A stretch of DNA of 64,000 bases from Vicinamibacteria bacterium (GCA_963832135.1 CAWHTD010000005.1:41730-105729), one strand, 5' to 3'. Counted from the stretch's first letter, positions 1 to 64,000 are shown. Made by a program: numbers and translations. Notes: generated by a model from the letters alone, not told the origin.

Positions 1-37
1 GCCCGCCGCATATCACCGGCAGACGACACCGCGCGCA

Positions 38-259
38 GTGACTGGCGATTTCCTCCGGCTGTCTACGCGGCTCCTCCTCTGGAGCATCGTGCCACTGGCC
101 GTCGGCGTTTGCCTCGACATGTACCTCATCGGGCGCATCATCGTGGGGGGCGTGGGCGGCGCACTTCTTTCTACCGCGGTGTTCGCGGTCTACGTCACGC
201 TCTGGTTCATTCTCCCGCGCGTCGAGCGGATGCAGCGGGTCCTGCGCGGGCGCGACTAG
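38..259 (+). CDS. hypothetical small membrane protein
   Basis: 73-codon ORF with a GTG start and two hydrophobic helices (LLLWSIVPLAVGVCLDMYLIG and LLSTAVFAVYVTLWFIL). No family recognised. Confidence 0.35.
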   Translation: MTGDFLRLSTRLLLWSIVPLAVGVCLDMYLIGRIIVGGVGGALLSTAVFAVYVTLWFILPRVERMQRVLRGRD

Positions 260-450
260 CAGTCAGCTGGCCCTGAAAAGCCGCCGAATTCCACTCCCGC
301 ACGCTCCTCGCTCGAGAGCATCGCATCCGAAGGCGGGGCGTTGATGGTGATCGCGTTGTCCTGGCCGGTCAAAACAAAATTTCAGACGCGTCGGGGCACG
401 AAGCCCATGCGCGAGCGCCGTGCGCTGCGCCTCTTACGCAATCGAGGGAA

Positions 451-1785
451 TCACCGCGTCTCTAGCTTTCTTTCGTGAGTGAGCTCCTCGACCAGTTCGG
501 TGACCCGCTTCAAGATCGCGGCATCGGCCCCGTCGAAGTCCTCGCTCGGCGCGGGAACGTCGTCCCAGCGTCGTAGCGCGCTCGTCGCGGGCACCAAGCC
601 GGTCAGGTCGCAGCCGATGGAGATGACCAGATCTGCCGATGCCACATCCTCCGCCGTCGCTCGCCGAGGCCGACTCGTGGGAACTGCGTACCCACGCGCT
701 TTCAGGCGCTCCATCACCTTTGGTGCAACCGCCCTGTCGGGCTCTGTTCCAGCGAAATCCACCTGCACGCTGAGTCCACGTTCCTTCGCCATGCGCTGGA
801 AGTAGGCAGACGCCAGGACGCTCTTGGCAGCCCCATGAGGGCAGATGAAGAGAACGCGAGGAATCGTTTGTCCACTGACGACAGCCTTTCCCAGTCGATC
901 GACGGCGGCGCGGACGCCCTTTGCGAGCGTGGCGGCCGGCCCGGTGCCGTAGTAATGGAGAAAGACGACCATGGGCTTCACCTCCGTCATGTGATGGTGA
1001 ATGGCAACAACGTTCAGCCCATGGCTGCGAAGCGCCTTGAGAACCGGAGTCACTTCGTGTTCGAGCATCGCCACGTCGCCGGCTACCATCGCATCAGCGT
1101 CGGTCCCCGTAAACGCCGCCCACGTATTCAATCCCATTCGCGCGTTGATGATTGCGCCATGCTCGCGCACGTCGAGGTCCGGCCGGCCGATTGTGATTTT
1201 GTAGACGGGGCCGCTCAGTTCTCCCTCATGCCCAATGATTCTGGCAAGCCTCGCGCCGTCGAGCGTAGGGCTCGACGCCGGTGTGCCGGCAGCCGCTGAC
1301 TGCGGCGCTCGCTTCGCGGCCTGATCGATGAGATCGATTGCCGGCTTGATGCGCCGAGTCAGATCCGCGGCACTTCCCATGCCGTGCACGTGCATGTAGA
1401 ACATGCGCGGCTGTTCCCAGAAGAAGTGATTGTGAAGTGCGGTGACATCCAGTCCGTTGTCCAGGAGAGCCGACATCACGGGATTGACTTCATCTTCCGT
1501 GAGGACGAGATCGCCCATCATCACGTCGTGACCTTCGCTGCCCTTGGTCAACGCAATCCATCCGCCAAAGCCGAACGGCGTCGGCGCGGGACGCTTCCCA
1601 ATGGTGACGGCCACATCTTTGCGGGGAATGTTCACCTTCAACACGCCGTCCTTGAAGTCTCCGGTCTTGCCGAGCGCAGTGAGGACAGTCTTGTACTCGC
1701 TCGGCATCTCCTGTGCGGTGGCCACGCCATTACAGAGCAGGCCAGCAGAAATCGTGACGCCAATCGCGGCTCGCCTCAACATCAT
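451..1785 (-). CDS. secreted tandem DUF1259 (LppY/LpqO-like) protein fused to a C-terminal low-molecular-weight phosphatase / ArsC-like domain
   Basis: Signal peptide (AIGVTISAGLLCNGVATAQE). Two DUF1259-type signatures (LDNGLDVTALHNHFFWEQPRMFYMHVHG and LRSHGLNVVAIHHHMTEVKPMVVFLHYYG). The C-terminal part has an LMW-PTP-like P-loop, VLFICPHGAAKS (C-X5-K-S). ATG ATG start preceded by GGGGGAA. Confidence 0.75.
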   Translation of the reverse strand: MMLRRAAIGVTISAGLLCNGVATAQEMPSEYKTVLTALGKTGDFKDGVLKVNIPRKDVAVTIGKRPAPTPFGFGGWIALTKGSEGHDVMMGDLVLTEDEVNPVMSALLDNGLDVTALHNHFFWEQPRMFYMHVHGMGSAADLTRRIKPAIDLIDQAAKRAPQSAAAGTPASSPTLDGARLARIIGHEGELSGPVYKITIGRPDLDVREHGAIINARMGLNTWAAFTGTDADAMVAGDVAMLEHEVTPVLKALRSHGLNVVAIHHHMTEVKPMVVFLHYYGTGPAATLAKGVRAAVDRLGKAVVSGQTIPRVLFICPHGAAKSVLASAYFQRMAKERGLSVQVDFAGTEPDRAVAPKVMERLKARGYAVPTSRPRRATAEDVASADLVISIGCDLTGLVPATSALRRWDDVPAPSEDFDGADAAILKRVTELVEELTHERKLETR

Positions 1786-1808
1786 CGCTATTCCCCCAAA
1801 ATAACAAA

Positions 1809-1836
1809 TTGACTCGCGTAACGCTTCACCTATAGT
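1809..1836 (+). promoter_or_regulatory. candidate sigma70 promoter TTGACT-N16-TATAGT upstream of the ChrB-like gene
   Basis: TTGACT at 1809-1814 and TATAGT at 1831-1836, in the 94-bp divergent spacer between the DUF1259 gene and the ChrB-like gene. A 6-bp inverted repeat (GTAACG ... CGTTAC) brackets the -10. Confidence 0.35.
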
Positions 1837-1879
1837 CTGAAACTACCGTTACGAGGTCAAGTCGTTCGGTAATTCCACG

Positions 1880-2968
1880 ATGACGTCACGCACCGTAGCT
1901 CAACAGAAGTCGTCTGCCGTCCGATTGGCCCAGAAGGCCGCTCGCCGATGGCTGTTGTTCGTCCATCAGCTGCCCTCAACCCCATCAAACTTGCGGGTCC
2001 GCACGTGGCGGCGCATGCAGCAACTCGGCGCGGTTCCGGTCAAGCAGGCGGTCTATGCGCTGCCCGATTCGCCGAGCGCGCGTGAAGATTTCGAGTGGCT
2101 GAAGACGGAGATCAAGGACGCCGGCGGCGATGCCACGGTGTTTGCGGCCGACAACGTAGATACCTGGTCGGATGATGCTCTCGTCGAGGAGTTCAGGCGG
2201 TCGCGGCAAGAGGCCTACACGGCCCTTGCCCGTGATGTTGAACAGGTGCTTGGCCGACTGAGCGCCACACGTCGTCGACGCGGGACGCGGGCGCCGGCGG
2301 CGCATCGCCTTCTGGGCGTGTTCCGACAACGCTTGACGGCCATCGAGAGCGTCGATTTCTTCGGCAGCGCTGGTCGCGATCGGGTCATAGCGCTATTGAA
2401 ACAACTTGAGGAACATGCCGGCAGCACGCGCCGTGCTGTGGTGGCGAGGTCCCCCAGAAACGACGTGCCCGAGACATATCAGGGCCGCCTGTGGGTGACG
2501 CGTCCCCGGCCCGGCGTTGATCGCATGGCATCCGCGTGGCTCATTCGCCGCTCCATCGATCCGCAGGCACGTTTCGACTTCGCCCAGGACAGAGAGGCGC
2601 TTCCCGAACAGGCCATCCCGTTCGACATGTTTGGTGTCGAGTTCACTCACCAGGGCGAAGGCTGCACGTTCGAAACGCTCTGCGCACGGTTCGGTATTCA
2701 GGAGCCGGCCGTCGCGCGCGTCGCCACAATTGTCCACGACCTGGATCTGAAGGATGGCCGCTTCGGCGCGCCCGAGTGTGCCACGGTCGGCAGGGTGATC
2801 GAAGGGCTTCAACTGGCGCAGAACGATGACTACGAGCTCCTGACGCAGGGCATCACACTGTTCGACGCCCTCCATCGATCCTTTGAGCAGTCAACTCGGG
2901 CCGCCGCGCCTCGACCGGTAGCGCGACCACGGACGCGGAGCAGACCGCCTGGGCGGCGCCGCGGCTAA
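1880..2968 (+). CDS. chromate resistance ChrB domain protein
   Basis: N-terminal ChrB-type motif (WLLFVHQLPSTPSNLRVRTWRRMQQLGAVPVKQAVYALP) and C-terminal ChrB motif (LWVTRPRPGVDRMASAWLIRRSIDPQARFDF). ATG start at 1880. Confidence 0.8.
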   Translation: MTSRTVAQQKSSAVRLAQKAARRWLLFVHQLPSTPSNLRVRTWRRMQQLGAVPVKQAVYALPDSPSAREDFEWLKTEIKDAGGDATVFAADNVDTWSDDALVEEFRRSRQEAYTALARDVEQVLGRLSATRRRRGTRAPAAHRLLGVFRQRLTAIESVDFFGSAGRDRVIALLKQLEEHAGSTRRAVVARSPRNDVPETYQGRLWVTRPRPGVDRMASAWLIRRSIDPQARFDFAQDREALPEQAIPFDMFGVEFTHQGEGCTFETLCARFGIQEPAVARVATIVHDLDLKDGRFGAPECATVGRVIEGLQLAQNDDYELLTQGITLFDALHRSFEQSTRAAAPRPVARPRTRSRPPGRRRG

Positions 2969-2974
2969 CCTCCG

Positions 2975-4231
2975 ATGGGACCCATTGCTGCACAGTCGCC
3001 ACGCGTGACCGACGCCTTGCGACCCGTTGGCGATTCGAGCGCCGCCAACCCTCGGCGGGCGCTCGTGCGGCTGTGTGCGGCGGGGTTCGCAGCCTACTGC
3101 AGCTACTCGATCTGTCGGGCCCCTCTGCTGCCGCTGTTCGCGCGCGAGTTGGGCGCAGACCCGCCCGTCATTGGCGTTGTAATGGGGGCCTCCACCCTCA
3201 CCGGGATCTTCGTGAAGCTCCCGGCCGGCGCCTGGTCCGACATTCTCGGCCGTCGGGCACTGCTCATGACCGGCGCCTTGGTCTTTGCGACCCTGCCGTT
3301 CGGCTATCTGGGTATCTCGACGCTCACAGCGCTCGTCCTGCTGCGATTCGTGCACGGCAGCGCGACCGCAATCTTCGGTCCGGTCGCCTCGGCGAGTCTT
3401 TCTGACGTCGCTCCCGCGTCGCGTCGGGGCACCTGGCTCAGCACCTATTCCACTGCGCAGGGAGCCGGCCAGGCACTGGGCCCGGTACTCGCGGGCTACC
3501 TGCTCGCGGCAGGTCGCGTCGATCTGGCATTCGTCGCCGCCGGGGTGATCGGCCTGGCAACTCCGATGATCATCGTCGGCTGGCGTAGTTCCTCCCAGAC
3601 GGCGCCGAACCAGGCGCGATGGCACCACGTGAAGCAAGGCGTTTCGGAAGTGGTCCGTGATCGCCTGGTCCTTGCCACGAGCGCCGCACAAGCGGCGCAG
3701 TTCGTCCTGAATGGCACGTTGAATGCGTTCCTGCCGCTCTACGGCCGCGACGTACTGGGATTCACGATGGCGCAGATCGGATGGCTCTTCGGAGTCCAGA
3801 CAATCACCACGTTGGCGGTGCGGCCGGTCATCGGGCTCGTCTCCGACCGCGCCGGACGCCGTTGGGTTATCGCGAGTGGCCTGGCAGTCTGCAGCGGTGC
3901 CGTGCTGCTGGTGTCGATGGCCGCCAGCCCGCTGGGACTCTTTGCCGCGGTCGTTGTGTACGCCGCTGGCGTCGCGACAACGACGGCCGCCACCAGCGCC
4001 TTCATCACCGATGTCACTCGCCGCGCTCGCTACGGCGCTGCGCACGGCGTCTTCGGCACGATCTACGACGTGGGCGACGCAATGGGTCCGATTGTCGCTG
4101 GTGTCCTCGTCGCCGCCGTCGGGTACGGCCGCATGTTTCAAATCATGGCCACCGTCGCGTTGACGATGGCGCTCGCGTTTTCGATAACGTCGTACAACAG
4201 GGTGCCACGTCGATCTCTCCCCCACGGGTGA
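2975..4231 (+). CDS. MFS transporter
   Basis: 418 aa, about 12 hydrophobic segments, MFS loop motif (GAWSDILGRR). Starts 6 nt after the ChrB stop, so probably co-transcribed. Confidence 0.8.
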   Translation: MGPIAAQSPRVTDALRPVGDSSAANPRRALVRLCAAGFAAYCSYSICRAPLLPLFARELGADPPVIGVVMGASTLTGIFVKLPAGAWSDILGRRALLMTGALVFATLPFGYLGISTLTALVLLRFVHGSATAIFGPVASASLSDVAPASRRGTWLSTYSTAQGAGQALGPVLAGYLLAAGRVDLAFVAAGVIGLATPMIIVGWRSSSQTAPNQARWHHVKQGVSEVVRDRLVLATSAAQAAQFVLNGTLNAFLPLYGRDVLGFTMAQIGWLFGVQTITTLAVRPVIGLVSDRAGRRWVIASGLAVCSGAVLLVSMAASPLGLFAAVVVYAAGVATTTAATSAFITDVTRRARYGAAHGVFGTIYDVGDAMGPIVAGVLVAAVGYGRMFQIMATVALTMALAFSITSYNRVPRRSLPHG

Positions 4232-4248
4232 GTTCAGAGGTTGCGGCA

Positions 4249-5238
4249 ATGCCTTACGTCTTGCTATCAGGGTGCGCGGCGATACTGATCGTCGCGTCCG
4301 GATTAGCGGCGACACTGCCGCCGCTCGTGCTTCTGAAGTCCATCGAACTTCCTGGAGTCGAAGGGCGAATCGACCACCTCTCCATCGACCGCGATCACAA
4401 TCGCCTCTTCGTTGCGGCGCTCGGCAACGATTCAATCGAGGTGGTGGATCTCGCAGTGGGAATCCGCGCCCGGAGCCTCGGCGGCTTCCATGAACCGCAG
4501 GGCCTTCAGGTCGTCCCGGAGCAGATGGCGATCGCGGTGGCGAACGGCCAGTCGGGTTCCTTGCAGATCCTCGACGGCGCGACGCTTCAAACAGCCAAAA
4601 CAGTGCCGATGTCGGAGGATCCAGACAACGTGCGCTACGAAAAGGCCGCCAAGCGGTTGTATGTCGGTCACGGAAGCGGCGCGCTCGCCGTCATTGATGC
4701 CACAACCTGGCGCGTGCTCGGAACCATTGCCCTGTCTGGCCACCCCGAGTCCTTCCAACTGGAAAGCGCGGGCCCGCGCGTGTTCGTCAACGTGCCTGAC
4801 GCCGGACACGTGGCCGTGATCGACCGACGGGCGATGACAGTCCTGACGACGTGGCCGGTCGTGGGTGCTCAATCGAATTATCCGATGGCGCTCGACGAGA
4901 CCAACCATCGTCTGTTCATCGGATGCCGCCGGCCTGCGAAGGTGCTCATCTACAACACCATTAACGGAAAGATCGTCGGATCCGTCGACATTGTCGGCGA
5001 CACGGACGATCTGTTTTACGACGCGGCCCGCAAGCGTCTGTACGTGAGTGGCGGGGAGGGATTCGTCGACGTGTTGGAGCAGAGCGATCCCGATCACCTG
5101 ACGCGCGTGGGACACATCCCGACGGCTGCGGGCGCCCGCACGTCACTGTTCGTGCCGGATCAGAATCGGCTGTATCTCGCGGTTCCACACCGGGGAAGGC
5201 AGAAAGCGGAGATTCGGGTGTTCGAGGTGCGGGACTGA
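4249..5238 (+). CDS. YncE/YVTN-like beta-propeller protein, secreted
   Basis: The ATG at 4249 (MPYVLLSGCAAILIVASGLA) lies in frame with the long ORF 3781-5238 but after the MFS stop. Repeated propeller blades (RLFVAALGNDSIEVVD, RLYVGHGSGALAVID, RVFVNVPDAGHVAVID, RLYVSGGEGFVDV). Confidence 0.7.
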   Translation: MPYVLLSGCAAILIVASGLAATLPPLVLLKSIELPGVEGRIDHLSIDRDHNRLFVAALGNDSIEVVDLAVGIRARSLGGFHEPQGLQVVPEQMAIAVANGQSGSLQILDGATLQTAKTVPMSEDPDNVRYEKAAKRLYVGHGSGALAVIDATTWRVLGTIALSGHPESFQLESAGPRVFVNVPDAGHVAVIDRRAMTVLTTWPVVGAQSNYPMALDETNHRLFIGCRRPAKVLIYNTINGKIVGSVDIVGDTDDLFYDAARKRLYVSGGEGFVDVLEQSDPDHLTRVGHIPTAAGARTSLFVPDQNRLYLAVPHRGRQKAEIRVFEVRD

Positions 5239-5361
5239 TCGGGCGCGGTAAGCCAGCTTCCGCCGGGACGATTCGTCAATCGACAGCTCGTGGGTCGACA
5301 ACTGCGATCCGCCGACCCGCTGCGGCAGGTAGGCCTGCGTCGTGGCAAACAGGATCCGCAC
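5239..5361 (-). pseudogene. remnant of a GT4-type glycosyltransferase N-terminus (about 40 codons only)
   Basis: The GTG start overlaps the stop of the upstream PhyH-cupin gene. MRILFATTQAYLPQRVGGSQLSTHEL resembles the start of a GT4 glycosyltransferase. The reading frame then runs into the 3' end of the convergent propeller gene with no further GT-like sequence in any frame. Confidence 0.3.
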
Positions 5362-6965
5362 TATCCGCGCAGCCTTCGCCTGATTGCAGCCTTCAGCCGA
5401 TCCGGATCGCGGAGAACGTTGACCAATCGCCGCGACAGCCGCGGATCGTACGGCTCCTCCGTGTCGCGATGACGGCCGTGAAACTCGAAGACAATGTAGG
5501 CGGCTGGCACGGCGCCGACATTCGTCATCCCGTGGGGCTCGCCCGCAGCATAGAAGATCAGTCCGTGCTGCTCGACCCGCTCGCCAAGCGTCTCGACGGT
5601 GCCTTCCAGCACGATGATGCCGACGTCATAGGCATCGATGTGAGGCGCGTAGCCGGCGCCGGGTTGAAGCACCGTCACGTGCGTGCGCAGGTGGCGCAGG
5701 TACTCCGTCTCGCCGTCCAGGATCCGCGTTTGACGCATGCTCGAGGCGGGCACGTCGGTCGGTGCACGCGCGTCTCCGATTGATTTCAGACAGTGAGGCA
5801 GATATGCCTTCGCGACGTTGCGATCGGTGTGCCACTTGAACATCAGATAGGTGACGGGCGCATCCGATGCGTTGCGGATGGTATGCGTGAATCCGGCAGG
5901 GTAGTAGGCGAACGTGCCGGCCTGGGCGCGGTGAGCCGATACGGCGCCGGCGTCCCGATCCGCGAACATGAGCTCGGCGTCACCGTCGAGGACGATCAGC
6001 ACCTCCTCTTCGACATGCTCGTGCGGGGAGTGCGGTTGCCGTCCGGGATCGAGGACCGAGACGTGACACCCCATGCTGCGAATGGCAGGCGTCGAACCGC
6101 GGAAGAGCGGGTGCGGCGTGAATCCCCGCTCCGGATCGCGGCCGAGCGGCAGCCGCAGGGCATGGACACGGCTGCTGAGCGACGGCAGGTTCTCTCCGTT
6201 TGCGGCGAGCGGAGCGGGGACGATTCGGTTCGGGCCTTCCATGGCGTGTCCACTCACGAGAATGCAGGCGGGTTTCGGCGACGGGTACAGCTCGAACGGC
6301 CATCGAAGCTGATTGAAGTTCGGAATGCGAATGGCGGTCTCCGGACTCGCGTACTGAAGGAGCAATGCGAATCGCGTCTGTGCCTGGCTGCGATTGTGCG
6401 AGGCATGCCACAGCCTTCCATCGAAGGCGACGGCTTCCCCGTCGCTCGTGTTCAACGAGATGACACCGCTCTCGGCATCCCGGCGCTTCGCCCACGAGGC
6501 CACGTCCTCGTCGGTCGCGGGCGCGTGTTCTCGTCGCTCCTCCTGCAACACTTGCTGGAACGTGACGCCAAACCGGTGCGAGCCGGGGACGACGATGAGC
6601 GACGACAGGGCGGTGGTGTGTGCGAGCCCGACCCAGACAGAGACGGTCTTTCCGGTGGGACACGCCGACTCGATGTCGGTGTGCCAGGGATGGACCTGGT
6701 TTGGCTTCCGGACGACAAGCGACACGCCCCAGAGGATGACGTCCTCCCCGATCACGGCGGTCACGAGGTCGAGAATGCGATCGTCGGCCGCAATCGCGGC
6801 GTACTCAGGGGACGTCGCGGCGCGCCCTTTCTGCCAGTCCATGGGCGGACGACCTGCGGCGCGCTGCAGCCGGCTGAGGATCACGCCACATTCCGGGGGA
6901 GTGAAGATCGGGACCGGCTCCAGATATCCGCGGTCTTCGAAATGACGTCGGGTTGCCTGCTGCAT
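5361..6965 (-). CDS. phytanoyl-CoA dioxygenase (PhyH)-like domain fused to two cupin domains
   Basis: PhyH 2-His-1-carboxylate motifs (HPWHTDIE ... RLWHASHN), then two cupin_2-like barrels (HSPHEHVEEEVLIVLDG ... YYPAGFTHTIRN, and YAPHIDAYDVGIIVLEG ... AAGEPHGMTN). Start uncertain: ATG 6965 preferred, with alternatives at 7013 and 7025. Confidence 0.75.
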   Translation of the reverse strand: MQQATRRHFEDRGYLEPVPIFTPPECGVILSRLQRAAGRPPMDWQKGRAATSPEYAAIAADDRILDLVTAVIGEDVILWGVSLVVRKPNQVHPWHTDIESACPTGKTVSVWVGLAHTTALSSLIVVPGSHRFGVTFQQVLQEERREHAPATDEDVASWAKRRDAESGVISLNTSDGEAVAFDGRLWHASHNRSQAQTRFALLLQYASPETAIRIPNFNQLRWPFELYPSPKPACILVSGHAMEGPNRIVPAPLAANGENLPSLSSRVHALRLPLGRDPERGFTPHPLFRGSTPAIRSMGCHVSVLDPGRQPHSPHEHVEEEVLIVLDGDAELMFADRDAGAVSAHRAQAGTFAYYPAGFTHTIRNASDAPVTYLMFKWHTDRNVAKAYLPHCLKSIGDARAPTDVPASSMRQTRILDGETEYLRHLRTHVTVLQPGAGYAPHIDAYDVGIIVLEGTVETLGERVEQHGLIFYAAGEPHGMTNVGAVPAAYIVFEFHGRHRDTEEPYDPRLSRRLVNVLRDPDRLKAAIRRRLRG

Positions 6966-7239
6966 CGGCGTCCCGGATGTGCCGGGCGTGGCCGATGGTA
7001 ACGCAAGCCTCATCCACGGGCGCAATCAAAAAGGTAGACCTCATGCGTCTCTCCATCGCGAGTGGTGGATCCAACGTGAGTTGCGTGGCCCCGCTACGGC
7101 TGAGCGATTCGGGCCGCGTCCGGAACCGGCAGCGTCGTTTGACGCGTCAACGTAAAGAGGCAGGTGCCGGAACCGCCGCGAGGATGCGGCTTTTTGGTGA
7201 AGAAGAGTCCGCCGCCTGGACTCAACGTGAACTCCACGG

Positions 7240-9417
7240 TTGGCGGATCGGCTGAAGGGGACTGCGCGCGCGCGGTCCGTTGCACTCATTCAAGGAAGAT
7301 GGAGATGCCAATCCCGAACTTGGCGGCCGTTGACAGCGATCCCGTGGCCGCGCCATACGATCTGCCCGCGCTTGCGCCCTACCTTGGCGCCGCCGTCGAC
7401 GAAACCGGCTAGCCTGGACGACGAGCGCGGCATCCGTGCGCTGGGTCCGCTGGTGCACACGCTGGCTCGCGCTCTCGACATCCGCGAGATCTTCTCGCAG
7501 CTGAGCGCCGCGGCTCGCGACGTGGTCCACCACGACGAGGCCGCCCTCGCGCTCGTGGATCCCGCGGGCACCCGCCTGCGGCTTTACGCGAGCACGTGCG
7601 TGGATGGGCCGGAAGAGATCGAACCCTGCGATCACCGCATTGCGCTCCCGCTCGACCGCGCAACGGTGTTTCAGCCGTCTCCCGGCCGGCCGTTCTCGGT
7701 CGGCGTGCAGGCGCCGGTCGGCCTCGGCGGCGAACGGGTCGGCGTGCTGGTCTTCCTGTCGCGGGCGCCCTACGCGTATTCGGAGACCGATGTATGGCTC
7801 GTCGAGCGTATCGCCGACGGCGTCGCGCTCGCGCTTTCGCACCAGCGTCTCGCCGACGAGATCAAACGCCAGGCCGTCGAGCGTGAACACGCCGCCAACA
7901 TGGACGCATCGGAGGAGCTGCTGGATGCCATCGCGGGCTCGCTCGACATCCGGGAGGTGTTTCAGCGGGTGTCCGAGATCGCCGCGAAGGTCCTGCCGCA
8001 CGATTGCCTGACCATGTCCCTCCACCACCGGGACGGCGTGGCCATCGTCCACGCCACATCGAACACCGAAGGGCCATTGATGGATCAGTTGCGTATCGTG
8101 GTGTCTGGCGTCCCCGACACGAGCGCGGTGCGCATCATCGACGATCTCGCCATCGATCCGCCCCAGATCGTGGAGCCCGCCGATCTGCCCAAGCGCCTCG
8201 TCGCGGCCGGATATCGATCGCTGCTGGTCGTGAAGCTGCCGGCGGGCCACCAGGCCTTCGCGCTGCAGTTCTGGTCCCGGCAGTCGGGCGCCTTCACGAC
8301 CGCCGACGGGCCGATCGCGCGGCGGATCGCGCGCCACGTCGCGCTCTGCGTCTCCCACGAGCGGCTGGCCGAGGCTGCCCGCGAGGCCAGCGAGGCGCGG
8401 CAGCGCGCGGATCGACTGGAGGTACGCGTCCGCACCCTGACCGACGAGCTCGATCGAACGACAGGCGTGCGCGAGATCGTCGGCGAGTCGGCGGCGTGGA
8501 AGCGGGTGTTGAAGGCCGCCACGCAGGTCGCGCCGACCGACACCACGGTGCTGCTGACTGGCGAGTCGGGCACCGGCAAAGAAGTGATTGCGCGCTTCAT
8601 CCGCCGCGCCTCCACACGTCACGCCGGCCCGTTCGTCGCGCTCAACTGCGCGGCGCTGCCCGATGAGCTTCTCGAGGCCGAGCTCTTCGGCTACGAGCGC
8701 GGCGCATACACGGGGGCCACGCACGCCAAGCCCGGGCAGATTGAGCTCGCGGCTGGCGGTGTCCTGTTTCTCGACGAGATCGGCGACATGAGCCCGATGG
8801 CACAGGCCAAGCTCCTGCGCGTCCTGCAGGAGCGCGAGTTCCAGCGGCTTGGCGGCACGCGCGTGCTCAAAGCGAACGTTCGCGTCATCGCCGCCACGAA
8901 CCGGAACCTGCGGCAGGCCATCGAGCGCAGCGAATTCCGGGAGGACTTGTTCTATCGGCTGCAGGTGTTCGAGATTGCGCTGCCGCCGCTGCGCGAGCGC
9001 GAAGACGATGTCCTGCTGCTTGCTTCGGCGTTCCTGTCACAGTTTGCACCGTCGCGGAACGGCGGCCGGCCGATCGTGTTGACCGACGCGGCGCGGGACG
9101 TGCTGCTTCGGCACGCCTGGCCAGGCAACGTGCGAGAGCTGCGGAATGCGCTCGAAAGAGCGCTCATCGTCTGCGACGGCGGGCCCATCGATGCCGTCCA
9201 TCTGTCGATTGGCGCTGAACGTACGCTTCCGCCCGGGGTCGCCGGCGTCGAACCGGGCCCGAGCGACCTCGCCACGATCGAGCGGCGGACCATCGCGCGC
9301 GGTACTGGAAGAGGCACGCGGCAACAAGTCGGAAGCTGCACGACGGCTCGGACTGACGCGCACGCAGCTATATGGCAGGCTGAGCAGGTACGTGGGATGA
9401 GTCGTCCAAAGGTGTAG
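7240..9417 (+). CDS. sigma54-dependent transcriptional activator (GAF-GAF-AAA+), with the C-terminal Fis-type HTH displaced into another frame
   Basis: Walker A ([13 protein letters not shown]), GAFTGA-like loop (ERGAYTGAT), Walker B (LFLDEIG), then [10 protein letters not shown] and FREDLFYRL. Two GAF-like regions upstream. The HTH ([30 protein letters not shown]) is read in the +1 frame (ORF 9146-9400) after about 9290. The true start is unclear. Confidence 0.85.
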
Positions 9418-9425
9418 TGGTGCCT

Positions 9426-9652
9426 TTGAACCCAGGGTTCGCCAGAGTTCAGTTGAGCAGGTGATTCAAAATGGCGCATTCGCTCGGCCGAGCCCGCGGA
9501 GACGGATAAAACGCGGAGCACGCCGAGCCCGCTGAGTGCTCTTGGTACTTTGCGATCTTTGTGGCCTCTGTGTTAATTCGGCCCTGCGTGCTCGACCTGC
9601 TCTGCGTGCTCGCCTCCCTGCCCACTGCACCGGCGTTGGCGCATCATCAAGT
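9426..9652 (+). repeat. dispersed structured repeat, copy A (most diverged central hairpin)
   Basis: Shares blocks with copies B, C and D: AACCCAGG, GCATTCG, GAGACGGATAAAACGCGGAGCACGCCGAGCCCGC, GTACTTTGCGATCT, CTGCGTGCTCG (twice) and CATCATCAAGT. Lies just 3' of the minus-strand GH51 gene. Confidence 0.7.
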
Positions 9653-9686
9653 GAAGCGATTCTCCGTCTGGCGCCGCCGCATGTTG

Positions 9687-11700
9687 TCATCGTGCAACCG
9701 TGAGAGTGAGGACGGAGACGGAATGCCGTGGCAATTCGAGCGAGAAGGTGGCGCCCGCTTCGATCGACCGCCGCGTCAGCTTCACGGCATCGGGCGTCGC
9801 GAAGCCATTCGCCGCCGTCAGTGAATTGGCAACGACGCGTTCCACGACCGCACTCGGCGACACGCGAGCGCCGCGCACACGGATTCGCGCCGTCAACGGC
9901 CGCTGCATGTCGGTATTGACCGCCTTGAGAAAGATCTTGCGACCATCCGCCGATCGGCTCGCGACGATATCGACCAGCGGAACGTGCTTGCCCTCTCGAG
10001 TGCTCGAGAAGGTCGGGCCGTCGATCTTCGCGGCCAGACGTTCTGCGCCGAGATGTGTCGCGTACAGCTGGTTGACGAGATATGTCGGCGTAACGAATAG
10101 CCCGTGGCGGCTCGCCTGGATGATGCCGCCTGGCCAGCCGTTCACCAGGTCAGACACCGCGCTCATCGCGACGACGTCGCTTCGCCGCTCGAAGACATTC
10201 ATCAGCCGCGCCGCGTAGAGCGCTCCAAGCATCGAGTGCTGCTGCGATTCCGGGAGGTCGAGGCCCCACTCGTTGATTGCCAGGCTCGGCCGGCCGATCG
10301 GGCGCCAGCCTGCGCAACGCCGCGTCGATCTCGCCGTATAAGCGATCGTAGTACAGCGGGCGCGCCATGAGGTTCCCGAGGTCCCCGTCCATGTCGCGAT
10401 GGCTGTAGTAATGGTGAATTGCCAGATAGTCGAGGCGTTCGCGAGCGACCCGCAGCACCGTGTCGTTCCATGCCATGTCGTTGTCGCCGACGGCGATCAG
10501 TTGAATCGACGGATCGACGGCACGCATCGCGGCGGCGTAGCGGGTGAAATTGCGGGCGTACGTCTCGGCATCGGAATGGCCGCGCACCCAGTCGCCCCAG
10601 ATTTCGTTGCCGACCTCCCAGTACTTGACGCGGTACGGCTCGGGATGCCCGTTGCGCGCGCGCCTCGCGCCGTTGGTGGATGTCGCCGGGCCATTGCAAT
10701 ACTCGACCCATGCGGCGGCCTCGTCGACCGTCGCCCCGCGCCCCTCCACGTTGACGGTAATCGACGGCTCCGCTCCGACGTTGCGGGCAAATTGAACGAA
10801 CTCGTCGGTGCCGAAATCGCTGGGCTCTGGCTCGTTCCTCCACGACAGATTGATCCACGTCGGGCGCTCGTCGCGTGGGCCGACGCCCCATTGCCAGTGA
10901 TAGTCCTGTGCGACATTACCGCCTGGCCAGCGGATGAACGACGGCCGAAGCGCCCGCACTTTCTGCGATGACATCCGCGCGAACCCCGTCCGGTGCATCG
11001 CCGGGCATGAGCGACACCTGATCCACCCATAGCTTGCCCGACCCACTGAAGAGGATCGCGAAGCGTGCGAGCGGATCACTCGACGATGGCCTCAGCGTGA
11101 ACGCGTATTGCTTCCAGCCGCCGGCGACGCTCGTCAGGCGCGCCTCGGTCGTGGACGCGTCCCCCCGGTCATGTCGGCTTCGAGGGCGACGCTCACCTCG
11201 CCGGTGAACGAGTCGCTCTTGATCCACACGTAGCCGCGATAATCGAGCCCCTGCCTGACTGGCACGCCTGGCTGGTAAACACCGTGACGCGCGATGATCC
11301 CAGGCTTCAGCTCGACGCGGAGCGAGCGCCCCTTGCTCGTCCCTTCCACGACCGGCGTCTCCGGATACGACGCGCCGTCATCCCAGCCGAAGGAGATCGC
11401 GTAGTCGTCGATTCGGTCGTCGGGATAGCGTTCCCAGTACCGCGAGAGGCCAATCGCGTTCGGCGACTCCTCGAAGCTGCGGTTGCGGATCAATTCGGCG
11501 TGGAGGCCCCCTTTGATCCCCTCGAACATGAACTCGATGAACTGGCCATAGAGGAGCGGGCTGATGCGGCTCTCGACGGTGCCTGCATCGATGTCGATAT
11601 TGACCGTCGGCGGTCGCGGTGCCGGTCCTTGAGGAGCAGCGCCGGCAGCGAACAGCGCAATGAAGATCAGCACCGGCAGCGCGGGAGTGAATGCAGACAT
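9687..11700 (-). pseudogene. GH51 alpha-L-arabinofuranosidase (copy 1), reading frame broken at least 3 times, or uncorrected indels
   Basis: Signal peptide and N-terminal domain are in ORF 11134-11700. The CBM-like piece is in 10916-11227. The catalytic core (FIRWPGGNVAQDYHW ... YWEVGNEIWGDW) is in 10150-11079. The C-terminal beta-sandwich is in 9687-10232 and its in-frame upstream extension (AINEWGLDL). Confidence 0.8.
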
Positions 11701-13451
11701 CAGAGCCTCGTGAACTTCTGTTTCCGAAGGATTCCTGCTCCCTCGCGAACCACCACGAGTTGGTCCGCCTCGACCTTCCCGACGGTCTCCGTGGTTCCGT
11801 TGGGCCAGCGGACGATCAGGTCGGCAGCCGTTGCGGCGCCGAGCCCGAAGTGCAGGCGGCGGTCGTTCGTGGAGTAGAAGCTCGATTGCGCGGTCACTTC
11901 CTGGGCTTGAGTACGTCCGCCGTATCGGATCGTCGCGCGGGCGCCAATCGCACTGCGGTTCGACGTGACACCGACGAGAAGCACTTTCAGCCAGTGGCCG
12001 TTGCCTGAGACGTCGTTGCGCAGCAGCGACGGCGGCTCGTTCATGTTGATCACAACGACGTCCAGGTCTCCGTCGTTGTCGAAATCGCCGAAGGCACAGC
12101 CGCGGCTGGCGTGTGTCGCCGCAACTCCCGCGCCCGCTTCGTCAATCAGCTCCTCGAACCGGCCGTCACCCAGGTTGCGGAAGACCAGCCGCGGCGTGCG
12201 AAAGGGATAAGCGGGAAGCCGTCGCTCCACCTCGGGATAGACGCTCCCGGTGACGAGAAAGAGGTCCGGGTAGCCATCGTTGTCGAGATCGACCATCCCC
12301 GCGCCCCACCCGACGTATCTGGTCTCCACGCCAATCCCCGCGCGGATGGTCACATCGTCGAAGTTCCCCTTGCCGTCGTTGCGATACAGCACATTCGTAT
12401 CGTCGGCGAAATGCGTCTTGAAGATGTCGAGGTTGCCGTCGAGATCGTAGTCGCCGATGCCGACGCCCATACCCGCCTGTTCCAGCCCGTCTTCGCTCAG
12501 CGCCACGCCGCGCTCGAGCGCTTCTTCGCGAAATGTCCCATCGTGCTGGTTCCGGAACAGCCAGCTCGGAGTGGAATCGCACGCAATGTAGATGTCCGGC
12601 CAGCCATCGTTGTCGTAGTCCGCGGCCACGGCGGTCATCGGATAGGAGCCGGATGCCGCCGCGATGCCGGATTGCCGGCTGACGTCGGCAAACGTCCCAT
12701 CGCCATTGTTCCGGAACAACTGCACGAACCCGCTCGGGAGACCGCGTGGACCGCAGTTCACGGGTATCCCCTTCCAGGTGCAATCCGCGTTCTCACCCGG
12801 CTTGGGCAGTTTCTCGAGCGTCGTGTTCAGGTAGTTGGCAACACACAGATCCAGGTGCCCATCGCGGTCATAGTCGACCCAGGTGCAGCCGGACCCGTAT
12901 CGCTCCGTGTCCTGTCGGAGACCGGCCTTCTCGGTGACGTCGGTGAACGTGCCATCACCATTGTTGTGATAGAGGACGTTGTGACCATAGCTGGTGATGA
13001 ACAAATCGTCGAAGCCGTCGTTGTCGTAGTCGCCAACCGTTACCGCGGAGGCCCAGCCGGTACGGACCAGGCCGGCCTTCTCGGTGAGATCCGTGAACGT
13101 GCCGTCGCGGTTGTTCTTGTACAGTCGATTGGTCGCACCGGCCGGCGGACCGTCCAGGCGAGTTCCGCTCAGAACGAACAGATCCATCCAGCCATCGTTG
13201 TCGTAGTCGAAAAACGCCACACCGCACCCGACGACCTCGATGATGTAGCTCTTCGTCTGGATGCCGCCGTAGATGGTCGGCTCGATCAGGCCCGCCTCTT
13301 TGGCGACATCCGTGAAGCGCGACGGAAAAGGACGGCCCGACGGTTTTCCGCGTGGCAGTGGCTTGACGCCTCGGGACGAGATGCCCTGAGCGAAGGCAGG
13401 ACCGGCCGAGCTCGCCGCGAGCAGGGCGAGCAATTCGCGGCGCGTAATCAT
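11700..13451 (-). CDS. ASPIC/UnbV (CRTAC1-like) FG-GAP repeat protein 1
   Basis: Tat-like signal peptide (MITRRELLALLAASSAGPAFAQG). Many FG-GAP/VCBS repeats (DYDNDGWxD, NNGDGTFTD). C-terminal UnbV/ASPIC motif (NRSAIGARATIRYGGRTQAQEV ... SSFYSTNDRRLHFGLG). Its start overlaps the upstream stop as ATGA. Confidence 0.85.
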   Translation of the reverse strand: MITRRELLALLAASSAGPAFAQGISSRGVKPLPRGKPSGRPFPSRFTDVAKEAGLIEPTIYGGIQTKSYIIEVVGCGVAFFDYDNDGWMDLFVLSGTRLDGPPAGATNRLYKNNRDGTFTDLTEKAGLVRTGWASAVTVGDYDNDGFDDLFITSYGHNVLYHNNGDGTFTDVTEKAGLRQDTERYGSGCTWVDYDRDGHLDLCVANYLNTTLEKLPKPGENADCTWKGIPVNCGPRGLPSGFVQLFRNNGDGTFADVSRQSGIAAASGSYPMTAVAADYDNDGWPDIYIACDSTPSWLFRNQHDGTFREEALERGVALSEDGLEQAGMGVGIGDYDLDGNLDIFKTHFADDTNVLYRNDGKGNFDDVTIRAGIGVETRYVGWGAGMVDLDNDGYPDLFLVTGSVYPEVERRLPAYPFRTPRLVFRNLGDGRFEELIDEAGAGVAATHASRGCAFGDFDNDGDLDVVVINMNEPPSLLRNDVSGNGHWLKVLLVGVTSNRSAIGARATIRYGGRTQAQEVTAQSSFYSTNDRRLHFGLGAATAADLIVRWPNGTTETVGKVEADQLVVVREGAGILRKQKFTRL

Positions 13452-15156
13452 TGCGTGGGCTCGGTCGCCACAAGCATCTGTCCTGCCTTGGCGTTCTCGA
13501 ATTTCTGGACCGCTCCGGAAGGCCACCGGATCTCGACCAGTGTCGCGGTGGAATCCCGGCCCAGACCCACGATCAACCGCTTGTCACTGGCCGACAGGTA
13601 ACCCACCGCGGTATTGACAGTGAAGTACTGGCTCAGCCCCGAGGTGGAGACGACCTTCACGAGGCAGCCTATGCCGTCTCGATTGGATTTCCTGCCGACC
13701 ATCTGCAGCCCAAGCCAGTTCTTCCGATTTCCCCCATCATTGCGGAGGACGACGGCCTTCTGCCCGACGCTGGTCATCACCACGTCGGTGTCGCCATCAT
13801 TGTCGATGTCACCGAAGGCTGCCCCGCGCCCGGCCCAGTCCGTTTGAAAAACGGCTCCCGGGACCACCCTGACGAACCGCGCAGATTCATTTCGCAGCAG
13901 AAGCGGCGGTTGAAGGTATCGCAGATTGGGCGACGTCTTCTCGATGGTGTCCATCACGTGTCCCTGCGCGACGAAGATGTCTTTCCATCCATCGTTGTCG
14001 TAATCGACGAAGCGCGTGCTCCAACCGGAAAAAGGGAGCGTGGCGCCGCCGACGCCAGACACGCCGGTCGCATCTCGAAAGCTGCCGTCGCCGTTGTGCC
14101 GAAAGAGCTTATATCGCTCGTTCGAAAGGTCGGTGACGAAGACGTCTGGATGACCATCGTTGTCGTAGTCGCTGAAGTCCACGCCCATCCCTGCAAAGGT
14201 CTTTCCGTCCTCATTGAATCCGACGCCGGCCAGCAAGCCGACCTCGGTGAACGCACCAGAGCCGGTGTTCTGATACAGAAACGACTGCACGGAGTCGTTC
14301 GCGACGTACACATCGATGAACCCATCGTCATCGTAATCAGCGAAAGAGACGCCAAGCCCTTTGCCGCTTGCGGTCAGGCCCGCCTTGGAGGAGACGTCCG
14401 TGAACGTGCCGTCGCGGTTGTTGTGATACAGCACGTTGGTGATCGCCTCGAAGTTGTCGGGGTGACAGTACGCGCGGTAACCGGGCCTTTTTTCTCCGCA
14501 GTAGCGATTGTTCTGAAAGCTCCAGTCCACGTAGCGAGTGACGAAGAGGTCGAGCGCGCCATCGTTGTCGTAGTCGAAGAATCCGGCGCTCGTGCTCCAT
14601 CCGCCAGCGGCAACGTCCGCGCGCTTCGTGACGTCGGCGAACGTGCCGTCTCCATTGTTGTGATAGAGCGTGTTGCCACCGTAGTTGGTGACGTAGATGT
14701 CCTCAAAGCCATCGTTGTCGTAATCGCCAACCGCGACGCCCATCCCGTAGCGGTTCTGCGGCATGCCCGTGACGCCGGCCTTCTCGGTCACGTCCGTAAA
14801 CGTGCCGTCTGCATTCTGGTGATAGAGCCTGTTCCAGAACGTCGGGCCCGACTTGTCGGGCAGCCTGCCGGGCGGCATCGGGTCGTCAATCTTCGCTCCG
14901 TTCGTGAAGAACGCATCCAGGCGGCCGTCGCCGTCGTAGTCGACAGCGCCACGCCGCCACCCATGGTCTCAACGAGGTACTTGTTCGACGTCGCGGAGTT
15001 TCCGTGTGTGAAGGCGATCCCCGCCGCCTGGGTGATGTCGGTGAACTGTACGTCCGGAGCGGCAGTAGCCCCCAGGAGCAGGACAAGCACGCCGAACGGT
15101 AAGGTACAAAGGGCCGTGCGAGCCCCGCTATCTCTGCGAGCCAGGGGTTGTATCAC
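13448..15156 (-). pseudogene. ASPIC/UnbV FG-GAP repeat protein 2, single frameshift near 14940, or an indel error
   Basis: The N-terminal 122-aa ORF (signal peptide, then ITQAAGIAFTHGNS...ETMGGGVAL) continues in another frame as DYDGDGRLDAFFTNGAKIDDPMPPG, which is the in-frame upstream extension of ORF 13448-14878. Confidence 0.8.
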
Positions 15157-15162
15157 GCGCGG

Positions 15163-16980
15163 CTACTCGAATCTCCGGCTGCTGACGATCCCCTTCGACT
15201 CGTGGATCACGAAGAGGTGATTGGCAACGAGATCCGGGAAGGTCTCCTTGACACCGGACGGCCAGGCGAGCTCGACGAGATCGACCTTCGTGGCGCGGCC
15301 CAGTCCAAAGTGAAGTCGAAAATCGCTTTGCGAATAGTAGCTCGAACCGCTCATCACCTCGTCGATCTGGCTGCGTCCACCGCTCGTGACCTTCACGCGG
15401 GTCCCGATGCCCGACCGGTTCGAGCGGGTGCCCACGCACTTGATCATGATCCAGTTGTTCCTGTTCCCGCCATCGTTGCGCAAGAGCGACGGGGGCCCGT
15501 CGAGGTTGTTGACGATCACATCGACATCGCCGTCGTTGTCGAAATCCCCGAAGGCGCAGCCGCGACCGAGGTTCTCTGCGCCGATTGCCGTCCCCGCCCT
15601 CGCGGATACGTCTTCGAACCGGCCGTCGCCCCGATTTCGGTAAAGGACCTTTGGCTGCCTGTACTTGATGTGCAGATGCCGGTTCGCGATCTGCGAATAG
15701 ACGTGGCCATTCGCGATAAAGATGTCTTTCCAGCCATCGTTGTCGAAGTCGAAGAATCCCACGCCAAAGCCAAGATACTTGCGATTCGCTCCCAGTCCCG
15801 ACTTGACGCTGGCATCGGAGAAGGCGCCGCCGCCATAGTTGCGGTAGAGCGAGGTCACCTGCTCGGAGAAATTCGTGCGAACGAGATCCAGCCACCCGTC
15901 AGCGTCGAAATCCCCGACGCCGACGCCCATTCCAGCCAGCGCCGCGCCACTCTCGTCGAGCGCGCAGCCGGCCGGGACCGCGATCTCACGGAACGTCCCA
16001 TCGTGATTGTTGCGATAGAGCAGGCTCGGCGCAGTGTCGCACGCGACGTAGATGTCCGGCCATCCGTCGTTGTCGAAGTCCGCCGCCGCAGCGCCCATCC
16101 CGTAAGACCCCGTCGGCTGCCAGTTGCTGGGGACGAACACCATCGAGGCAGGCCCGCGCGGACGGGCGATCCCCGAGGCTTCCGAGACGTCGGCGAATGT
16201 GCCGTCCCCGCGATTCCGATAGAGGACATTCGTGCCGCCGGCGAATCCCTGCGGCCCACAGGGGACCGGAATCTCGTTGTAGCTGCAGTAACCTGACTGA
16301 CCGGGCCTGGGCGCTTTCGCCACGTCGAAATTCACATAGTTGGCGACGAACAGATCCAGATAACCGTCACGATCGTAGTCCAGGAAGGAGCAGCCAGCTC
16401 CCCACCGGTTTCCCGATCCTGCGACCCCTGCTTTCTCCGAGACGTCCGTAAAGGTGCCATCGCCGTTGTTGTGATAGAGGACGTTGTGGCCCCAGTAGGT
16501 CACGAAGAGATCGTCGAAGCCATCGTTGTCGTAATCGCCGACGCAGCACGCCTGCCCCCAGCCGGAATGGGACAAGCCGGCCTTTGACGTGACATCGGTG
16601 AACGTGCCGTCACGGTTGTTGCGAAAGAGATAGCCGGCAGGGTGACTGTCCCGCACTTTCGGGTCGAAGCTCGTTCCGTTCACCAGGAAGATGTCGAGCC
16701 AGCCGTCGTGGTCGTAGTCGAACAACGCCACGCCGCAGCCCATTTCCTCGAGCAGGAATTGTTTGTTATCCGGGCTGCCCGAAACGTTCAGCGCTCGCGA
16801 GAGACCGGCCGCGGCAGTGACGTCGGTGAATACGGCCGCCGGCCCTTCGTCCGACGCCTTGGACGATTGTGTCGCGACGAGGCGGGGGGCCAACAACGCC
16901 TGGCCCGACGCGGCGCCAGCCCAACCCAGGAGTCTCCGGAAAAACGCGCGACGCGACGGGCCGCTGCCGCCGCTATTCAC
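15163..16980 (-). CDS. ASPIC/UnbV FG-GAP repeat protein 3
   Basis: Tat-like motif (SRRAFFRRLLGWAGAASG), FG-GAP repeats, C-terminal UnbV motif (NRSGIGTRVKVTSGGRSQIDEV ... SSYYSQSDFRLHFGLG). Start is either the GTG at 16980 (8-nt overlap with the TPR stop) or 17061. Confidence 0.85.
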   Translation of the reverse strand: MNSGGSGPSRRAFFRRLLGWAGAASGQALLAPRLVATQSSKASDEGPAAVFTDVTAAAGLSRALNVSGSPDNKQFLLEEMGCGVALFDYDHDGWLDIFLVNGTSFDPKVRDSHPAGYLFRNNRDGTFTDVTSKAGLSHSGWGQACCVGDYDNDGFDDLFVTYWGHNVLYHNNGDGTFTDVSEKAGVAGSGNRWGAGCSFLDYDRDGYLDLFVANYVNFDVAKAPRPGQSGYCSYNEIPVPCGPQGFAGGTNVLYRNRGDGTFADVSEASGIARPRGPASMVFVPSNWQPTGSYGMGAAAADFDNDGWPDIYVACDTAPSLLYRNNHDGTFREIAVPAGCALDESGAALAGMGVGVGDFDADGWLDLVRTNFSEQVTSLYRNYGGGAFSDASVKSGLGANRKYLGFGVGFFDFDNDGWKDIFIANGHVYSQIANRHLHIKYRQPKVLYRNRGDGRFEDVSARAGTAIGAENLGRGCAFGDFDNDGDVDVIVNNLDGPPSLLRNDGGNRNNWIMIKCVGTRSNRSGIGTRVKVTSGGRSQIDEVMSGSSYYSQSDFRLHFGLGRATKVDLVELAWPSGVKETFPDLVANHLFVIHESKGIVSSRRFE

Positions 16981-19900
16981 GCTTCTCGTCCGGCGTTGGT
17001 GTGGCGGCGACGGTCGCGGCGGTCCGCCGCTTCTTGTCCAGTTCGCTGGTCTCGCGGTCAAGGCGCTTGAACATTTCCAGCGCCTTTTTGCTCTCGTCCG
17101 TCCAGCCCAGACGCCTGTAGACGCCCGCCAGCACGTAGTAGTACGACGATGCGCGCGGATTCAAAGCGATTGCCCGATTCAACGCATCGACCGCGTCGTC
17201 CAGCCGCCCCTGGCGCTCGTCCGCCCTCGCCTTTTGAAACAAGGCTCGGTCCGACTTGGGATCGAGCGCCAGCGCTTTGCTCGCGTAGTCAAGCGCCTTC
17301 TCGGGGTTTCCCGTCCGGTTGTAGTACGCGCTGAGGTTCACGTGGGCGGAAGCGAAGCTGCCATGTCGCGCCTCGTTCAGCGCAATCGCCTTCTCATAGT
17401 TGGCCACCGCTCCGGCATCGTCGCTCAATGCTTCCATCGCCAACCCCAGAGCATCCAGCGCCTCGATGTACGAGGGATCGATCCGAAGGGCCGCTTCGAA
17501 TGCCTTGCGCGCGGGCTCCCAGTTGTCCTGGATCGAGAGCAGCTTGCCAAGGTTGTAGTGAATCTCGGCAGAGTCTGGCTTGTAGCGGATGCCTTGTTCG
17601 AACTCGACCTGCGCGGCGTCGAATCTTCCGATGATCATCAGGCTGCGGCCAAGGATCTTGTGAGCCTCCGCGTTGCGGATATCGAGCTCGAGAGACTTTG
17701 CCAGCGCCTGGATGGAGTCGCCGATCTTCTGCTGGGCGAACTGGCTGTAGCCAAGCGCGTACCACGCCCACGACGACGTGGGCCGCTCCTTCACGTACGC
17801 GGCAAGCATCGGCTCGAGCTCTTTGAACTTGCCCTCTCGAATATAGCCTTCGAATTCCGCCACTCGAGCGGGGTCGTCCACTGGGTCGACTGCGGCGGTG
17901 GGTGCACGTGTCGCGTCTTCGAGATAGCGCTTGGCTTCAACGGAATCGGGCTGGAGCTGGAGGACACGGCGGAACTTTTCGGCCGCCTGCTCACGATCGC
18001 CTCTCTCGAGCGCGGCGCGGCCTTCGGCGAGGTTCAGTGTGGCATTCTGATTGCGGTCGTTGGCGGCCACGAGCTCGCGGCCCTTCTGGAGCTCGGACGC
18101 GGCTTCCTCCTTGCGTCCGGCCCGCGCGAGGGCCAGGCCAAGCTGATAGTGGGCTTCTCCATTCTGCGGCTCGAGCCGCGCGGCTTCCTGGAGTGCCTCG
18201 ACCGCTTCAGGCGCCTTGGACTCCTGAAGAAGCGCCTTGCCAAGTGCCAGGTGCGCGCGCGCGAACGTCGGAGCAAGCGCGATGACCTTCCGTAACTGCT
18301 CGATTTCTTTTGTTGGTGGCGCGCCGGGTCGGGCGCCGTAGGCCAGTGCCAGGTTGTACTGCGCCTTGACCGAGGTGGGCGCCAACGCAACGGATTTTTC
18401 GAGCTCCCGAATCGCGGCCTCGGCGTCGGTTGGCGTGAGCGCCGCGCCCAGATTGGCATGCGCATCTGCGTAATCCGGGGCAACGCGGACCGCCTCGCGC
18501 AACGCCGCGACGCCGCCGTTGTCGTCGCCTGCCTGGATCAGCACCAGACCGAGATTGTTGTGGGCCTCGGCGAAATCAGGTTGAAGCCGAATGGCTTCGC
18601 GAAATTGCGCGGCTACGTCATCGCTGGGCTCGCCCTTCCGGCCGAGCAAGAGCCCCAATACGTTGTGCGCCTCCGCCCCCGCAGCCTTGGTGGTCAGCAG
18701 GGGACGAAGGCCGGCGATGGCGCCATCCCAATCGGGCATGGGCATCGACGGTGATGGCGCATTCAGACCGGCCTCGAATTGTCCCAACGCGTTCTCGAGC
18801 TTGTCGGCGCGCAGAAAGACGATTCCCAGGTCGACATAGACGGCAGCCGTTGGCGGCAGGAGCGCGATTGCACGCTGAAGGCTTGCTCGCGCGGCTGCCA
18901 GGTCTCCCTGGTCGCGCAGGGCCGTGCCGAGAAAGGCATGGCTGGTACCCGCCGCGGGGTCCAGCTTCACGCTCTCCCGCAGTTCGCTCAAGGCTCTCGC
19001 TTTCGAGCCGCTGTACCACAGGGCGACTCCGAGGTTGTAGTGGGCCTCTGCAGACTCTGGCCGGAGCGCGATCGCGCGCTCGAGGTGCGAGAGCGCGGAC
19101 GGCAGATCGCCCTGCTGTCCCAGAATGAAGCCCAACATGTTGTGCGCGTCGGCGTGTTGTTCGTCAACGCGCAGCGCCTCGGTCAATTGCTGGCGGACCG
19201 CGTTCAGGTCGCCACGTTCGGCCGCTTCCTGCGCCTTCTTGAACGACTCGTCGGCCGGGCTGCTGACTGGCGGCCGCGGGGTTCGCGCGAGCGCGCTCTG
19301 CTGCTTCAGCGCCATGCCGAGCGCGTAGTAGCCCTCGCGTAGCTCCGGCTCCATTTCGATCGCCTGCTCGAACGCTGCGATCGCGGCGGCGAGGTCACCG
19401 CTTTGCCGCAGTGTCTGCCCGAGCTCGTATTGCACTTTCGCGTTGTTGGGATCGGCGGCGGCGACGCGCCGCAAGTGCGTCAGCGCCTCTTCGTGATCAC
19501 CCTTCTCCCGAAGTGCGATCCCCAGGTTCAAATGGGCGCCGAGGCTGTTCGGTTCGAGCGCCAGTGCCTCCCTGAACACCTCCACGGCTTCGCCGAAGTC
19601 GCCGCTCTGTGCCAGCGCAGAGCCGAGATTGGTGTAGGCCCTTCCATATTTCGGATCGAGGGCGACGGCCTTCCTGAACGCGGCGATGGCGCCGGGAAGA
19701 TCGGATTTCTCCGAAAGTGCGACGCCGAGCCAGTTGTGCGCCTCCGCGGATCGCGGCCCAACCTTCACCGCGCGCTGGAACGCCTGAAGCGCGCGCGGGT
19801 AATCATTGCGATCCCAATAGGCGAGCCCGAGTGCGACATGACGTTTGGGATTGCCGGGATCGCGCTTGATCGCCGCTTGAAGCTCGGTCACGGAGACAGG

Positions 19901-19987
19901 AGGTTTCCCCGCCGTCTGCGCCCCGGCCGTGACGACAGAACCGAGAACCAAAAGCACGAGGGCCGCCAGAGTCCCGTAGCCCTTCAT
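16973..19987 (-). CDS. large secreted TPR repeat protein (1004 aa)
   Basis: Signal peptide (MKGYGTLAALVLLVLGSVVTAGAQ), followed by more than 20 consecutive TPR units (repeated AHxNLGxAL / AIxxxxxAlxLxP pattern). Confidence 0.85.
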   Translation of the reverse strand: MKGYGTLAALVLLVLGSVVTAGAQTAGKPPVSVTELQAAIKRDPGNPKRHVALGLAYWDRNDYPRALQAFQRAVKVGPRSAEAHNWLGVALSEKSDLPGAIAAFRKAVALDPKYGRAYTNLGSALAQSGDFGEAVEVFREALALEPNSLGAHLNLGIALREKGDHEEALTHLRRVAAADPNNAKVQYELGQTLRQSGDLAAAIAAFEQAIEMEPELREGYYALGMALKQQSALARTPRPPVSSPADESFKKAQEAAERGDLNAVRQQLTEALRVDEQHADAHNMLGFILGQQGDLPSALSHLERAIALRPESAEAHYNLGVALWYSGSKARALSELRESVKLDPAAGTSHAFLGTALRDQGDLAAARASLQRAIALLPPTAAVYVDLGIVFLRADKLENALGQFEAGLNAPSPSMPMPDWDGAIAGLRPLLTTKAAGAEAHNVLGLLLGRKGEPSDDVAAQFREAIRLQPDFAEAHNNLGLVLIQAGDDNGGVAALREAVRVAPDYADAHANLGAALTPTDAEAAIRELEKSVALAPTSVKAQYNLALAYGARPGAPPTKEIEQLRKVIALAPTFARAHLALGKALLQESKAPEAVEALQEAARLEPQNGEAHYQLGLALARAGRKEEAASELQKGRELVAANDRNQNATLNLAEGRAALERGDREQAAEKFRRVLQLQPDSVEAKRYLEDATRAPTAAVDPVDDPARVAEFEGYIREGKFKELEPMLAAYVKERPTSSWAWYALGYSQFAQQKIGDSIQALAKSLELDIRNAEAHKILGRSLMIIGRFDAAQVEFEQGIRYKPDSAEIHYNLGKLLSIQDNWEPARKAFEAALRIDPSYIEALDALGLAMEALSDDAGAVANYEKAIALNEARHGSFASAHVNLSAYYNRTGNPEKALDYASKALALDPKSDRALFQKARADERQGRLDDAVDALNRAIALNPRASSYYYVLAGVYRRLGWTDESKKALEMFKRLDRETSELDKKRRTAATVAATPTPDEKRE

Positions 19988-21531
19988 TGGTTGGGCTCCA
20001 GGAGGCGAAGCTGCAGGCGCGACGTGGCTTCGTCTTCCTGACGAAGGGACTTCGCGAGCGCGAGTTGCTTGTCCGCCTCTTCTTTCCGGCCCATTCGTGC
20101 GAGCAGCAGCCCGAGCTGATAGTTCGCTTTCACCGATTTGGGATTCAGGCGCACCGCCCTCTGCAGGTTGCTTTCCGCCTCCGTGTAGCGCTGTGCGCTC
20201 ATGAGCAATCCGCCCAGGGCTTCACATGATGGGGCGTGATCGGGATACTGCTGAAGGACTTTCTCCAGGGCCCCGATCGCCTCGGCATCGTTTCCCTGGT
20301 CTCTCGCGACCAGTGCGAGGTAGTAGTAGGACGAAAGCTGCTGCGGCTCCAGTCGAATGCTCTCCCGGAGATGCTTGGCCGCTTCAGCCAGATGCCCCTG
20401 GATGTGCAGGACCGATCCCAGCGCATATTGAAGCTGCGCGTCGGCCGGCTGCTTCAGGACGAGCTGTTCGAGCAGAGCCTGTGCGGCTTCGAACTGTCGC
20501 TTTCCGACCTTCGCGGCGGCCAGCGTGTACTGATACACGGCGACTCCCGGCCGCATGCCGGCGGCACTGGTCAAGGCGGGTTCGGCATCGTCCAGAAGAT
20601 CCATTTTCAGGCAGACACGGCCGAATCCGAGCAGGATCTCCGGCTCATTCGGCGCCATTTTTCTGGCTCGCACCCAATACGAGAGCGAGCGTTCGAGCTC
20701 GCCGCGCTGCTCCGCGATCGCGGCCGCTTGCTGCAGCGCGGGAATCGAGTCGGCCTTCAGGCTCAACGCCAGATCGTAGGCGTCGAGTGCCCGCGCCGGA
20801 TCGCCGTTCAAGAGGTACGCGCCGCCGAGATTGAAGGCGAGCTCGTACGACGGGCGGCCCGCTTTGCTGGGCGTGCTCGAGGATCTCGATCGCTTCGGCG
20901 ACGATCTCCTCTTCGACCAGCAGCAGTGCGAGCTTGATCGACGAGGCCAGGGGCACGTCGGAAAGCTGCGACCAGTCTTTGATGAGCCGATGGCGATCAC
21001 GCTCGCCGTCTTCAGAAGATCGGTGTCCAGGACGAGCAACCCGTCCGGCGACTGCCTGAATGCGGAGGGCCGGCTGCGCGAGTCCAACGACTGCGTGTAA
21101 TGCCCCTTCTCCATCGCCGAACGCGCCAGCGCCAGCTCGCCGTCGCATTCGCCGGATCCAGCTCGAGGGCGCGCCGGAACATCCGAGCGCCGGTTCGTGT
21201 TTTCCTTGAAGCGTGTAGATCTGAGCGAGTGTCAAGATGGGCGCCAAGCAGGCGGGGCTCGAGCCGAATAGCCTTCTCGGAGAAACCTGGCGCCTCGTCG
21301 GGACGCTTCTGTTGAACCCGAATGCGCCCAGGACGGAATACGCGACGGCTCGCGTCTCGGGATCTGCGAGGGCGAGACGTGCCTGCCGATCGGCTTCGTC
21401 GAGGCGGCCCTGCTGAACGAGCATGGCCGCTTTCTGAAGAGGCCGTCGATGGCGCGGTCGGCGCTTACGAGGGCTCGCAGTGGAAACAGCGCCAGGAGGG
21501 CCACAGAACAGAATCGCGCGGACAGCACCAT
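19984..21531 (-). pseudogene. TPR repeat protein, frame broken several times in its 5' half, or indel errors
   Basis: The 3' two-thirds are clean TPR in ORF 19984-21114. The signal peptide (MVLSARFCSVALLALFPL) and other TPR pieces (AAMLVQQGRLDEADRQARLALADPE, LAPILTLAQIYTLQGK, ASSIKLALLLVEEEIVAEAIEILE) are spread over two other frames. Confidence 0.7.
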
Positions 21532-21628
21532 ATGCTCGGTGTGCCCGCGCGAAGACGATCTGTCCAACCACATCCCTATCGTAATCTGCCGTCGCCGGTC
21601 AGGACCGACTGATGGTCCCTGCGCCGCG

Positions 21629-24600
21629 CTAGAAGTCGAACCTCAAAGCAAACTGAACCGACCGCGGCTGATTACACTGCGTGACCGACCTGCCGAAGCT
21701 GCCGGAGCTCCAGTTGGTGCCCTTCGCCCGGATCGCAGAAGAGCGTCCGGTTGAAGAGGTTGCCGAACACTCGCCTGGAACCGGAGCTTCATGTCGTCCG
21801 GCAGCGGGAAGACCTTGAAGACGTTGACGTCCTCGCTGTAGATCGGGAACCCTCGCACCGTCTCCATCGCGCTCGGGGCGCTCCCGAAATTCAGCGGACC
21901 GGGATCGCTCCACGCCGCCGGGTTGAAGTACCGAGTCGGTATTCGGATCGAAATCGCCGCCGGCCGCCACAGGATCCACACCGGGATATTCGATTGGGGC
22001 GCTTCTGGCCATTGAACAGGAAGCCTCCAAGATCGTTGTTCATCACGATGTTGAAGGGGCGCCCGCTTTCGTAACGGAGAATGCCGGAGACATTCCACCC
22101 GCCGAGCGATGGCTTTCGACCACGCGGACTCCACCGCGCCGAGCCCGGGATCTCCCAGGTGAACGCCGTGAGGAACACGTGCGGCGCGTCGTCGCGCGCT
22201 GAGCGCCCACTCGAGCGGGTCGCCCGGATTCTGCATCAGGCCGTTGCCCCCGTCGTCGCCCTGGGCGCTCTCGGCGCCGTTGTTGCGCAGCCGCGAGTAG
22301 GTGTAGGCGACGCGCGCCTGCAGGCCCGCGCGAGAAACCGCCGCTCGAGGACGACTTCCATCGCGTGATACTGGCTCTCGCCGGTTGGGACACCGCGCCA
22401 CTGGATCAGTCTGGTACTGCGGGTACTTTCGCAGCGCCTGCGCGACGTTCCCCACGAAGCCTGGATAGGGCGGCGTGATGCCGGCGGCCTGCGCGGCCGG
22501 GGAGTTGATGTCCGACTGCAGCACCGCGGCGCCAAGGCGCGAGCACGCTGGGGTCGTTCATGTTGGCGTCGACGCCCACCGTCTGGAAGTGGTGGTTCAG
22601 CCGACTGCCGCGGTTGCCGATGTACGACACGTCCAGCATCATGTTGTCGGTGAGCTGGCGCTGGTACGTCACGCGACCAGTTCTGGAAGCGCGGCAGTGT
22701 CAACCCATCGGGCGCCACGGCCAGCGGCGACGTGCCGTTGGCGAATGTCGGATTGATGAACGGCGGCCGCACGACGTTCGCTGCAGGGAACCCATCGTCC
22801 AGATAGAATGCGGGGCGCACGCCGTTGGTGAGGTTCGGCGCCAGCAGGTTCGCCGCGAAGCCAAGCGTCGGCTGCCCGGTGAATTGCGAGAACGCGACGC
22901 CTGCGTAGTAGATCCCGTAGCCGCCACGAATCGCGTTTCGTCTCGCCGAGTCGATACGCGAACCCGACACGCGGCCCCCACGCGTCCTTCTTCGGGTCCT
23001 CGAACTTCCGCCGCCCCGAGCATCCCGCGCAGTCACCGGCAAAGATCAGCGCGCCGGGCAGATTCCCCGCCCCGGGATTGGGCGTGTTCGGATCGAAGGT
23101 GGAGTATTGATCGTCGCTTTCGGTCCGGGCGAACTGATAGTCGAAGCGCAGCCCGAGGGTCAGCGTCAGGTTGTCGTTCACCTTGAACTCGTCGTTGACC
23201 CACGCCGCCGTGTACGCTTCGTTGAACGTCGGGTAGACAGGGATCGTCTGAGTCGGAATCCTGGACCTGCCCCAGGAGGAACGACGCGAACGGATCGCCG
23301 GTCGGGCCGAGATTGTTGCCAGCGCTGTCATAGCCAGCCGTCGTCAGGCGATTGAAGTTGAATTGCCCGCCCGTGCTCGTCGCCCCAGCCGCGATTCGGG
23401 AAGTTGGTGATGGCGGTACTCGAACCCGAACTTTGCCGTGTGCCTGCCCTTCACCCACGTCAGGTCGTTCGAGAACTGCCAGCGATCGTTTTTCTCGAAG
23501 CCGAAGTTCTGCCAGTTCTGGCCGACCGTGCTGTACGGGGTGTTGCCGCCGAAGGTCATGACGGCGGCCCGGCGTTGTTGTCCAGCAGGCCGCCCTGATT
23601 GGCGCCCCAGAGCTGCTGCGGCCAGCCTACGCCCGCGGACAGGGAGTTGCCGCCCATGAACCAGCGGTCCCAGGCGACCGTGGAGTGGTTCACCAGGTTG
23701 TTGCGGATGATCCAGTCGAACTGCTGGTGGGCGTGATGCGTCGAAATCCGCTGGTAAAATCCTTCGCCGATGTAGGTGTTGTTGCTTCGCCGGCTCGGTC
23801 TCGCCAGAGAACTCGGTCGTGCAGCCGCCGACTCCGCCGCAGTTGCGAATGGAGGGCCGGCGATTCCAATAGAAGCTGAAGCTGTTCCGGAAATTTGGTG
23901 AGAAGTTGTGGTCAGCGCGGACGAGGATGTTCCGCGCGTCCAGTTCCCACGTCTGGTCTCCGGCCGGATTGCCCGCGACGTTGATTCGCAATGCCGGCCC
24001 TGTCAGGCTGCACCATCAGCGCGGCAATGTTTGCCGCCACCTGGCTTCGCAGCGGATCGTCTCCGGGAATCACGTTGCCCGGATACGGATCGCGCACGGG
24101 CACGCCGTTGACCAGGCGGGTCGTGGAGGGATTGAAAATCTGGCCCGGCAAAAATGGCCCGTCCCAGCGCGTCGGTTCCTATCTGATTCGTTGTCAGCAG
24201 CGAGCTGAAGTCGCCGGCCTTGAACGCGTCGATCGGCGTCGTGTTGCCGAACCCAGGGAGTATGCCCGAGCGAAGCCGCGTGTAGTCGAAGTTGGTGAAG
24301 AAGAACGTCTTGTTGTGCCCGTCGTACAGCTTTCGGGATCACGACGGGTCCGCCCAGCGTGAACCCGTAATTGTTGTTGCTCAAGCGGCGTTTTGCCGAG
24401 GGCGAAAAAGCCCTTCGCATTGAACGTATCGTCGGCAAAATACCCGTAGCCGCTTCCGTGGAGCGCGTTGGTGCCGGTCTTGGACGTGTACTCGATGAAG
24501 CCGCCGCTGGTGTGGCCGTACTGCGCCGAGTAGCTCGTGGTGATGACCTTCACTTCCTGGACGGAGTCGACTGGAGGCGTGCTCTCCTGGCTCTGCTGGT

Positions 24601-25243
24601 GCCCGCTGGCGTAGCCGAACGCGGCGCCGTCGAAGAAATTCTCACTCGCCATCGTCTGGCCGCCGTTGATGCGGGAATTGAACTGGCTGCCGCGGAACAT
24701 CGGGTCGCCATTCGGCTTCATCGGCAGGTAGCCGGGCTGCATCAGAAGCACGGACTCGGCGAGGCGGACATCGCCGGCCGTGACGATCGGGAGGTCCTGG
24801 TAGTACTTTTCGTTTACCGTGTGGCTCACATCCGGCTGGGTGACGTTGAGTCCCGAAGCGGACTTCACTTCAACCGACTCCGTCAGCGCGCCAACCTCCA
24901 GGCTGACGTCATGGCGGATGGCGTCTCCGCCCTCGAGCAGAATTCCCGAACTCACGGACTTCTTGAATCCCTGCAGATCGACAGTCACCGAATACTGGCC
25001 CAGTACCAGGGGCGGAGTTGCGTATGCGCCGGCAGCATTAGTCGTAAGAACGGTGTTCACACCGGTCGCTTCATTGCGCACCGTGACCGTCGCGCCAGGA
25101 ACCGCTCCACCCTGTGCGTCGGTGACGACGCCGCTCACCGTGGCTCGGTCGGAGCGTTGTGCCAGAAGGGGACTGCTGAAACAGACACTCGCGCAGGCAG
25201 CGGTAATGACAACGCGGAGTACCGCGAGGTAGGGCCTCGTCAT
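21629..25243 (-). pseudogene. TonB-dependent receptor with CarboxypepD_reg N-domain (copy 1), heavily frame-disrupted, or indel errors
   Basis: Intact N-terminus: GGAGG RBS, ATG at 25243, signal peptide, then SGVVTDAQGGAVPGATVTVRNEATG and the plug. Barrel pieces are scattered over ORFs 24070-24438, 23912-24151, 23344-23991, 22669-23331, 22236-23042 and 21643-22524. The C-terminus ends in the typical aromatic residue (LRFDF stop at 21629). Confidence 0.8.
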
Positions 25244-25369
25244 GTCAACCTCCGGTTGAAGGTCGGACAAGCTCGCTTGCAAACGGCCTTTAACGAGCGG
25301 CGCGTGGCCGTTCGCAGCGAACTTCTCTGGGCCAACAACCACGACTCTTCGGTCAGCACCGGGGGCGCA

Positions 25370-25385
25370 CCGTGAACGTTCACGG
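25370..25385. promoter_or_regulatory. candidate LacI-family operator, perfect palindrome CCGTGAACGTTCACGG (site 1)
   Basis: Exact 16-bp palindrome with a central CG. It lies 15 nt downstream of the -10 of the TBDR-1 promoter and about 330 bp upstream of the divergent LacI gene. Confidence 0.65.
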
Positions 25386-25400
25386 CTGGCAATGTCGCGG

Positions 25401-25429
25401 AAATTAGCGCCAAATTAAAGTATTGTCAA
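25401..25429 (-). promoter_or_regulatory. sigma70-type promoter TTGACA-N17-TAATTT for TBDR-1 and the downstream gene string
   Basis: On the minus strand, TTGACA is at 25429-25424 and TAATTT at 25406-25401. Same architecture as the TBDR-2 promoter at 45016-45044. Confidence 0.6.
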
Positions 25430-25713
25430 GCTTAATCTGTTTCAACTAGCTGGGCAGCACAACGGAGCCGCCTTCCGGACAAGCGCCATCGCGTCAGGTC
25501 TGACATCGGCCCATAGCAACCACGATGATGTCGGACCATCGACGCGATCCCGGCGCGACGCACGAGGTGCCGGCTGAGGTCCGCACCCACGGCCGGCGAC
25601 GATGAGTCAGGACCGCTTCCGATATTCGACGCGTACTTATCGTGGGGGTTCCCGCTAAAACGTCCTGCGCCAAGGCGCATGCGTAATGAGTAGGGACTAA
25701 GATATGGCGTCGC

Positions 25714-26916
25714 ATGCCGTCCGACGCCAAGACCCGGCCTCCGACGCCTCCGCCCGTGGGCATCAAGGACATCGCGCGTGCCCTCGGCATTTCCACGGGC
25801 ACCGTCGATCGCGCGCTGCACGGCAAGCCAGACGTCAGTCCCACGACGCGCGATCGCGTCCTCGACATGGCCGAGACGCTGGGGTATCGGCCGAACCTCG
25901 CGGCGCGCTACCTGCAATCACGAAAGCAGCTCCGCATCTCGGTCCAACTGCCCCGAAAGATCGCGCTCTTCTGGGACTCGCTGCGCGAAGGGATTCGCGA
26001 AGCCGCAGCGCCGTTTGCGCCGGCTCTGCACGTCGACTTCCGTACCTACCCGAGCCTGGGCGAGGGCGACATTCCCCTGTTCGAGGACGCGCTTCGAGAC
26101 GGCACGGACGGGCTGATCATCGCGCCGGGCAATCCCGTCAGGCTGGCCGCGCAGCTGCGCAAAGCGGCGCGTCGGCAGATCCCGGTGGTGTGTGTCGTCA
26201 CGGACGCGCCCGAGAGTCAGCGTCTGACGTCGGTCTCCGCCGACCCCTTCACCGTCGGCGCCGTCGCAGGCGAGCTCCTTGGGCGATTTCTGCCGGGCGG
26301 CGGGCAGGTCGCGTTCTTCACGGGATGGCTGGCCACGCAGGACCACGCCGACAAGCTCCGCGGATTCGAATGGAGCCTCCAGTCCACGGGCGCAGCGATC
26401 AAGCTCGGACCGATCGTCGAAGCCCACGACGATGAACGCGAGGGCCGTCGCCGGACGCTGAGTGTCCTCCGCGAGCACCCGAACCTGAAGGGGATCTACA
26501 TCAGCACGGTGAACTCATTGCCCGTCTTGCGCGCCGCCGAGCAAGAGGGACATCTCTCGAGGCTCACCGTTGTGACGACGGACCTCTTTCCGGAGCTGGT
26601 AGAGTGGATCCGCGCCGGGAAGGTCGCCGCGACGGTGTACCAGCGGCCGCTCAGTCAGGGACGTCTGGCGCTCCAGGCGCTCTACCAATTTCTTCTGAAC
26701 GGCACGCGGCCTCCGTCACGCCTGCGCGTGGTGCCGCATCTGGTCATGCGCAGCAATCTCGATCTGTTCCTCGAGCGCCTCCCCGTCGATCTCGACGCCG
26801 CCAGCCCCGGGCCCGGCGCCAACCGCACGACGGTGCGGCGCGCAGTGGCACGCGGCGTCGCCGCCCGCGCGACCGGTACGAAGCCACGACGGCGAGCGGC
26901 CGCCCGGCGCGCGTGA
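25714..26916 (+). CDS. LacI-family transcriptional regulator
   Basis: N-terminal HTH (GIKDIARALGISTGTVDRALHGKPDVSPTTRDRVLDMAETLGYRPNLAARYLQ) followed by a periplasmic-binding-protein-like sugar-binding fold. Arg/Ala-rich C-terminal tail. Confidence 0.9.
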   Translation: MPSDAKTRPPTPPPVGIKDIARALGISTGTVDRALHGKPDVSPTTRDRVLDMAETLGYRPNLAARYLQSRKQLRISVQLPRKIALFWDSLREGIREAAAPFAPALHVDFRTYPSLGEGDIPLFEDALRDGTDGLIIAPGNPVRLAAQLRKAARRQIPVVCVVTDAPESQRLTSVSADPFTVGAVAGELLGRFLPGGGQVAFFTGWLATQDHADKLRGFEWSLQSTGAAIKLGPIVEAHDDEREGRRRTLSVLREHPNLKGIYISTVNSLPVLRAAEQEGHLSRLTVVTTDLFPELVEWIRAGKVAATVYQRPLSQGRLALQALYQFLLNGTRPPSRLRVVPHLVMRSNLDLFLERLPVDLDAASPGPGANRTTVRRAVARGVAARATGTKPRRRAAARRA

Positions 26917-26943
26917 GGCCCGTCTGTCTCGAAGGAGAATGTC

Positions 26944-27810
26944 ATGTTCGGCATAGTCTGGATCACTCCTCTCGTGCGCAAGTTGCGCGTCGATGGCACC
27001 CTGCTCGCGCTCGTGTCTGCGCTTGCGATCGCCTCTGCGTGTTCCGACAAAGCGAATCAACCGGCTCCAGCGACGAGCCAGGCGCCTCCGCCCCCCGCCA
27101 GCCCGGCACCCGAGGCCGAGCCGCAGGCCCCGGCACCGGCCGATCAGCAGCCGCCCCCGGGTTCTGGCCCGGTCGACGCGCCGCACGATGAGGCTCCGCC
27201 TGCCGCTCGGCCGACGGCATCGCAACTCTCACCATCGGCGACCGCCGCGGCTCCACGCGCGGTCACCCCTGCTCCCCCGCGCTTCAGGGAAGTCACGCTG
27301 CCAGCGGGTACCGAGCTTGCCCTCCGCCTCGAAAGTCCGGTGGCGTCCGACACGAGCCACGTCGAAGATCCGGTTCGCGCGGTCGTTCGTCGCGCCGTTG
27401 TCCGCGGCGCAATGACCGTCCTTCCCGCGGGCACTCCGCTCACCGGACAGATTACCGCGGTCGAACGCGCGGGAAAGGTAAAAGGCCGTGCGCGAGTGGC
27501 GTTCCGCTTCGATGCGCTGACGGTGGACGACGAGCGCTATGACATCGCGACCAGCCGTGTGGCACGCGAGGCGCGGGGCACGAAGAAAAAAGATGCGACG
27601 AAGGTCGGGATTGGCGCCGGCGCTGGCGCGATCGTTGGCGGAATTCTCGGGGGCGGTAAGGGCGCTGCCATTGGCGCCGGCGTCGGGGCCGGCGCGGGCA
27701 CGGGTGTCGTGATGAGCACTCGCGGCGAAGAAGTGCGGCTCGCGACAGGCACGGCCGTGACGGTGACGCTCTCGAATCCGCTGACGATTCGCGTGCCGAT
27801 TGCACGATGA
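26944..27810 (+). CDS. lipoprotein with Pro-rich linker and C-terminal glycine-zipper segment
   Basis: GAAGGAGAA RBS, lipobox (LAIASAC), Pro/Ala-rich low-complexity region, and glycine zipper (GIGAGAGAIVGGILGGGKGAAIGAGVGAGAGTG). Confidence 0.6.
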   Translation: MFGIVWITPLVRKLRVDGTLLALVSALAIASACSDKANQPAPATSQAPPPPASPAPEAEPQAPAPADQQPPPGSGPVDAPHDEAPPAARPTASQLSPSATAAAPRAVTPAPPRFREVTLPAGTELALRLESPVASDTSHVEDPVRAVVRRAVVRGAMTVLPAGTPLTGQITAVERAGKVKGRARVAFRFDALTVDDERYDIATSRVAREARGTKKKDATKVGIGAGAGAIVGGILGGGKGAAIGAGVGAGAGTGVVMSTRGEEVRLATGTAVTVTLSNPLTIRVPIAR

Positions 27811-28233
27811 GCAGTCGGCCCGTCTGCGCCGGGCACTGCACACACGCCAGAGTTCGTCAGGCCTCATCAGACGCTCGCCGTTTTTGAGGAGCGCCTGAGC
27901 CGCCCGGGATCGAACTGCCACGTCCCGCAAACGAACAGCGCTCGCAGCCGCTGGAGGACGGCGTTGCGGCGTTCGCTGTGAAAATCGCACGGCTCCACCG
28001 GCTGGATCCTGGAACACGATTTGCGCCTGCCACAACGGATTTAGGCGCAGAGGCCCGCTTGTATTGGCGATACCTCGTATGTAGAGCGGACCTTCCGCCT
28101 TCGCTCGGGAAGCGTCGGCGGACCGCTGGAGCCTCGGCGGAGGCTGGCTTGGTCCGCCTCCGGGGCTGAAGCCGCGCGCTACATCAGACTCGGGCGCCCA
28201 ACACAATTACGCTCTGGGCCCAGGGAGGCTCTG

Positions 28234-29614
28234 ATGGCACGCTCTACGCGCGTCGGCTGGACACCCGCGAACCCATTGGCCGCATGGTCCGTCGCGGCCA
28301 CAGCGTTAATCACGGTGCTCGCGTGTTCGGTCGACTTGCCCGCGGTGACGTCTGGCATTGGCGGGTCGGCGCAAACCGCAGTGAATGCCCAGGCGTCGAC
28401 TTCGAGTGGGACTGACTGGTTCCTCTGGGGAGGGACGAATCGCGATTTCAAGTCGTCCTCGCGAAGCCTGGCCGCGACCTGGCCCGCCTGCGGTCCTCGC
28501 CGTATCTGGAGCCGCGCCTTGGGAGAGGGCCATTCCGCTGCGGCGGTTCAGGGCAACCGCGTCTACACCACCTACAGCGTGGGACGCTCGATGATCACGA
28601 GCATTCTCTGGGGCCGCCGCACGGTCGTCACTGCCTTGGACGCGAGCAGCGGCAAGACCGTGTGGGAGCACGAGTACGACTCATCGTTTCGAAACGATGG
28701 TGCGGAGCTCGGCGACGGGCCCTATGCCATGCCCCAAGTCGTGGGCGATCGCCTCGTGACCGTGGACGGTGGCGCGCGGTTGCTGTCGCTCGACAAACGG
28801 ACCGGTACGCCTGTGTGGTCGCACGACCTCTACGAGGAGTTCGGCGGCTCGCGAATGCAATTTGGCTATTCCTCTCATGCCCTGCCGTACAAGAACACGC
28901 TGATCGTAATGGTCGGTGGCACACAGAAGGCGCTGATGGCATTCAATCAGGCCGATGGCAAGGTCTTGTGGGGGCGCCATAGCTACCCGAACTCCCATTC
29001 CTCGCCGCTGCTGATCAACGTGGACGGCCAGGATCAGGTGGTGGCCCTGATGGGCCAGCAGGTCGTCGGCATTGATCCGACGAAAGGCAATAAGCTCTGG
29101 GAGCACCCGCATCCGACCCAGTACCGACCTGGCGATCAGCACGCCTGTGTGGGGGCCCGACAACATCCTCGTCGTTTCCTCGTCGTACGAGGGGGGCACG
29201 CGCGCGCTCCACCTGTCGCAAGAGGGCGGCAAGACAGCCGTGAAGGAGATCTGGCACAACCCGCGCGTGCGCGTGCATTTCGGCACGATGATTCGCGACG
29301 GCGACACGCTCTACGGTGCGAGTGGCCACGATGGGCCCGCTCCGATCACGGCTCTCGACGTCAAGACGGGCAAGATGCTGTGGAACTCGGGTCGAGAGAT
29401 GGCCAAGTCGCAACTGCTGCTCGCCGACGGCAAGCTGATCATCCTCGATCAGGACGGTGTTCTGGCGCTCGCGACCGCCTCGCGTGATGGGTTCAAGGTG
29501 CAGTCGAAGGTCCAGCTGCTGCAGCGGGTTTCGTGGACGCCGCCTACGCTGGCGGGCTCGAGGCTCTACATCCGCGATCGGAAGAGCATCATGGCCCTCG
29601 ATCTCTCCAGGTGA
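28234..29614 (+). pseudogene. PQQ-like (BamB/YxaL-type) beta-propeller repeat protein, one frameshift near 29125, or an indel error
   Basis: Repeats of the G-K-x-(L/V)-W type (SSGKTVWEH, RTGTPVWSH, ADGKVLWG, TKGNKLWEH). The protein continues in the frame of ORF 29072-29614 (TGKMLWNS ... SRLYIRDRKSIMALDL). Confidence 0.7.
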
Positions 29615-29776
29615 GCGCGTCGATGGCCTGCCAGGCGCGCGACTGATCGCAAAGCTGCTGAGCGCTTTGGGCCGGGCGACATCTCGTGCTTGGTGGGCGG
29701 CCCACTTTCGTCCGGTGAGAGGACAGGATTGGAGACGCCAGATTCTTGATCATCGTGAATTGCCCGAAAGCGGTCA

Positions 29777-30624
29777 CTATCGAGACGCGATTGCTCGCCG
29801 GAGAAACTCGATGCCGTCAAACGCGATGGCATCCGGCGTCGGCTCGATGTCTCGCCAGATGGCGACCGCGGCACTGAACGCACCCAGCGAGGGACCGAAG
29901 CTCTCGATCGTCAACCAACCGTCGTATCGAAGGTCACGGAGCGCCTGAAACAGATGGGCCCACTCGACGTGACCGCTTCCTGGAGTACCCCGGTCGTTTT
30001 CCGAGATCTGCACGTGCTTCAAGTGCCGGCCGAGCCGCAGGCACGCACCCGCGATGTCTTTTTCCTCGATGTTTGCGTGAAAGGTGTCGAACGCCACGCC
30101 CACACGAGGATGCCCGACCTCGTCGCACAGGGCGGCGGCGTCGGCCGCGGTGTTGAGGAAGTACGTTTCGAAGCGATTGAGCGGCTCGATGGCCAGCGTG
30201 ACGCCACACGCATCGAGCGTCTCCGTGACTGATTGGTAGCCTTCGATGGCCCATTGCCATTCGTCTGGTGTGCGGCGCCGGCCAGGGAGATACCCAACGG
30301 GGCTGTAGAGCGGGCCGTCGATGACGCGAGCACCGACCTCCGCGGTGGCTTCTATCGCCTCTCGAAGGTGCTGGCGCGTGCGCCGCCGCACCTCGGCGTC
30401 GTCGCTGATCAGGCTTCGCCCCGTGGGAATGATGGAGCAGACCGTGCATTCGAGATCGTTTCGGCCGCGACGCCGTCGCGAATGTCCGCGGCCGGAAAGT
30501 CCGCGGGATCGAACATGGGCACTTCCACACCATCGAAGCCGTGCTCTTTGATTCGAGGCAGAAGAGCCAGCTGCGCGCGGCTGAACTCGGCCGACCAGAT
30601 GAACGTGTTCACCCCAAGCTTCAT
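29777..30624 (-). pseudogene. sugar phosphate isomerase/epimerase (xylose isomerase-like TIM barrel), one frameshift near 30470, or an indel error
   Basis: N-terminal piece (MKLGVNTFIWSAEF ... GFDGVEVPMFDP) in one frame. The rest (LAIEPLNRFETYFLNT ... FDTFHANIEE ... HVQISENDRGTPGSGHVEW) is in ORF 29777-30391. Confidence 0.75.
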
Positions 30625-30670
30625 GGTCAATGTTGTGCCCACAGTGGTGGAGGCGGGGTTTTGGCCCTCT

Positions 30671-30855
30671 TTAAACCCAGACTTCGCCGGGTAGATGACT
30701 CGAGATGTTGTTGCATTCGCCCGGCGGAGCCCGCCGAGACGGATCAAACGCAGAGCGCGCCGAGCCCGCAGAGTGCTTTTTGTCCTTTGCGATCTCAGCG
30801 TGCTCTGCGATGAGATCGGCTCTTCGTACCTGCCGCCTCCGCGCACTGCACCAGC
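30671..30855 (+). repeat. dispersed structured repeat, copy B
   Basis: Same blocks as copies A, C and D, with central hairpin CGATCTCA-N13-TGAGATCG. Lies between the Gfo/Idh/MocA stop and the isomerase start. Confidence 0.7.
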
Positions 30856-30895
30856 CCTTGCTCGGCCCTGCTTTAGCAAGCCGTTCAGTGCCGGA

Positions 30896-32027
30896 TCAAA
30901 ACCGAGGAATAGCGATCCTCTCGCCGCCCTTGAGCGCCGACTGGTGCGCGCATATACCGACCATCGTCCAGTTCGCGGACGTCTCGGCGTCAGGCATGGG
31001 CGGCTTGATGCCGAGGCACGCCATCAGAAAGCCGTTGACAAGGTGCGGATGCGAGCCGCCGTGTCCGCCGCCCTGCAGAAACGACAGGTGGTCGGCATCC
31101 TGGATGGCGGCCGGCTGCGTGAACGCGCGAATCGGCTCCGGCAAGCAAATGCGCATAGTCCGGCACCTTCACCCGCTTCGGAATGTCCGGTTCGCTCAGC
31201 GGTCGTTCGCGGGTGCTCTTCGTGTGGACCACCGGCTCTTCGTGTTCCACCTGCTGCCACTCGAAGGACTGCTTCGATCCGTATACATCGAAGCTCTCGC
31301 GGTATTGCCGCGCGGTATTGAACAGGCTCCGCGTGACTTCAGCGCAGACATCGGAGTCGCGCAGCTTGAACGTCGCCGTTTCAATGGCGAAAGGGCTGCC
31401 GTATTTCGGAATCAGCGTCTCGTCGATGCGACCGGACCCATGGCAGACGACGTGTTCGGCGTGCCTGCCTAAGAGCGCAAGGCATGGACTGACGCAGTGC
31501 GTGGCGTAGTGCATCGGTGGAAATCCTTCCCAATAGCCCGGCCAGCCCTCCATGTCCTGCTGATGACTCCCCCGCAGGAACTGGATCCGGCCCAGTTCGC
31601 CACGGTCGTAGAGCTCTTTGACGAACAGGTACTCGCGGCTGTACACGACGGTCTCCATCATCATGTACACCGTGCCGCTTCGTCGCTGTGCTTCGACAAT
31701 CTGCCGGCACTCGTCGATCGCGGTCGCGGCGGGCACCGTGCTGGCAACGTGTTTACCAGCATTCAGCGCCGCGATCGACTGCGGCGCGTGATCGGCTATC
31801 GGCGAATTGATGTGCACGGCATCGACATTCGGATCCGCCAGCAGTTGCGCGTAGTCGGTGTATCGCACCTTCACACCGAACCTGTCGCCGCAGGCATCGA
31901 GCTCCTTACGATCGCGGCGACAGATCGCGTACATCTCGGCGTTCGGGTGGCGCTGGTAGATTGGAATGAACTCGGCGCCGAATCCGAGCCCGACGATCGC
32001 GACTCTCACCTTCCCGTCCGTGGTCAT
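30896..32027 (-). pseudogene. Gfo/Idh/MocA family oxidoreductase, frameshift near 31150, or an indel error
   Basis: Rossmann N-terminus (VRVAIVGLGFGAEFIPIY). The C-terminal conserved piece (LPEPIRAFT ... GGGHGGSHPHLVNGF) is in the frame of ORF 30896-31156. Confidence 0.8.
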
Positions 32028-32059
32028 TGAGAGATCTCCTCGCCGCGAAATGGATACCT

Positions 32060-32267
32060 AAAAACCCAGGGTCCACTTGAGTATGAGTCGAATGGCATTC
32101 GGCTCGTGGAGACCGCAGAGAGACGGATCAACGGATCAAACGCAGAGCACGCCGAGCCCGCAGAGTGCTTTTAAGTACTTTGCGATCTCAGCGTGCTTCG
32201 GCGTTGAGATCGATTCCGCGTGCTCGGCCTCCTCTGCGTATGGCACCAGCGCTATCCATCGTCAAGT
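32060..32267 (+). repeat. dispersed structured repeat, copy C (best-preserved hairpin at 32183-32212)
   Basis: Same blocks as the other copies. Perfect 8-bp stem (CGATCTCA / TGAGATCG) around a loop containing CTTCGG. Internal duplication GGATCAACGGATCAAACG. Lies 3' of the MFS-2 gene. Confidence 0.7.
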
Positions 32268-32316
32268 CAAGCAAGTCTCGGTCTAGGGGCGCACTGCAGC
32301 ACCGTTGCACCGCCCT

Positions 32317-34050
32317 TTATGGACGAGCGACTCCGCCAGCTTCGGGCAGGAGACGCTCTGGCTTGTATCCGCCGGCTGCCCTGAAATACGCGATGAGCCC
32401 CAGATAGCAGACGAGCATGATGACCGGCAGCAGCGCAATCCTGCCCAGCGTCGCCTGCTTCGTGCGGCTGTCGAGCGCTGCCAGCAACGCGCTTTGTCGC
32501 GACAGCTCCTGGTAGTGCGGATCGGTCGAGAGCGCCTGCCGCGGCACGCCCTCCAACGATTCGCCAGCGATCTCCGGTGGCACGCTTTCCTGGATCCGCG
32601 CGGCCGACGCTGCCAACTCTTCAGCCAACAGGGCACGCTGCGCGGGATCGAGGCGCGAGACGATTCACCGAAAAGCCCCGGACGCGCCACGATGAGCCGC
32701 TCGGCGAGCGCCGGATCGGCGGCGCGGATCTCGGCGGTCAGCGCGATGTCCTGCACAGCGCCGATCGCGGGATTGCCGATCGTGCCCACCGAAATCATGC
32801 CGACGCCGGCGATGGCATTCAGCATCAGCGCCCCGCCACGCGGATACTGCTCGCTGACCACCCCGAGCGTCGTCGGCCAGAAGAACGTCTTGCCGAAGCC
32901 GTAGAAGGTGGCCGCGGCGAACAGCATCACGGGTGACGTGCCGGCCTTCGAGAGCCAGAGCAGGCCCATGGCGGCGACGGCTGCGCTGGCGGCGAGGAGT
33001 CCGAGCGGACCGATGCGGTGGACGATCGGTCCAGCGAAGAACCGAAGCACGAACATGATCAGAGACGTCCACACGAGGAACAACGTGCCCAGCGTCGGAC
33101 TCTGGAGGACCGTGTGCATGATGTCCGAAATCCAGCTGTCGGTGCCGAGCTCCGTCGTCGCGAGCAGCACCATGATCAGGAGCAGCAGGAAGAACATCGG
33201 TCGCCCGAAGCTCCTGACGTACAACGTGAACAGCAGCGCGAGCGGCCAGTGCGATCGCCAGCTGCGCGACGAGCGCGAATGTGGGCACACCGAGGATGAC
33301 GAGGATCTGGTTGAGACCCGCCACCAGGAAGAAGCACACGATGAAGCAGCTCCCTCCGCCGAACTCACGCAGCATGTCGTAATACGGCACATTGGCGGCC
33401 ACCCGCTCCTGCACGGGGAACGCTGCTTCAGGAGCATGAGACCATAGGCCAGCGTCGGCACGAGCACGAGCCCCACCTGCCATTGCCAGAGGCGGCCCGG
33501 CACACTCGCGGGATTCACGAAACTCACCGCAATGGCGACAAGCCCTCCGAGCACTAAGCCCGCCGGGCCATCCGGCGTGCAGCATGTTGAGGTACTTCGT
33601 CTTCTCGCGGTCGTACAGCGTGGCCGTCACCGGATTGACGACCGCCTCGACTGTCCCGTTTCCGAGCGCGAAGATGAACGTTCCGAGGTAGAGCAGCGCG
33701 AAGCCATTCCGTTGGCCCGCCAGGACCGCATCCGGGCCAGCGCCAGGATCTGCGAGGAGGAGCGGCGCCGCGAGGGTGATGACCGCCGAGAGCACATGGA
33801 GGGTGAACGCGATGGCCATCGAGACGCCGTTGCCAAGACGATCGATGATCAGGCTGAACAGGATGATCGAGATCGCGAACGGGAAGAGACCGGCACCCAG
33901 CAGGTATCCAATCTGCTCCTGACTGAGGTTGAACTCCGCGCGCCACTGGCCGAGGATCGCCGCGCGCACGGCAAAGCCGAATGACGTGGCCACGAGGGCC
34001 ACGACACAGCCCGTGAAGAGCCTGGTGCGGTGCATCGTCTCTGGCATCAC
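32317..34050 (-). pseudogene. MFS-type transporter (copy 2), at least 4 frame changes, or indel errors
   Basis: TM-rich segments alternate between the frames of ORFs 32665-34050 and 32283-33554. The last helix and tail (IALLPVIMLVCYLGLIAYFRAAGGYKPE) are in ORF 32317-32628, so the true stop is probably 32317. Confidence 0.7.
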
Positions 34051-34068
34051 TCTCGCCTTTGTCGAGGG

Positions 34069-37000
34069 TTATCGGCCGGGCGAGCCGCTTTCGGCTCGTC
34101 CGGTTCCTGGACCGGTCCGCGGCAGCACCACGCGCAGAACACCGTTCATCACACGCCAATGACCGGGGAACGTGCAGACGTATGGGTAGCGGCCGGGCTC
34201 GGCGGGCGCCCTGAAGTGCACGGTTATCGTTTGTCCGGGATCGACCAGCGTGGTGGAGAAGAGCACCTGTGGGATCGTCGGCACATACTGCTGCGCCATT
34301 CCGTTCGGTCCAGCCATGAGTGCATCCGCGGCCGACCCGATCTGGGCCAGCGATCCGGGCGTTCCGAGGAGGAAATTGTGCTGCATCACGTCCGGGTTCG
34401 CGAGCACAAGCTCCACCAGCTGGTTTGGCGCTACTGTCAATTCGCTTTTGTCGAACTTCAACTGATGCGGGATGACACCAAGCCTCACGATGACGTCTGG
34501 GGTCGACTCCGCCGCGCTCAGCTTCTTCTCTACCGCCGCTGGTGACGTCGCAAAGGCGAGATGAGCGGCCAGCTCTCCCGACTTCGTGTAGAGAGGGGCG
34601 GCGTTGGTCTGCCTTTCCACGCGATATCTCCACGTTCCAGCCAGCGGCACCGTGCGCTTGCCTCTCTGGACGGACATCGCCTCGGGCGGGCCCAGGAATC
34701 CGCCGTCGCCACGATTGTTCCGGATCCGGATGGTGATCGTGTTGGTCCCCGGACCGACGACGCCGGCGACGAGCGGGTAGAGCGGGGCGGAGGCCCGCCT
34801 CACGTGTGTGGCCGGTGGCGCGGCGAGCGGCTTTCCGTTGACCCACACCTCGGCGGCATTCCCGACGCGCCCGAGCGTCAGGCTCGTGGCCGGCGGTGCC
34901 GCTGGCCACTCGACACGGCGCGTGAACCAGACGACGCCATCGAAGTCGGGCAGACCTTGCGATTCCCAGTTGCCGGGCGCTTTCATCTCTTTCCAGTCCG
35001 AGGCCAATGAAGCGGCGTCGGGGCTGCGCCAGTCCGGCACGCTATTTCCGAGGCGGAGTGCGACGGGCAGTGCGTTCGACGGGAGCGCCTGGGCATCGGC
35101 ACGATATTCGCGTCAGAAAGCGGTCGCGATGCCGATACGCAGCGATGAACAATGCCCGGCTCAGCCACCTGTCACCGTAATTCGTTGCCTCAAGGCTCGC
35201 GGTATAGAGCGCCTTGCCGATCTCCGGAGACGCGGGCATGTCGGCCAGCGCCAGGACGCAGCCAGCCGTGTGTGCAGGTCGGGATCCTGCAGCAGACCGG
35301 CGCTCAGGATCGCGGCACCAGAGTCTGCGCCGCGAGGCAGCACCATCGCCGCGGCCTTCCGAACACCGGCAGCGGGATGTTTCAACGCCGCGACCGCCGT
35401 GCCAACGGCCTCACTCGTCGTGATTCGCCATCTCACCCAGCCCGTGCAAGGTCCAGAGCGCGTGCATCGCCGCGCCGTTGATCCCGACGGCGTCGACCGA
35501 CGTGTCGCGTGCAAGGACGACGAGCTGCGGCACGACGTCTCTGCTCGCCTCGTTCGACGAGCAGACGCTGGGCGTGGAGCCGCCAGAGCATGTTGTCCGA
35601 ACGCGAGCGCACGGACGCAGACCTGCCGGATCGGTCTTCGACAGCGACATCCGGGCAGCTCGCGGCGCGTCCTTGTAGACGACCCGATAAATGCGGCCTC
35701 GATGACGGTCGCGCATCGATGTCTCATAGGCATTGCCGGGGCCGTTGCTGTACCCGATCGGCGTGGGATTGTGCTGAGAGATGAAGTTGTACCAGTCGGA
35801 CACCCACACCGCGCCGTCGGGGCCGACCTGCGCCTGCACGGGCGCGACCCATTCCTCCGCGCCGGCCAGCAGGTTCCAGCCATCGCGCGTCGCGAACCCC
35901 GCGCCCTGTTTCTCGATGATGCCCTGTCCTACGAGATGAGCCGTCGGCTCCGAGATGAACGCAATGCGATTCCAATACGACTTCGGAAACGATCGCGCCG
36001 TGTAGAGGTGATGCCCGGCGGCCGCCGTGTAGCCGCCATGCACGTCTACCTGCCGGATGTACGGAGTCACGTAGTGCGCGGCATAGAACTGCGTCACGTT
36101 CTGATAGCCGGGACCGCTGCTGGCGCGCGCCCCCGCTGCCGAGGCCCTGAACGCCCTCAAAGTAGCGGTTGGGAATGGCCAGATAGAAACTCGGCTCGTT
36201 GTTCGCGGTCGACCCGAACACATCGAATGTCTCGGAGAAGCCCAATCCCCACGTGTTGTTGGTGGACGCGGTCAGAAACTCGAAATCAGAGCCGTCCGGC
36301 TTGAAACGGTACGCGCCCTGGGTGAACTGCATGCGCTTGCCGTTCATCTCGCCGTCGTACCCGGAATAGCCGACCACACCCCAGATCTGGTTGTCCGGCG
36401 CGTACTGGAGGTTCGAGGGCCCGGCGTGACTGTCTTGGATCCCCCAGCCCGTGCTCAAGACCTGGCGAACGTCCGCCTTGTCGTCGCCGTCGGTGTCCTT
36501 GAGAAACAGGATGTTCGGCGCGGCCGCGACGATGACGCCGCCATTGGAGAAGACCAGGCTCGAGGCGAGGTTCAACCGATCGGCGAACACCGTGACTTTG
36601 TCGGCGCGGCCATCGTCGTTCGTGTCTTCCAGGATCTTGATTCGGTCCTCGCCGGACTCGCCCCTCAGCACTCGGTTCGGATAGTCGATGGCCTCGATCA
36701 CCCAGAGCCGCCCGCGCTCGTCGAACGAGAAGGTAATGGGCTTGACGAGATCGGGCTCGCTCGCGAACAACTCCAGCCTGAACTCGGCAGGATGCTGGAT
36801 GAACTTCATCGAGTCTTGCGGATCGAACGGCATTTGATAAAGCGGAGCGGGGTCGCGGTTTTCGTAATTCGGCACGTTGAAGCCGTCGACGTAGTTCACG
36901 TCAGGCATCTTCAGCTGCTGCCACGCACGCCGCGCGGCGTCCTCGACCGCCCACGCCACGCCCTTCTCAATCAGCTTGTGGAACTCCGGCTGCCGCCACG

Positions 37001-37677
37001 TGCGCTCGTCGTGTCCGTATGCGGTGTAGAAGACGCGTCCCTGTCCCTGCGTGCGGACCCACGTGTACGGCTCACGTCCCTCCTCGTCGACGCGCTCCAT
37101 CAGGACCGTCCGGTTCACCGTGTTGTGCCGGGTGTGGACGTAGGTCTCATCCCATGTCTTGAACGGCTTCACGCCCTTGATCGCCGGGTGTTCCGCGTTG
37201 ACGATCTCCGCCGTGAACTCACCCGTGCCGTGCCGCAGGAACTGGCCGCCAATCAGCGGGATGTAATGTTCGGACTCCGTGAACATGAACGACGCGCAGT
37301 GGATCGCCACGACGCCTTTGCCACCCTCGACGAAATCGAGCAACGCCTTCTCCTGATCCGGCGTGATCGTCTTGTGGTTGGCGTAGATCATCAGGGCGTC
37401 GTAGTGCCTCAGCTTTTCTGGTGTGAGCGCTTCCTCCGGCGTCATCACATACGTCAGCTGAATGCCCCGCCGCGCAAGCGGCGCAGCCAGCAGTGGCAAC
37501 AGAGTGGAAGAGGGATGATGCTCCTGCAGCATGTCCCAGGAACAGCACCCGCAGCGGCCTGGGACCCGTCTCCGCCGGCGCCTGCATGGGGGCCGAAGAA
37601 AGACTCGCCACCAACAGGGCCACCGCTCCCCCCATCGGCAATGACACGTCACGACTCCAGGACATGGTTCGCCTCAT
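34069..37677 (-). pseudogene. giant secreted ThuA - membrane-bound-dehydrogenase-like propeller - HEAT - galactose-binding-like - cupredoxin protein, at least 6 frame changes, or indel errors
   Basis: Signal peptide and start of ThuA are in ORF 37219-37683. ThuA (GGKGVVAIHCAS ... VFYTAYGHDE) and the dehydrogenase domain (FASEPDLVKPITFSFDERGRLWV) are in 35724-37652. The continuation is in 35411-36223, and HEAT-like pieces are in 35161-35883 and 35042-35239. The C-terminal sugar-binding-like domain and blue-copper site (MQHNF ... YVCTFPGHWRVMNG) are in 34069-35040. Confidence 0.75.
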
Positions 37678-37721
37678 GGTCAACGTCGGCTTCTTGATCG
37701 TGACGCGGTCGCGGCCAGGTA

Positions 37722-37737
37722 CCGTGAACGTTCACGG
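37722..37737. promoter_or_regulatory. candidate LacI-family operator CCGTGAACGTTCACGG (site 2)
   Basis: Exact 16-mer overlapping the stop codon of MFS-1 (GCT CCG TGA) and sitting about 45 nt upstream of the ThuA-fusion start. Confidence 0.6.
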
Positions 37738-38994
37738 AGCGCAATCTACCACATCCGCCAGAAGCGGCACGGGTCGGATCGTCGGAATGGTGACGCAGAT
37801 GATCGCGAAGGCGATCACGTGGAACGATCCCGCCAGCGTGAAGACGACGCCGTAGCCGAAGCCGTGATCGAGCAGATATCCCACCAGCTGGCCGAAGACA
37901 ACACCACCCATCGCGCCGCCGAAGCCGACGAGTCCGGCCACGGCGCCGACGGCGTTGCGGGGATACATGTCGGCGGGCAGGGTCATCACGAGCGTGGACC
38001 ACGACTGCTGGCCGAAGTACGCCAGGCTGAAGATCGCCAGCGCCGATCCGACCGGGGCGCTTGGCACGAACACGACCGCAGGCATCACGACTGCGCTCAT
38101 GCCAAGCGCAATCTTGCGCGCACGGTCCAGGGGCACGTGCCGCGTCAGCAGCCAGCTCGAGAGCCACCCTCCAGCCAGGCAGCCGACGCCGGCGGCCGCG
38201 TACGGAATCCAGGCGAACGCGCCGACCGCCTTGATGTCGAAACCGCGGGCATCGTAGAGATACTTCGGGAGCCAGAACAGGTAGAAGTACCAGGCCGCGT
38301 CGCTCAAGAACTTCGCGAACACCAGTCCCCACGTCTGTCGCACGCGCAGGAGGTTCGACCACCGCGGTGTCGGCTCTTCCGCGCTCGCATGGATCACCGG
38401 TGCCAGCAACGCTCGCTCAGCGGGGCCGAGTCGGGGGTGCTCCGCCGGCACGAAGTATCCGCGCCACCACCAGATCGTCCAGACCACACCCACAAGTCCG
38501 GTCAGGTAGAACACCGTGCGCCAGTCGCCCCACGTCAACACGAGCGCGATGGCCGGAGGGGCCACGACCCCACCAACCGCGGTGCCCGCGTTGATGATGC
38601 CCATCGCCGTCGCGCGCTCGTGGACAGGGAACCACTCTGCGACGGCGCGCGTGGCGGCTGGAAAGCCACCGCCTTCGCCGATGCCGAGCAAGAGCCGGCT
38701 GACCGCGAGCATCGAGACGTTCGTGGCCAGGCCGTGGCTCGCGCAGGCAAGCGACCAGAACACCATGATCAGCAGAAAGCCCGCGCGGGTGCCGACCACA
38801 TCCATCAACTTGCCGCCGGCGGCGTACATGACGGCGTACGTGATCAGAAAGCTGGATTGCAGGAACGAGAACTGCTCGTTCGTCACGGGGATGTCTTGCT
38901 CGATCGCCTTGATCGCCACGGGCAGGGTCTGCCGATCGAGATAGCTGATCGCGATGGCCGCGCTGACCAGCACGGCTATGCGCCAGCGCAGCAT
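37732..38994 (-). CDS. MFS transporter, hexuronate/ACS-like (copy 1), intact
   Basis: The ATG at 38994 (MLRWRIAVLVSAAIAISYLDRQTL) is 9 nt after the GH127 stop. 12 TM-like segments. The longer ORF start at 39156 would overlap GH127. Confidence 0.8.
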   Translation of the reverse strand: MLRWRIAVLVSAAIAISYLDRQTLPVAIKAIEQDIPVTNEQFSFLQSSFLITYAVMYAAGGKLMDVVGTRAGFLLIMVFWSLACASHGLATNVSMLAVSRLLLGIGEGGGFPAATRAVAEWFPVHERATAMGIINAGTAVGGVVAPPAIALVLTWGDWRTVFYLTGLVGVVWTIWWWRGYFVPAEHPRLGPAERALLAPVIHASAEEPTPRWSNLLRVRQTWGLVFAKFLSDAAWYFYLFWLPKYLYDARGFDIKAVGAFAWIPYAAAGVGCLAGGWLSSWLLTRHVPLDRARKIALGMSAVVMPAVVFVPSAPVGSALAIFSLAYFGQQSWSTLVMTLPADMYPRNAVGAVAGLVGFGGAMGGVVFGQLVGYLLDHGFGYGVVFTLAGSFHVIAFAIICVTIPTIRPVPLLADVVDCAP

Positions 38995-39002
38995 TTCACC
39001 AC

Positions 39003-41510
39003 CTATCTCACCTTCCACTCCTGAATGCCCGCCGACCACTCCGGCTGCATGGTCAGCTCGAGCCTGAGCCCGCTCGTTGTGACCGGCGTAAAGGGCGCGC
39101 TGTTGTACCGACCCTTCTCCACGCCATAAGGCTCGCGCGCGTCGGCCGGCTTCCATGTGCCGCCGTCCTTATAGAGCACGCGCCACGACGCCGGCGCCCT
39201 CACGTCCCCGTGGTTCGTGTCGTCGAACCAATAGACCTCGACTTCGGAAACACGGGTTGGCTTCGCGAATGCGTACTCGACCCACTCCGTCGTCCCCTTG
39301 CGGGGCCACCAGTCGAAGTAGGACGACGGATCGTCGGAGGCTTGCGGCTCCTCGCCGTCGTTGATCGCTGTCGCGCTTCGACGCGACGGCGAGGCGGTGA
39401 TGGCGCTCGTCGTGACGGACGTAGTGACGGTGCTGCTCATTGCCACCGTTGGCCAAGGCGTCGGCCGCGCGGCGTCGTCGGATGCTGCCAGCCAGACGAT
39501 CATCTGACCACGTCCTCGGTTCGCCCAGGTCGCGTAGGGAATCGCCATGAACTCCTGTTCGGCCTTCACCACCTTGCCTTGCGCGTCATAGGAGAGACCG
39601 AACGCGCGGCCCTTGATCACCTGCACGCCGTTGAGCAGATCCCGCCGGAACTCGCTCGTCAGCGGTGCGTCGAGGGGCAGCACGAGATTTCTCACTTTTC
39701 CGTTCGGGCTGTCCGGCCATTCCGCCGCGTAGACGATTGGACCGCGCTGCAAGGCTGCCCGGCCGCGATCGGCCGCGACCATGTCGCTCGCGACGACGCG
39801 TCGTACCGGCATGGGCAGGACGAGCTCGACGACGTCGCCGGACTTCCATTCGCGCCGGACGTCGACGTACCCGCTCGTGTGGGCCGCGGGGACGGCGCTC
39901 CCGTTTACACGCACCGTGACCTCCTCACGATTGGTGTCCGCGAATCGATACAAGTCGCTCGGCACCGCCTCATCGCGAGCCCAGCCCGGAATCCGCAGCT
40001 TCAACGCAAACGGGCCTGGTGTATCGGGCTCGACAGTGATGCGCACCGTTCCGTCCCACGGGTATTGCGTGTCCTGGGTGAGCTTCACTGTTCGGCCGTT
40101 CCGCAGCGCAATGTCGGCGTTGCCCTTCGCGAAAAGATTCACGAAAATCGTGTCCCCTTGGAGCGCGTACACATAGCCAGGCACCGAGGCGAGAAAGCGC
40201 GTGATGTTGCCCGGGCAGCACGCGACACCGAACCACGGGCTGCGCTCGTGCTGCCCATTCGATTCGAGCGGGTTCGGATAGAAGAACGACTTGCCGTCGA
40301 GCGACACGCCGGAGATCAGCCCGTTGTACAGCGTGCGTTCCATGACGTCGATGTACTTGCCATCGGCGTGCAGCAGAAACAGGCGATGGTTCCAATAATC
40401 ATTTCCAATCGCCGCACAGGTCTCGTTGTAGGCCGTCATGTTCGGCAGCTCGTAGTCGCCTCCGAACGCCTCGCCTTGACCGGTCGCACCGATTCCGCCA
40501 GTCAGGTACAGCTTCTTGCCGACAACGCTCTGCCAGATGGCGTCGACCGCTTTGAGATACGAGGTGTCGCCTGTCAACGCCGCCACGTCCGCCATGCCGG
40601 AATACATGTACGTGGCACGTACGGCGTGCCCCACGGCGTCGGTCTGCTCGAAGACGCGTTCATGCGCCTGGTTGTAGTCGAGCCCTCGCGGGTTCGTCTT
40701 GGCACCGGGAGTGGGGCCACGTTCGTCGAGCAGAAATTTCGCCAGCGTCAGATACTGCTCGTTGCCCGTGACGCGGTACAGCTTGGCCAGGCCCATCTCT
40801 GTGATCTGGTGCCCGGGCCAGATCGATTTCTTGCCTGGGCCGAATGTCTCGACGAGGAGATCGGCGGTACGGATTGCGATGTCGAGCAGCGTGCGCTTGC
40901 CAGTGGCCTGATAATGCGCGACTGCCGCTTCATACAGGTGACCAAGGTCGTAGAGTTCGTGGCTGTCGTCGCGCTCGTGCTCCCACCGCGTCGTGCCTGC
41001 CCAGGGGTGCGGGTGCGCCGGATCGATCGTGCGTGCCGTGTAGAGATATCCGTCCTTCTCCTGTGCCGCCGCGATCTTTTGGATCAGCGAATCGACATAG
41101 GCGTCGAGCTTCGGGTCGGGGTGAACGCTCAGCGCGTACGACGCACCCTCAATCACCTTGTAGACGTCCGTGTCGTCGAACGGATAGCCGGGCGGCTGCT
41201 TGTTCTCGAACGGCTCGCCGCGGAGCGCCTTTGCGGCGCGGATGAAGTTGTCGACGCGGCCGCTCAACTCGCACTGCTTGAAGGCAAAGGGGATCGTCTC
41301 GACACGATTGGTCTCGATGCGCGGCGCCCAGAACGCATCGTCGAGGTGCACCGCGGTGAACGGTACCGGCTGAACCGGGTAATCGCTCTTGGAGGCGACG
41401 GGCGCGGCCGGCGATGCGCCCGATTGCGCGCGGACTGCCAAGGTGACGAGCGCCGTCGCGCCGAATCCGAGGACCAGGCCGACGGTCGCGGCCGTTCTTC
41501 TGAGAGGCAT
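39003..41510 (-). CDS. GH127 (DUF1680, beta-L-arabinofuranosidase-like) with C-terminal discoidin/F5-8 type C-like domain
   Basis: Signal peptide, then GH127-type N-terminal motifs (FWAPRIETNRVETIPFAFKQCELSGRVDNF ... HELYDLGHLYEAAVAHYQATG). The C-terminal roughly 130 aa resemble a carbohydrate-binding discoidin fold (WVEYAFAKPTRVSEVEVYWFDD). GAGGTG RBS. Confidence 0.85.
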   Translation of the reverse strand: MPLRRTAATVGLVLGFGATALVTLAVRAQSGASPAAPVASKSDYPVQPVPFTAVHLDDAFWAPRIETNRVETIPFAFKQCELSGRVDNFIRAAKALRGEPFENKQPPGYPFDDTDVYKVIEGASYALSVHPDPKLDAYVDSLIQKIAAAQEKDGYLYTARTIDPAHPHPWAGTTRWEHERDDSHELYDLGHLYEAAVAHYQATGKRTLLDIAIRTADLLVETFGPGKKSIWPGHQITEMGLAKLYRVTGNEQYLTLAKFLLDERGPTPGAKTNPRGLDYNQAHERVFEQTDAVGHAVRATYMYSGMADVAALTGDTSYLKAVDAIWQSVVGKKLYLTGGIGATGQGEAFGGDYELPNMTAYNETCAAIGNDYWNHRLFLLHADGKYIDVMERTLYNGLISGVSLDGKSFFYPNPLESNGQHERSPWFGVACCPGNITRFLASVPGYVYALQGDTIFVNLFAKGNADIALRNGRTVKLTQDTQYPWDGTVRITVEPDTPGPFALKLRIPGWARDEAVPSDLYRFADTNREEVTVRVNGSAVPAAHTSGYVDVRREWKSGDVVELVLPMPVRRVVASDMVAADRGRAALQRGPIVYAAEWPDSPNGKVRNLVLPLDAPLTSEFRRDLLNGVQVIKGRAFGLSYDAQGKVVKAEQEFMAIPYATWANRGRGQMIVWLAASDDAARPTPWPTVAMSSTVTTSVTTSAITASPSRRSATAINDGEEPQASDDPSSYFDWWPRKGTTEWVEYAFAKPTRVSEVEVYWFDDTNHGDVRAPASWRVLYKDGGTWKPADAREPYGVEKGRYNSAPFTPVTTSGLRLELTMQPEWSAGIQEWKVR

Positions 41511-41659
41511 AACACCTCGCCGTATCGCGCCGGTGGGCGCGGCACCAGAGGACGATGTTCCCGGAGCCCGCTCATCCGTACGGGACGGTGGAAGGGCTCG
41601 TGTCGCAAAGCCCGCCTCGCGGGCGGACAGAGGCGTCCGCAGGGCGCCGATCAGTATAA

Positions 41660-41675
41660 TCGTGAACGTTCACGG
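41660..41675. promoter_or_regulatory. candidate LacI-family operator TCGTGAACGTTCACGG (site 3, 15/16; inner 14 bp perfect), overlapping a TATAAT box
   Basis: Lies in the divergent spacer between GH127 (minus) and the TPR-ASPIC pair (plus). TATAAT at 41655-41660 on the plus strand abuts the palindrome. Confidence 0.6.
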
Positions 41676-41736
41676 TGCACGTCGGACGGGAAATGGGCCT
41701 GACCTGCGGCGAAAGGCCCTGTTCTGGTGGGTCCCA

Positions 41737-43206
41737 ATGATTCAGTGGAGACGCGCGGGGCTCGCATGTGCTGTCCTGGCATCGCTCGGCATGGCGGTCC
41801 CCAACCGCCAGAAAGACCACGTCGACGCGATCACGTCCGCACTGCGCGCGCGAGATTTCGACGGTGCCGCAGCGCGGAGCCGTTCGGCTTTGCGGGACCA
41901 CCCGAACGACGCCCAACTATGGACGTTGCAAGGCATTGCGCTCGCGAGCAAGGGCAACAATGATGAGGCGCTGAAGGCTTTCGAGCGAGCGCTGCAACTC
42001 GCACCCGCCTACGTCGCGGCGCTCGAGGGCGCCGCTCAACTCTATTACCAGGCTGGAAGTCGGCGAGCCGTGCCGCTCCTCACCCGCTTATTGCGGTTGC
42101 GTCCGGCCGATCCGACCAGCCATGCGATGCTGGCGGTGCTGGAATTCCGGGAGGGGAATTGTCGGACTGCCGTCGGGCACTTCGAACAGGCGGGTCCGGT
42201 CATCGACTCGCAGCTCGATGCTCTTCATGCCCACGCGACCTGCCTCGTCAGGTTGAAGCAGCTCGACGGAGCAACGCGCGTCTTTCAGCGCGCAGTCGCT
42301 CTCAATCCAGACGATCCGCGCGAGCGCCGGCTGCTGGCGGCCATTCAACTGATGGCCGGCAAGCCTAATGACGCGGTTGCGACGCTGACGCCCGTTCTCG
42401 AGCGGACTCGCCCGGACGCCGAGACCCTGGGCCTGGCGTCGGCAGCCTACGAGGAGGCGGGCGACACGCCACGCGCGGTTGACGCGCTCCGTCAGGCGAT
42501 TCTGCTGGACCCGAAGAACATCAATCTGTACCTGGACTTCGCCAACATCGCCTTTGCGCACCAGTCGTTCCAGGCCGGCATCGACGTGATCAACGACGGG
42601 ATCGGTCTGCAGCCCGGTGCAGCGCCGCTGTACCTGGCGCGCGGCGTTCTGTACGTCCAACTGGCCAATTACGACAAGGCCGAGGCTGATTTCGAAAAGG
42701 CGAACGAGCTCGATCCCCGTCAGGCGCTGAGCGCGGCCGCGCAGGGATTGGCCGCGGCGCAGTCGAACGATCTCGATCGCGCGCTGTCGACAATTGGCGC
42801 GAAGCTGGCGCGCAAGCCGAACGACGCGTTTCTGCTCTATCTTCAGGCGGACATTCTCGCGCAAAAGGGCCCCGAACCAGGCACACCCGAGTTCCAGAAG
42901 GCATTGGCGTCGGCGAAAAAGGCGGTGTCGCTACAGCCAACACTCGCCACCGCCCGCGCGGTGCTGGCGAAGCTGCACTTGCAAGCAGGGCAGTACGAGG
43001 ACGCGATCGAACAATGCAGGAAGGCACTCGCCAGCGATCCGAAGGACCAGACCGCCTTGTACCGCCTGATACAGGCTCTAAGAAAGTCCGGCAACAAGGC
43101 GGAGATTCCTGATCTGCTCAAACGCCTGGCATCGCTTCGCGAGCAGGCGACGCAGGAAGAGAGGGACCGTTACCGCTACAAGCTGGTCGTGGGAGACGCA
43201 CCGTGA
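41737..43206 (+). CDS. TPR repeat protein (secreted)
   Basis: The ATG at 41737 (MIQWRRAGLACAVLASLGMAV) is in frame with ORF 41389-43206. TPR units run throughout. Confidence 0.8.
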   Translation: MIQWRRAGLACAVLASLGMAVPNRQKDHVDAITSALRARDFDGAAARSRSALRDHPNDAQLWTLQGIALASKGNNDEALKAFERALQLAPAYVAALEGAAQLYYQAGSRRAVPLLTRLLRLRPADPTSHAMLAVLEFREGNCRTAVGHFEQAGPVIDSQLDALHAHATCLVRLKQLDGATRVFQRAVALNPDDPRERRLLAAIQLMAGKPNDAVATLTPVLERTRPDAETLGLASAAYEEAGDTPRAVDALRQAILLDPKNINLYLDFANIAFAHQSFQAGIDVINDGIGLQPGAAPLYLARGVLYVQLANYDKAEADFEKANELDPRQALSAAAQGLAAAQSNDLDRALSTIGAKLARKPNDAFLLYLQADILAQKGPEPGTPEFQKALASAKKAVSLQPTLATARAVLAKLHLQAGQYEDAIEQCRKALASDPKDQTALYRLIQALRKSGNKAEIPDLLKRLASLREQATQEERDRYRYKLVVGDAP

Positions 43207-44960
43207 CGCGCCGCACGTTTGTGCGATTGTCTCTTTCCTCTGTGATGGCCGCGAGAGTGCACGAGGTTCTCGCGCAGGGCGTCTCGACTCACTCGGCGAA
43301 GCCGCTGGCGAGGCCAGCTCCGTCGGGCCGCCCGTTCAACGCCCACTTTGTGGATGTGGCGTCTGAGGCTGGGCTGCGAGCACCCGTCGTATATGGAGGA
43401 GTAGACAGCAAGAAGTACATCGTCGAAACGATCGGATGCGGGTGCGCGTTCTTCGACTACGACAACGACGGCTGGATGGACATCTTCCTCTTGAGCGGCA
43501 CGCGATTGGAAGGACATCCCGACGGCACCACCAACCGGCTCTATAAGAACAATCGTGATGGCACATTCAGCGATGTCACCGCGCGATCAGGGCTGGAGGC
43601 CGTCGGGTGGGCGTCCGGAGTCTGCGTGGGCGACTACAACAACGACGGCTTCGAGGACCTTTTCTGCACGGCGTTCGACCAGAACCGGCTCTATCGCAAC
43701 AATGGCGACGGAACGTTTACGGATGTGACGCGGTCCGCCGGACTGTGGAACCCGCAGCCTCGATGGGGTGCGGGGGCCAGTTTCGTCGACTACGACCGCG
43801 ACGGGCACTTGGACTTGTTCGTCTCCAACTACATACGTTTCTCCTTCGAACATGCCCCGGTTCCAGGAGAGAACACCAACTGCAACTGGAAAGGGATCCC
43901 CGTTGTGTGTGGGCCACGCGGGCTTCCGCCGGGGAGACATTCGCTCTACCGGAACAACGGGGATGGAACGTTCACCGACGTCAGCGAGCACGCGGGCATT
44001 TCAGCGGCAACCGCGAGTTACGGAATGACCGTGGTGGCCGCGGACCTCGATGAAGATGGATGGCCGGATATCTACGTCGCGTGCGACTCGACTCCCAGTC
44101 TCCTGTTCATGAACAACCACGACGGCACCTTTCGCGAAGAAGGCGTGCTCCGGGGCGTCGCGCTCAGTGACGACGGCGCTGAACAGGCCGGTATGGGAGT
44201 GGGCATAGGCGATTACGACTCGGATGGGCACCTCGATCTCCTCAAAACCCACTTTGCCGACGACGCGAACGGTCTGTACCACAACGACGGTACGGGGAAC
44301 TTCGACGACGTGACACGTGCGACGCGCGTCGCAGTGGAGACCCGCTACGTCGGCTGGGGTGCCGGGATTGTCGATCTCGATAACGACGGTTACCCGGATC
44401 TGTTCGTGGTGACCGGCAACGTCTATCCAGAAGTGGAGCGGAAGTTGCCGCAATATGCCAACAAGACGCCGCGTGCCGTGTTCCGTAATCTCGGCGACCG
44501 CAACTTCGAGGAGCTGGTCGAGGAGGCGGGGCCAGGCGTTGCGGAGGCACACTGCAGCCGCGGATGTGCCTTTGGCGACTTTGATAATGACGGCGATGTC
44601 GACGTGCTGATCGTCAACCTGAACGAGCCTCCATCACTGTTGCGCAATGACCTCACGGGGACACAGAACTGGATCAAAGTGAAGCTCGAAGGCGTGAAGT
44701 CGAATCGCAGCGCCATTGGGGCACGAGTCCTCGTCCATTGCGGCCAAAGGATCCAGGCACAGGCGGTCGTGAGTCAGTCGAGCTTCTACTCGTGTAACGA
44801 CCCACGGCTCCACTTCGGGATGGGCGGCTGCGGTTTTGCCGATGTCGAGGTGTACTGGCCCAATGGTCTGCACGAGACCCTCAAACGTCTTCCCGCCAAC
44901 CAGCTGATTACGCTGCGAGAAGGCGCGGGCGTGGTGCCAAATCGGGGCTGGACGAAGTAA
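43203..44960 (+). CDS. ASPIC/UnbV FG-GAP repeat protein 4
   Basis: The GTG start overlaps the TPR stop (GTGA). Signal peptide, FG-GAP repeats, and C-terminal UnbV motif (NRSAIGARVLVHCGQRIQAQAV ... SSFYSCNDPRLHFGMG). Confidence 0.85.
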   Translation: MTRRTFVRLSLSSVMAARVHEVLAQGVSTHSAKPLARPAPSGRPFNAHFVDVASEAGLRAPVVYGGVDSKKYIVETIGCGCAFFDYDNDGWMDIFLLSGTRLEGHPDGTTNRLYKNNRDGTFSDVTARSGLEAVGWASGVCVGDYNNDGFEDLFCTAFDQNRLYRNNGDGTFTDVTRSAGLWNPQPRWGAGASFVDYDRDGHLDLFVSNYIRFSFEHAPVPGENTNCNWKGIPVVCGPRGLPPGRHSLYRNNGDGTFTDVSEHAGISAATASYGMTVVAADLDEDGWPDIYVACDSTPSLLFMNNHDGTFREEGVLRGVALSDDGAEQAGMGVGIGDYDSDGHLDLLKTHFADDANGLYHNDGTGNFDDVTRATRVAVETRYVGWGAGIVDLDNDGYPDLFVVTGNVYPEVERKLPQYANKTPRAVFRNLGDRNFEELVEEAGPGVAEAHCSRGCAFGDFDNDGDVDVLIVNLNEPPSLLRNDLTGTQNWIKVKLEGVKSNRSAIGARVLVHCGQRIQAQAVVSQSSFYSCNDPRLHFGMGGCGFADVEVYWPNGLHETLKRLPANQLITLREGAGVVPNRGWTK

Positions 44961-45015
44961 GCGGCGACCCTGGGCTTACACGCCTAGACCCTATACGCAG
45001 AGCTAACCATATCGC

Positions 45016-45044
45016 TTGACAACGCCAAGTCCTGGCGCTATTTT
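45016..45044 (+). promoter_or_regulatory. sigma70-type promoter TTGACA-N17-TATTTT for TBDR-2
   Basis: TTGACA at 45016-45021 and TATTTT at 45039-45044. The operator follows after exactly 15 nt, as at the TBDR-1 promoter. Confidence 0.6.
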
Positions 45045-45059
45045 CGCCCACGCTTGGCG

Positions 45060-45075
45060 CCGTGAACGTTCACGG
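45060..45075. promoter_or_regulatory. candidate LacI-family operator CCGTGAACGTTCACGG (site 4)
   Basis: Exact 16-mer between the -10 box and the TBDR-2 start codon. Confidence 0.65.
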
Positions 45076-45178
45076 TCGCCCCGGCTACGTATGGCGGCTG
45101 GCCTGAACGTCTACGCAGTCCCAGCTCCGATACGCGTATTCGTCGACGTCTGCTCAAGTGCTTGCACGGGGAGGAGAC

Positions 45179-48100
45179 ATGGGAGCCCGACGGATTGCTG
45201 GCTGCAGCTGCTGCTCACTCATCGCCGTCCTGTTCATGTGCGGGGTCAGCTACGCTCAGTACACCGGCGACATTCAGGGAATTGTCGAAGATCCGAGCGG
45301 CGGCGGGATAGCGAACGCGAAGGTTGAACTGGTCAACGTCACGACGCAGGTATCGGCGACCACCACGTCGGATGGGTCAGGCAATTACCGCTTTCTGAGC
45401 CTCGCTCCCGGATCGTACAAAATCACCGCCGAGGCCGACGGCTTCAAGAAGGCCGAGGCCACCGTCACACTTCAGACCAATCAGACCCTGAACGTCCCCA
45501 TTGCCCTGGAGGTCGGCACCCTGGCAGAGACGGTGACGGTCAGCGGACAGGCTCCGCTCGTCAACACGGCCGAGACGCGGAACCAGATGACGCTGGAGAC
45601 CGAGGCGCTTTCGTCCTTGCCAATTCCCGGGCGGAACTACATCGCTCTCGTCGTTCAGGCGCCTGGTGTGTCAGGTCTGGGCACGATGGGCGGCGGACAG
45701 CCGGGCATGTCGGGCACGCCGGGATCCGGAGTGGACAACTTTTCGACGGAAACGGCTGTCGACGCGAGCGCGAATGGACAGGGCACGGTGGGCAACAAGT
45801 TCATCGTCGACGGTCTCAACGTCAACAGTGCCATTCGGCAAGGTGTGTTGACTCTCACGCCAAACCCCGACGCGATTCAGGAGACGAGCATCGAGGTCAA
45901 CACCTTTTCGTCGGCATACGGCGGCGGTAGCGGAGTCCAGATGGTGAGCACCACGAAGTCGGGGTCGGACGAGTTCCATGGTCTGATCAGCAACTACTAC
46001 AACAACGAGAAGATGTACGCGAAGACCGTCTTCATGGGCGAAGACGACGAGTACAACCCGTTCAGCACGAACAATTTCTCGGCGACGATTGGCGGGCCGA
46101 TTGTCCGGAAGCAGCGGCTGTTCTTCTTCTTCGCGGTCGAACCGCTGCGTTCGTCCGCGTCGACCGGAAACCAGACGATCTTCTTCCCGGACGCCGAATT
46201 TGCGGCATGGGCGCGACAGAACTACCCGAACACCTTCGGTACCGAAATCCTGAACACGTACGTGCCCACCGGCGTGACGGCAACCACGGTATCCCAGCGG
46301 GCGAGCGACATCTTTCCGTCGACGTGCGGAACCGCCGCGACAAACAATCTGCCCTGTTCGCTGCCGATGATTAACTCGGGGATCTTCAACTCGAGCAACT
46401 TCCGCGACGGCGAACAGTATTTCATCCGCGCCGACAAGCATTTCAAGAACGACCGGATCTATGGCAGCTTTTTCCGGACGCTGCTCCGGTACGGTGGTCC
46501 AAACGTCATCCCACAGTTCTCGACGACGAACCACAACACCCAGTACGCCTTTCAGCTGAACTACACGCGCGTGTTCTCACCGAACACCTTGAACGAGGCG
46601 ATCTTCGCGCAGAACCGGATCGAGGGGGTCATCGGCGAGACGGGCGATTTCACGATCCCCAATATCACCGTGACTGGACAGTCTGTGGGGTATGGCGTGG
46701 GGTTCTCTCAGGGGCAATTCATCCAACACAACTACCAGTGGCGCGACGTGCTGACACACGTGCGTGGCGCACACGTCCTGAAGGTGGGCGTCGAAGGCTG
46801 GTTCGGCGACGATGTCGAGCCGTTTCAGGGCCCGTGGTCGCACCCTGCGTTCAGTTTCGACAATCTCCTGAAACTCGCTCAAGACGCCCCGCACACGCAG
46901 GGAGGCGTGATGTACGACCCGATCACCGGCCAGCAGAAGCTCTGGGAGTGGGACGCGGCCTCGAGAACGTGGGGCGCGTTCGTCCAGGACACCTGGAAGG
47001 CCCGCCGCAATCTGACGTTGACGCTCGGGCTGAGGTTCGACGATCAGGGCAACCCGTGGTCGCGGGCGGATACGACGGTATTCGGCAACTTCTACCTGGG
47101 AGAGGGCAGCACCTTCGAGGAACGTGTCGCGAACGGCCGAACCCAGGCGACCGAGAAAGCGCTCCGTCGCTCGCCCAAGGTGTGGAATCCGCGCGGCGGC
47201 GTGGCGTGGGATGTCACTGGAGATGGTAACTGGGTCGTGCGGGGCGGGGCGGGCATCTACTCGAACTGGTTGACGCCCGCAAACGTCCAGGAGGAGTTCC
47301 GTGGCAACCCGCCGGGTTTGATCCTTCCAACCTTCTTCGAAGGGACCTCCACGCCGCCGATCTTCGTGCAGGGGACGACTGACACGCCGCCGTTTGGATT
47401 CCAATTCCCGCCGCTGGGAGGATCGCCGCTCTGTCCCACTGCACCGTGTCTCGACGAAAAGGGAGGCATCCGGGGCGCGCAGTTTGCAATCGGGGGCATC
47501 AACCCGGAACTGAAGTCTCCGACGGCCTACATCTTCAGCGCGGCGGTAGAACGCCAACTTGGCCGCTACCTGGCGGGCAGCATCATTTACAGCGGCTCTC
47601 ACACCGAGAATCTCGTGGGCAACGGCAACCAGGCCGGTGTGGTCAGCTACGGCGTCGATATCAATGCCAGGCCGGGCGACCTGTTGACCAAGCCGCCGGG
47701 CTCCCCCCCAACGCGCCTCAATCCCAGCTTCGGCCCTATTGGTTACGCGGATAACGATCGCGTGGGGAACTACAACGGCGTGACGTTCGATCTGAGAGGG
47801 CGTGGGAAGGGACTCTTCTTCGACGTCTCCTACACGCGCTCGAGCGCCAAAGACGACGCGGACAATTACCCCACGGCGATAAACCCGCACCAGTTCTACG
47901 GCCCGTCTCCGTGGGACGTGCCCCATCGTTTGTCTGTCACGTTCAGCTACACGTTTCCTGCGTACACGAACGGCGGCGCGTTCTTGAACCAGTTGGCCAG
48001 CGGATGGGGCGTCAGTACAATCGGCATCTACCAGTCAGGCTATCCACTGACGGTGTTTACCGACGCGCCGTTCACGGCCGGCGGTGACTATAACGCCGAT

Positions 48101-48457
48101 GGCGACAACTACGATTTTCCAGACGTCACAAGCTACGACATGCGACGGTCGTTCGAAGACTATCTGACGAACGGGGTATTCACGGCTGGACAGTTCACTG
48201 CGCCGACGCCCGGAACGAACGGGAACCAAGACCCGGGGCAGTTCCGTCAGCCGAATTTCGCCCAGACCGATGTGGCGTTTTACAAGAGAACACACCTGGT
48301 GGACCGCCTCAATCTCGAACTGCGGCTGGAGCTGTACAATTTGTTCAACAACAAGAATCTGTACCTGGAGAACAATCTGGCATCGCCAGGCTTTGGCAAG
48401 GCCATCAGCCAGCAGCTGCCACGCTGGTGGCAGGTGGGCGCAAAGCTGACGTTCTGA
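45179..48457 (+). CDS. TonB-dependent receptor with CarboxypepD_reg N-domain (copy 2), intact
   Basis: GGAGGAG RBS and ATG at 45179. Signal peptide, then IQGIVEDPSGGGIANAKVELVNVTT (CarboxypepD_reg), plug and long barrel. C-terminal AKLTF. Confidence 0.9.
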   Translation: MGARRIAGCSCCSLIAVLFMCGVSYAQYTGDIQGIVEDPSGGGIANAKVELVNVTTQVSATTTSDGSGNYRFLSLAPGSYKITAEADGFKKAEATVTLQTNQTLNVPIALEVGTLAETVTVSGQAPLVNTAETRNQMTLETEALSSLPIPGRNYIALVVQAPGVSGLGTMGGGQPGMSGTPGSGVDNFSTETAVDASANGQGTVGNKFIVDGLNVNSAIRQGVLTLTPNPDAIQETSIEVNTFSSAYGGGSGVQMVSTTKSGSDEFHGLISNYYNNEKMYAKTVFMGEDDEYNPFSTNNFSATIGGPIVRKQRLFFFFAVEPLRSSASTGNQTIFFPDAEFAAWARQNYPNTFGTEILNTYVPTGVTATTVSQRASDIFPSTCGTAATNNLPCSLPMINSGIFNSSNFRDGEQYFIRADKHFKNDRIYGSFFRTLLRYGGPNVIPQFSTTNHNTQYAFQLNYTRVFSPNTLNEAIFAQNRIEGVIGETGDFTIPNITVTGQSVGYGVGFSQGQFIQHNYQWRDVLTHVRGAHVLKVGVEGWFGDDVEPFQGPWSHPAFSFDNLLKLAQDAPHTQGGVMYDPITGQQKLWEWDAASRTWGAFVQDTWKARRNLTLTLGLRFDDQGNPWSRADTTVFGNFYLGEGSTFEERVANGRTQATEKALRRSPKVWNPRGGVAWDVTGDGNWVVRGGAGIYSNWLTPANVQEEFRGNPPGLILPTFFEGTSTPPIFVQGTTDTPPFGFQFPPLGGSPLCPTAPCLDEKGGIRGAQFAIGGINPELKSPTAYIFSAAVERQLGRYLAGSIIYSGSHTENLVGNGNQAGVVSYGVDINARPGDLLTKPPGSPPTRLNPSFGPIGYADNDRVGNYNGVTFDLRGRGKGLFFDVSYTRSSAKDDADNYPTAINPHQFYGPSPWDVPHRLSVTFSYTFPAYTNGGAFLNQLASGWGVSTIGIYQSGYPLTVFTDAPFTAGGDYNADGDNYDFPDVTSYDMRRSFEDYLTNGVFTAGQFTAPTPGTNGNQDPGQFRQPNFAQTDVAFYKRTHLVDRLNLELRLELYNLFNNKNLYLENNLASPGFGKAISQQLPRWWQVGAKLTF

Positions 48458-49964
48458 GAGAGTGTCCTGACCGCATGATTCGCGGGGGTAAGCAGGGCCT
48501 AGGGCGGCGCTGCGAACGTCGCAAGCGGCGCATCTTCTGAACTACTCCTTTTTCCTGCACGAGCTGCTCGATCGCGTCGAGCTCCATCGGGAGAAAATCG
48601 GTGAAGTTCTCCACCCCGGTGTCGGTCACCACCACGGTGTCCTCGTAGCGCAGATAAAGGTTCTCTTCCGGCACCCGGAGTTGAGGATCGACCGAAAAGA
48701 CGTGCCCTGGCTTCAAGCTCTCTCGATAGCCGCCGACATCGTGCACAGCCATCCCGACGGTATGCGAGAAGACACCGCCGCCCGTCTCGACGAGCCGCCG
48801 CGCGGCCTGTTCGTAAATGGGCTTCGAGAATTTCGTCCGCGCAAAGACCGGTTCCATCGCCTGTTTCGCCTCGTCCTGGATCGACGCCGGCGTAACGCCC
48901 GGGCGAATGCGTGACAGAACGGCTTTGTGGTACTCGAGGACGAATTGCAGCAGCTCGCGCTGCCAGGCACTGAACTTGCCGTCCACGGGCCAGACCCGCC
49001 CGACGTCACTGACGTAATAGCGGTAATCAGGAGCGTAGTCCATCAACACGAGATCGCCGTTCTTGAGGACAGCCGTGTTGCGGTAATAGTGCATGTTGCT
49101 GATGTTCTCGGTGCCGGAGGCGGTGATGGAGCGGTAAGCCTCGAGGCGCGCGCCGTTCACGAGGAACACGAAGCGCGCCGCCGCCTCGAGCTGATACTCG
49201 GCGACGCCCGGCTCCGTGCTCCGCATCGCCTCCATCAGCCCGAAGCCTGCAAGCTGCGATGCGCGCCGGATGAGTGCCACTTCGCGTCGGCTCTTCACCG
49301 TGCGCATGGCGTCGAGAATAGGTGTGAGATCGCGAATCTCGACGCGTGGCTGCCGGACGCGCAGCAGCTCGACGAACCGTGCTTGCCGAGTCGTCTCGCC
49401 GTCCCATGGATCGAGCGCGCGCGCGGTCGCGGCGGCGACCAGCTCTCCCCGACTCTGTCCGGCCCCTTCGGCCGGGCTGAACTCCGCGTAGACGGCGGGT
49501 CGTGTCCGCCCCTCGGGCGTCAATCGGCCAATCGGCCAGTCGGGCTCGGTCAATTTCTCGAGACCTTCGACCGCGTCGACGCCGGTGAGCCGTTTCACCT
49601 GTTCGGCGTCGTCTGCGGTCAGTACCTTGCCTTCGGCTCGCTCCAGCGCTTCGTTTCGCCGGGGAAGGTAGAGGATGACGCGCCGTGTGCGGCCGTCGAG
49701 CAGCAGATATGCGCCGGGCGTCTCGACGCCGGACAGGTAGTAGAAGGTGTTGTACTGCCGCGGAAAGATGTAGCCGTCGGTCACGGACATCCCCTGAACG
49801 ACGGCGACTGCGTTGGTGCCCATCCGATCGAACAGGAGCTGCCACCGCACCTTGAATTCCTCTGGCGGAAAGTCACTCTGATAGTGCTGCGCTGGGGCCG
49901 GGCTTGCCAGCGCGAGTGACAGGAGAAACGATACCGTGCCGAGCTTGCTTATACGGTGAAGCAC
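48405..49964 (-). CDS. Xaa-Pro aminopeptidase (M24B family), secreted
   Basis: GTG at 49964 (VLHRISKLGTVSFLLSLALASPAPAQ). M24 pita-bread motifs (DLVLMDYAPDYRYYVSDVGR ... HTVGMAVHDVG ... RYEDTVVVT). The 3' end is uncertain because the tail is Arg/Pro-rich and overlaps TBDR-2. Confidence 0.8.
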   Translation of the reverse strand: MLHRISKLGTVSFLLSLALASPAPAQHYQSDFPPEEFKVRWQLLFDRMGTNAVAVVQGMSVTDGYIFPRQYNTFYYLSGVETPGAYLLLDGRTRRVILYLPRRNEALERAEGKVLTADDAEQVKRLTGVDAVEGLEKLTEPDWPIGRLTPEGRTRPAVYAEFSPAEGAGQSRGELVAAATARALDPWDGETTRQARFVELLRVRQPRVEIRDLTPILDAMRTVKSRREVALIRRASQLAGFGLMEAMRSTEPGVAEYQLEAAARFVFLVNGARLEAYRSITASGTENISNMHYYRNTAVLKNGDLVLMDYAPDYRYYVSDVGRVWPVDGKFSAWQRELLQFVLEYHKAVLSRIRPGVTPASIQDEAKQAMEPVFARTKFSKPIYEQAARRLVETGGGVFSHTVGMAVHDVGGYRESLKPGHVFSVDPQLRVPEENLYLRYEDTVVVTDTGVENFTDFLPMELDAIEQLVQEKGVVQKMRRLRRSQRRPRPCLPPRIMRSGHSLRTSALRPPATSVAAAG

Positions 49965-49971
49965 AGCGATC

Positions 49972-51690
49972 TCACCACTCGATGACGAGAAGAGACACCG
50001 CCTGGCGCGGCAGCGCGAAGCGAACCGTGGCGCGCGACTCCGCGACCTCGATCGTCGTCGGCCCTTGAATGGCCGCGAGCTGGCCCGCCCTCTCGAGCTG
50101 CGCATACTGTTCGGGCGTCGGCTTCGGCGGCGAGCCCAGGCGCTGCCACATCGAGTAGGCGTTACTGTGCTCGGCGTCGATGCGGAAGTGCTGGAGCCTC
50201 GCACGTCCCTCCTTCATCGCCAGGCGGTCGATCGCGAGTTCGACCTCCGCTGCTGGTCCCCCTACATCGTCGTCGTGGTAATGCCAGGCCAGGATCGTCA
50301 GCCGCTTGTCGTCGCGACTTGCGAGTGCAGAGACATCGGGCCGTCCCCGCACGCCGTCCTTGATCATGTCGTCGAGCGGCACGGCGCCGTCGCTCGTGAC
50401 AGCGACCCGCTGAGCGCCCATCCGGCTGAACATGCGAAACACGTTCATCACCGGCTGGTCGATACCATTCGTCGCCAGCACTCGGAATCCCGCGAAATAG
50501 GGTTGGTCCTCGAACTCGAACGCCCAGGTGAGGGCTCCTTCCAGGTTCACGCCGTGCCGCTCGGCCAGGTCGTGCTTGCGCGCGAAGCTGGCCGCCGTAT
50601 AGCTGGAATACATCGTCGTGTTGCGATAACCGAGCTGCGGGCCCTGGCAGGCCGCGCAGCCGTCTGGGTCGGACTCGCCAATCACGATCGGCTTGCCCTT
50701 CAGCTCAGGATAGGACGCGACGATACGGAAGCCCTCGTCGATGGTGGCGAGCTGATTGGCAATCCCCATCCGCACGTGGCCATCCAGAAAGGTCGGCCGT
50801 CCCTTGGCGTGGAACGCGACGAAGTCGAGCGGCGTGCCGACCCGGCCAGTGGCGTAATTGGTGCCGCGAAGCGCGTGCTCGAAGAAGTCGCGTGTGAACT
50901 GGCCACCGTGGCCGGCCGTATCGGGACCGCCTACTCGCGCACTCGGGAGGGCGCGGCGCACCCCATCGATCGCGTAATCGTGGAGCTTGCGGAACTCCTC
51001 GGGGGTCCCGCGCCAGTAGCCGATATTGGGCTCGTTCCAGACCTCCCAGTACCACTGCTCCACTTCCGCGCGGCCGTACTTCTCCACGCAGTGTTTGGCC
51101 CAGGCGTACGCCAGGTCGCCCCACCTCTTGTAGTCGTCGGGGGGATAGGCCCACCCGCGATAGATCTCGTCGTATTTCGCGGCAGGTGTCCATGTGTGCT
51201 GGTAAGGCTCGGGCTTGATAGACAGGTCCTTCGGCATGAACCCGATCTCGACATACGGCTTCACGCCGCGTTGAAGATACGTGTCGAAGATTCGGTCGAC
51301 GATTGTCCAGTCGAAAATGGGATTGCCCTGCGCGTCCTCGCGATAGGCGTTGGTCGAGCCCCACTTGAGCGCGGGCGTGCCGTCGCCCGACGTGAGCAGG
51401 TTGTGCGCGCGGTAGAAGACCTTCTGAGGCGCCAGCCGGCCGAGCTCGGCGATCAGCTTCTGCCCGTCCTTCATGTAGGCGTAGTTCGGCTCGTCGGCGC
51501 CGAAAAAGCGCCACACGGGCTTCAGCAGGCTCTCCGACTTGCCGGCATCGACGCGGATGACCACGGGGAAGGCAGCCGCCGGGGTCGACGGCGCCTGGGT
51601 CTCGCGCGCCCCGGCGAGGCCGACCAACGCGAGGACGCCGAACGCAACAGCGGGAACGGGAGACCGGCTCAGCACAACCGGGCGCTTCAA
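49972..51690 (-). CDS. GH39 family glycoside hydrolase (beta-xylosidase-like)
   Basis: Signal peptide. Catalytic acid/base region (EQWYWEVWNEPNIGYW) and DFVAFHAKG. Overall length fits GH39. Confidence 0.8.
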   Translation of the reverse strand: MKRPVVLSRSPVPAVAFGVLALVGLAGARETQAPSTPAAAFPVVIRVDAGKSESLLKPVWRFFGADEPNYAYMKDGQKLIAELGRLAPQKVFYRAHNLLTSGDGTPALKWGSTNAYREDAQGNPIFDWTIVDRIFDTYLQRGVKPYVEIGFMPKDLSIKPEPYQHTWTPAAKYDEIYRGWAYPPDDYKRWGDLAYAWAKHCVEKYGRAEVEQWYWEVWNEPNIGYWRGTPEEFRKLHDYAIDGVRRALPSARVGGPDTAGHGGQFTRDFFEHALRGTNYATGRVGTPLDFVAFHAKGRPTFLDGHVRMGIANQLATIDEGFRIVASYPELKGKPIVIGESDPDGCAACQGPQLGYRNTTMYSSYTAASFARKHDLAERHGVNLEGALTWAFEFEDQPYFAGFRVLATNGIDQPVMNVFRMFSRMGAQRVAVTSDGAVPLDDMIKDGVRGRPDVSALASRDDKRLTILAWHYHDDDVGGPAAEVELAIDRLAMKEGRARLQHFRIDAEHSNAYSMWQRLGSPPKPTPEQYAQLERAGQLAAIQGPTTIEVAESRATVRFALPRQAVSLLVIEW

Positions 51691-51715
51691 CGGGACGGTC
51701 CCCCGGCGGTCGGAG

Positions 51716-53362
51716 TCATGTCGTCGCGATGTGCGCCACGCTGTACGACCGGGCGGGGAGCTTGAAGGTCATGCGCGAGCCCACCGCCGGCGGATCGAGC
51801 GGCCTGGGCACGACCTGCTTCGGCTGCTCAAATGTGTTGAATGCCTTCAGATCCGGCCCGGTCAGCGTCTCGCAGGCCAGCACGCGCGTCGGCGTCGGAT
51901 CGCGCCACTCGAGGACCAGCTCCCGCTCGGCCTCGAGATCGCGATTGAGCATCAGCACCGCAACCTGCCCGTTCTGCGGATCGATGGTTGCAGCGATGTC
52001 GACAAACGGCACCTGATCGTCCCGGGCGAAATCGGCCCGCAAGCCCTCTGCGACGATTGGATACGTCTCTGACTGCACCTGCAGATCGAGAACCCTCCCG
52101 CGCGCGTATTTGAGGGCCCACGCGTAGGGGTACAGAATGCTCTGGCGCAGGACCGACGTCTTGTTCGTCATCAACGGGGCGATGACGTTGAGGATCTGCG
52201 CGAGGCAGCCGAGGCGGACGCGGTCGGACGTGCGTAGCAGCGAATTGACGAAGCCGCCAACGAGCAGTGCGTCCTCGAGGTTGTAGACTTCCTCGAGGAG
52301 CTTCGGTGCGAACGCCCGCTGCCCATTGACGTCGTTTCCTTCGCGCGCACGATACCAGACGTTCCACTCGTCGAACGACAGCCACAGCCGCTTGGGCGAT
52401 TTTTGCAGGCCCTGCACGTAGTCGCAGACCGCCGCAATCTCGTGAATCTGAAGCTCCATGTCCAGATTCATCGCAAGGAATCGCGCGCTGCTGTTGCCGC
52501 TGAGCTCCTTCGTGTTGCCGTAGTAGCAGTGGAGGGAAATCGCGTCCACCTGGTCATAACACTCTTCGAGCACTTCGCGATCCCAGACCAGGTAGGTGGG
52601 CATGATCCGGTTGCTGGAGCCGCAGGCAATCAATTTCAGCTCACGATCGATGACCCGCATCTGCTGGGCCGTGTCGCGCGCTTTCCGGCCGTATTCGCGG
52701 GCGGGCATGTGGCCTATCTGCCACGGACCATCCATCTCGTTGCCCAGGCACCAGTAGCGCACGTTGTGCGGCTGTTCGTACCCGTGGGCCCGCCGCAGAT
52801 CGCTCCACTTGGTGCCCTTGTCCACGTTGCAGTATTCGACGTAGGCGACCGCCATCTCCGCGGTGCCGGTACCGTAGTTCATGCCCAGCAACGGCTCAGT
52901 GCCCACGAGCTTGCACCAGTCGATGAAATCGTTGGTCCCGAACTGGTTCGTCTCGAGCGAATTCCACGCGCGCTCCAGCACGGTCGGCCGCTGCTTCTTC
53001 GGTCCGACGCCGTCGAGCCAGTTGTAGCCGGACACGAAATTCCCGCCCGGATACCGCATGATCGGGACGCCGAGCTCTTTGATTTGGGCGATCACGTCCG
53101 TGCGGAACCCGTTCTTGTCCGCCAGCGGCGAGTCGGGCTCATACACCCCCGTGTAGATGGCCCTGCCCAGATGTTCCAGGAACGCGCCGAGCACGCGGCG
53201 GTCCAAGTCCGCGACATAGCGCGCGCGATTGACGACCGCCCGCGCGGGACCGCCGCTGGTCTGCGCGTATCCAATCGCGCTCAACCACGACCCGGCCGCC
53301 AGCGCGGCGCCCGAACTGCCAAGATCTGCCAGGAATCGGCGACGACTCAATGGGAGGCTCAT
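51716..53362 (-). CDS. GH51 alpha-L-arabinofuranosidase (copy 2), intact
   Basis: Tat signal peptide (SRRRFLADLGSSGAALAAGSW). MRYPGGNFVSGYNW and YWCLGNEMDGPWQIGH (acid/base GNE), plus the C-terminal beta-sandwich. Confidence 0.9.
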   Translation of the reverse strand: MSLPLSRRRFLADLGSSGAALAAGSWLSAIGYAQTSGGPARAVVNRARYVADLDRRVLGAFLEHLGRAIYTGVYEPDSPLADKNGFRTDVIAQIKELGVPIMRYPGGNFVSGYNWLDGVGPKKQRPTVLERAWNSLETNQFGTNDFIDWCKLVGTEPLLGMNYGTGTAEMAVAYVEYCNVDKGTKWSDLRRAHGYEQPHNVRYWCLGNEMDGPWQIGHMPAREYGRKARDTAQQMRVIDRELKLIACGSSNRIMPTYLVWDREVLEECYDQVDAISLHCYYGNTKELSGNSSARFLAMNLDMELQIHEIAAVCDYVQGLQKSPKRLWLSFDEWNVWYRAREGNDVNGQRAFAPKLLEEVYNLEDALLVGGFVNSLLRTSDRVRLGCLAQILNVIAPLMTNKTSVLRQSILYPYAWALKYARGRVLDLQVQSETYPIVAEGLRADFARDDQVPFVDIAATIDPQNGQVAVLMLNRDLEAERELVLEWRDPTPTRVLACETLTGPDLKAFNTFEQPKQVVPRPLDPPAVGSRMTFKLPARSYSVAHIATT

Positions 53363-53402
53363 GCCGTCATCCTATAAAGAGGGATCGGGAGCGCCGCCTT
53401 CG

Positions 53403-53418
53403 TTGCGAGCGCTCGAAA
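53403..53418. promoter_or_regulatory. second LacI/GalR-type near-palindrome, TTGCGAGCGCTCGAAA
   Basis: The inner 10 bp (CGAGCGCTCG) are perfectly palindromic with a central CG. Lies in the 110-bp divergent spacer upstream of the GH51-GH39-M24 gene string. The sequence differs from the CCGTGAACGTTCACGG motif. Confidence 0.35.
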
Positions 53419-53471
53419 GCGGCGGTACCATATCACGGCAAACAAGCCATCACGGCGGCGATCAACCAATC

Positions 53472-55877
53472 ATGAATGACCTGTGGCCCTCCGCGCGTGC
53501 GCGGCTGGATATCTTCCTGGTGAGCCTGCTGATTCTTTTCCTGGAGCTGGCCTGCATCCGGTGGTTCCCCGCGCACGTGCTGTTCCTGACATTTTTCACG
53601 AACACCGTCCTGCTCGCGTGCTTTCTGGGCATGTCGGTGGGCTGCCTCGCAGCAGGATCCCGTCGCAACTACCTGCTCTGGACGCCAGGACTCCTCGCGC
53701 TCGCGCTTGGCGCGGCGCACCTGGTCGACTTCCAGCGTCGGCAGGGCGGCAGCATCGTCGATGTGGGGAACCAGGCGTCGCCCCAGCTGGTGTTCTTCGG
53801 CACTGAGTACCAGGTCGGGAATGTCTCCAGCTTCGTGATCCCGATCGAGGTGGTCTGCGGCTTCTTTTTCCTGGTGATTGCGCTGGCGTTCGTTGGACCG
53901 GGCCAGCAGCTCGGTCGGGCGCTGGACCGCGTGCGGAACCGGGTCGAGGCCTACACGCTGAATATTCTCGGGAGCATCGTGGGCATTGCGCTGTTCGCGT
54001 TGTGTGCCTGGTACGAGCTCTCGCCGATCTGGTGGTTCCTCATCGTGCTCGTCGGGCTCGCGTACTTCCTGATGCCGGATGCGCCGGTTCGCGCGATGGC
54101 GCTCGGCCTCGGTCCGGCACTCGTCCTCGTGTTGGCCGGATCCGGCAGCGCGCCGTGGGCGGCACCGGCAGGCCATGTGTCCGCCGAGCAGTTCTGGTCC
54201 CCGTACTACCGCATCGACTACGAGACCGACCCGAAGGTCATTACGGTCAATCTCATCGGTCACCAGCAGATGGTCTCGCGGCGGGAAGTGTTCCCCGCCT
54301 ACGCGTTGCCGCACCTGCTGAACCGGGATGCGGGGCGGCCTCGGTTCAGACAGGTGCTGATTATCGGCGCCGGCTCGGGGAACGACGTCAGCCGTGCGCT
54401 CGAATGGGGCGCGCAACGGGTGGACGCCGTCGAAATCGATCCGGTGATCTATCGGCTGGGCAAGCAGCACCACCCGGACCGGCCGTACGACAATCGGCGC
54501 GTCGCCGTGCACCTCGACGATGGGCGGAACTTTCTCCGGTCGACCCGAAAAAAGTACGACCTGATCGTGTACGCGCTCGTCGATTCGCTGGTCCTGCACA
54601 GTGGCTACAGCAATATCCGTCTCGAGAGCTATCTGTTCACGACCCAGGCGTTCGAGGACGTCAAGGAGCGGTTGAACCCGGGCGGCGTCTTCGTCATGTA
54701 CAACTACTTCCGGCAGGGATGGATGGTGGCGCGCCTCCGCCAGTCGCTCGAGGAGACGTTCGGGCCCCACAACTCACTCGTGCTCAACCTGCCGGCCAGG
54801 CCAAAGGTCACGCCCGATCAAGTCCTGTTCGGCGAGTTCACCGTGCTCTTCGCCGGCGCCACCGATCCGCTCCACAAGGCCTTCGACCGACACGAGGAGT
54901 ACTGGTTGCGGGCCGGCGTGGCGCCCGACACACACAAGCCGAACGGATTCGAGATGCCGACCGGGGCCGAGCGATCGGCGTGGCGCGCGCTGCCCGAGCA
55001 GACGCGCGCGGCCAGCCGCTGGATGCGGTTCTACCCGACGCGCGTGGACTCGCCGAAAGGGGGCCTGCGACTCGCCACCGACGATTGGCCGTTCCTCTAT
55101 CTGCGCGAGCCAATGATCCCGTCCTTGAGCCTGCGCGGGATGGGCATCATGGGACTGCTGGCGGTGTTGCTGATCGCGCCGTTTCTCTTCCGGCGCGGCG
55201 CCGCCGACGCTGAGCCCGTGCGCGGCGCGGCAGGCGGTCCGGGCTTTGCGATGCAGATGTTCTTCCTGGGCGCCGGGTTCATGCTGATCGAGACGAAAGC
55301 CGTCGTGCACATGGCGCTGCTGTTCGGGAGCACCTGGGTCGTCAACTCGGTGGTGTTCGTCGCCGTGCTGCTGATGATTCTGGTGGCGAACCTCTTCGTG
55401 CTGGCAGTCGGACCCCAACGCGTCGGACCCTGGTACGGAGCCTTGCTCGTCAGCCTTGTGGCGAACGCCCTCGTACCCATGGACTATTTTCTCGGCATGG
55501 ACCGGACCGCGCAGATCATCGGCTCGTGCGCTCTGGCCTTCTCGCCGGTTCTGTTCGCCGGCGTCGTCTTCGCCGTCTCGTTCAGCCGCGCAGCGAATCC
55601 AGATCGTGCGTTCGGGGCCAATATCGCTGGCGCCATGTTCGGGGGCCTGGCCGAGTACAGCTCCATGCTGCTGGGTTTTCAGTACCCTCTTGCTCGTGGC
55701 CGTCGCGTTCTATGCGCTCTCCGCCGTAGGACGCTGGCGGTATGCGGGACGGCTCGGGACGGAAGAGCGGCTGGCGGCAGTCGCGACGCCATCGAAATGA
55801 GGCAAGGGCACTCATTGCGTATTCCCTGTCGGGCGGAGAGCCATCGGCGCTACAATTCTTGCTTCGGGCATCAGTGA
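53472..55877 (+). CDS. polytopic membrane protein with embedded spermidine synthase-like (SpeE) methyltransferase-fold domain; 3' end probably frameshifted (true stop likely 55800)
   Basis: ATG at 53472 (MNDLWPSARARLDIFLVSLLILFLELACIRWFP). N-terminal TM bundle. SpeE-like core (VLIIGAGSGNDVSRAL ... VEIDPVIYRLG ... DLIVYALVDS). C-terminal TM bundle whose last helix (LLLVAVAFYALSAV) is read in the frame of ORF 55456-55800 after a CCC run near 55686. Confidence 0.7.
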   Translation: MNDLWPSARARLDIFLVSLLILFLELACIRWFPAHVLFLTFFTNTVLLACFLGMSVGCLAAGSRRNYLLWTPGLLALALGAAHLVDFQRRQGGSIVDVGNQASPQLVFFGTEYQVGNVSSFVIPIEVVCGFFFLVIALAFVGPGQQLGRALDRVRNRVEAYTLNILGSIVGIALFALCAWYELSPIWWFLIVLVGLAYFLMPDAPVRAMALGLGPALVLVLAGSGSAPWAAPAGHVSAEQFWSPYYRIDYETDPKVITVNLIGHQQMVSRREVFPAYALPHLLNRDAGRPRFRQVLIIGAGSGNDVSRALEWGAQRVDAVEIDPVIYRLGKQHHPDRPYDNRRVAVHLDDGRNFLRSTRKKYDLIVYALVDSLVLHSGYSNIRLESYLFTTQAFEDVKERLNPGGVFVMYNYFRQGWMVARLRQSLEETFGPHNSLVLNLPARPKVTPDQVLFGEFTVLFAGATDPLHKAFDRHEEYWLRAGVAPDTHKPNGFEMPTGAERSAWRALPEQTRAASRWMRFYPTRVDSPKGGLRLATDDWPFLYLREPMIPSLSLRGMGIMGLLAVLLIAPFLFRRGAADAEPVRGAAGGPGFAMQMFFLGAGFMLIETKAVVHMALLFGSTWVVNSVVFVAVLLMILVANLFVLAVGPQRVGPWYGALLVSLVANALVPMDYFLGMDRTAQIIGSCALAFSPVLFAGVVFAVSFSRAANPDRAFGANIAGAMFGGLAEYSSMLLGFQYPLARGRRVLCALRRRTLAVCGTARDGRAAGGSRDAIEMRQGHSLRIPCRAESHRRYNSCFGHQ

Positions 55878-55918
55878 GCCCCGCTGCGGACGCTCGACTC
55901 ATCCGGGTGGAGGCGCTT

Positions 55919-56269
55919 ATGCGGATCGAGCACTTCTCGTTCGGTCGAATTAGAATCGATGGCATCACCTACGAGCACGATGTAGTCATCGACGACGGGA
56001 AAATCCGGCGACGGAAGAAGAAGCCTTCCAGGAAATTCCGTACGGCCTCGGGACATACGCCCCTCTCGGCCGAGGAAAAGATTCCGTGGAAGTGCCGCCG
56101 GCTCGTTGTCGGCACCGGGTCGTACGGCAACCTCCCAGTTCTGGACGACGTGAAAGGCGAGGCAGCGCGGCTCAACGTCGAGCTCGTGATTTTGCCGACT
56201 GCCGAGGCCATCGGTACGCTGAAAAAACAATCGAAGGATACCAACGCGATCCTGCACGTCACCTGCTGA
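55919..56269 (+). CDS. Mth938-like domain protein
   Basis: 116 aa from the ATG at 55919: FGRIRIDGITYEHDVVI ... RLVVGTGSYGNLPV ... VELVILPTAEAI, typical of the Mth938/DUF498 fold. Confidence 0.6.
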   Translation: MRIEHFSFGRIRIDGITYEHDVVIDDGKIRRRKKKPSRKFRTASGHTPLSAEEKIPWKCRRLVVGTGSYGNLPVLDDVKGEAARLNVELVILPTAEAIGTLKKQSKDTNAILHVTC

Positions 56270-56374
56270 CGCGTTCCTTTGAGCGTCGCAACAGCCCTGG
56301 CCGCTGGCGGTTCGGCACCCACCGGCGGAGTCTTCCATCCAGTGCAGTCTCGACTGAGCGCGGGGGGTAAGGCC

Positions 56375-56785
56375 ATGCCAGACACGATTCGCCAGGTCGA
56401 CTATTTTTACGTACTGGTACCCCACAAACCGGGCGAAGCAGCGAGGGCCCTACGGGCGCTGAAGGATGCAGGCGTGAACCTCGTCGCGTTCTCGGGCTTC
56501 CCGGAGGGGCGCCGCGGACAGCTCGATTTCATCCCCGCCGATGTCGCGGAGTTCAAGACCGTGGCCAAGGCCAACAAGTGGAAGCTCGTCGGGCCGAAGC
56601 GAGCGTTCCTGATTCAGGGTGACGATCATGTGGGCGCGATCGCGGACATCGTTGGCGTGTTGGCAGATGCGAAGATCAACATCATCGCTATTGATGCCGT
56701 GTGCGCTGACGGTTGCTTCGGCGCGCTCTGTTGGGTGGCTCCGCGCGACGTCAAGAAGGCCGCGCAAGCCCTGATGGCAGAGTAA
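56375..56785 (+). CDS. ACT-like small-molecule-binding domain protein
   Basis: 136 aa from the ATG at 56375. Two beta-alpha-beta-beta-alpha-beta-like halves (YFYVLVPHKPGEAARALRALKDAGVNLVAF and FLIQGDDHVGAIADIVGVLADAKINIIAI). Confidence 0.5.
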   Translation: MPDTIRQVDYFYVLVPHKPGEAARALRALKDAGVNLVAFSGFPEGRRGQLDFIPADVAEFKTVAKANKWKLVGPKRAFLIQGDDHVGAIADIVGVLADAKINIIAIDAVCADGCFGALCWVAPRDVKKAAQALMAE

Positions 56786-56808
56786 GACCGGTTGGGAAAG
56801 GAGGCCTC

Positions 56809-57291
56809 ATGGCCATTCCTGTTGCGATCAGCGCCTACCTCGGGCGGAATCACGTGCACTACACGGTGATCGAGCATCCCGTCGCATACAAGGCGCAGGA
56901 GGAAGCCGTGCTCAGTCACGTTCCTGGCAGCGAGTGGGCCAAGGCGGTTGTCTGCATGGCAGACGACGTGCCGATTCTCGCAGTCCTGTCAGCGAACTCC
57001 ACCGTCGACTTGGCGCGGCTGCAGCGATTCGTGGGCGCAAAGTCGTTCAGGCTCGCAACTGAAGCCGAAATTGCTCGGCTTTATCAGGATTGTGAGTTGG
57101 GCGCCATGCCCCCATTTGGGCCGTTGTACGGGCAGCGGGTGCTCGTCGAGAAGACGCTGACAACGGATCCCGAGATAGTGTTCAACGCCGGCTCGCACCG
57201 TGAAGCCATCCGCATGGATTACGCCGATTTCGAGGCTCTGGTAAAACCGACCGTTGCCGACTTCGGCATCCCATCGAGTGCTCAAGTGTAA
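56809..57291 (+). CDS. YbaK/EbsC-type aminoacyl-tRNA deacylase-like protein
   Basis: AAAGGAGG RBS and ATG at 56809. GAMPPFGPLYG motif and overall size fit the YbaK/ProX editing-domain family. Confidence 0.65.
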   Translation: MAIPVAISAYLGRNHVHYTVIEHPVAYKAQEEAVLSHVPGSEWAKAVVCMADDVPILAVLSANSTVDLARLQRFVGAKSFRLATEAEIARLYQDCELGAMPPFGPLYGQRVLVEKTLTTDPEIVFNAGSHREAIRMDYADFEALVKPTVADFGIPSSAQV

Positions 57292-57519
57292 GCCGAGCAG
57301 AGTTTCGACCCGGTGTGCGACATCGCGGATAGCAGGGCGCTATTCCGGAGGTGCGACCGCCGGAATCTGGTCGTGGCCTGGGCTAGGCTACGATTGTCGG
57401 CTTCACAGGAGAGCAGAAGACCAGGAGACTGCTCGACGGACAGAGCCCGTCGGGTGCCGGCACGGCCATCGTCCTTCCGCGAGAAGGAGGTCCGCATCCG
57501 AGTTCGAGGACGTTTATGC

Positions 57520-57992
57520 GTGCGCGCATTGTTCGTCGCAATGTTGATGCTCGCCGCGGGGGTGTTCACCGCCCACGTTTCCGCGCAGGCGAGCGATCCC
57601 GTTATCGGGACCGGACGCTCAACGTCGCGAAGTCCACATTCAGTCCCGGTCCAGGAGCCACGAGCGGAACGGTGACGCTCGAGGCGGCCGGCCAGGGCAT
57701 CCACGTGGTGGCCGACATCGTCGACGCAAAAGGTTTCGCGCAGCACACCGAGTACACGGGCAATTGCGACGGCAAGGATAATCCGATCACCGGGGTTGCC
57801 GGTGTCGACATGGTCTCCTTGAAGCGCATCGATGCCACGTCCACGCGGAGCATCGACAAGAAGGCCGGCAAGGTCGTCCAGACGTGGGACAGGAAAGTCT
57901 CCGCCGATGGGAAGACGTTGACAGTGACCCAGAACGGGACGGACGCCGAAGGGCAAACCGTCAAGAACGTGCTGGCCTTCGCGAGGAAGTAG
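57520..57992 (+). pseudogene. secreted small beta-barrel (lipocalin-like) protein, frameshift near 57607, or an indel error
   Basis: The signal peptide (RALFVAMLMLAAGVFTAHVSAQASDPVIGT) is in the frame of ORF 57313-57675. The mature part (TLNVAKSTFSPGPGATSGTVTLEAAG ... KTLTVTQNGTDAEGQTVKNVLAFARK) is in the frame of ORF 57516-57992. Confidence 0.55.
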
Positions 57993-58109
57993 ACGAGTGA
58001 GCATGAGGCGGGCAGGGGCCGGGGAGAGCCGACCCCTGGTCCCTCATTGCCGACCGCGCCCCCGTTCGTCCGCATCAGAATCGGCAACGGGGACAAGGAT
58101 CAGGGACGC

Positions 58110-58520
58110 TCAATCCTGAGGGCCCGCCACCGAAGTGACGCGGATCTCGACGCGCAGGCTGCCCCCGGTAGGCACATCGAGCTGGCGGGGCCACTGATCA
58201 GACCTGGCAAGCACGTAACCCGAGGGCAGTGTCACCTCCGCGTGCACGCGCATGACGCCGGATCGAACGTCACAACGAAACGACCCGTCCCGCGCGGTCA
58301 CGCCGTCGCCGCGCCAGTGTCCTTCGATGTCAGCGACGGAGATGCGCAGCGACGCCACGAGTGCGCCGCGGTCATCAATGGCCACGAACACGATGGTGGC
58401 CCCGGCGAGGGGCGTCGGACCTGTGGAGACAACAAGAAAGCAGGCAGGCAGCGTGAGCAGCGCGACGATCGGGATGACGACCCGCCACGATGCGGACAAC
58501 GCGTAAGGCGCTCTCCCCAT
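58110..58520 (-). CDS. hypothetical lipoprotein
   Basis: AAGGGG RBS and ATG at 58520. Lipobox-like LLTLPAC, followed by a beta-rich roughly 100-aa domain. No family recognised. Confidence 0.45.
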   Translation of the reverse strand: MGRAPYALSASWRVVIPIVALLTLPACFLVVSTGPTPLAGATIVFVAIDDRGALVASLRISVADIEGHWRGDGVTARDGSFRCDVRSGVMRVHAEVTLPSGYVLARSDQWPRQLDVPTGGSLRVEIRVTSVAGPQD

Positions 58521-58742
58521 GCCCCTTACTGTGCGCCTCTCAGGGCGCCAGCGCAATTACTGGTGCAATCGGTCTCAATAGGCTTTGGCAATCGAGGACG
58601 CTCGTCGCGGTGCGTCGCGAGCGCCTCGGGCGATGGCTTCTGATTTGCGATAATTTCGAACCGTCGCTGCGCAAACAGCGTCATCCGCGACGCTTCAGAA
58701 CGCCGGCGATTTGCGCCCCGGCCAGCGTGGAAGGGACGATCG

Positions 58743-59978
58743 ATGGTCCAAGCAAACGGCCACCTCGGCGAGCTCCGGCTGCTTCTGGAGGAACTCTGCT
58801 GCGACTTGTGCCGCTTCGAGCATGTGATCAGGGATGGGCTTGGCCCCGAGACCGTCCGCATCGATCGCGAATTCTGGCTCGGAGCACCTGGAGCGTTCGC
58901 CGACATCCGCGTCGCGCCAGCCGGTCAACTGCCGTATTTCGTGGAGGTGAAGTTCGGCTACACCGGCGAGATGTTGGTGCGCCACCTCGCTCGCAAGTAC
59001 CAATCACGAGCGGGCGGCGCGGCGGCATCGAAGGTTGTTCTGGTCATCGACCGAACGGGCCGTGCAAACTGGGAGCCGCTGGAACGGGAGCTGCGGGCGT
59101 GTCTGCACGTCGGGCTCGAGCTGGAGGTGTGGGACGAAGACCGGCTGCTCTCGCTGCTCGCGGAACGTTTCGGCGTCGTTATTCCGGGGATCACTCCGGA
59201 CGCCTTATTGGACGTGCGACAGGCCATTGATCGCGCGAAAGGCTTCCATGCGTTTGGCGCACGCTCCCTCGCCGAGTACGAGCACGACCCGCTCAAGGCC
59301 GAGTTGCTGTGGCATTTTGGGTTCTGGCGCCTCAAACATCTTCGCAGCGCCGGCCGACAGACGCCGCGCGACATCTTACCCCCCGCATCGTACCGAGGTG
59401 TTGCCGTCCTGCTCGCGGATCTGTGTTCGTTTTCCAGCTACGTCCGCGACACCGCCGACCACGACATCGTTCGCGAGAGCCTAACGTCGTTCTATTCGAA
59501 AGCGCGGTACCAGATCATCAACAGCGGGGGCATGCTCTATCAGTTCGCCGGCGACGAAGTGATTGGATTGTTCGGCATCCCCGATCAGCCCGATGGGTTC
59601 GCCGAAGCGATGCTCGACACGGCGTGCGCGCTCTGCAGAATAGGCGAATCCGTCTCTCAGCATTGGCAGCGGCGCATCGACCGCGCCCAGGATGCATCGG
59701 GCGTGCATGTCGGAGTCGCCCTCGGCGATCTCCAGATCGTCTCGTTGCGCCCGTTCAGCAGGATGCATATCGGTGCGATTGGCGATTGCATCAACGTGGC
59801 CGCGCGGCTTCTGGCGCTTGCTGGACCGAGCGAGGTGGTGCTGAGCAATGCATTCCACCAGGCGCTCGGGCACCAGAGCCAGAGTCGCTGCCATGAGATC
59901 GAGCCTGTTGAAGCCCGCAACGTGGGGCGCATCAGGTCCTGGAAGCTGCTCGCACCGACGCAGTCGGCGAGAGGGTGA
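58743..59978 (+). CDS. class III adenylate/guanylate cyclase with N-terminal PD-(D/E)xK nuclease-like domain
   Basis: C-terminal cyclase homology domain with both metal aspartates and the signature blocks (VAVLLADLCSFSSY, FAGDEVIGLFG, GVHVGVALGDL, IGDCINVAARL). The N-terminal roughly 110 aa show E ... FADIRV ... YFVEVKF, a D-Xn-E-x-K arrangement. GGAAGGGA RBS. Confidence 0.7.
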   Translation: MVQANGHLGELRLLLEELCCDLCRFEHVIRDGLGPETVRIDREFWLGAPGAFADIRVAPAGQLPYFVEVKFGYTGEMLVRHLARKYQSRAGGAAASKVVLVIDRTGRANWEPLERELRACLHVGLELEVWDEDRLLSLLAERFGVVIPGITPDALLDVRQAIDRAKGFHAFGARSLAEYEHDPLKAELLWHFGFWRLKHLRSAGRQTPRDILPPASYRGVAVLLADLCSFSSYVRDTADHDIVRESLTSFYSKARYQIINSGGMLYQFAGDEVIGLFGIPDQPDGFAEAMLDTACALCRIGESVSQHWQRRIDRAQDASGVHVGVALGDLQIVSLRPFSRMHIGAIGDCINVAARLLALAGPSEVVLSNAFHQALGHQSQSRCHEIEPVEARNVGRIRSWKLLAPTQSARG

Positions 59979-60108
59979 GCAGTCACGCCAACATCGGCAC
60001 TACTTCTCGTCAGCGGACTGGCCGGTTTGGCGGGCAGCGTCGCAAGGCGCCGGCGTCGCCAGGCGCTTTGACGATGATCCGGTTGGACTGAAACCTCGTG
60101 TCCCGAGA

Positions 60109-61161
60109 CTAGTGGCCTGTAACAGCTGAATCGGTAGTTATTCGATGCGCTGGATTGCTGTAGGTCCAGCGGATCGGTTTCGGGTCGTCGTTGTAGCGCG
60201 TGATGTATCGGCGAATCTTGCGCGCGAGATCGGGGAGCGACGTAAAGATCCCGCGCGCGAGCAGGTCGCGTTCGATCTTGGCGAACCAGAGTTCGACTTG
60301 ATTCAGCCAGGAGGAGTAGGTCGGCGTGAAGTGCAAATGCACGCGCGGATGCGCGTCGAGGAACGCGTCCACGCCTTTGGTTTTGTGCGCAGCGAGGTTG
60401 TCGACAATCACATGAATCTCACGCCGGCGCGGTTGCGACGCCACCAGGTCGCCCAAGAAGTCCACGAACGCGGCACTGGTGTGCCGTGGCACGGTCTGGC
60501 CGACGATCTCACCGGTGCTCGTATTGAGGGCCGCATACAGCGAGAGGGTGCCATGCCGGTAGTATTCAAACCCGTGACGTTCCGCACGGCCCGGCGACAG
60601 CGGCAATACCGGATCCAAGCGGTCCAGGGCTTGGATCGCCGTCTTTTCATCCGCGGCAAAGACCACGGCGTGCTGGGGCGGATTCAAGTAGAGGCCGATC
60701 ACATCTGCCGCCTTCTGCTCGAACTGCGGATCGTCCGACAGCATGTAGCGCTCCAATCGATGCGGCTGATAGCCGGCGCGGCGCCAGACGCGTGCGACCA
60801 GCATGTGACTGATACCCAGGACCTTGCCCAACTTGCGCGTACTCCAGTGCGTGCTGCCATCGGGCGGCTTCTGACGCGTCTGGGCCAAGACCCGTGCCTC
60901 CAGCGCTGGGGTCCGCACCGTCGCGGGCTGTCCGCGATACTTCGCGCGCAGGCCGGCCACGCCCTCGGTTTCGAACCGCTCTCGCCATCGGGTGATGTAC
61001 GCCGGATAGCAGCCCACGGCCTTACCGATCGTCGTGAACGACTCGCCGTCCGCCAGCATCAGGATGACCTGCGCGCGCCGCGCGTCTTCCGCCCGAATTC
61101 TCCGGCTACGCGTCCGCCGTTGCAATTCCGTCCGTTCATCGGCCGTCACAATCAGCGCCAT
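60109..61161 (-). CDS. IS630-family DDE transposase
   Basis: 350 aa. N-terminal HTH (ILMLADGESFTTIGKAVG), a second HTH (STRKLGKVLGISHMLVARVW), and a DDE core (VVFAADEKTAIQAL ... HVIVDNLAAHKT ... HFTPTYSSWLNQVELWF). Confidence 0.9.
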   Translation of the reverse strand: MALIVTADERTELQRRTRSRRIRAEDARRAQVILMLADGESFTTIGKAVGCYPAYITRWRERFETEGVAGLRAKYRGQPATVRTPALEARVLAQTRQKPPDGSTHWSTRKLGKVLGISHMLVARVWRRAGYQPHRLERYMLSDDPQFEQKAADVIGLYLNPPQHAVVFAADEKTAIQALDRLDPVLPLSPGRAERHGFEYYRHGTLSLYAALNTSTGEIVGQTVPRHTSAAFVDFLGDLVASQPRRREIHVIVDNLAAHKTKGVDAFLDAHPRVHLHFTPTYSSWLNQVELWFAKIERDLLARGIFTSLPDLARKIRRYITRYNDDPKPIRWTYSNPAHRITTDSAVTGH

Positions 61162-61206
61162 ATGGCGCTGCAGTATACCACTATCGATTCAGTGGTTACA
61201 GGCCAC
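60112..61206 (-). mobile_element. IS630-family insertion sequence (1095 bp) with about 29-bp terminal inverted repeats and TA target duplication inside a CTAG
   Basis: The left end (GTGGCCTGTAACAGCTGAATCGGTAG) matches the reverse complement of the right end (GTGGCCTGTAACCACTGAATCGATAG) with 3 mismatches. Flanks are C-TA on the left and TA-G on the right. Confidence 0.85.
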
Positions 61207-61637
61207 TAGCCGCTCATAATGTAGCGCTCGAGCGACCGGATCGTGAACTGCTGCTCGTCGACGACGGCACGGACGACATCGCCGATCGAGATGATCCCGG
61301 CGAGCTGCTCGTTCTCGACGACGGGCAGATGGCGTATGCGCTTCTCGGTCATGAGCGCCATGCATTGATCGGCGGTCCAACTCGGTTCCACGCAGATCAC
61401 GTTCGTCGTCATGATCTCGCTGACGGCCGTCGTTTTCGACGTCTTGCCGAGGAGGATCACCTTTCGAGCGTAATCACGCTCGGAAAAGATGCCCTCGACC
61501 TTCTGATCGGACAGCACGACGACGGCGCCGATGTTCTTCTCGGCCATCAGGCGGAGGGCCTCGTAGATCGTGGACTCGGGTTTCACCGCGTAGAGGCCGG
61601 TCTTGCCGGCGAGCATCTGCCGCACGGTTGTCATCAT
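61206..61637 (-). CDS. CBS-pair domain protein
   Basis: AAGGAG RBS and ATG ATG at 61637. Two CBS motifs (IYEALRLMAEKNIGAVVVL ... GIFSERD and QCMALMTEKRIRHLPVVENEQLAGIISIGD). Confidence 0.85.
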   Translation of the reverse strand: MMTTVRQMLAGKTGLYAVKPESTIYEALRLMAEKNIGAVVVLSDQKVEGIFSERDYARKVILLGKTSKTTAVSEIMTTNVICVEPSWTADQCMALMTEKRIRHLPVVENEQLAGIISIGDVVRAVVDEQQFTIRSLERYIMSG

Positions 61638-61810
61638 GATCGGGCTCCTTGAACACGATCGCACGGGCGAGGCCGCGCGTCCTTCGACTGCAACCCCGAA
61701 CACAAGCGCAATGGAATTTTAACGGATCGCTGAGCCCGGCGGCGCGCTGATTGGTTTAGCGCTCACAGCTCGAGCCAGCTCTCACAGCGAAAGATACTGA
61801 TGAGCTCGCG

Positions 61811-61984
61811 TGATGGGCGATGGAGCTCGCAGAGCGGACCAAACGCGGAGCACGCGGAGCCCGCGAAGTGGTCTTGGTACTTTGCGATCTTGGCGACCTC
61901 TGCGTTGAGATCGGTCCTGCGTGCTCGGCCTGCTCTGCGTGCTCGGCTCCCTGCGAAGTGCACCAGGTTCCTGCATCATCAAGT
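61811..61984 (+). repeat. dispersed structured repeat, copy D
   Basis: Same core blocks as the other copies (AACGCGGAGCACGCGGAGCCCGCGAAGTG, GTACTTTGCGATCT ... GAGATCGG, CTGCGTGCTCGGC twice, CATCATCAAGT). It abuts the stop codon of the permease gene. Confidence 0.7.
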
Positions 61985-63433
61985 CTAGCGAGCGTCGGAG
62001 GCGCGCTCCGTCTCTTCGGCCCTGCTCGTGGCCAAAGCGCGCGACCGCGACCAGTACCAGTAGAACGGCAATCCTGCCGCGATGAGCCCCAGGCCGGTAA
62101 ACGCCTGCACGGGACTCGTCATCAACGTGTTGGCGAGCAGGCATCCGACCACGACAAGGAACACGACTGGCGTGATCGGGTATCCCCACGCGCGATACGG
62201 CCGCTCCACGCCGGGCAACCGGCGCCGGAAGATGAAAAGGGCGCTGGTGATGAGCGCCGAGAAGAGCAGAATCGAGAACATCGCGTAGTCCGTCAGCGCA
62301 TCGAACGAACCCGAGAGCACGAGCACGCTCGACCAGGTGGACTGTGCGACGAGAGCTCGAATAGGCACGCGCGTGCGGGCCGAGACGACGCCGAGACTCG
62401 GGAAGAAGAGGCGGTCGGTGGCCATCGCGTAGGGCACACGCGCGCAGACGAGCGAGGCGACCTGCAGAGCGCTGAAGATCGACATCACCAGCGCGGCGGC
62501 CATCACTTTCACCGCCGCGGGCCCCAGAAAGCGCGCGAGCGTTTCCGTCGCGACCGAAGACGAGAGCGCCACGCTCGCGACCGCTTCCGGAGCGAGCACA
62601 AAGAAGTAGGCCGCGTTCACGAAGATGTAAAGGGCGCCGACGATGGCGATGCCGCCGATGAGTGCCAGCGGCAGATTGCGCTGAGGGTTGCGGACTTCGC
62701 CCGCGACGTACGTCATCTCGTTCCAGCCGTTGTACGCCCAGAGCGCGGCCATCATCGCCGCACCAAAGCCCGCCACGCCCCCGCGGGCCGCCGCCGAGAC
62801 GCCTTCACAGGTGCCGCCGGCGCCGGACGCGGCGAAGTGCGCCCAGTCGCCGGATCCGAACAGCAGCGCTGCGGCGCCGAGTCCGACAATCAGCAGCACC
62901 TTCAGCGTGGCGAGCACGGACGCGATCTGGCCGCCGACCGACACGGCGGCGCAATTGATGACCGTCACCACGGCGAGGGCGCCAATGGCCACCATCTGGA
63001 CACCAGTGATGCTGGCTTGCGCGCCGAAGAGATCCAGTGCGTAGACGCGGCCGGCCAGCGCGCCCCCCGCCAGCACGTTGAGGAAGATGCCGAGCCCGGC
63101 CGCCAGCGCCGCGGTGCCGCCGGTGCTCCCGATGAAGAATCGCATCCACCCGAACAGGAATGCCCAGACGCGACCGTATGCTTCACGGACGAAGACGTAC
63201 TCGCCGCCCGCGCGCGGCATCATCGCGGCCAGCTCCGCATAGGTGAGCGCGCCCGCCAGCGACAGCAGTCCCGCCACGACCCAGACGGCGATGACCATCG
63301 CCGGCGTCTCGACGTTGCACGTCATGACGCGGGCCTTGAGGAAGACCCCGGTCCCCACCACGTCGCCGATGACGATGGAGGTCGCGGCCATCAGGCCGAG
63401 GCCGCGGACCAGGGTGCGACCGTGATGAGACAT
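61985..63433 (-). CDS. APC-family amino acid permease
   Basis: 482 aa, about 12 TM segments. N-terminal APC signature region (LGLMAATSIVIGDVVGTGVFL ... AYAELAAMMPRAGGEYVF). Confidence 0.85.
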   Translation of the reverse strand: MSHHGRTLVRGLGLMAATSIVIGDVVGTGVFLKARVMTCNVETPAMVIAVWVVAGLLSLAGALTYAELAAMMPRAGGEYVFVREAYGRVWAFLFGWMRFFIGSTGGTAALAAGLGIFLNVLAGGALAGRVYALDLFGAQASITGVQMVAIGALAVVTVINCAAVSVGGQIASVLATLKVLLIVGLGAAALLFGSGDWAHFAASGAGGTCEGVSAAARGGVAGFGAAMMAALWAYNGWNEMTYVAGEVRNPQRNLPLALIGGIAIVGALYIFVNAAYFFVLAPEAVASVALSSSVATETLARFLGPAAVKVMAAALVMSIFSALQVASLVCARVPYAMATDRLFFPSLGVVSARTRVPIRALVAQSTWSSVLVLSGSFDALTDYAMFSILLFSALITSALFIFRRRLPGVERPYRAWGYPITPVVFLVVVGCLLANTLMTSPVQAFTGLGLIAAGLPFYWYWSRSRALATSRAEETERASDAR

Positions 63434-63486
63434 GTGGTGGCGGTTGTGGCTCGTCAGGATCCGCAGCGCGCATCATAGCGGTATCC

Positions 63487-63894
63487 TTGACTGATGGAAC
63501 CTCTGTTCTACGCGGCGGCACGAGGTCGATGACCACTATCGGACCCCACGTTGTCATCTCCGGCGAGGTGTTCTGCGACGGCGACCTCACGATCGAAGGG
63601 TCGGTCGAGGGCCGGGTCACCGTGCGCGAGGGCACGCTCACCATCGAGGCGTCTGCGTATGTCGAGGCTGACGTGAAGGCAATACGCGTGTACGTTCACG
63701 GAACGGTCCGCGGCGCGATCACCGCGACCGAGCGCATCGACCTCCGGCCCTCGTCGTCGGTGGAGGGCAGCTTGAGCGCCGACCAGATCGCCATCGAAGA
63801 GGGGGCACACGTGAGCGGAAGCATCGACATGGGCCGCCGCACAATCGCCGCGAAGGTTGCGGAATACCGTGCCGGCCGGGGCGCTGACGCATAG
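63487..63894 (+). CDS. bactofilin-family cytoskeletal protein
   Basis: Beta-helix repeats typical of bactofilin/DUF583 (VISGEVFCDGDLTIEGSVEGRVTV ... VHGTVRGAITATERIDLRPSSSVEGSLSADQIAIEEGAHVSGSI). The start may instead be the internal ATG near 63529. Confidence 0.8.
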   Translation: MTDGTSVLRGGTRSMTTIGPHVVISGEVFCDGDLTIEGSVEGRVTVREGTLTIEASAYVEADVKAIRVYVHGTVRGAITATERIDLRPSSSVEGSLSADQIAIEEGAHVSGSIDMGRRTIAAKVAEYRAGRGADA

Positions 63895-64000
63895 GAACTT
63901 GCCGCGAGGAGCGCGATGCTGTTCCCTACGCTGTCGCAGAAGCCGCATCGTGGCGCCCACGGGCGCCCCAGAGACGAAGCCGATCCAGATACAGGTAGAC

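Follow-up and report, generated by a model that had tools for sequence, protein, structure and literature searches.

In silico analysis of a 64-kb stretch of DNA (the window) from a soil MAG of the Vicinamibacteria (Acidobacteriota) reveals a LacI-family regulator gene (25714..26916, plus strand; 400 aa) set among genes for TonB-dependent receptors (TBDRs), TPR and ASPIC/FG-GAP proteins, MFS transporters and glycoside hydrolases. The regulator consists of (i) a LacI helix-turn-helix (HTH) at residues 17-61 (PF00356, 45.7 bits against a cutoff of 27); (ii) an intact hinge, PNLAARYL, kept in all homologs; (iii) a sugar-binding Peripla_BP_4 core (PF13407, 151.6 bits); and (iv) an Arg-rich C-terminal tail. 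The N-terminal HTH and hinge, followed by a type-I periplasmic-binding-protein-like effector domain, place the protein in the LacI/GalR family, and its PDB sequence matches include CcpA (1rzr, residues 15-280) and PurR (residues 17-348), with similarity over the full length. Pfam reveals no second LacI gene in the window and tblastn at E up to 10 returns this gene alone, in agreement with the original prediction that it is the only one.

The window also carries a recurrent 16-nt sequence. A motif scan of all 64 kb locates exact copies of CCGTGAACGTTCACGG at 25370-25385 (site 1), 37722-37737 (site 2) and 45060-45075 (site 4), and a 15/16 copy, TCGTGAACGTTCACGG, at 41660-41675 (site 3), all where they had first been placed, together with an unreported fifth copy, GCGTGTACGTTCACGG, with two mismatches (14/16) at 63686-63701. 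The five matches at up to three mismatches compare with a mean of 0.53 in 100 dinucleotide-preserving shuffles of the window, 0/100 of which reach five; the relaxed core GTNNACGTNNAC occurs five times, against 0.82 +/- 0.92 in shuffles. Chance recurrence is thus negligible, as had been claimed. The sequence, CCGTGAAC joined to GTTCACGG, is a perfect palindrome centred on CG, and the start codons that follow sites 1-4 are 61-149 nt away. Both features agree with the rule for LacI/GalR operators, which are even palindromes 16-22 nt long, centred on CG, found for the most part 30-140 nt before a start codon and seldom within coding sequence (PMC4052901); the even palindrome with CG at its centre was also a ground for the first interpretation. 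The fifth copy lies inside the bactofilin gene (63487-63894) and is probably not functional; the statement that no copy falls within a coding body is therefore limited to the four sites listed originally. Upstream of GH39/GH51 (49972-53362) there are no further weak sites with up to two mismatches in the 12-nt core, and an Rfam scan of the whole window gives no family at the gathering threshold. In a repeat search of the window, the shared similarity ends at about 17-25 nt around the palindrome, so that a larger mobile repeat (REP/MITE) is rejected; an intrinsic terminator or hairpin is likewise rejected, with no T-run or terminator call at any site.

Site 1 is located in the divergent spacer between TBDR1 and the LacI gene; 126 nt separate it from the probable start of TBDR1 (ATG at 25243, preceded by GGAGG). 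The TBDR1 promoter (25401..25429, minus strand) is formed by a -35 box TTGACA (25424-25429), a 17-nt spacer and a -10 box TAATTT (25401-25406), and site 1 begins 15 nt downstream of the latter. This -10 box matches TATAAT at 3/6 positions, falls under the threshold of the promoter scanner and is weak by E. coli criteria, although the promoter rules of Acidobacteriota may differ; in the orthologous loci TTGACA and GGCGCTAnTTT are kept and precede the operator by 3-16 nt. TBDR2 (45179..48457, plus strand) is a CarboxypepD_reg and OMP_b-brl_4 TonB-dependent receptor by Pfam; its ATG (45179) follows site 4 at a distance of 103 nt, and the site itself comes 15 nt after the -10 box of the promoter TTGACA-17-TATTTT (45016..45044, plus strand; scanner match, 10/12). 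The described spacing of 15 nt between the -10 box and the site at both TBDR promoters is hence confirmed by the scanner for site 4 and read by eye, with a sub-threshold box, for site 1. The ASPIC-site-TBDR layout around site 4 is found again in two related loci (L048 and L050).

The genes leftward of site 1 (9687..25243, minus strand; Pfam, with TBDR frames from tblastn) share one strand with short gaps and would form a single operon. They are, successively: TBDR1 (about 21632-25243, divided between reading frames in this assembly), two TPR genes (19984-21114 and 16973-19987), three ASPIC/FG-GAP genes (15163-17061, 13448-14878 and 11700-13526), an ORF of no assigned family (11134-11700) and a GH51-like gene (9687-11079). 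This gene order is common to L001-L004, L008, L011 and L074.

Site 3 occupies the 226-nt divergent spacer between GH127, a beta-L-arabinofuranosidase (39003-41510, minus strand), and a TPR gene (41737-43206, plus strand) followed by an ASPIC/FG-GAP gene (43203-44960, plus strand); the distance to the start codon is 149 nt, or 61 nt to the TPR gene. With the MFS-1 transporter (37732 to about 39156, minus strand, start uncertain), GH127 would make up a unit at 37732..41510, all of these genes being assigned by Pfam. The site had been described as abutting a TATAAT in this spacer, and it does: a plus-strand TATAAT (41655-41660) reads toward the TPR gene. On the minus strand, a -10-like box TATACT (41653..41658) stands 1 nt downstream of the site in the GH127 direction, and in the same direction TATAAT (L017), TATAAT (L023) and TATGAT (L026) are found 0-1 nt past the operator, so that a GH127-directed box is conserved in four loci; in L026 there is no acceptable -10 box in the opposite direction. 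From this conservation, the -10 box is more probably that of GH127 than that of the TPR gene, and GH127 is the better-supported target of site 3. The TPR-ASPIC pair (41737-44960, plus strand) is a possible further target of uncertain membership.

Site 2 lies between MFS-1 and the ThuA-DUF7133 fusion gene. As first noted, it covers the MFS-1 stop codon immediately before the fusion gene; it also takes in the final two codons of MFS-1, and the start of the fusion gene is 69 nt away. L074 has a site in the matching position (CCGTAAACGTTCACGG in the direction of ThuA), as does metagenome contig L119, where it is exact. An extended -10-like box, TGGTAGATT (37743..37751, minus strand), stands 5 nt upstream of the site and is missed by the simple promoter scanner; L074 has the identical box 6 nt before its site, and L119 has TGGTAGGCT 3 nt downstream of its own. 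Judged by the conserved box, site 2 appears to mark an internal promoter for ThuA-DUF7133. The predicted unit under it (29777..37652, minus strand) encodes ThuA-DUF7133 (35724-37652), a cupredoxin-domain protein (34069-35040), MFS-2 (32283-34050, in two frames), Gfo/Idh/MocA (30990-32027) and a xylose-isomerase-like TIM barrel (29777-30391 and beyond), identified by Pfam and in an order shared with L074.

The phylogenetic footprinting suggested with the original prediction shows the palindrome retained at orthologous promoters beside LacI orthologs. All 13/13 related Vicinamibacteria loci in which a LacI ortholog is divergent from a TBDR keep it (0-2 mismatches; exact in 10) between diverging flanks, and in three aligned orthologous spacers the 16-mer is invariant. 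The palindrome is also present upstream of GH127 in three genomes (L017, L023, L026), next to a GH127-like gene on metagenome contig L136 and upstream of GH39 in L006. Beside LacI homologs of 47-86% identity, the core GTNNACGTNNAC is found near the LacI gene, 35-315 nt away on the upstream side or 35-215 nt away on the downstream side; the distant homologs (47-62% identity) have it as a variant at TBDR promoters, overlapping the -35 TTGACA, and the variant motif is seen beside homologs down to about 50% identity. Upstream of TBDR N-termini the core is present in 42/63 cases, its background frequency being 0.09 per kb, and the exact 16-mer directly flanks a LacI-family gene in about 19/80 unselected metagenome contigs, including actinobacterial-type ones. 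Of 29 hits with up to two mismatches in 82 loci, 0/29 fall inside tblastn-defined genes. By a crude ORF caller, 23/34 copies (these 29 and the five of the window) lie in the 13.5% non-coding fraction (p = 6e-13); since this caller over-extends starts and labels several upstream sites as coding, the tblastn-defined gene bodies are preferred. Seven close LacI orthologs (L007, L009, L012, L013, L015, L022 and L030) have no site within the fetched flanks. In these, LacI comes after the TPR/ASPIC/GH51-like block, with a divergent GH39 between the two in three of them (L007, L013 and L030), and the TBDR at the head of the cluster is beyond the fetched flank, which explains the absence and does not prove it. 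Co-localisation and co-conservation of gene and site, in the divergent spacers as well as upstream of TBDRs, argue strongly for an association of the motif with LacI-family genes across Acidobacteriota and unrelated metagenome contigs, and this comparative evidence supports the LacI-type operator and regulon reading proposed at the outset.

With high confidence, the four palindromes, each placed at a promoter, are regarded as operators at which the 25714-26916 product, a LacI-family repressor, would bind. On sequence grounds, the palindrome is very likely the docking site through which this neighbouring repressor shuts down outer-membrane transporter and arabinose-degrading genes. A LacI dimer would sit on each 16-bp site with one HTH per GTGAAC half-site and its hinge helices above the CG step at the centre. 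As the sites are at promoters, the bound protein would keep RNA polymerase from binding or from escaping the promoter. Sites 1 and 4 start 15 nt past the -10 box and would cover roughly +9 to +24, site 2 follows its extended -10 box by 5 nt, and site 3 directly precedes the -10 box of GH127 within the spacer. All four sites are in contact with a conserved -10 or -35 box, consistent with promoter occlusion. A sugar effector on the Peripla_BP_4 domain would then release the repressor; judging from the regulon content, it is probably L-arabinose or an arabino-oligosaccharide.

Binding of the palindrome by a regulator other than the adjacent LacI protein, either a LacI paralog encoded elsewhere or a member of another family, is improbable. 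Unrelated LacI-family proteins with a different recognition helix, VSRQTVTRALN, adjoin the identical 16-mer in metagenome contigs, so the sequence alone cannot name the LacI paralog that binds; however, the motif tracks the position of the gene of this LacI clade throughout the 47-86% identity range and stands in every one of the TBDR-LacI divergent spacers, whereas the window is without a second LacI gene, no other regulator gene adjoins the sites and the sigma-54 activator at 7240-9417 is remote from them. Among the homologs fetched, the recognition helix (S[TI]GTVDRALH) hardly varies, in part because the loci were sought with the GTVDRALH pattern, and its T-to-I changes do not follow the variant of the operator, so that a specificity rule is not derivable. 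Some LacI-family members, such as CcpA and Cra, activate when bound upstream of promoters, and the promoters here are assigned by consensus alone; yet an activating or dual role at some sites is very unlikely, with the four sites overlapping or just following the -10 box or sitting in the spacer, none upstream of -35, and with the -35 TTGACA covered in distant homologs, all classic repressor positions. A non-regulatory repeat (REP/MITE fragment, RNA hairpin/terminator or chance) is hardly credible: the perfect palindrome could fold a 6-bp hairpin and a genuine dispersed intergenic repeat exists elsewhere in the window, but different genomes retain the site at orthologous promoters amid unrelated flanks, and chance is excluded by the shuffles.

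Under repression by the 25714-26916 product, the predicted regulon comprises TBDR1-TPR-TPR-ASPICx3-GH51-like, GH127-MFS1, ThuA-DUF7133-cupredoxin-MFS2-Gfo-isomerase and TBDR2, and possibly the TPR-ASPIC pair. Conserved sites at promoters support the members named originally (both TBDRs, GH127, MFS-1 and the ThuA/Gfo/isomerase genes), to which the leftward TPR, ASPIC and GH51-like genes are added. As the site 1 unit extends to about 9687, the regulon spans about 39 kb instead of the 20 kb first proposed. A search of sequencing runs for expression evidence returned soil and sediment DNA metagenomes alone, sharing up to 19% of words.

The switch is of an ordinary type, with a textbook LacI mechanism, and has no earlier description in this bacterial group. 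More tentatively, and with considerable reservation, the LacI clade and its ACGT-core operator GTNNACGTNNAC might constitute a module found throughout the Acidobacteriota, gating TBDR-TPR-ASPIC/FG-GAP genes together with GH127, GH51 and GH39 arabinofuranosidases. If so, these abundant clusters would be the acidobacterial counterpart of polysaccharide-utilisation loci (PULs) for arabinofuranoside-rich plant glycans (arabinan, arabinogalactan proteins, extensins), and would give the first functional context for bacterial CRTAC1/ASPIC-like proteins. Few soil bacteria are as abundant as Acidobacteriota such as the Vicinamibacteria, which are almost uncultured; to our knowledge, essentially no transcriptional regulation has been characterised in the phylum. 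The predicted operator, repressor and targets offer a testable handle on the glycans consumed by these bacteria, arabinofuranoside utilisation may supply a functional context for the expanded TBDR, TPR and FG-GAP/ASPIC families, and the motif can be used for regulon annotation in thousands of acidobacterial MAGs.

The searchable literature contains no description of this acidobacterial regulon, and nothing related is found under the palindrome sequence. Searches for acidobacterial LacI with TBDR or arabinofuranosidase, and for ASPIC with TonB-dependent or FG-GAP proteins, likewise gave nothing, and those for ASPIC/UnbV gave a paralog-family listing for Solibacter only. The LacI/GalR survey of Ravcheev et al. 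2014, a comparative reconstruction of sugar-utilisation regulons, contains 0 mentions of Acidobacteriota (PMC4052901). In common with LacI/GalR systems, of which PurR, CcpA and LacI are the archetypes, the present one has a regulator built from HTH, hinge and periplasmic-binding-protein-like core, a 16-bp palindrome with a central CG, a regulator gene adjoining its targets, and glycoside hydrolases and sugar transporters among those targets. The differences relate to the GTGAAC half-site leading into an ACGT core, the main conserved targets, which are TBDR promoters and TPR/ASPIC genes instead of ABC/PTS transporters, and the Arg-rich tail of about 40 aa. The LacI-type AraR of Corynebacterium glutamicum, like other LacI-family arabinose/arabinan regulators, acts through a palindromic operator at arabinose-related genes. 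The system predicted here resembles AraR as a LacI-family repressor with a palindromic operator and predicted arabinose-related targets, and differs from it in phylum, operator sequence and gene set. As in the PULs of Bacteroidota, TBDRs are predicted to be co-regulated with GH127 and GH51-like enzymes (GH39 in relatives) by a local sugar sensor. In contrast to those loci, the cluster has no SusD partner, its receptors are of the acidobacterial CarboxypepD_reg/OMP_b-brl_4 type, the sensor is a cytoplasmic LacI repressor instead of a hybrid two-component system, SusR or ECF/anti-sigma pair, and the receptors are accompanied by TPR and FG-GAP/ASPIC proteins of no known function.

In silico analysis of the window located exact copies of the 16-mer CCGTGAACGTTCACGG at 25370-25385, 37722-37737 and 45060-45075 (sites 1, 2 and 4) and a 15/16 copy, TCGTGAACGTTCACGG, at 41660-41675 (site 3), the same four on which the original prediction of a LacI-type regulon was built. 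These palindromes are very likely the operators of the adjacent LacI repressor, and the predicted operator set with its regulon is well supported. Dinucleotide-preserving shuffles gave 0.53 matches at up to three mismatches, and none of 100 shuffles reached five; the relaxed core GTNNACGTNNAC was observed five times in the window, with 0.82 expected. The similarity shared among the copies ends 1-9 nt outside the palindrome, and none of the sites is overlapped by a terminator-like structure. A fifth copy absent from the original list, GCGTGTACGTTCACGG (14/16, 63686-63701), matches the relaxed clade motif and is probably a chance match because of its location in coding sequence, within the bactofilin gene (63487-63894).

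The gene context of the sites was assigned by Pfam. The LacI gene (25714-26916, plus strand; PF00356 and PF13407), whose product aligns over its full length to CcpA and PurR, is the sole LacI-family gene in the 64 kb, as originally stated. Divergent from it, beyond site 1, lies the TonB-dependent receptor gene TBDR1 (about 21632-25243, minus strand; CarboxypepD_reg and OMP_b-brl_4), followed leftward on the same strand by two TPR genes, three FG-GAP/ASPIC genes and an unknown ORF; the last gene of this run, GH51-like, ends near 9687. A second minus-strand block runs from 41510 to 29777 in the order GH127, MFS-1, site 2, ThuA-DUF7133, cupredoxin-domain protein, MFS-2, Gfo/Idh/MocA and xylose-isomerase-like protein. 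Site 3 separates GH127 from a plus-strand TPR-ASPIC pair, which is followed by site 4 and TBDR2 (ATG at 45179). The distance from site to start codon is 126 nt for TBDR1, 69 nt for ThuA-DUF7133, 103 nt for TBDR2 and, from site 3, 149 nt for GH127 or 61 nt for TPR.

Several further features of these genes were recorded. Past its PBP core, LacI ends in a tail of about 40 aa (residues about 360-400; 26790-26916) that is rich in Arg, variable in sequence and always basic among Vicinamibacteria orthologs; alignments to most, not all, distant homologs end before it. Frames are split into two or three in TBDR1 (21632-25243), MFS-2 (32283-34050), the isomerase gene (29777-30879) and the GH51-like gene (9687-11079), and the alignment of TBDR1 to an intact ortholog runs through all three minus-strand frames. 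Since reading frames are split likewise in two related MFD long-read MAG loci (L002, L074), assembly indel errors are more likely than pseudogenes. A dispersed repeat of about 100-160 nt occurs between genes in four copies of one orientation (30710-30870, 32131-32253, 9476-9558 and 61822-61922; 79-88% identity to the first), two of which lie on either side of Gfo/Idh/MocA. Rfam gave no match to it and, save for a 26-nt fragment in L007, it was not found in the fetched related loci. Close to the right end of the window, an IS630-like insertion sequence is represented by a transposase gene (60109-61161) whose product has DDE_3 and HTH domains.

Homologs of the LacI protein number in the thousands, many of them from soil metagenomes at 73-93% identity. 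Scanning a genome collection yielded 80 loci, with identities of 71-86% in Vicinamibacteria MAGs and 47-62% in Terriglobia, Bryobacterales, Acidobacteriaceae and Pyrinomonas; the window accordingly belongs to a soil MAG of the Vicinamibacteria (Acidobacteriota), apparently assembled from long reads. The comparison of orthologous loci proposed with the original prediction supports it: the palindrome is kept at orthologous promoters and the flanks diverge. It is present in all 13 distinct Vicinamibacteria loci with divergent TBDR-LacI genes (exact in 10, with 1-2 mismatches in 3) and also in three metagenome contigs (L111, L129, L161); in a three-way alignment of the TBDR-LacI spacer the 16-mer, a TTGACA box and a GGCGCTA box are invariant and the remainder diverges. 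Among the comparison loci, the site recurs upstream of GH127 (L017, L023, L026), between MFS-1 and ThuA-DUF7133 (L074, L119), between a GH127-like and a DUF5695 gene (L136), upstream of GH39 (L006) and upstream of a TBDR gene (L130). About 1.4 Mb of loci contain 29 matches with up to two mismatches, all of them outside tblastn-defined genes; with the window's five copies, 23 of 34 fall in the non-coding fraction (13.5%; p = 6e-13), as delimited by a crude ORF caller that over-extends starts. No site lies within the fetched 10-kb flanks of seven close LacI orthologs, whose genes come after a TPR-ASPIC-GH51-like block; the TBDR gene heading that cluster falls outside the flank.

TBDR promoters consist of TTGACA, a 16-18-nt spacer and TAnnnT, with the operator 3-16 nt further downstream (15 nt from the -10 box at both TBDR sites of the window). 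In the window and in L074, the operator of ThuA-DUF7133 is preceded at 5-6 nt by an extended -10 box, TGGTAGATT; in L119, TGGTAGGCT lies 3 nt downstream of the operator. The TATAAT at site 3 does abut the operator, as predicted, and in the window it may be read in either direction; the assignment shifts from the TPR direction to GH127, towards which a -10 box (TATACT, TATAAT, TATAAT, TATGAT) stands 0-1 nt past the operator in 4/4 loci, L026 having no acceptable box in the opposite direction. Judged from sequence, these operator positions are those of a repressor. From family knowledge, a LacI dimer would place one HTH on each GTGAAC half-site and its hinge helices at the central CG, occluding or roadblocking RNA polymerase until a sugar in the PBP-like core released it. 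In L023 (13523-13613) the GH127 ATG follows the abutting TATAAT by 5 nt, which suggests a leaderless mRNA in that genome. AGATTA, 2-5 nt upstream of the TBDR1-type -35 TTGACA (about 25433-25438, minus strand), is conserved in six comparison loci and missing from the TBDR2 promoter; possible readings are an UP-like element or the site of a second regulator.

Homologs at 47-62% identity keep the core as GT[CGT][AT]ACGT[AT][ACG]AC, at 35-315 nt on the upstream side of the LacI gene or 35-215 nt on its downstream side, and most often upstream of a TBDR gene (42/63 TBDR N-termini overall; background 0.09 per kb). The Terriglobia and Bryobacterales loci have the variant CCGTGTACGTTGACA, which overlaps a TTGACA -35 box of the TBDR promoter, its half-site GTTGAC doing so in nine named loci (L028, L036, L038, L039, L043, L044, L046, L047, L055) and others; the operator-promoter position has therefore shifted between classes, with the TBDR target kept. 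When metagenome contigs were scanned, unselected, for exact copies of the 16-mer, 80 loci were readable, and in about 19 of these a LacI-family gene directly flanks the site. They include regulators of actinobacterial type with a different recognition helix: in eleven contigs (GC 0.68-0.76, probably actinobacterial) LacI genes encoding a VSRQTVTRALN helix lie beside the identical 16-mer, with Gfo/Idh/MocA, GH2-like or MFS genes as neighbours, which looks like an unrelated LacI regulon sharing the operator sequence. The palindrome is therefore an operator sequence generic to the LacI class.

The enzymes in the regulon (GH127, GH51-like and, in relatives, GH39) point to L-arabinose or arabino-oligosaccharides as candidate effector. 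Literature searches found no description of the motif or regulon; what is mildly novel is that regulation links acidobacterial TBDR-TPR-ASPIC clusters with arabinofuranosidases. In a LacI-family survey that did not include Acidobacteria (Ravcheev et al. 2014, PMC4052901), 1251 of 1303 motifs were even palindromes of 16-22 nt, 1173 had a central CG, and more than 75% of sites were located 30-140 nt ahead of the start codon. Compared with that family, the system in the window displays all features that can be tested on sequence.
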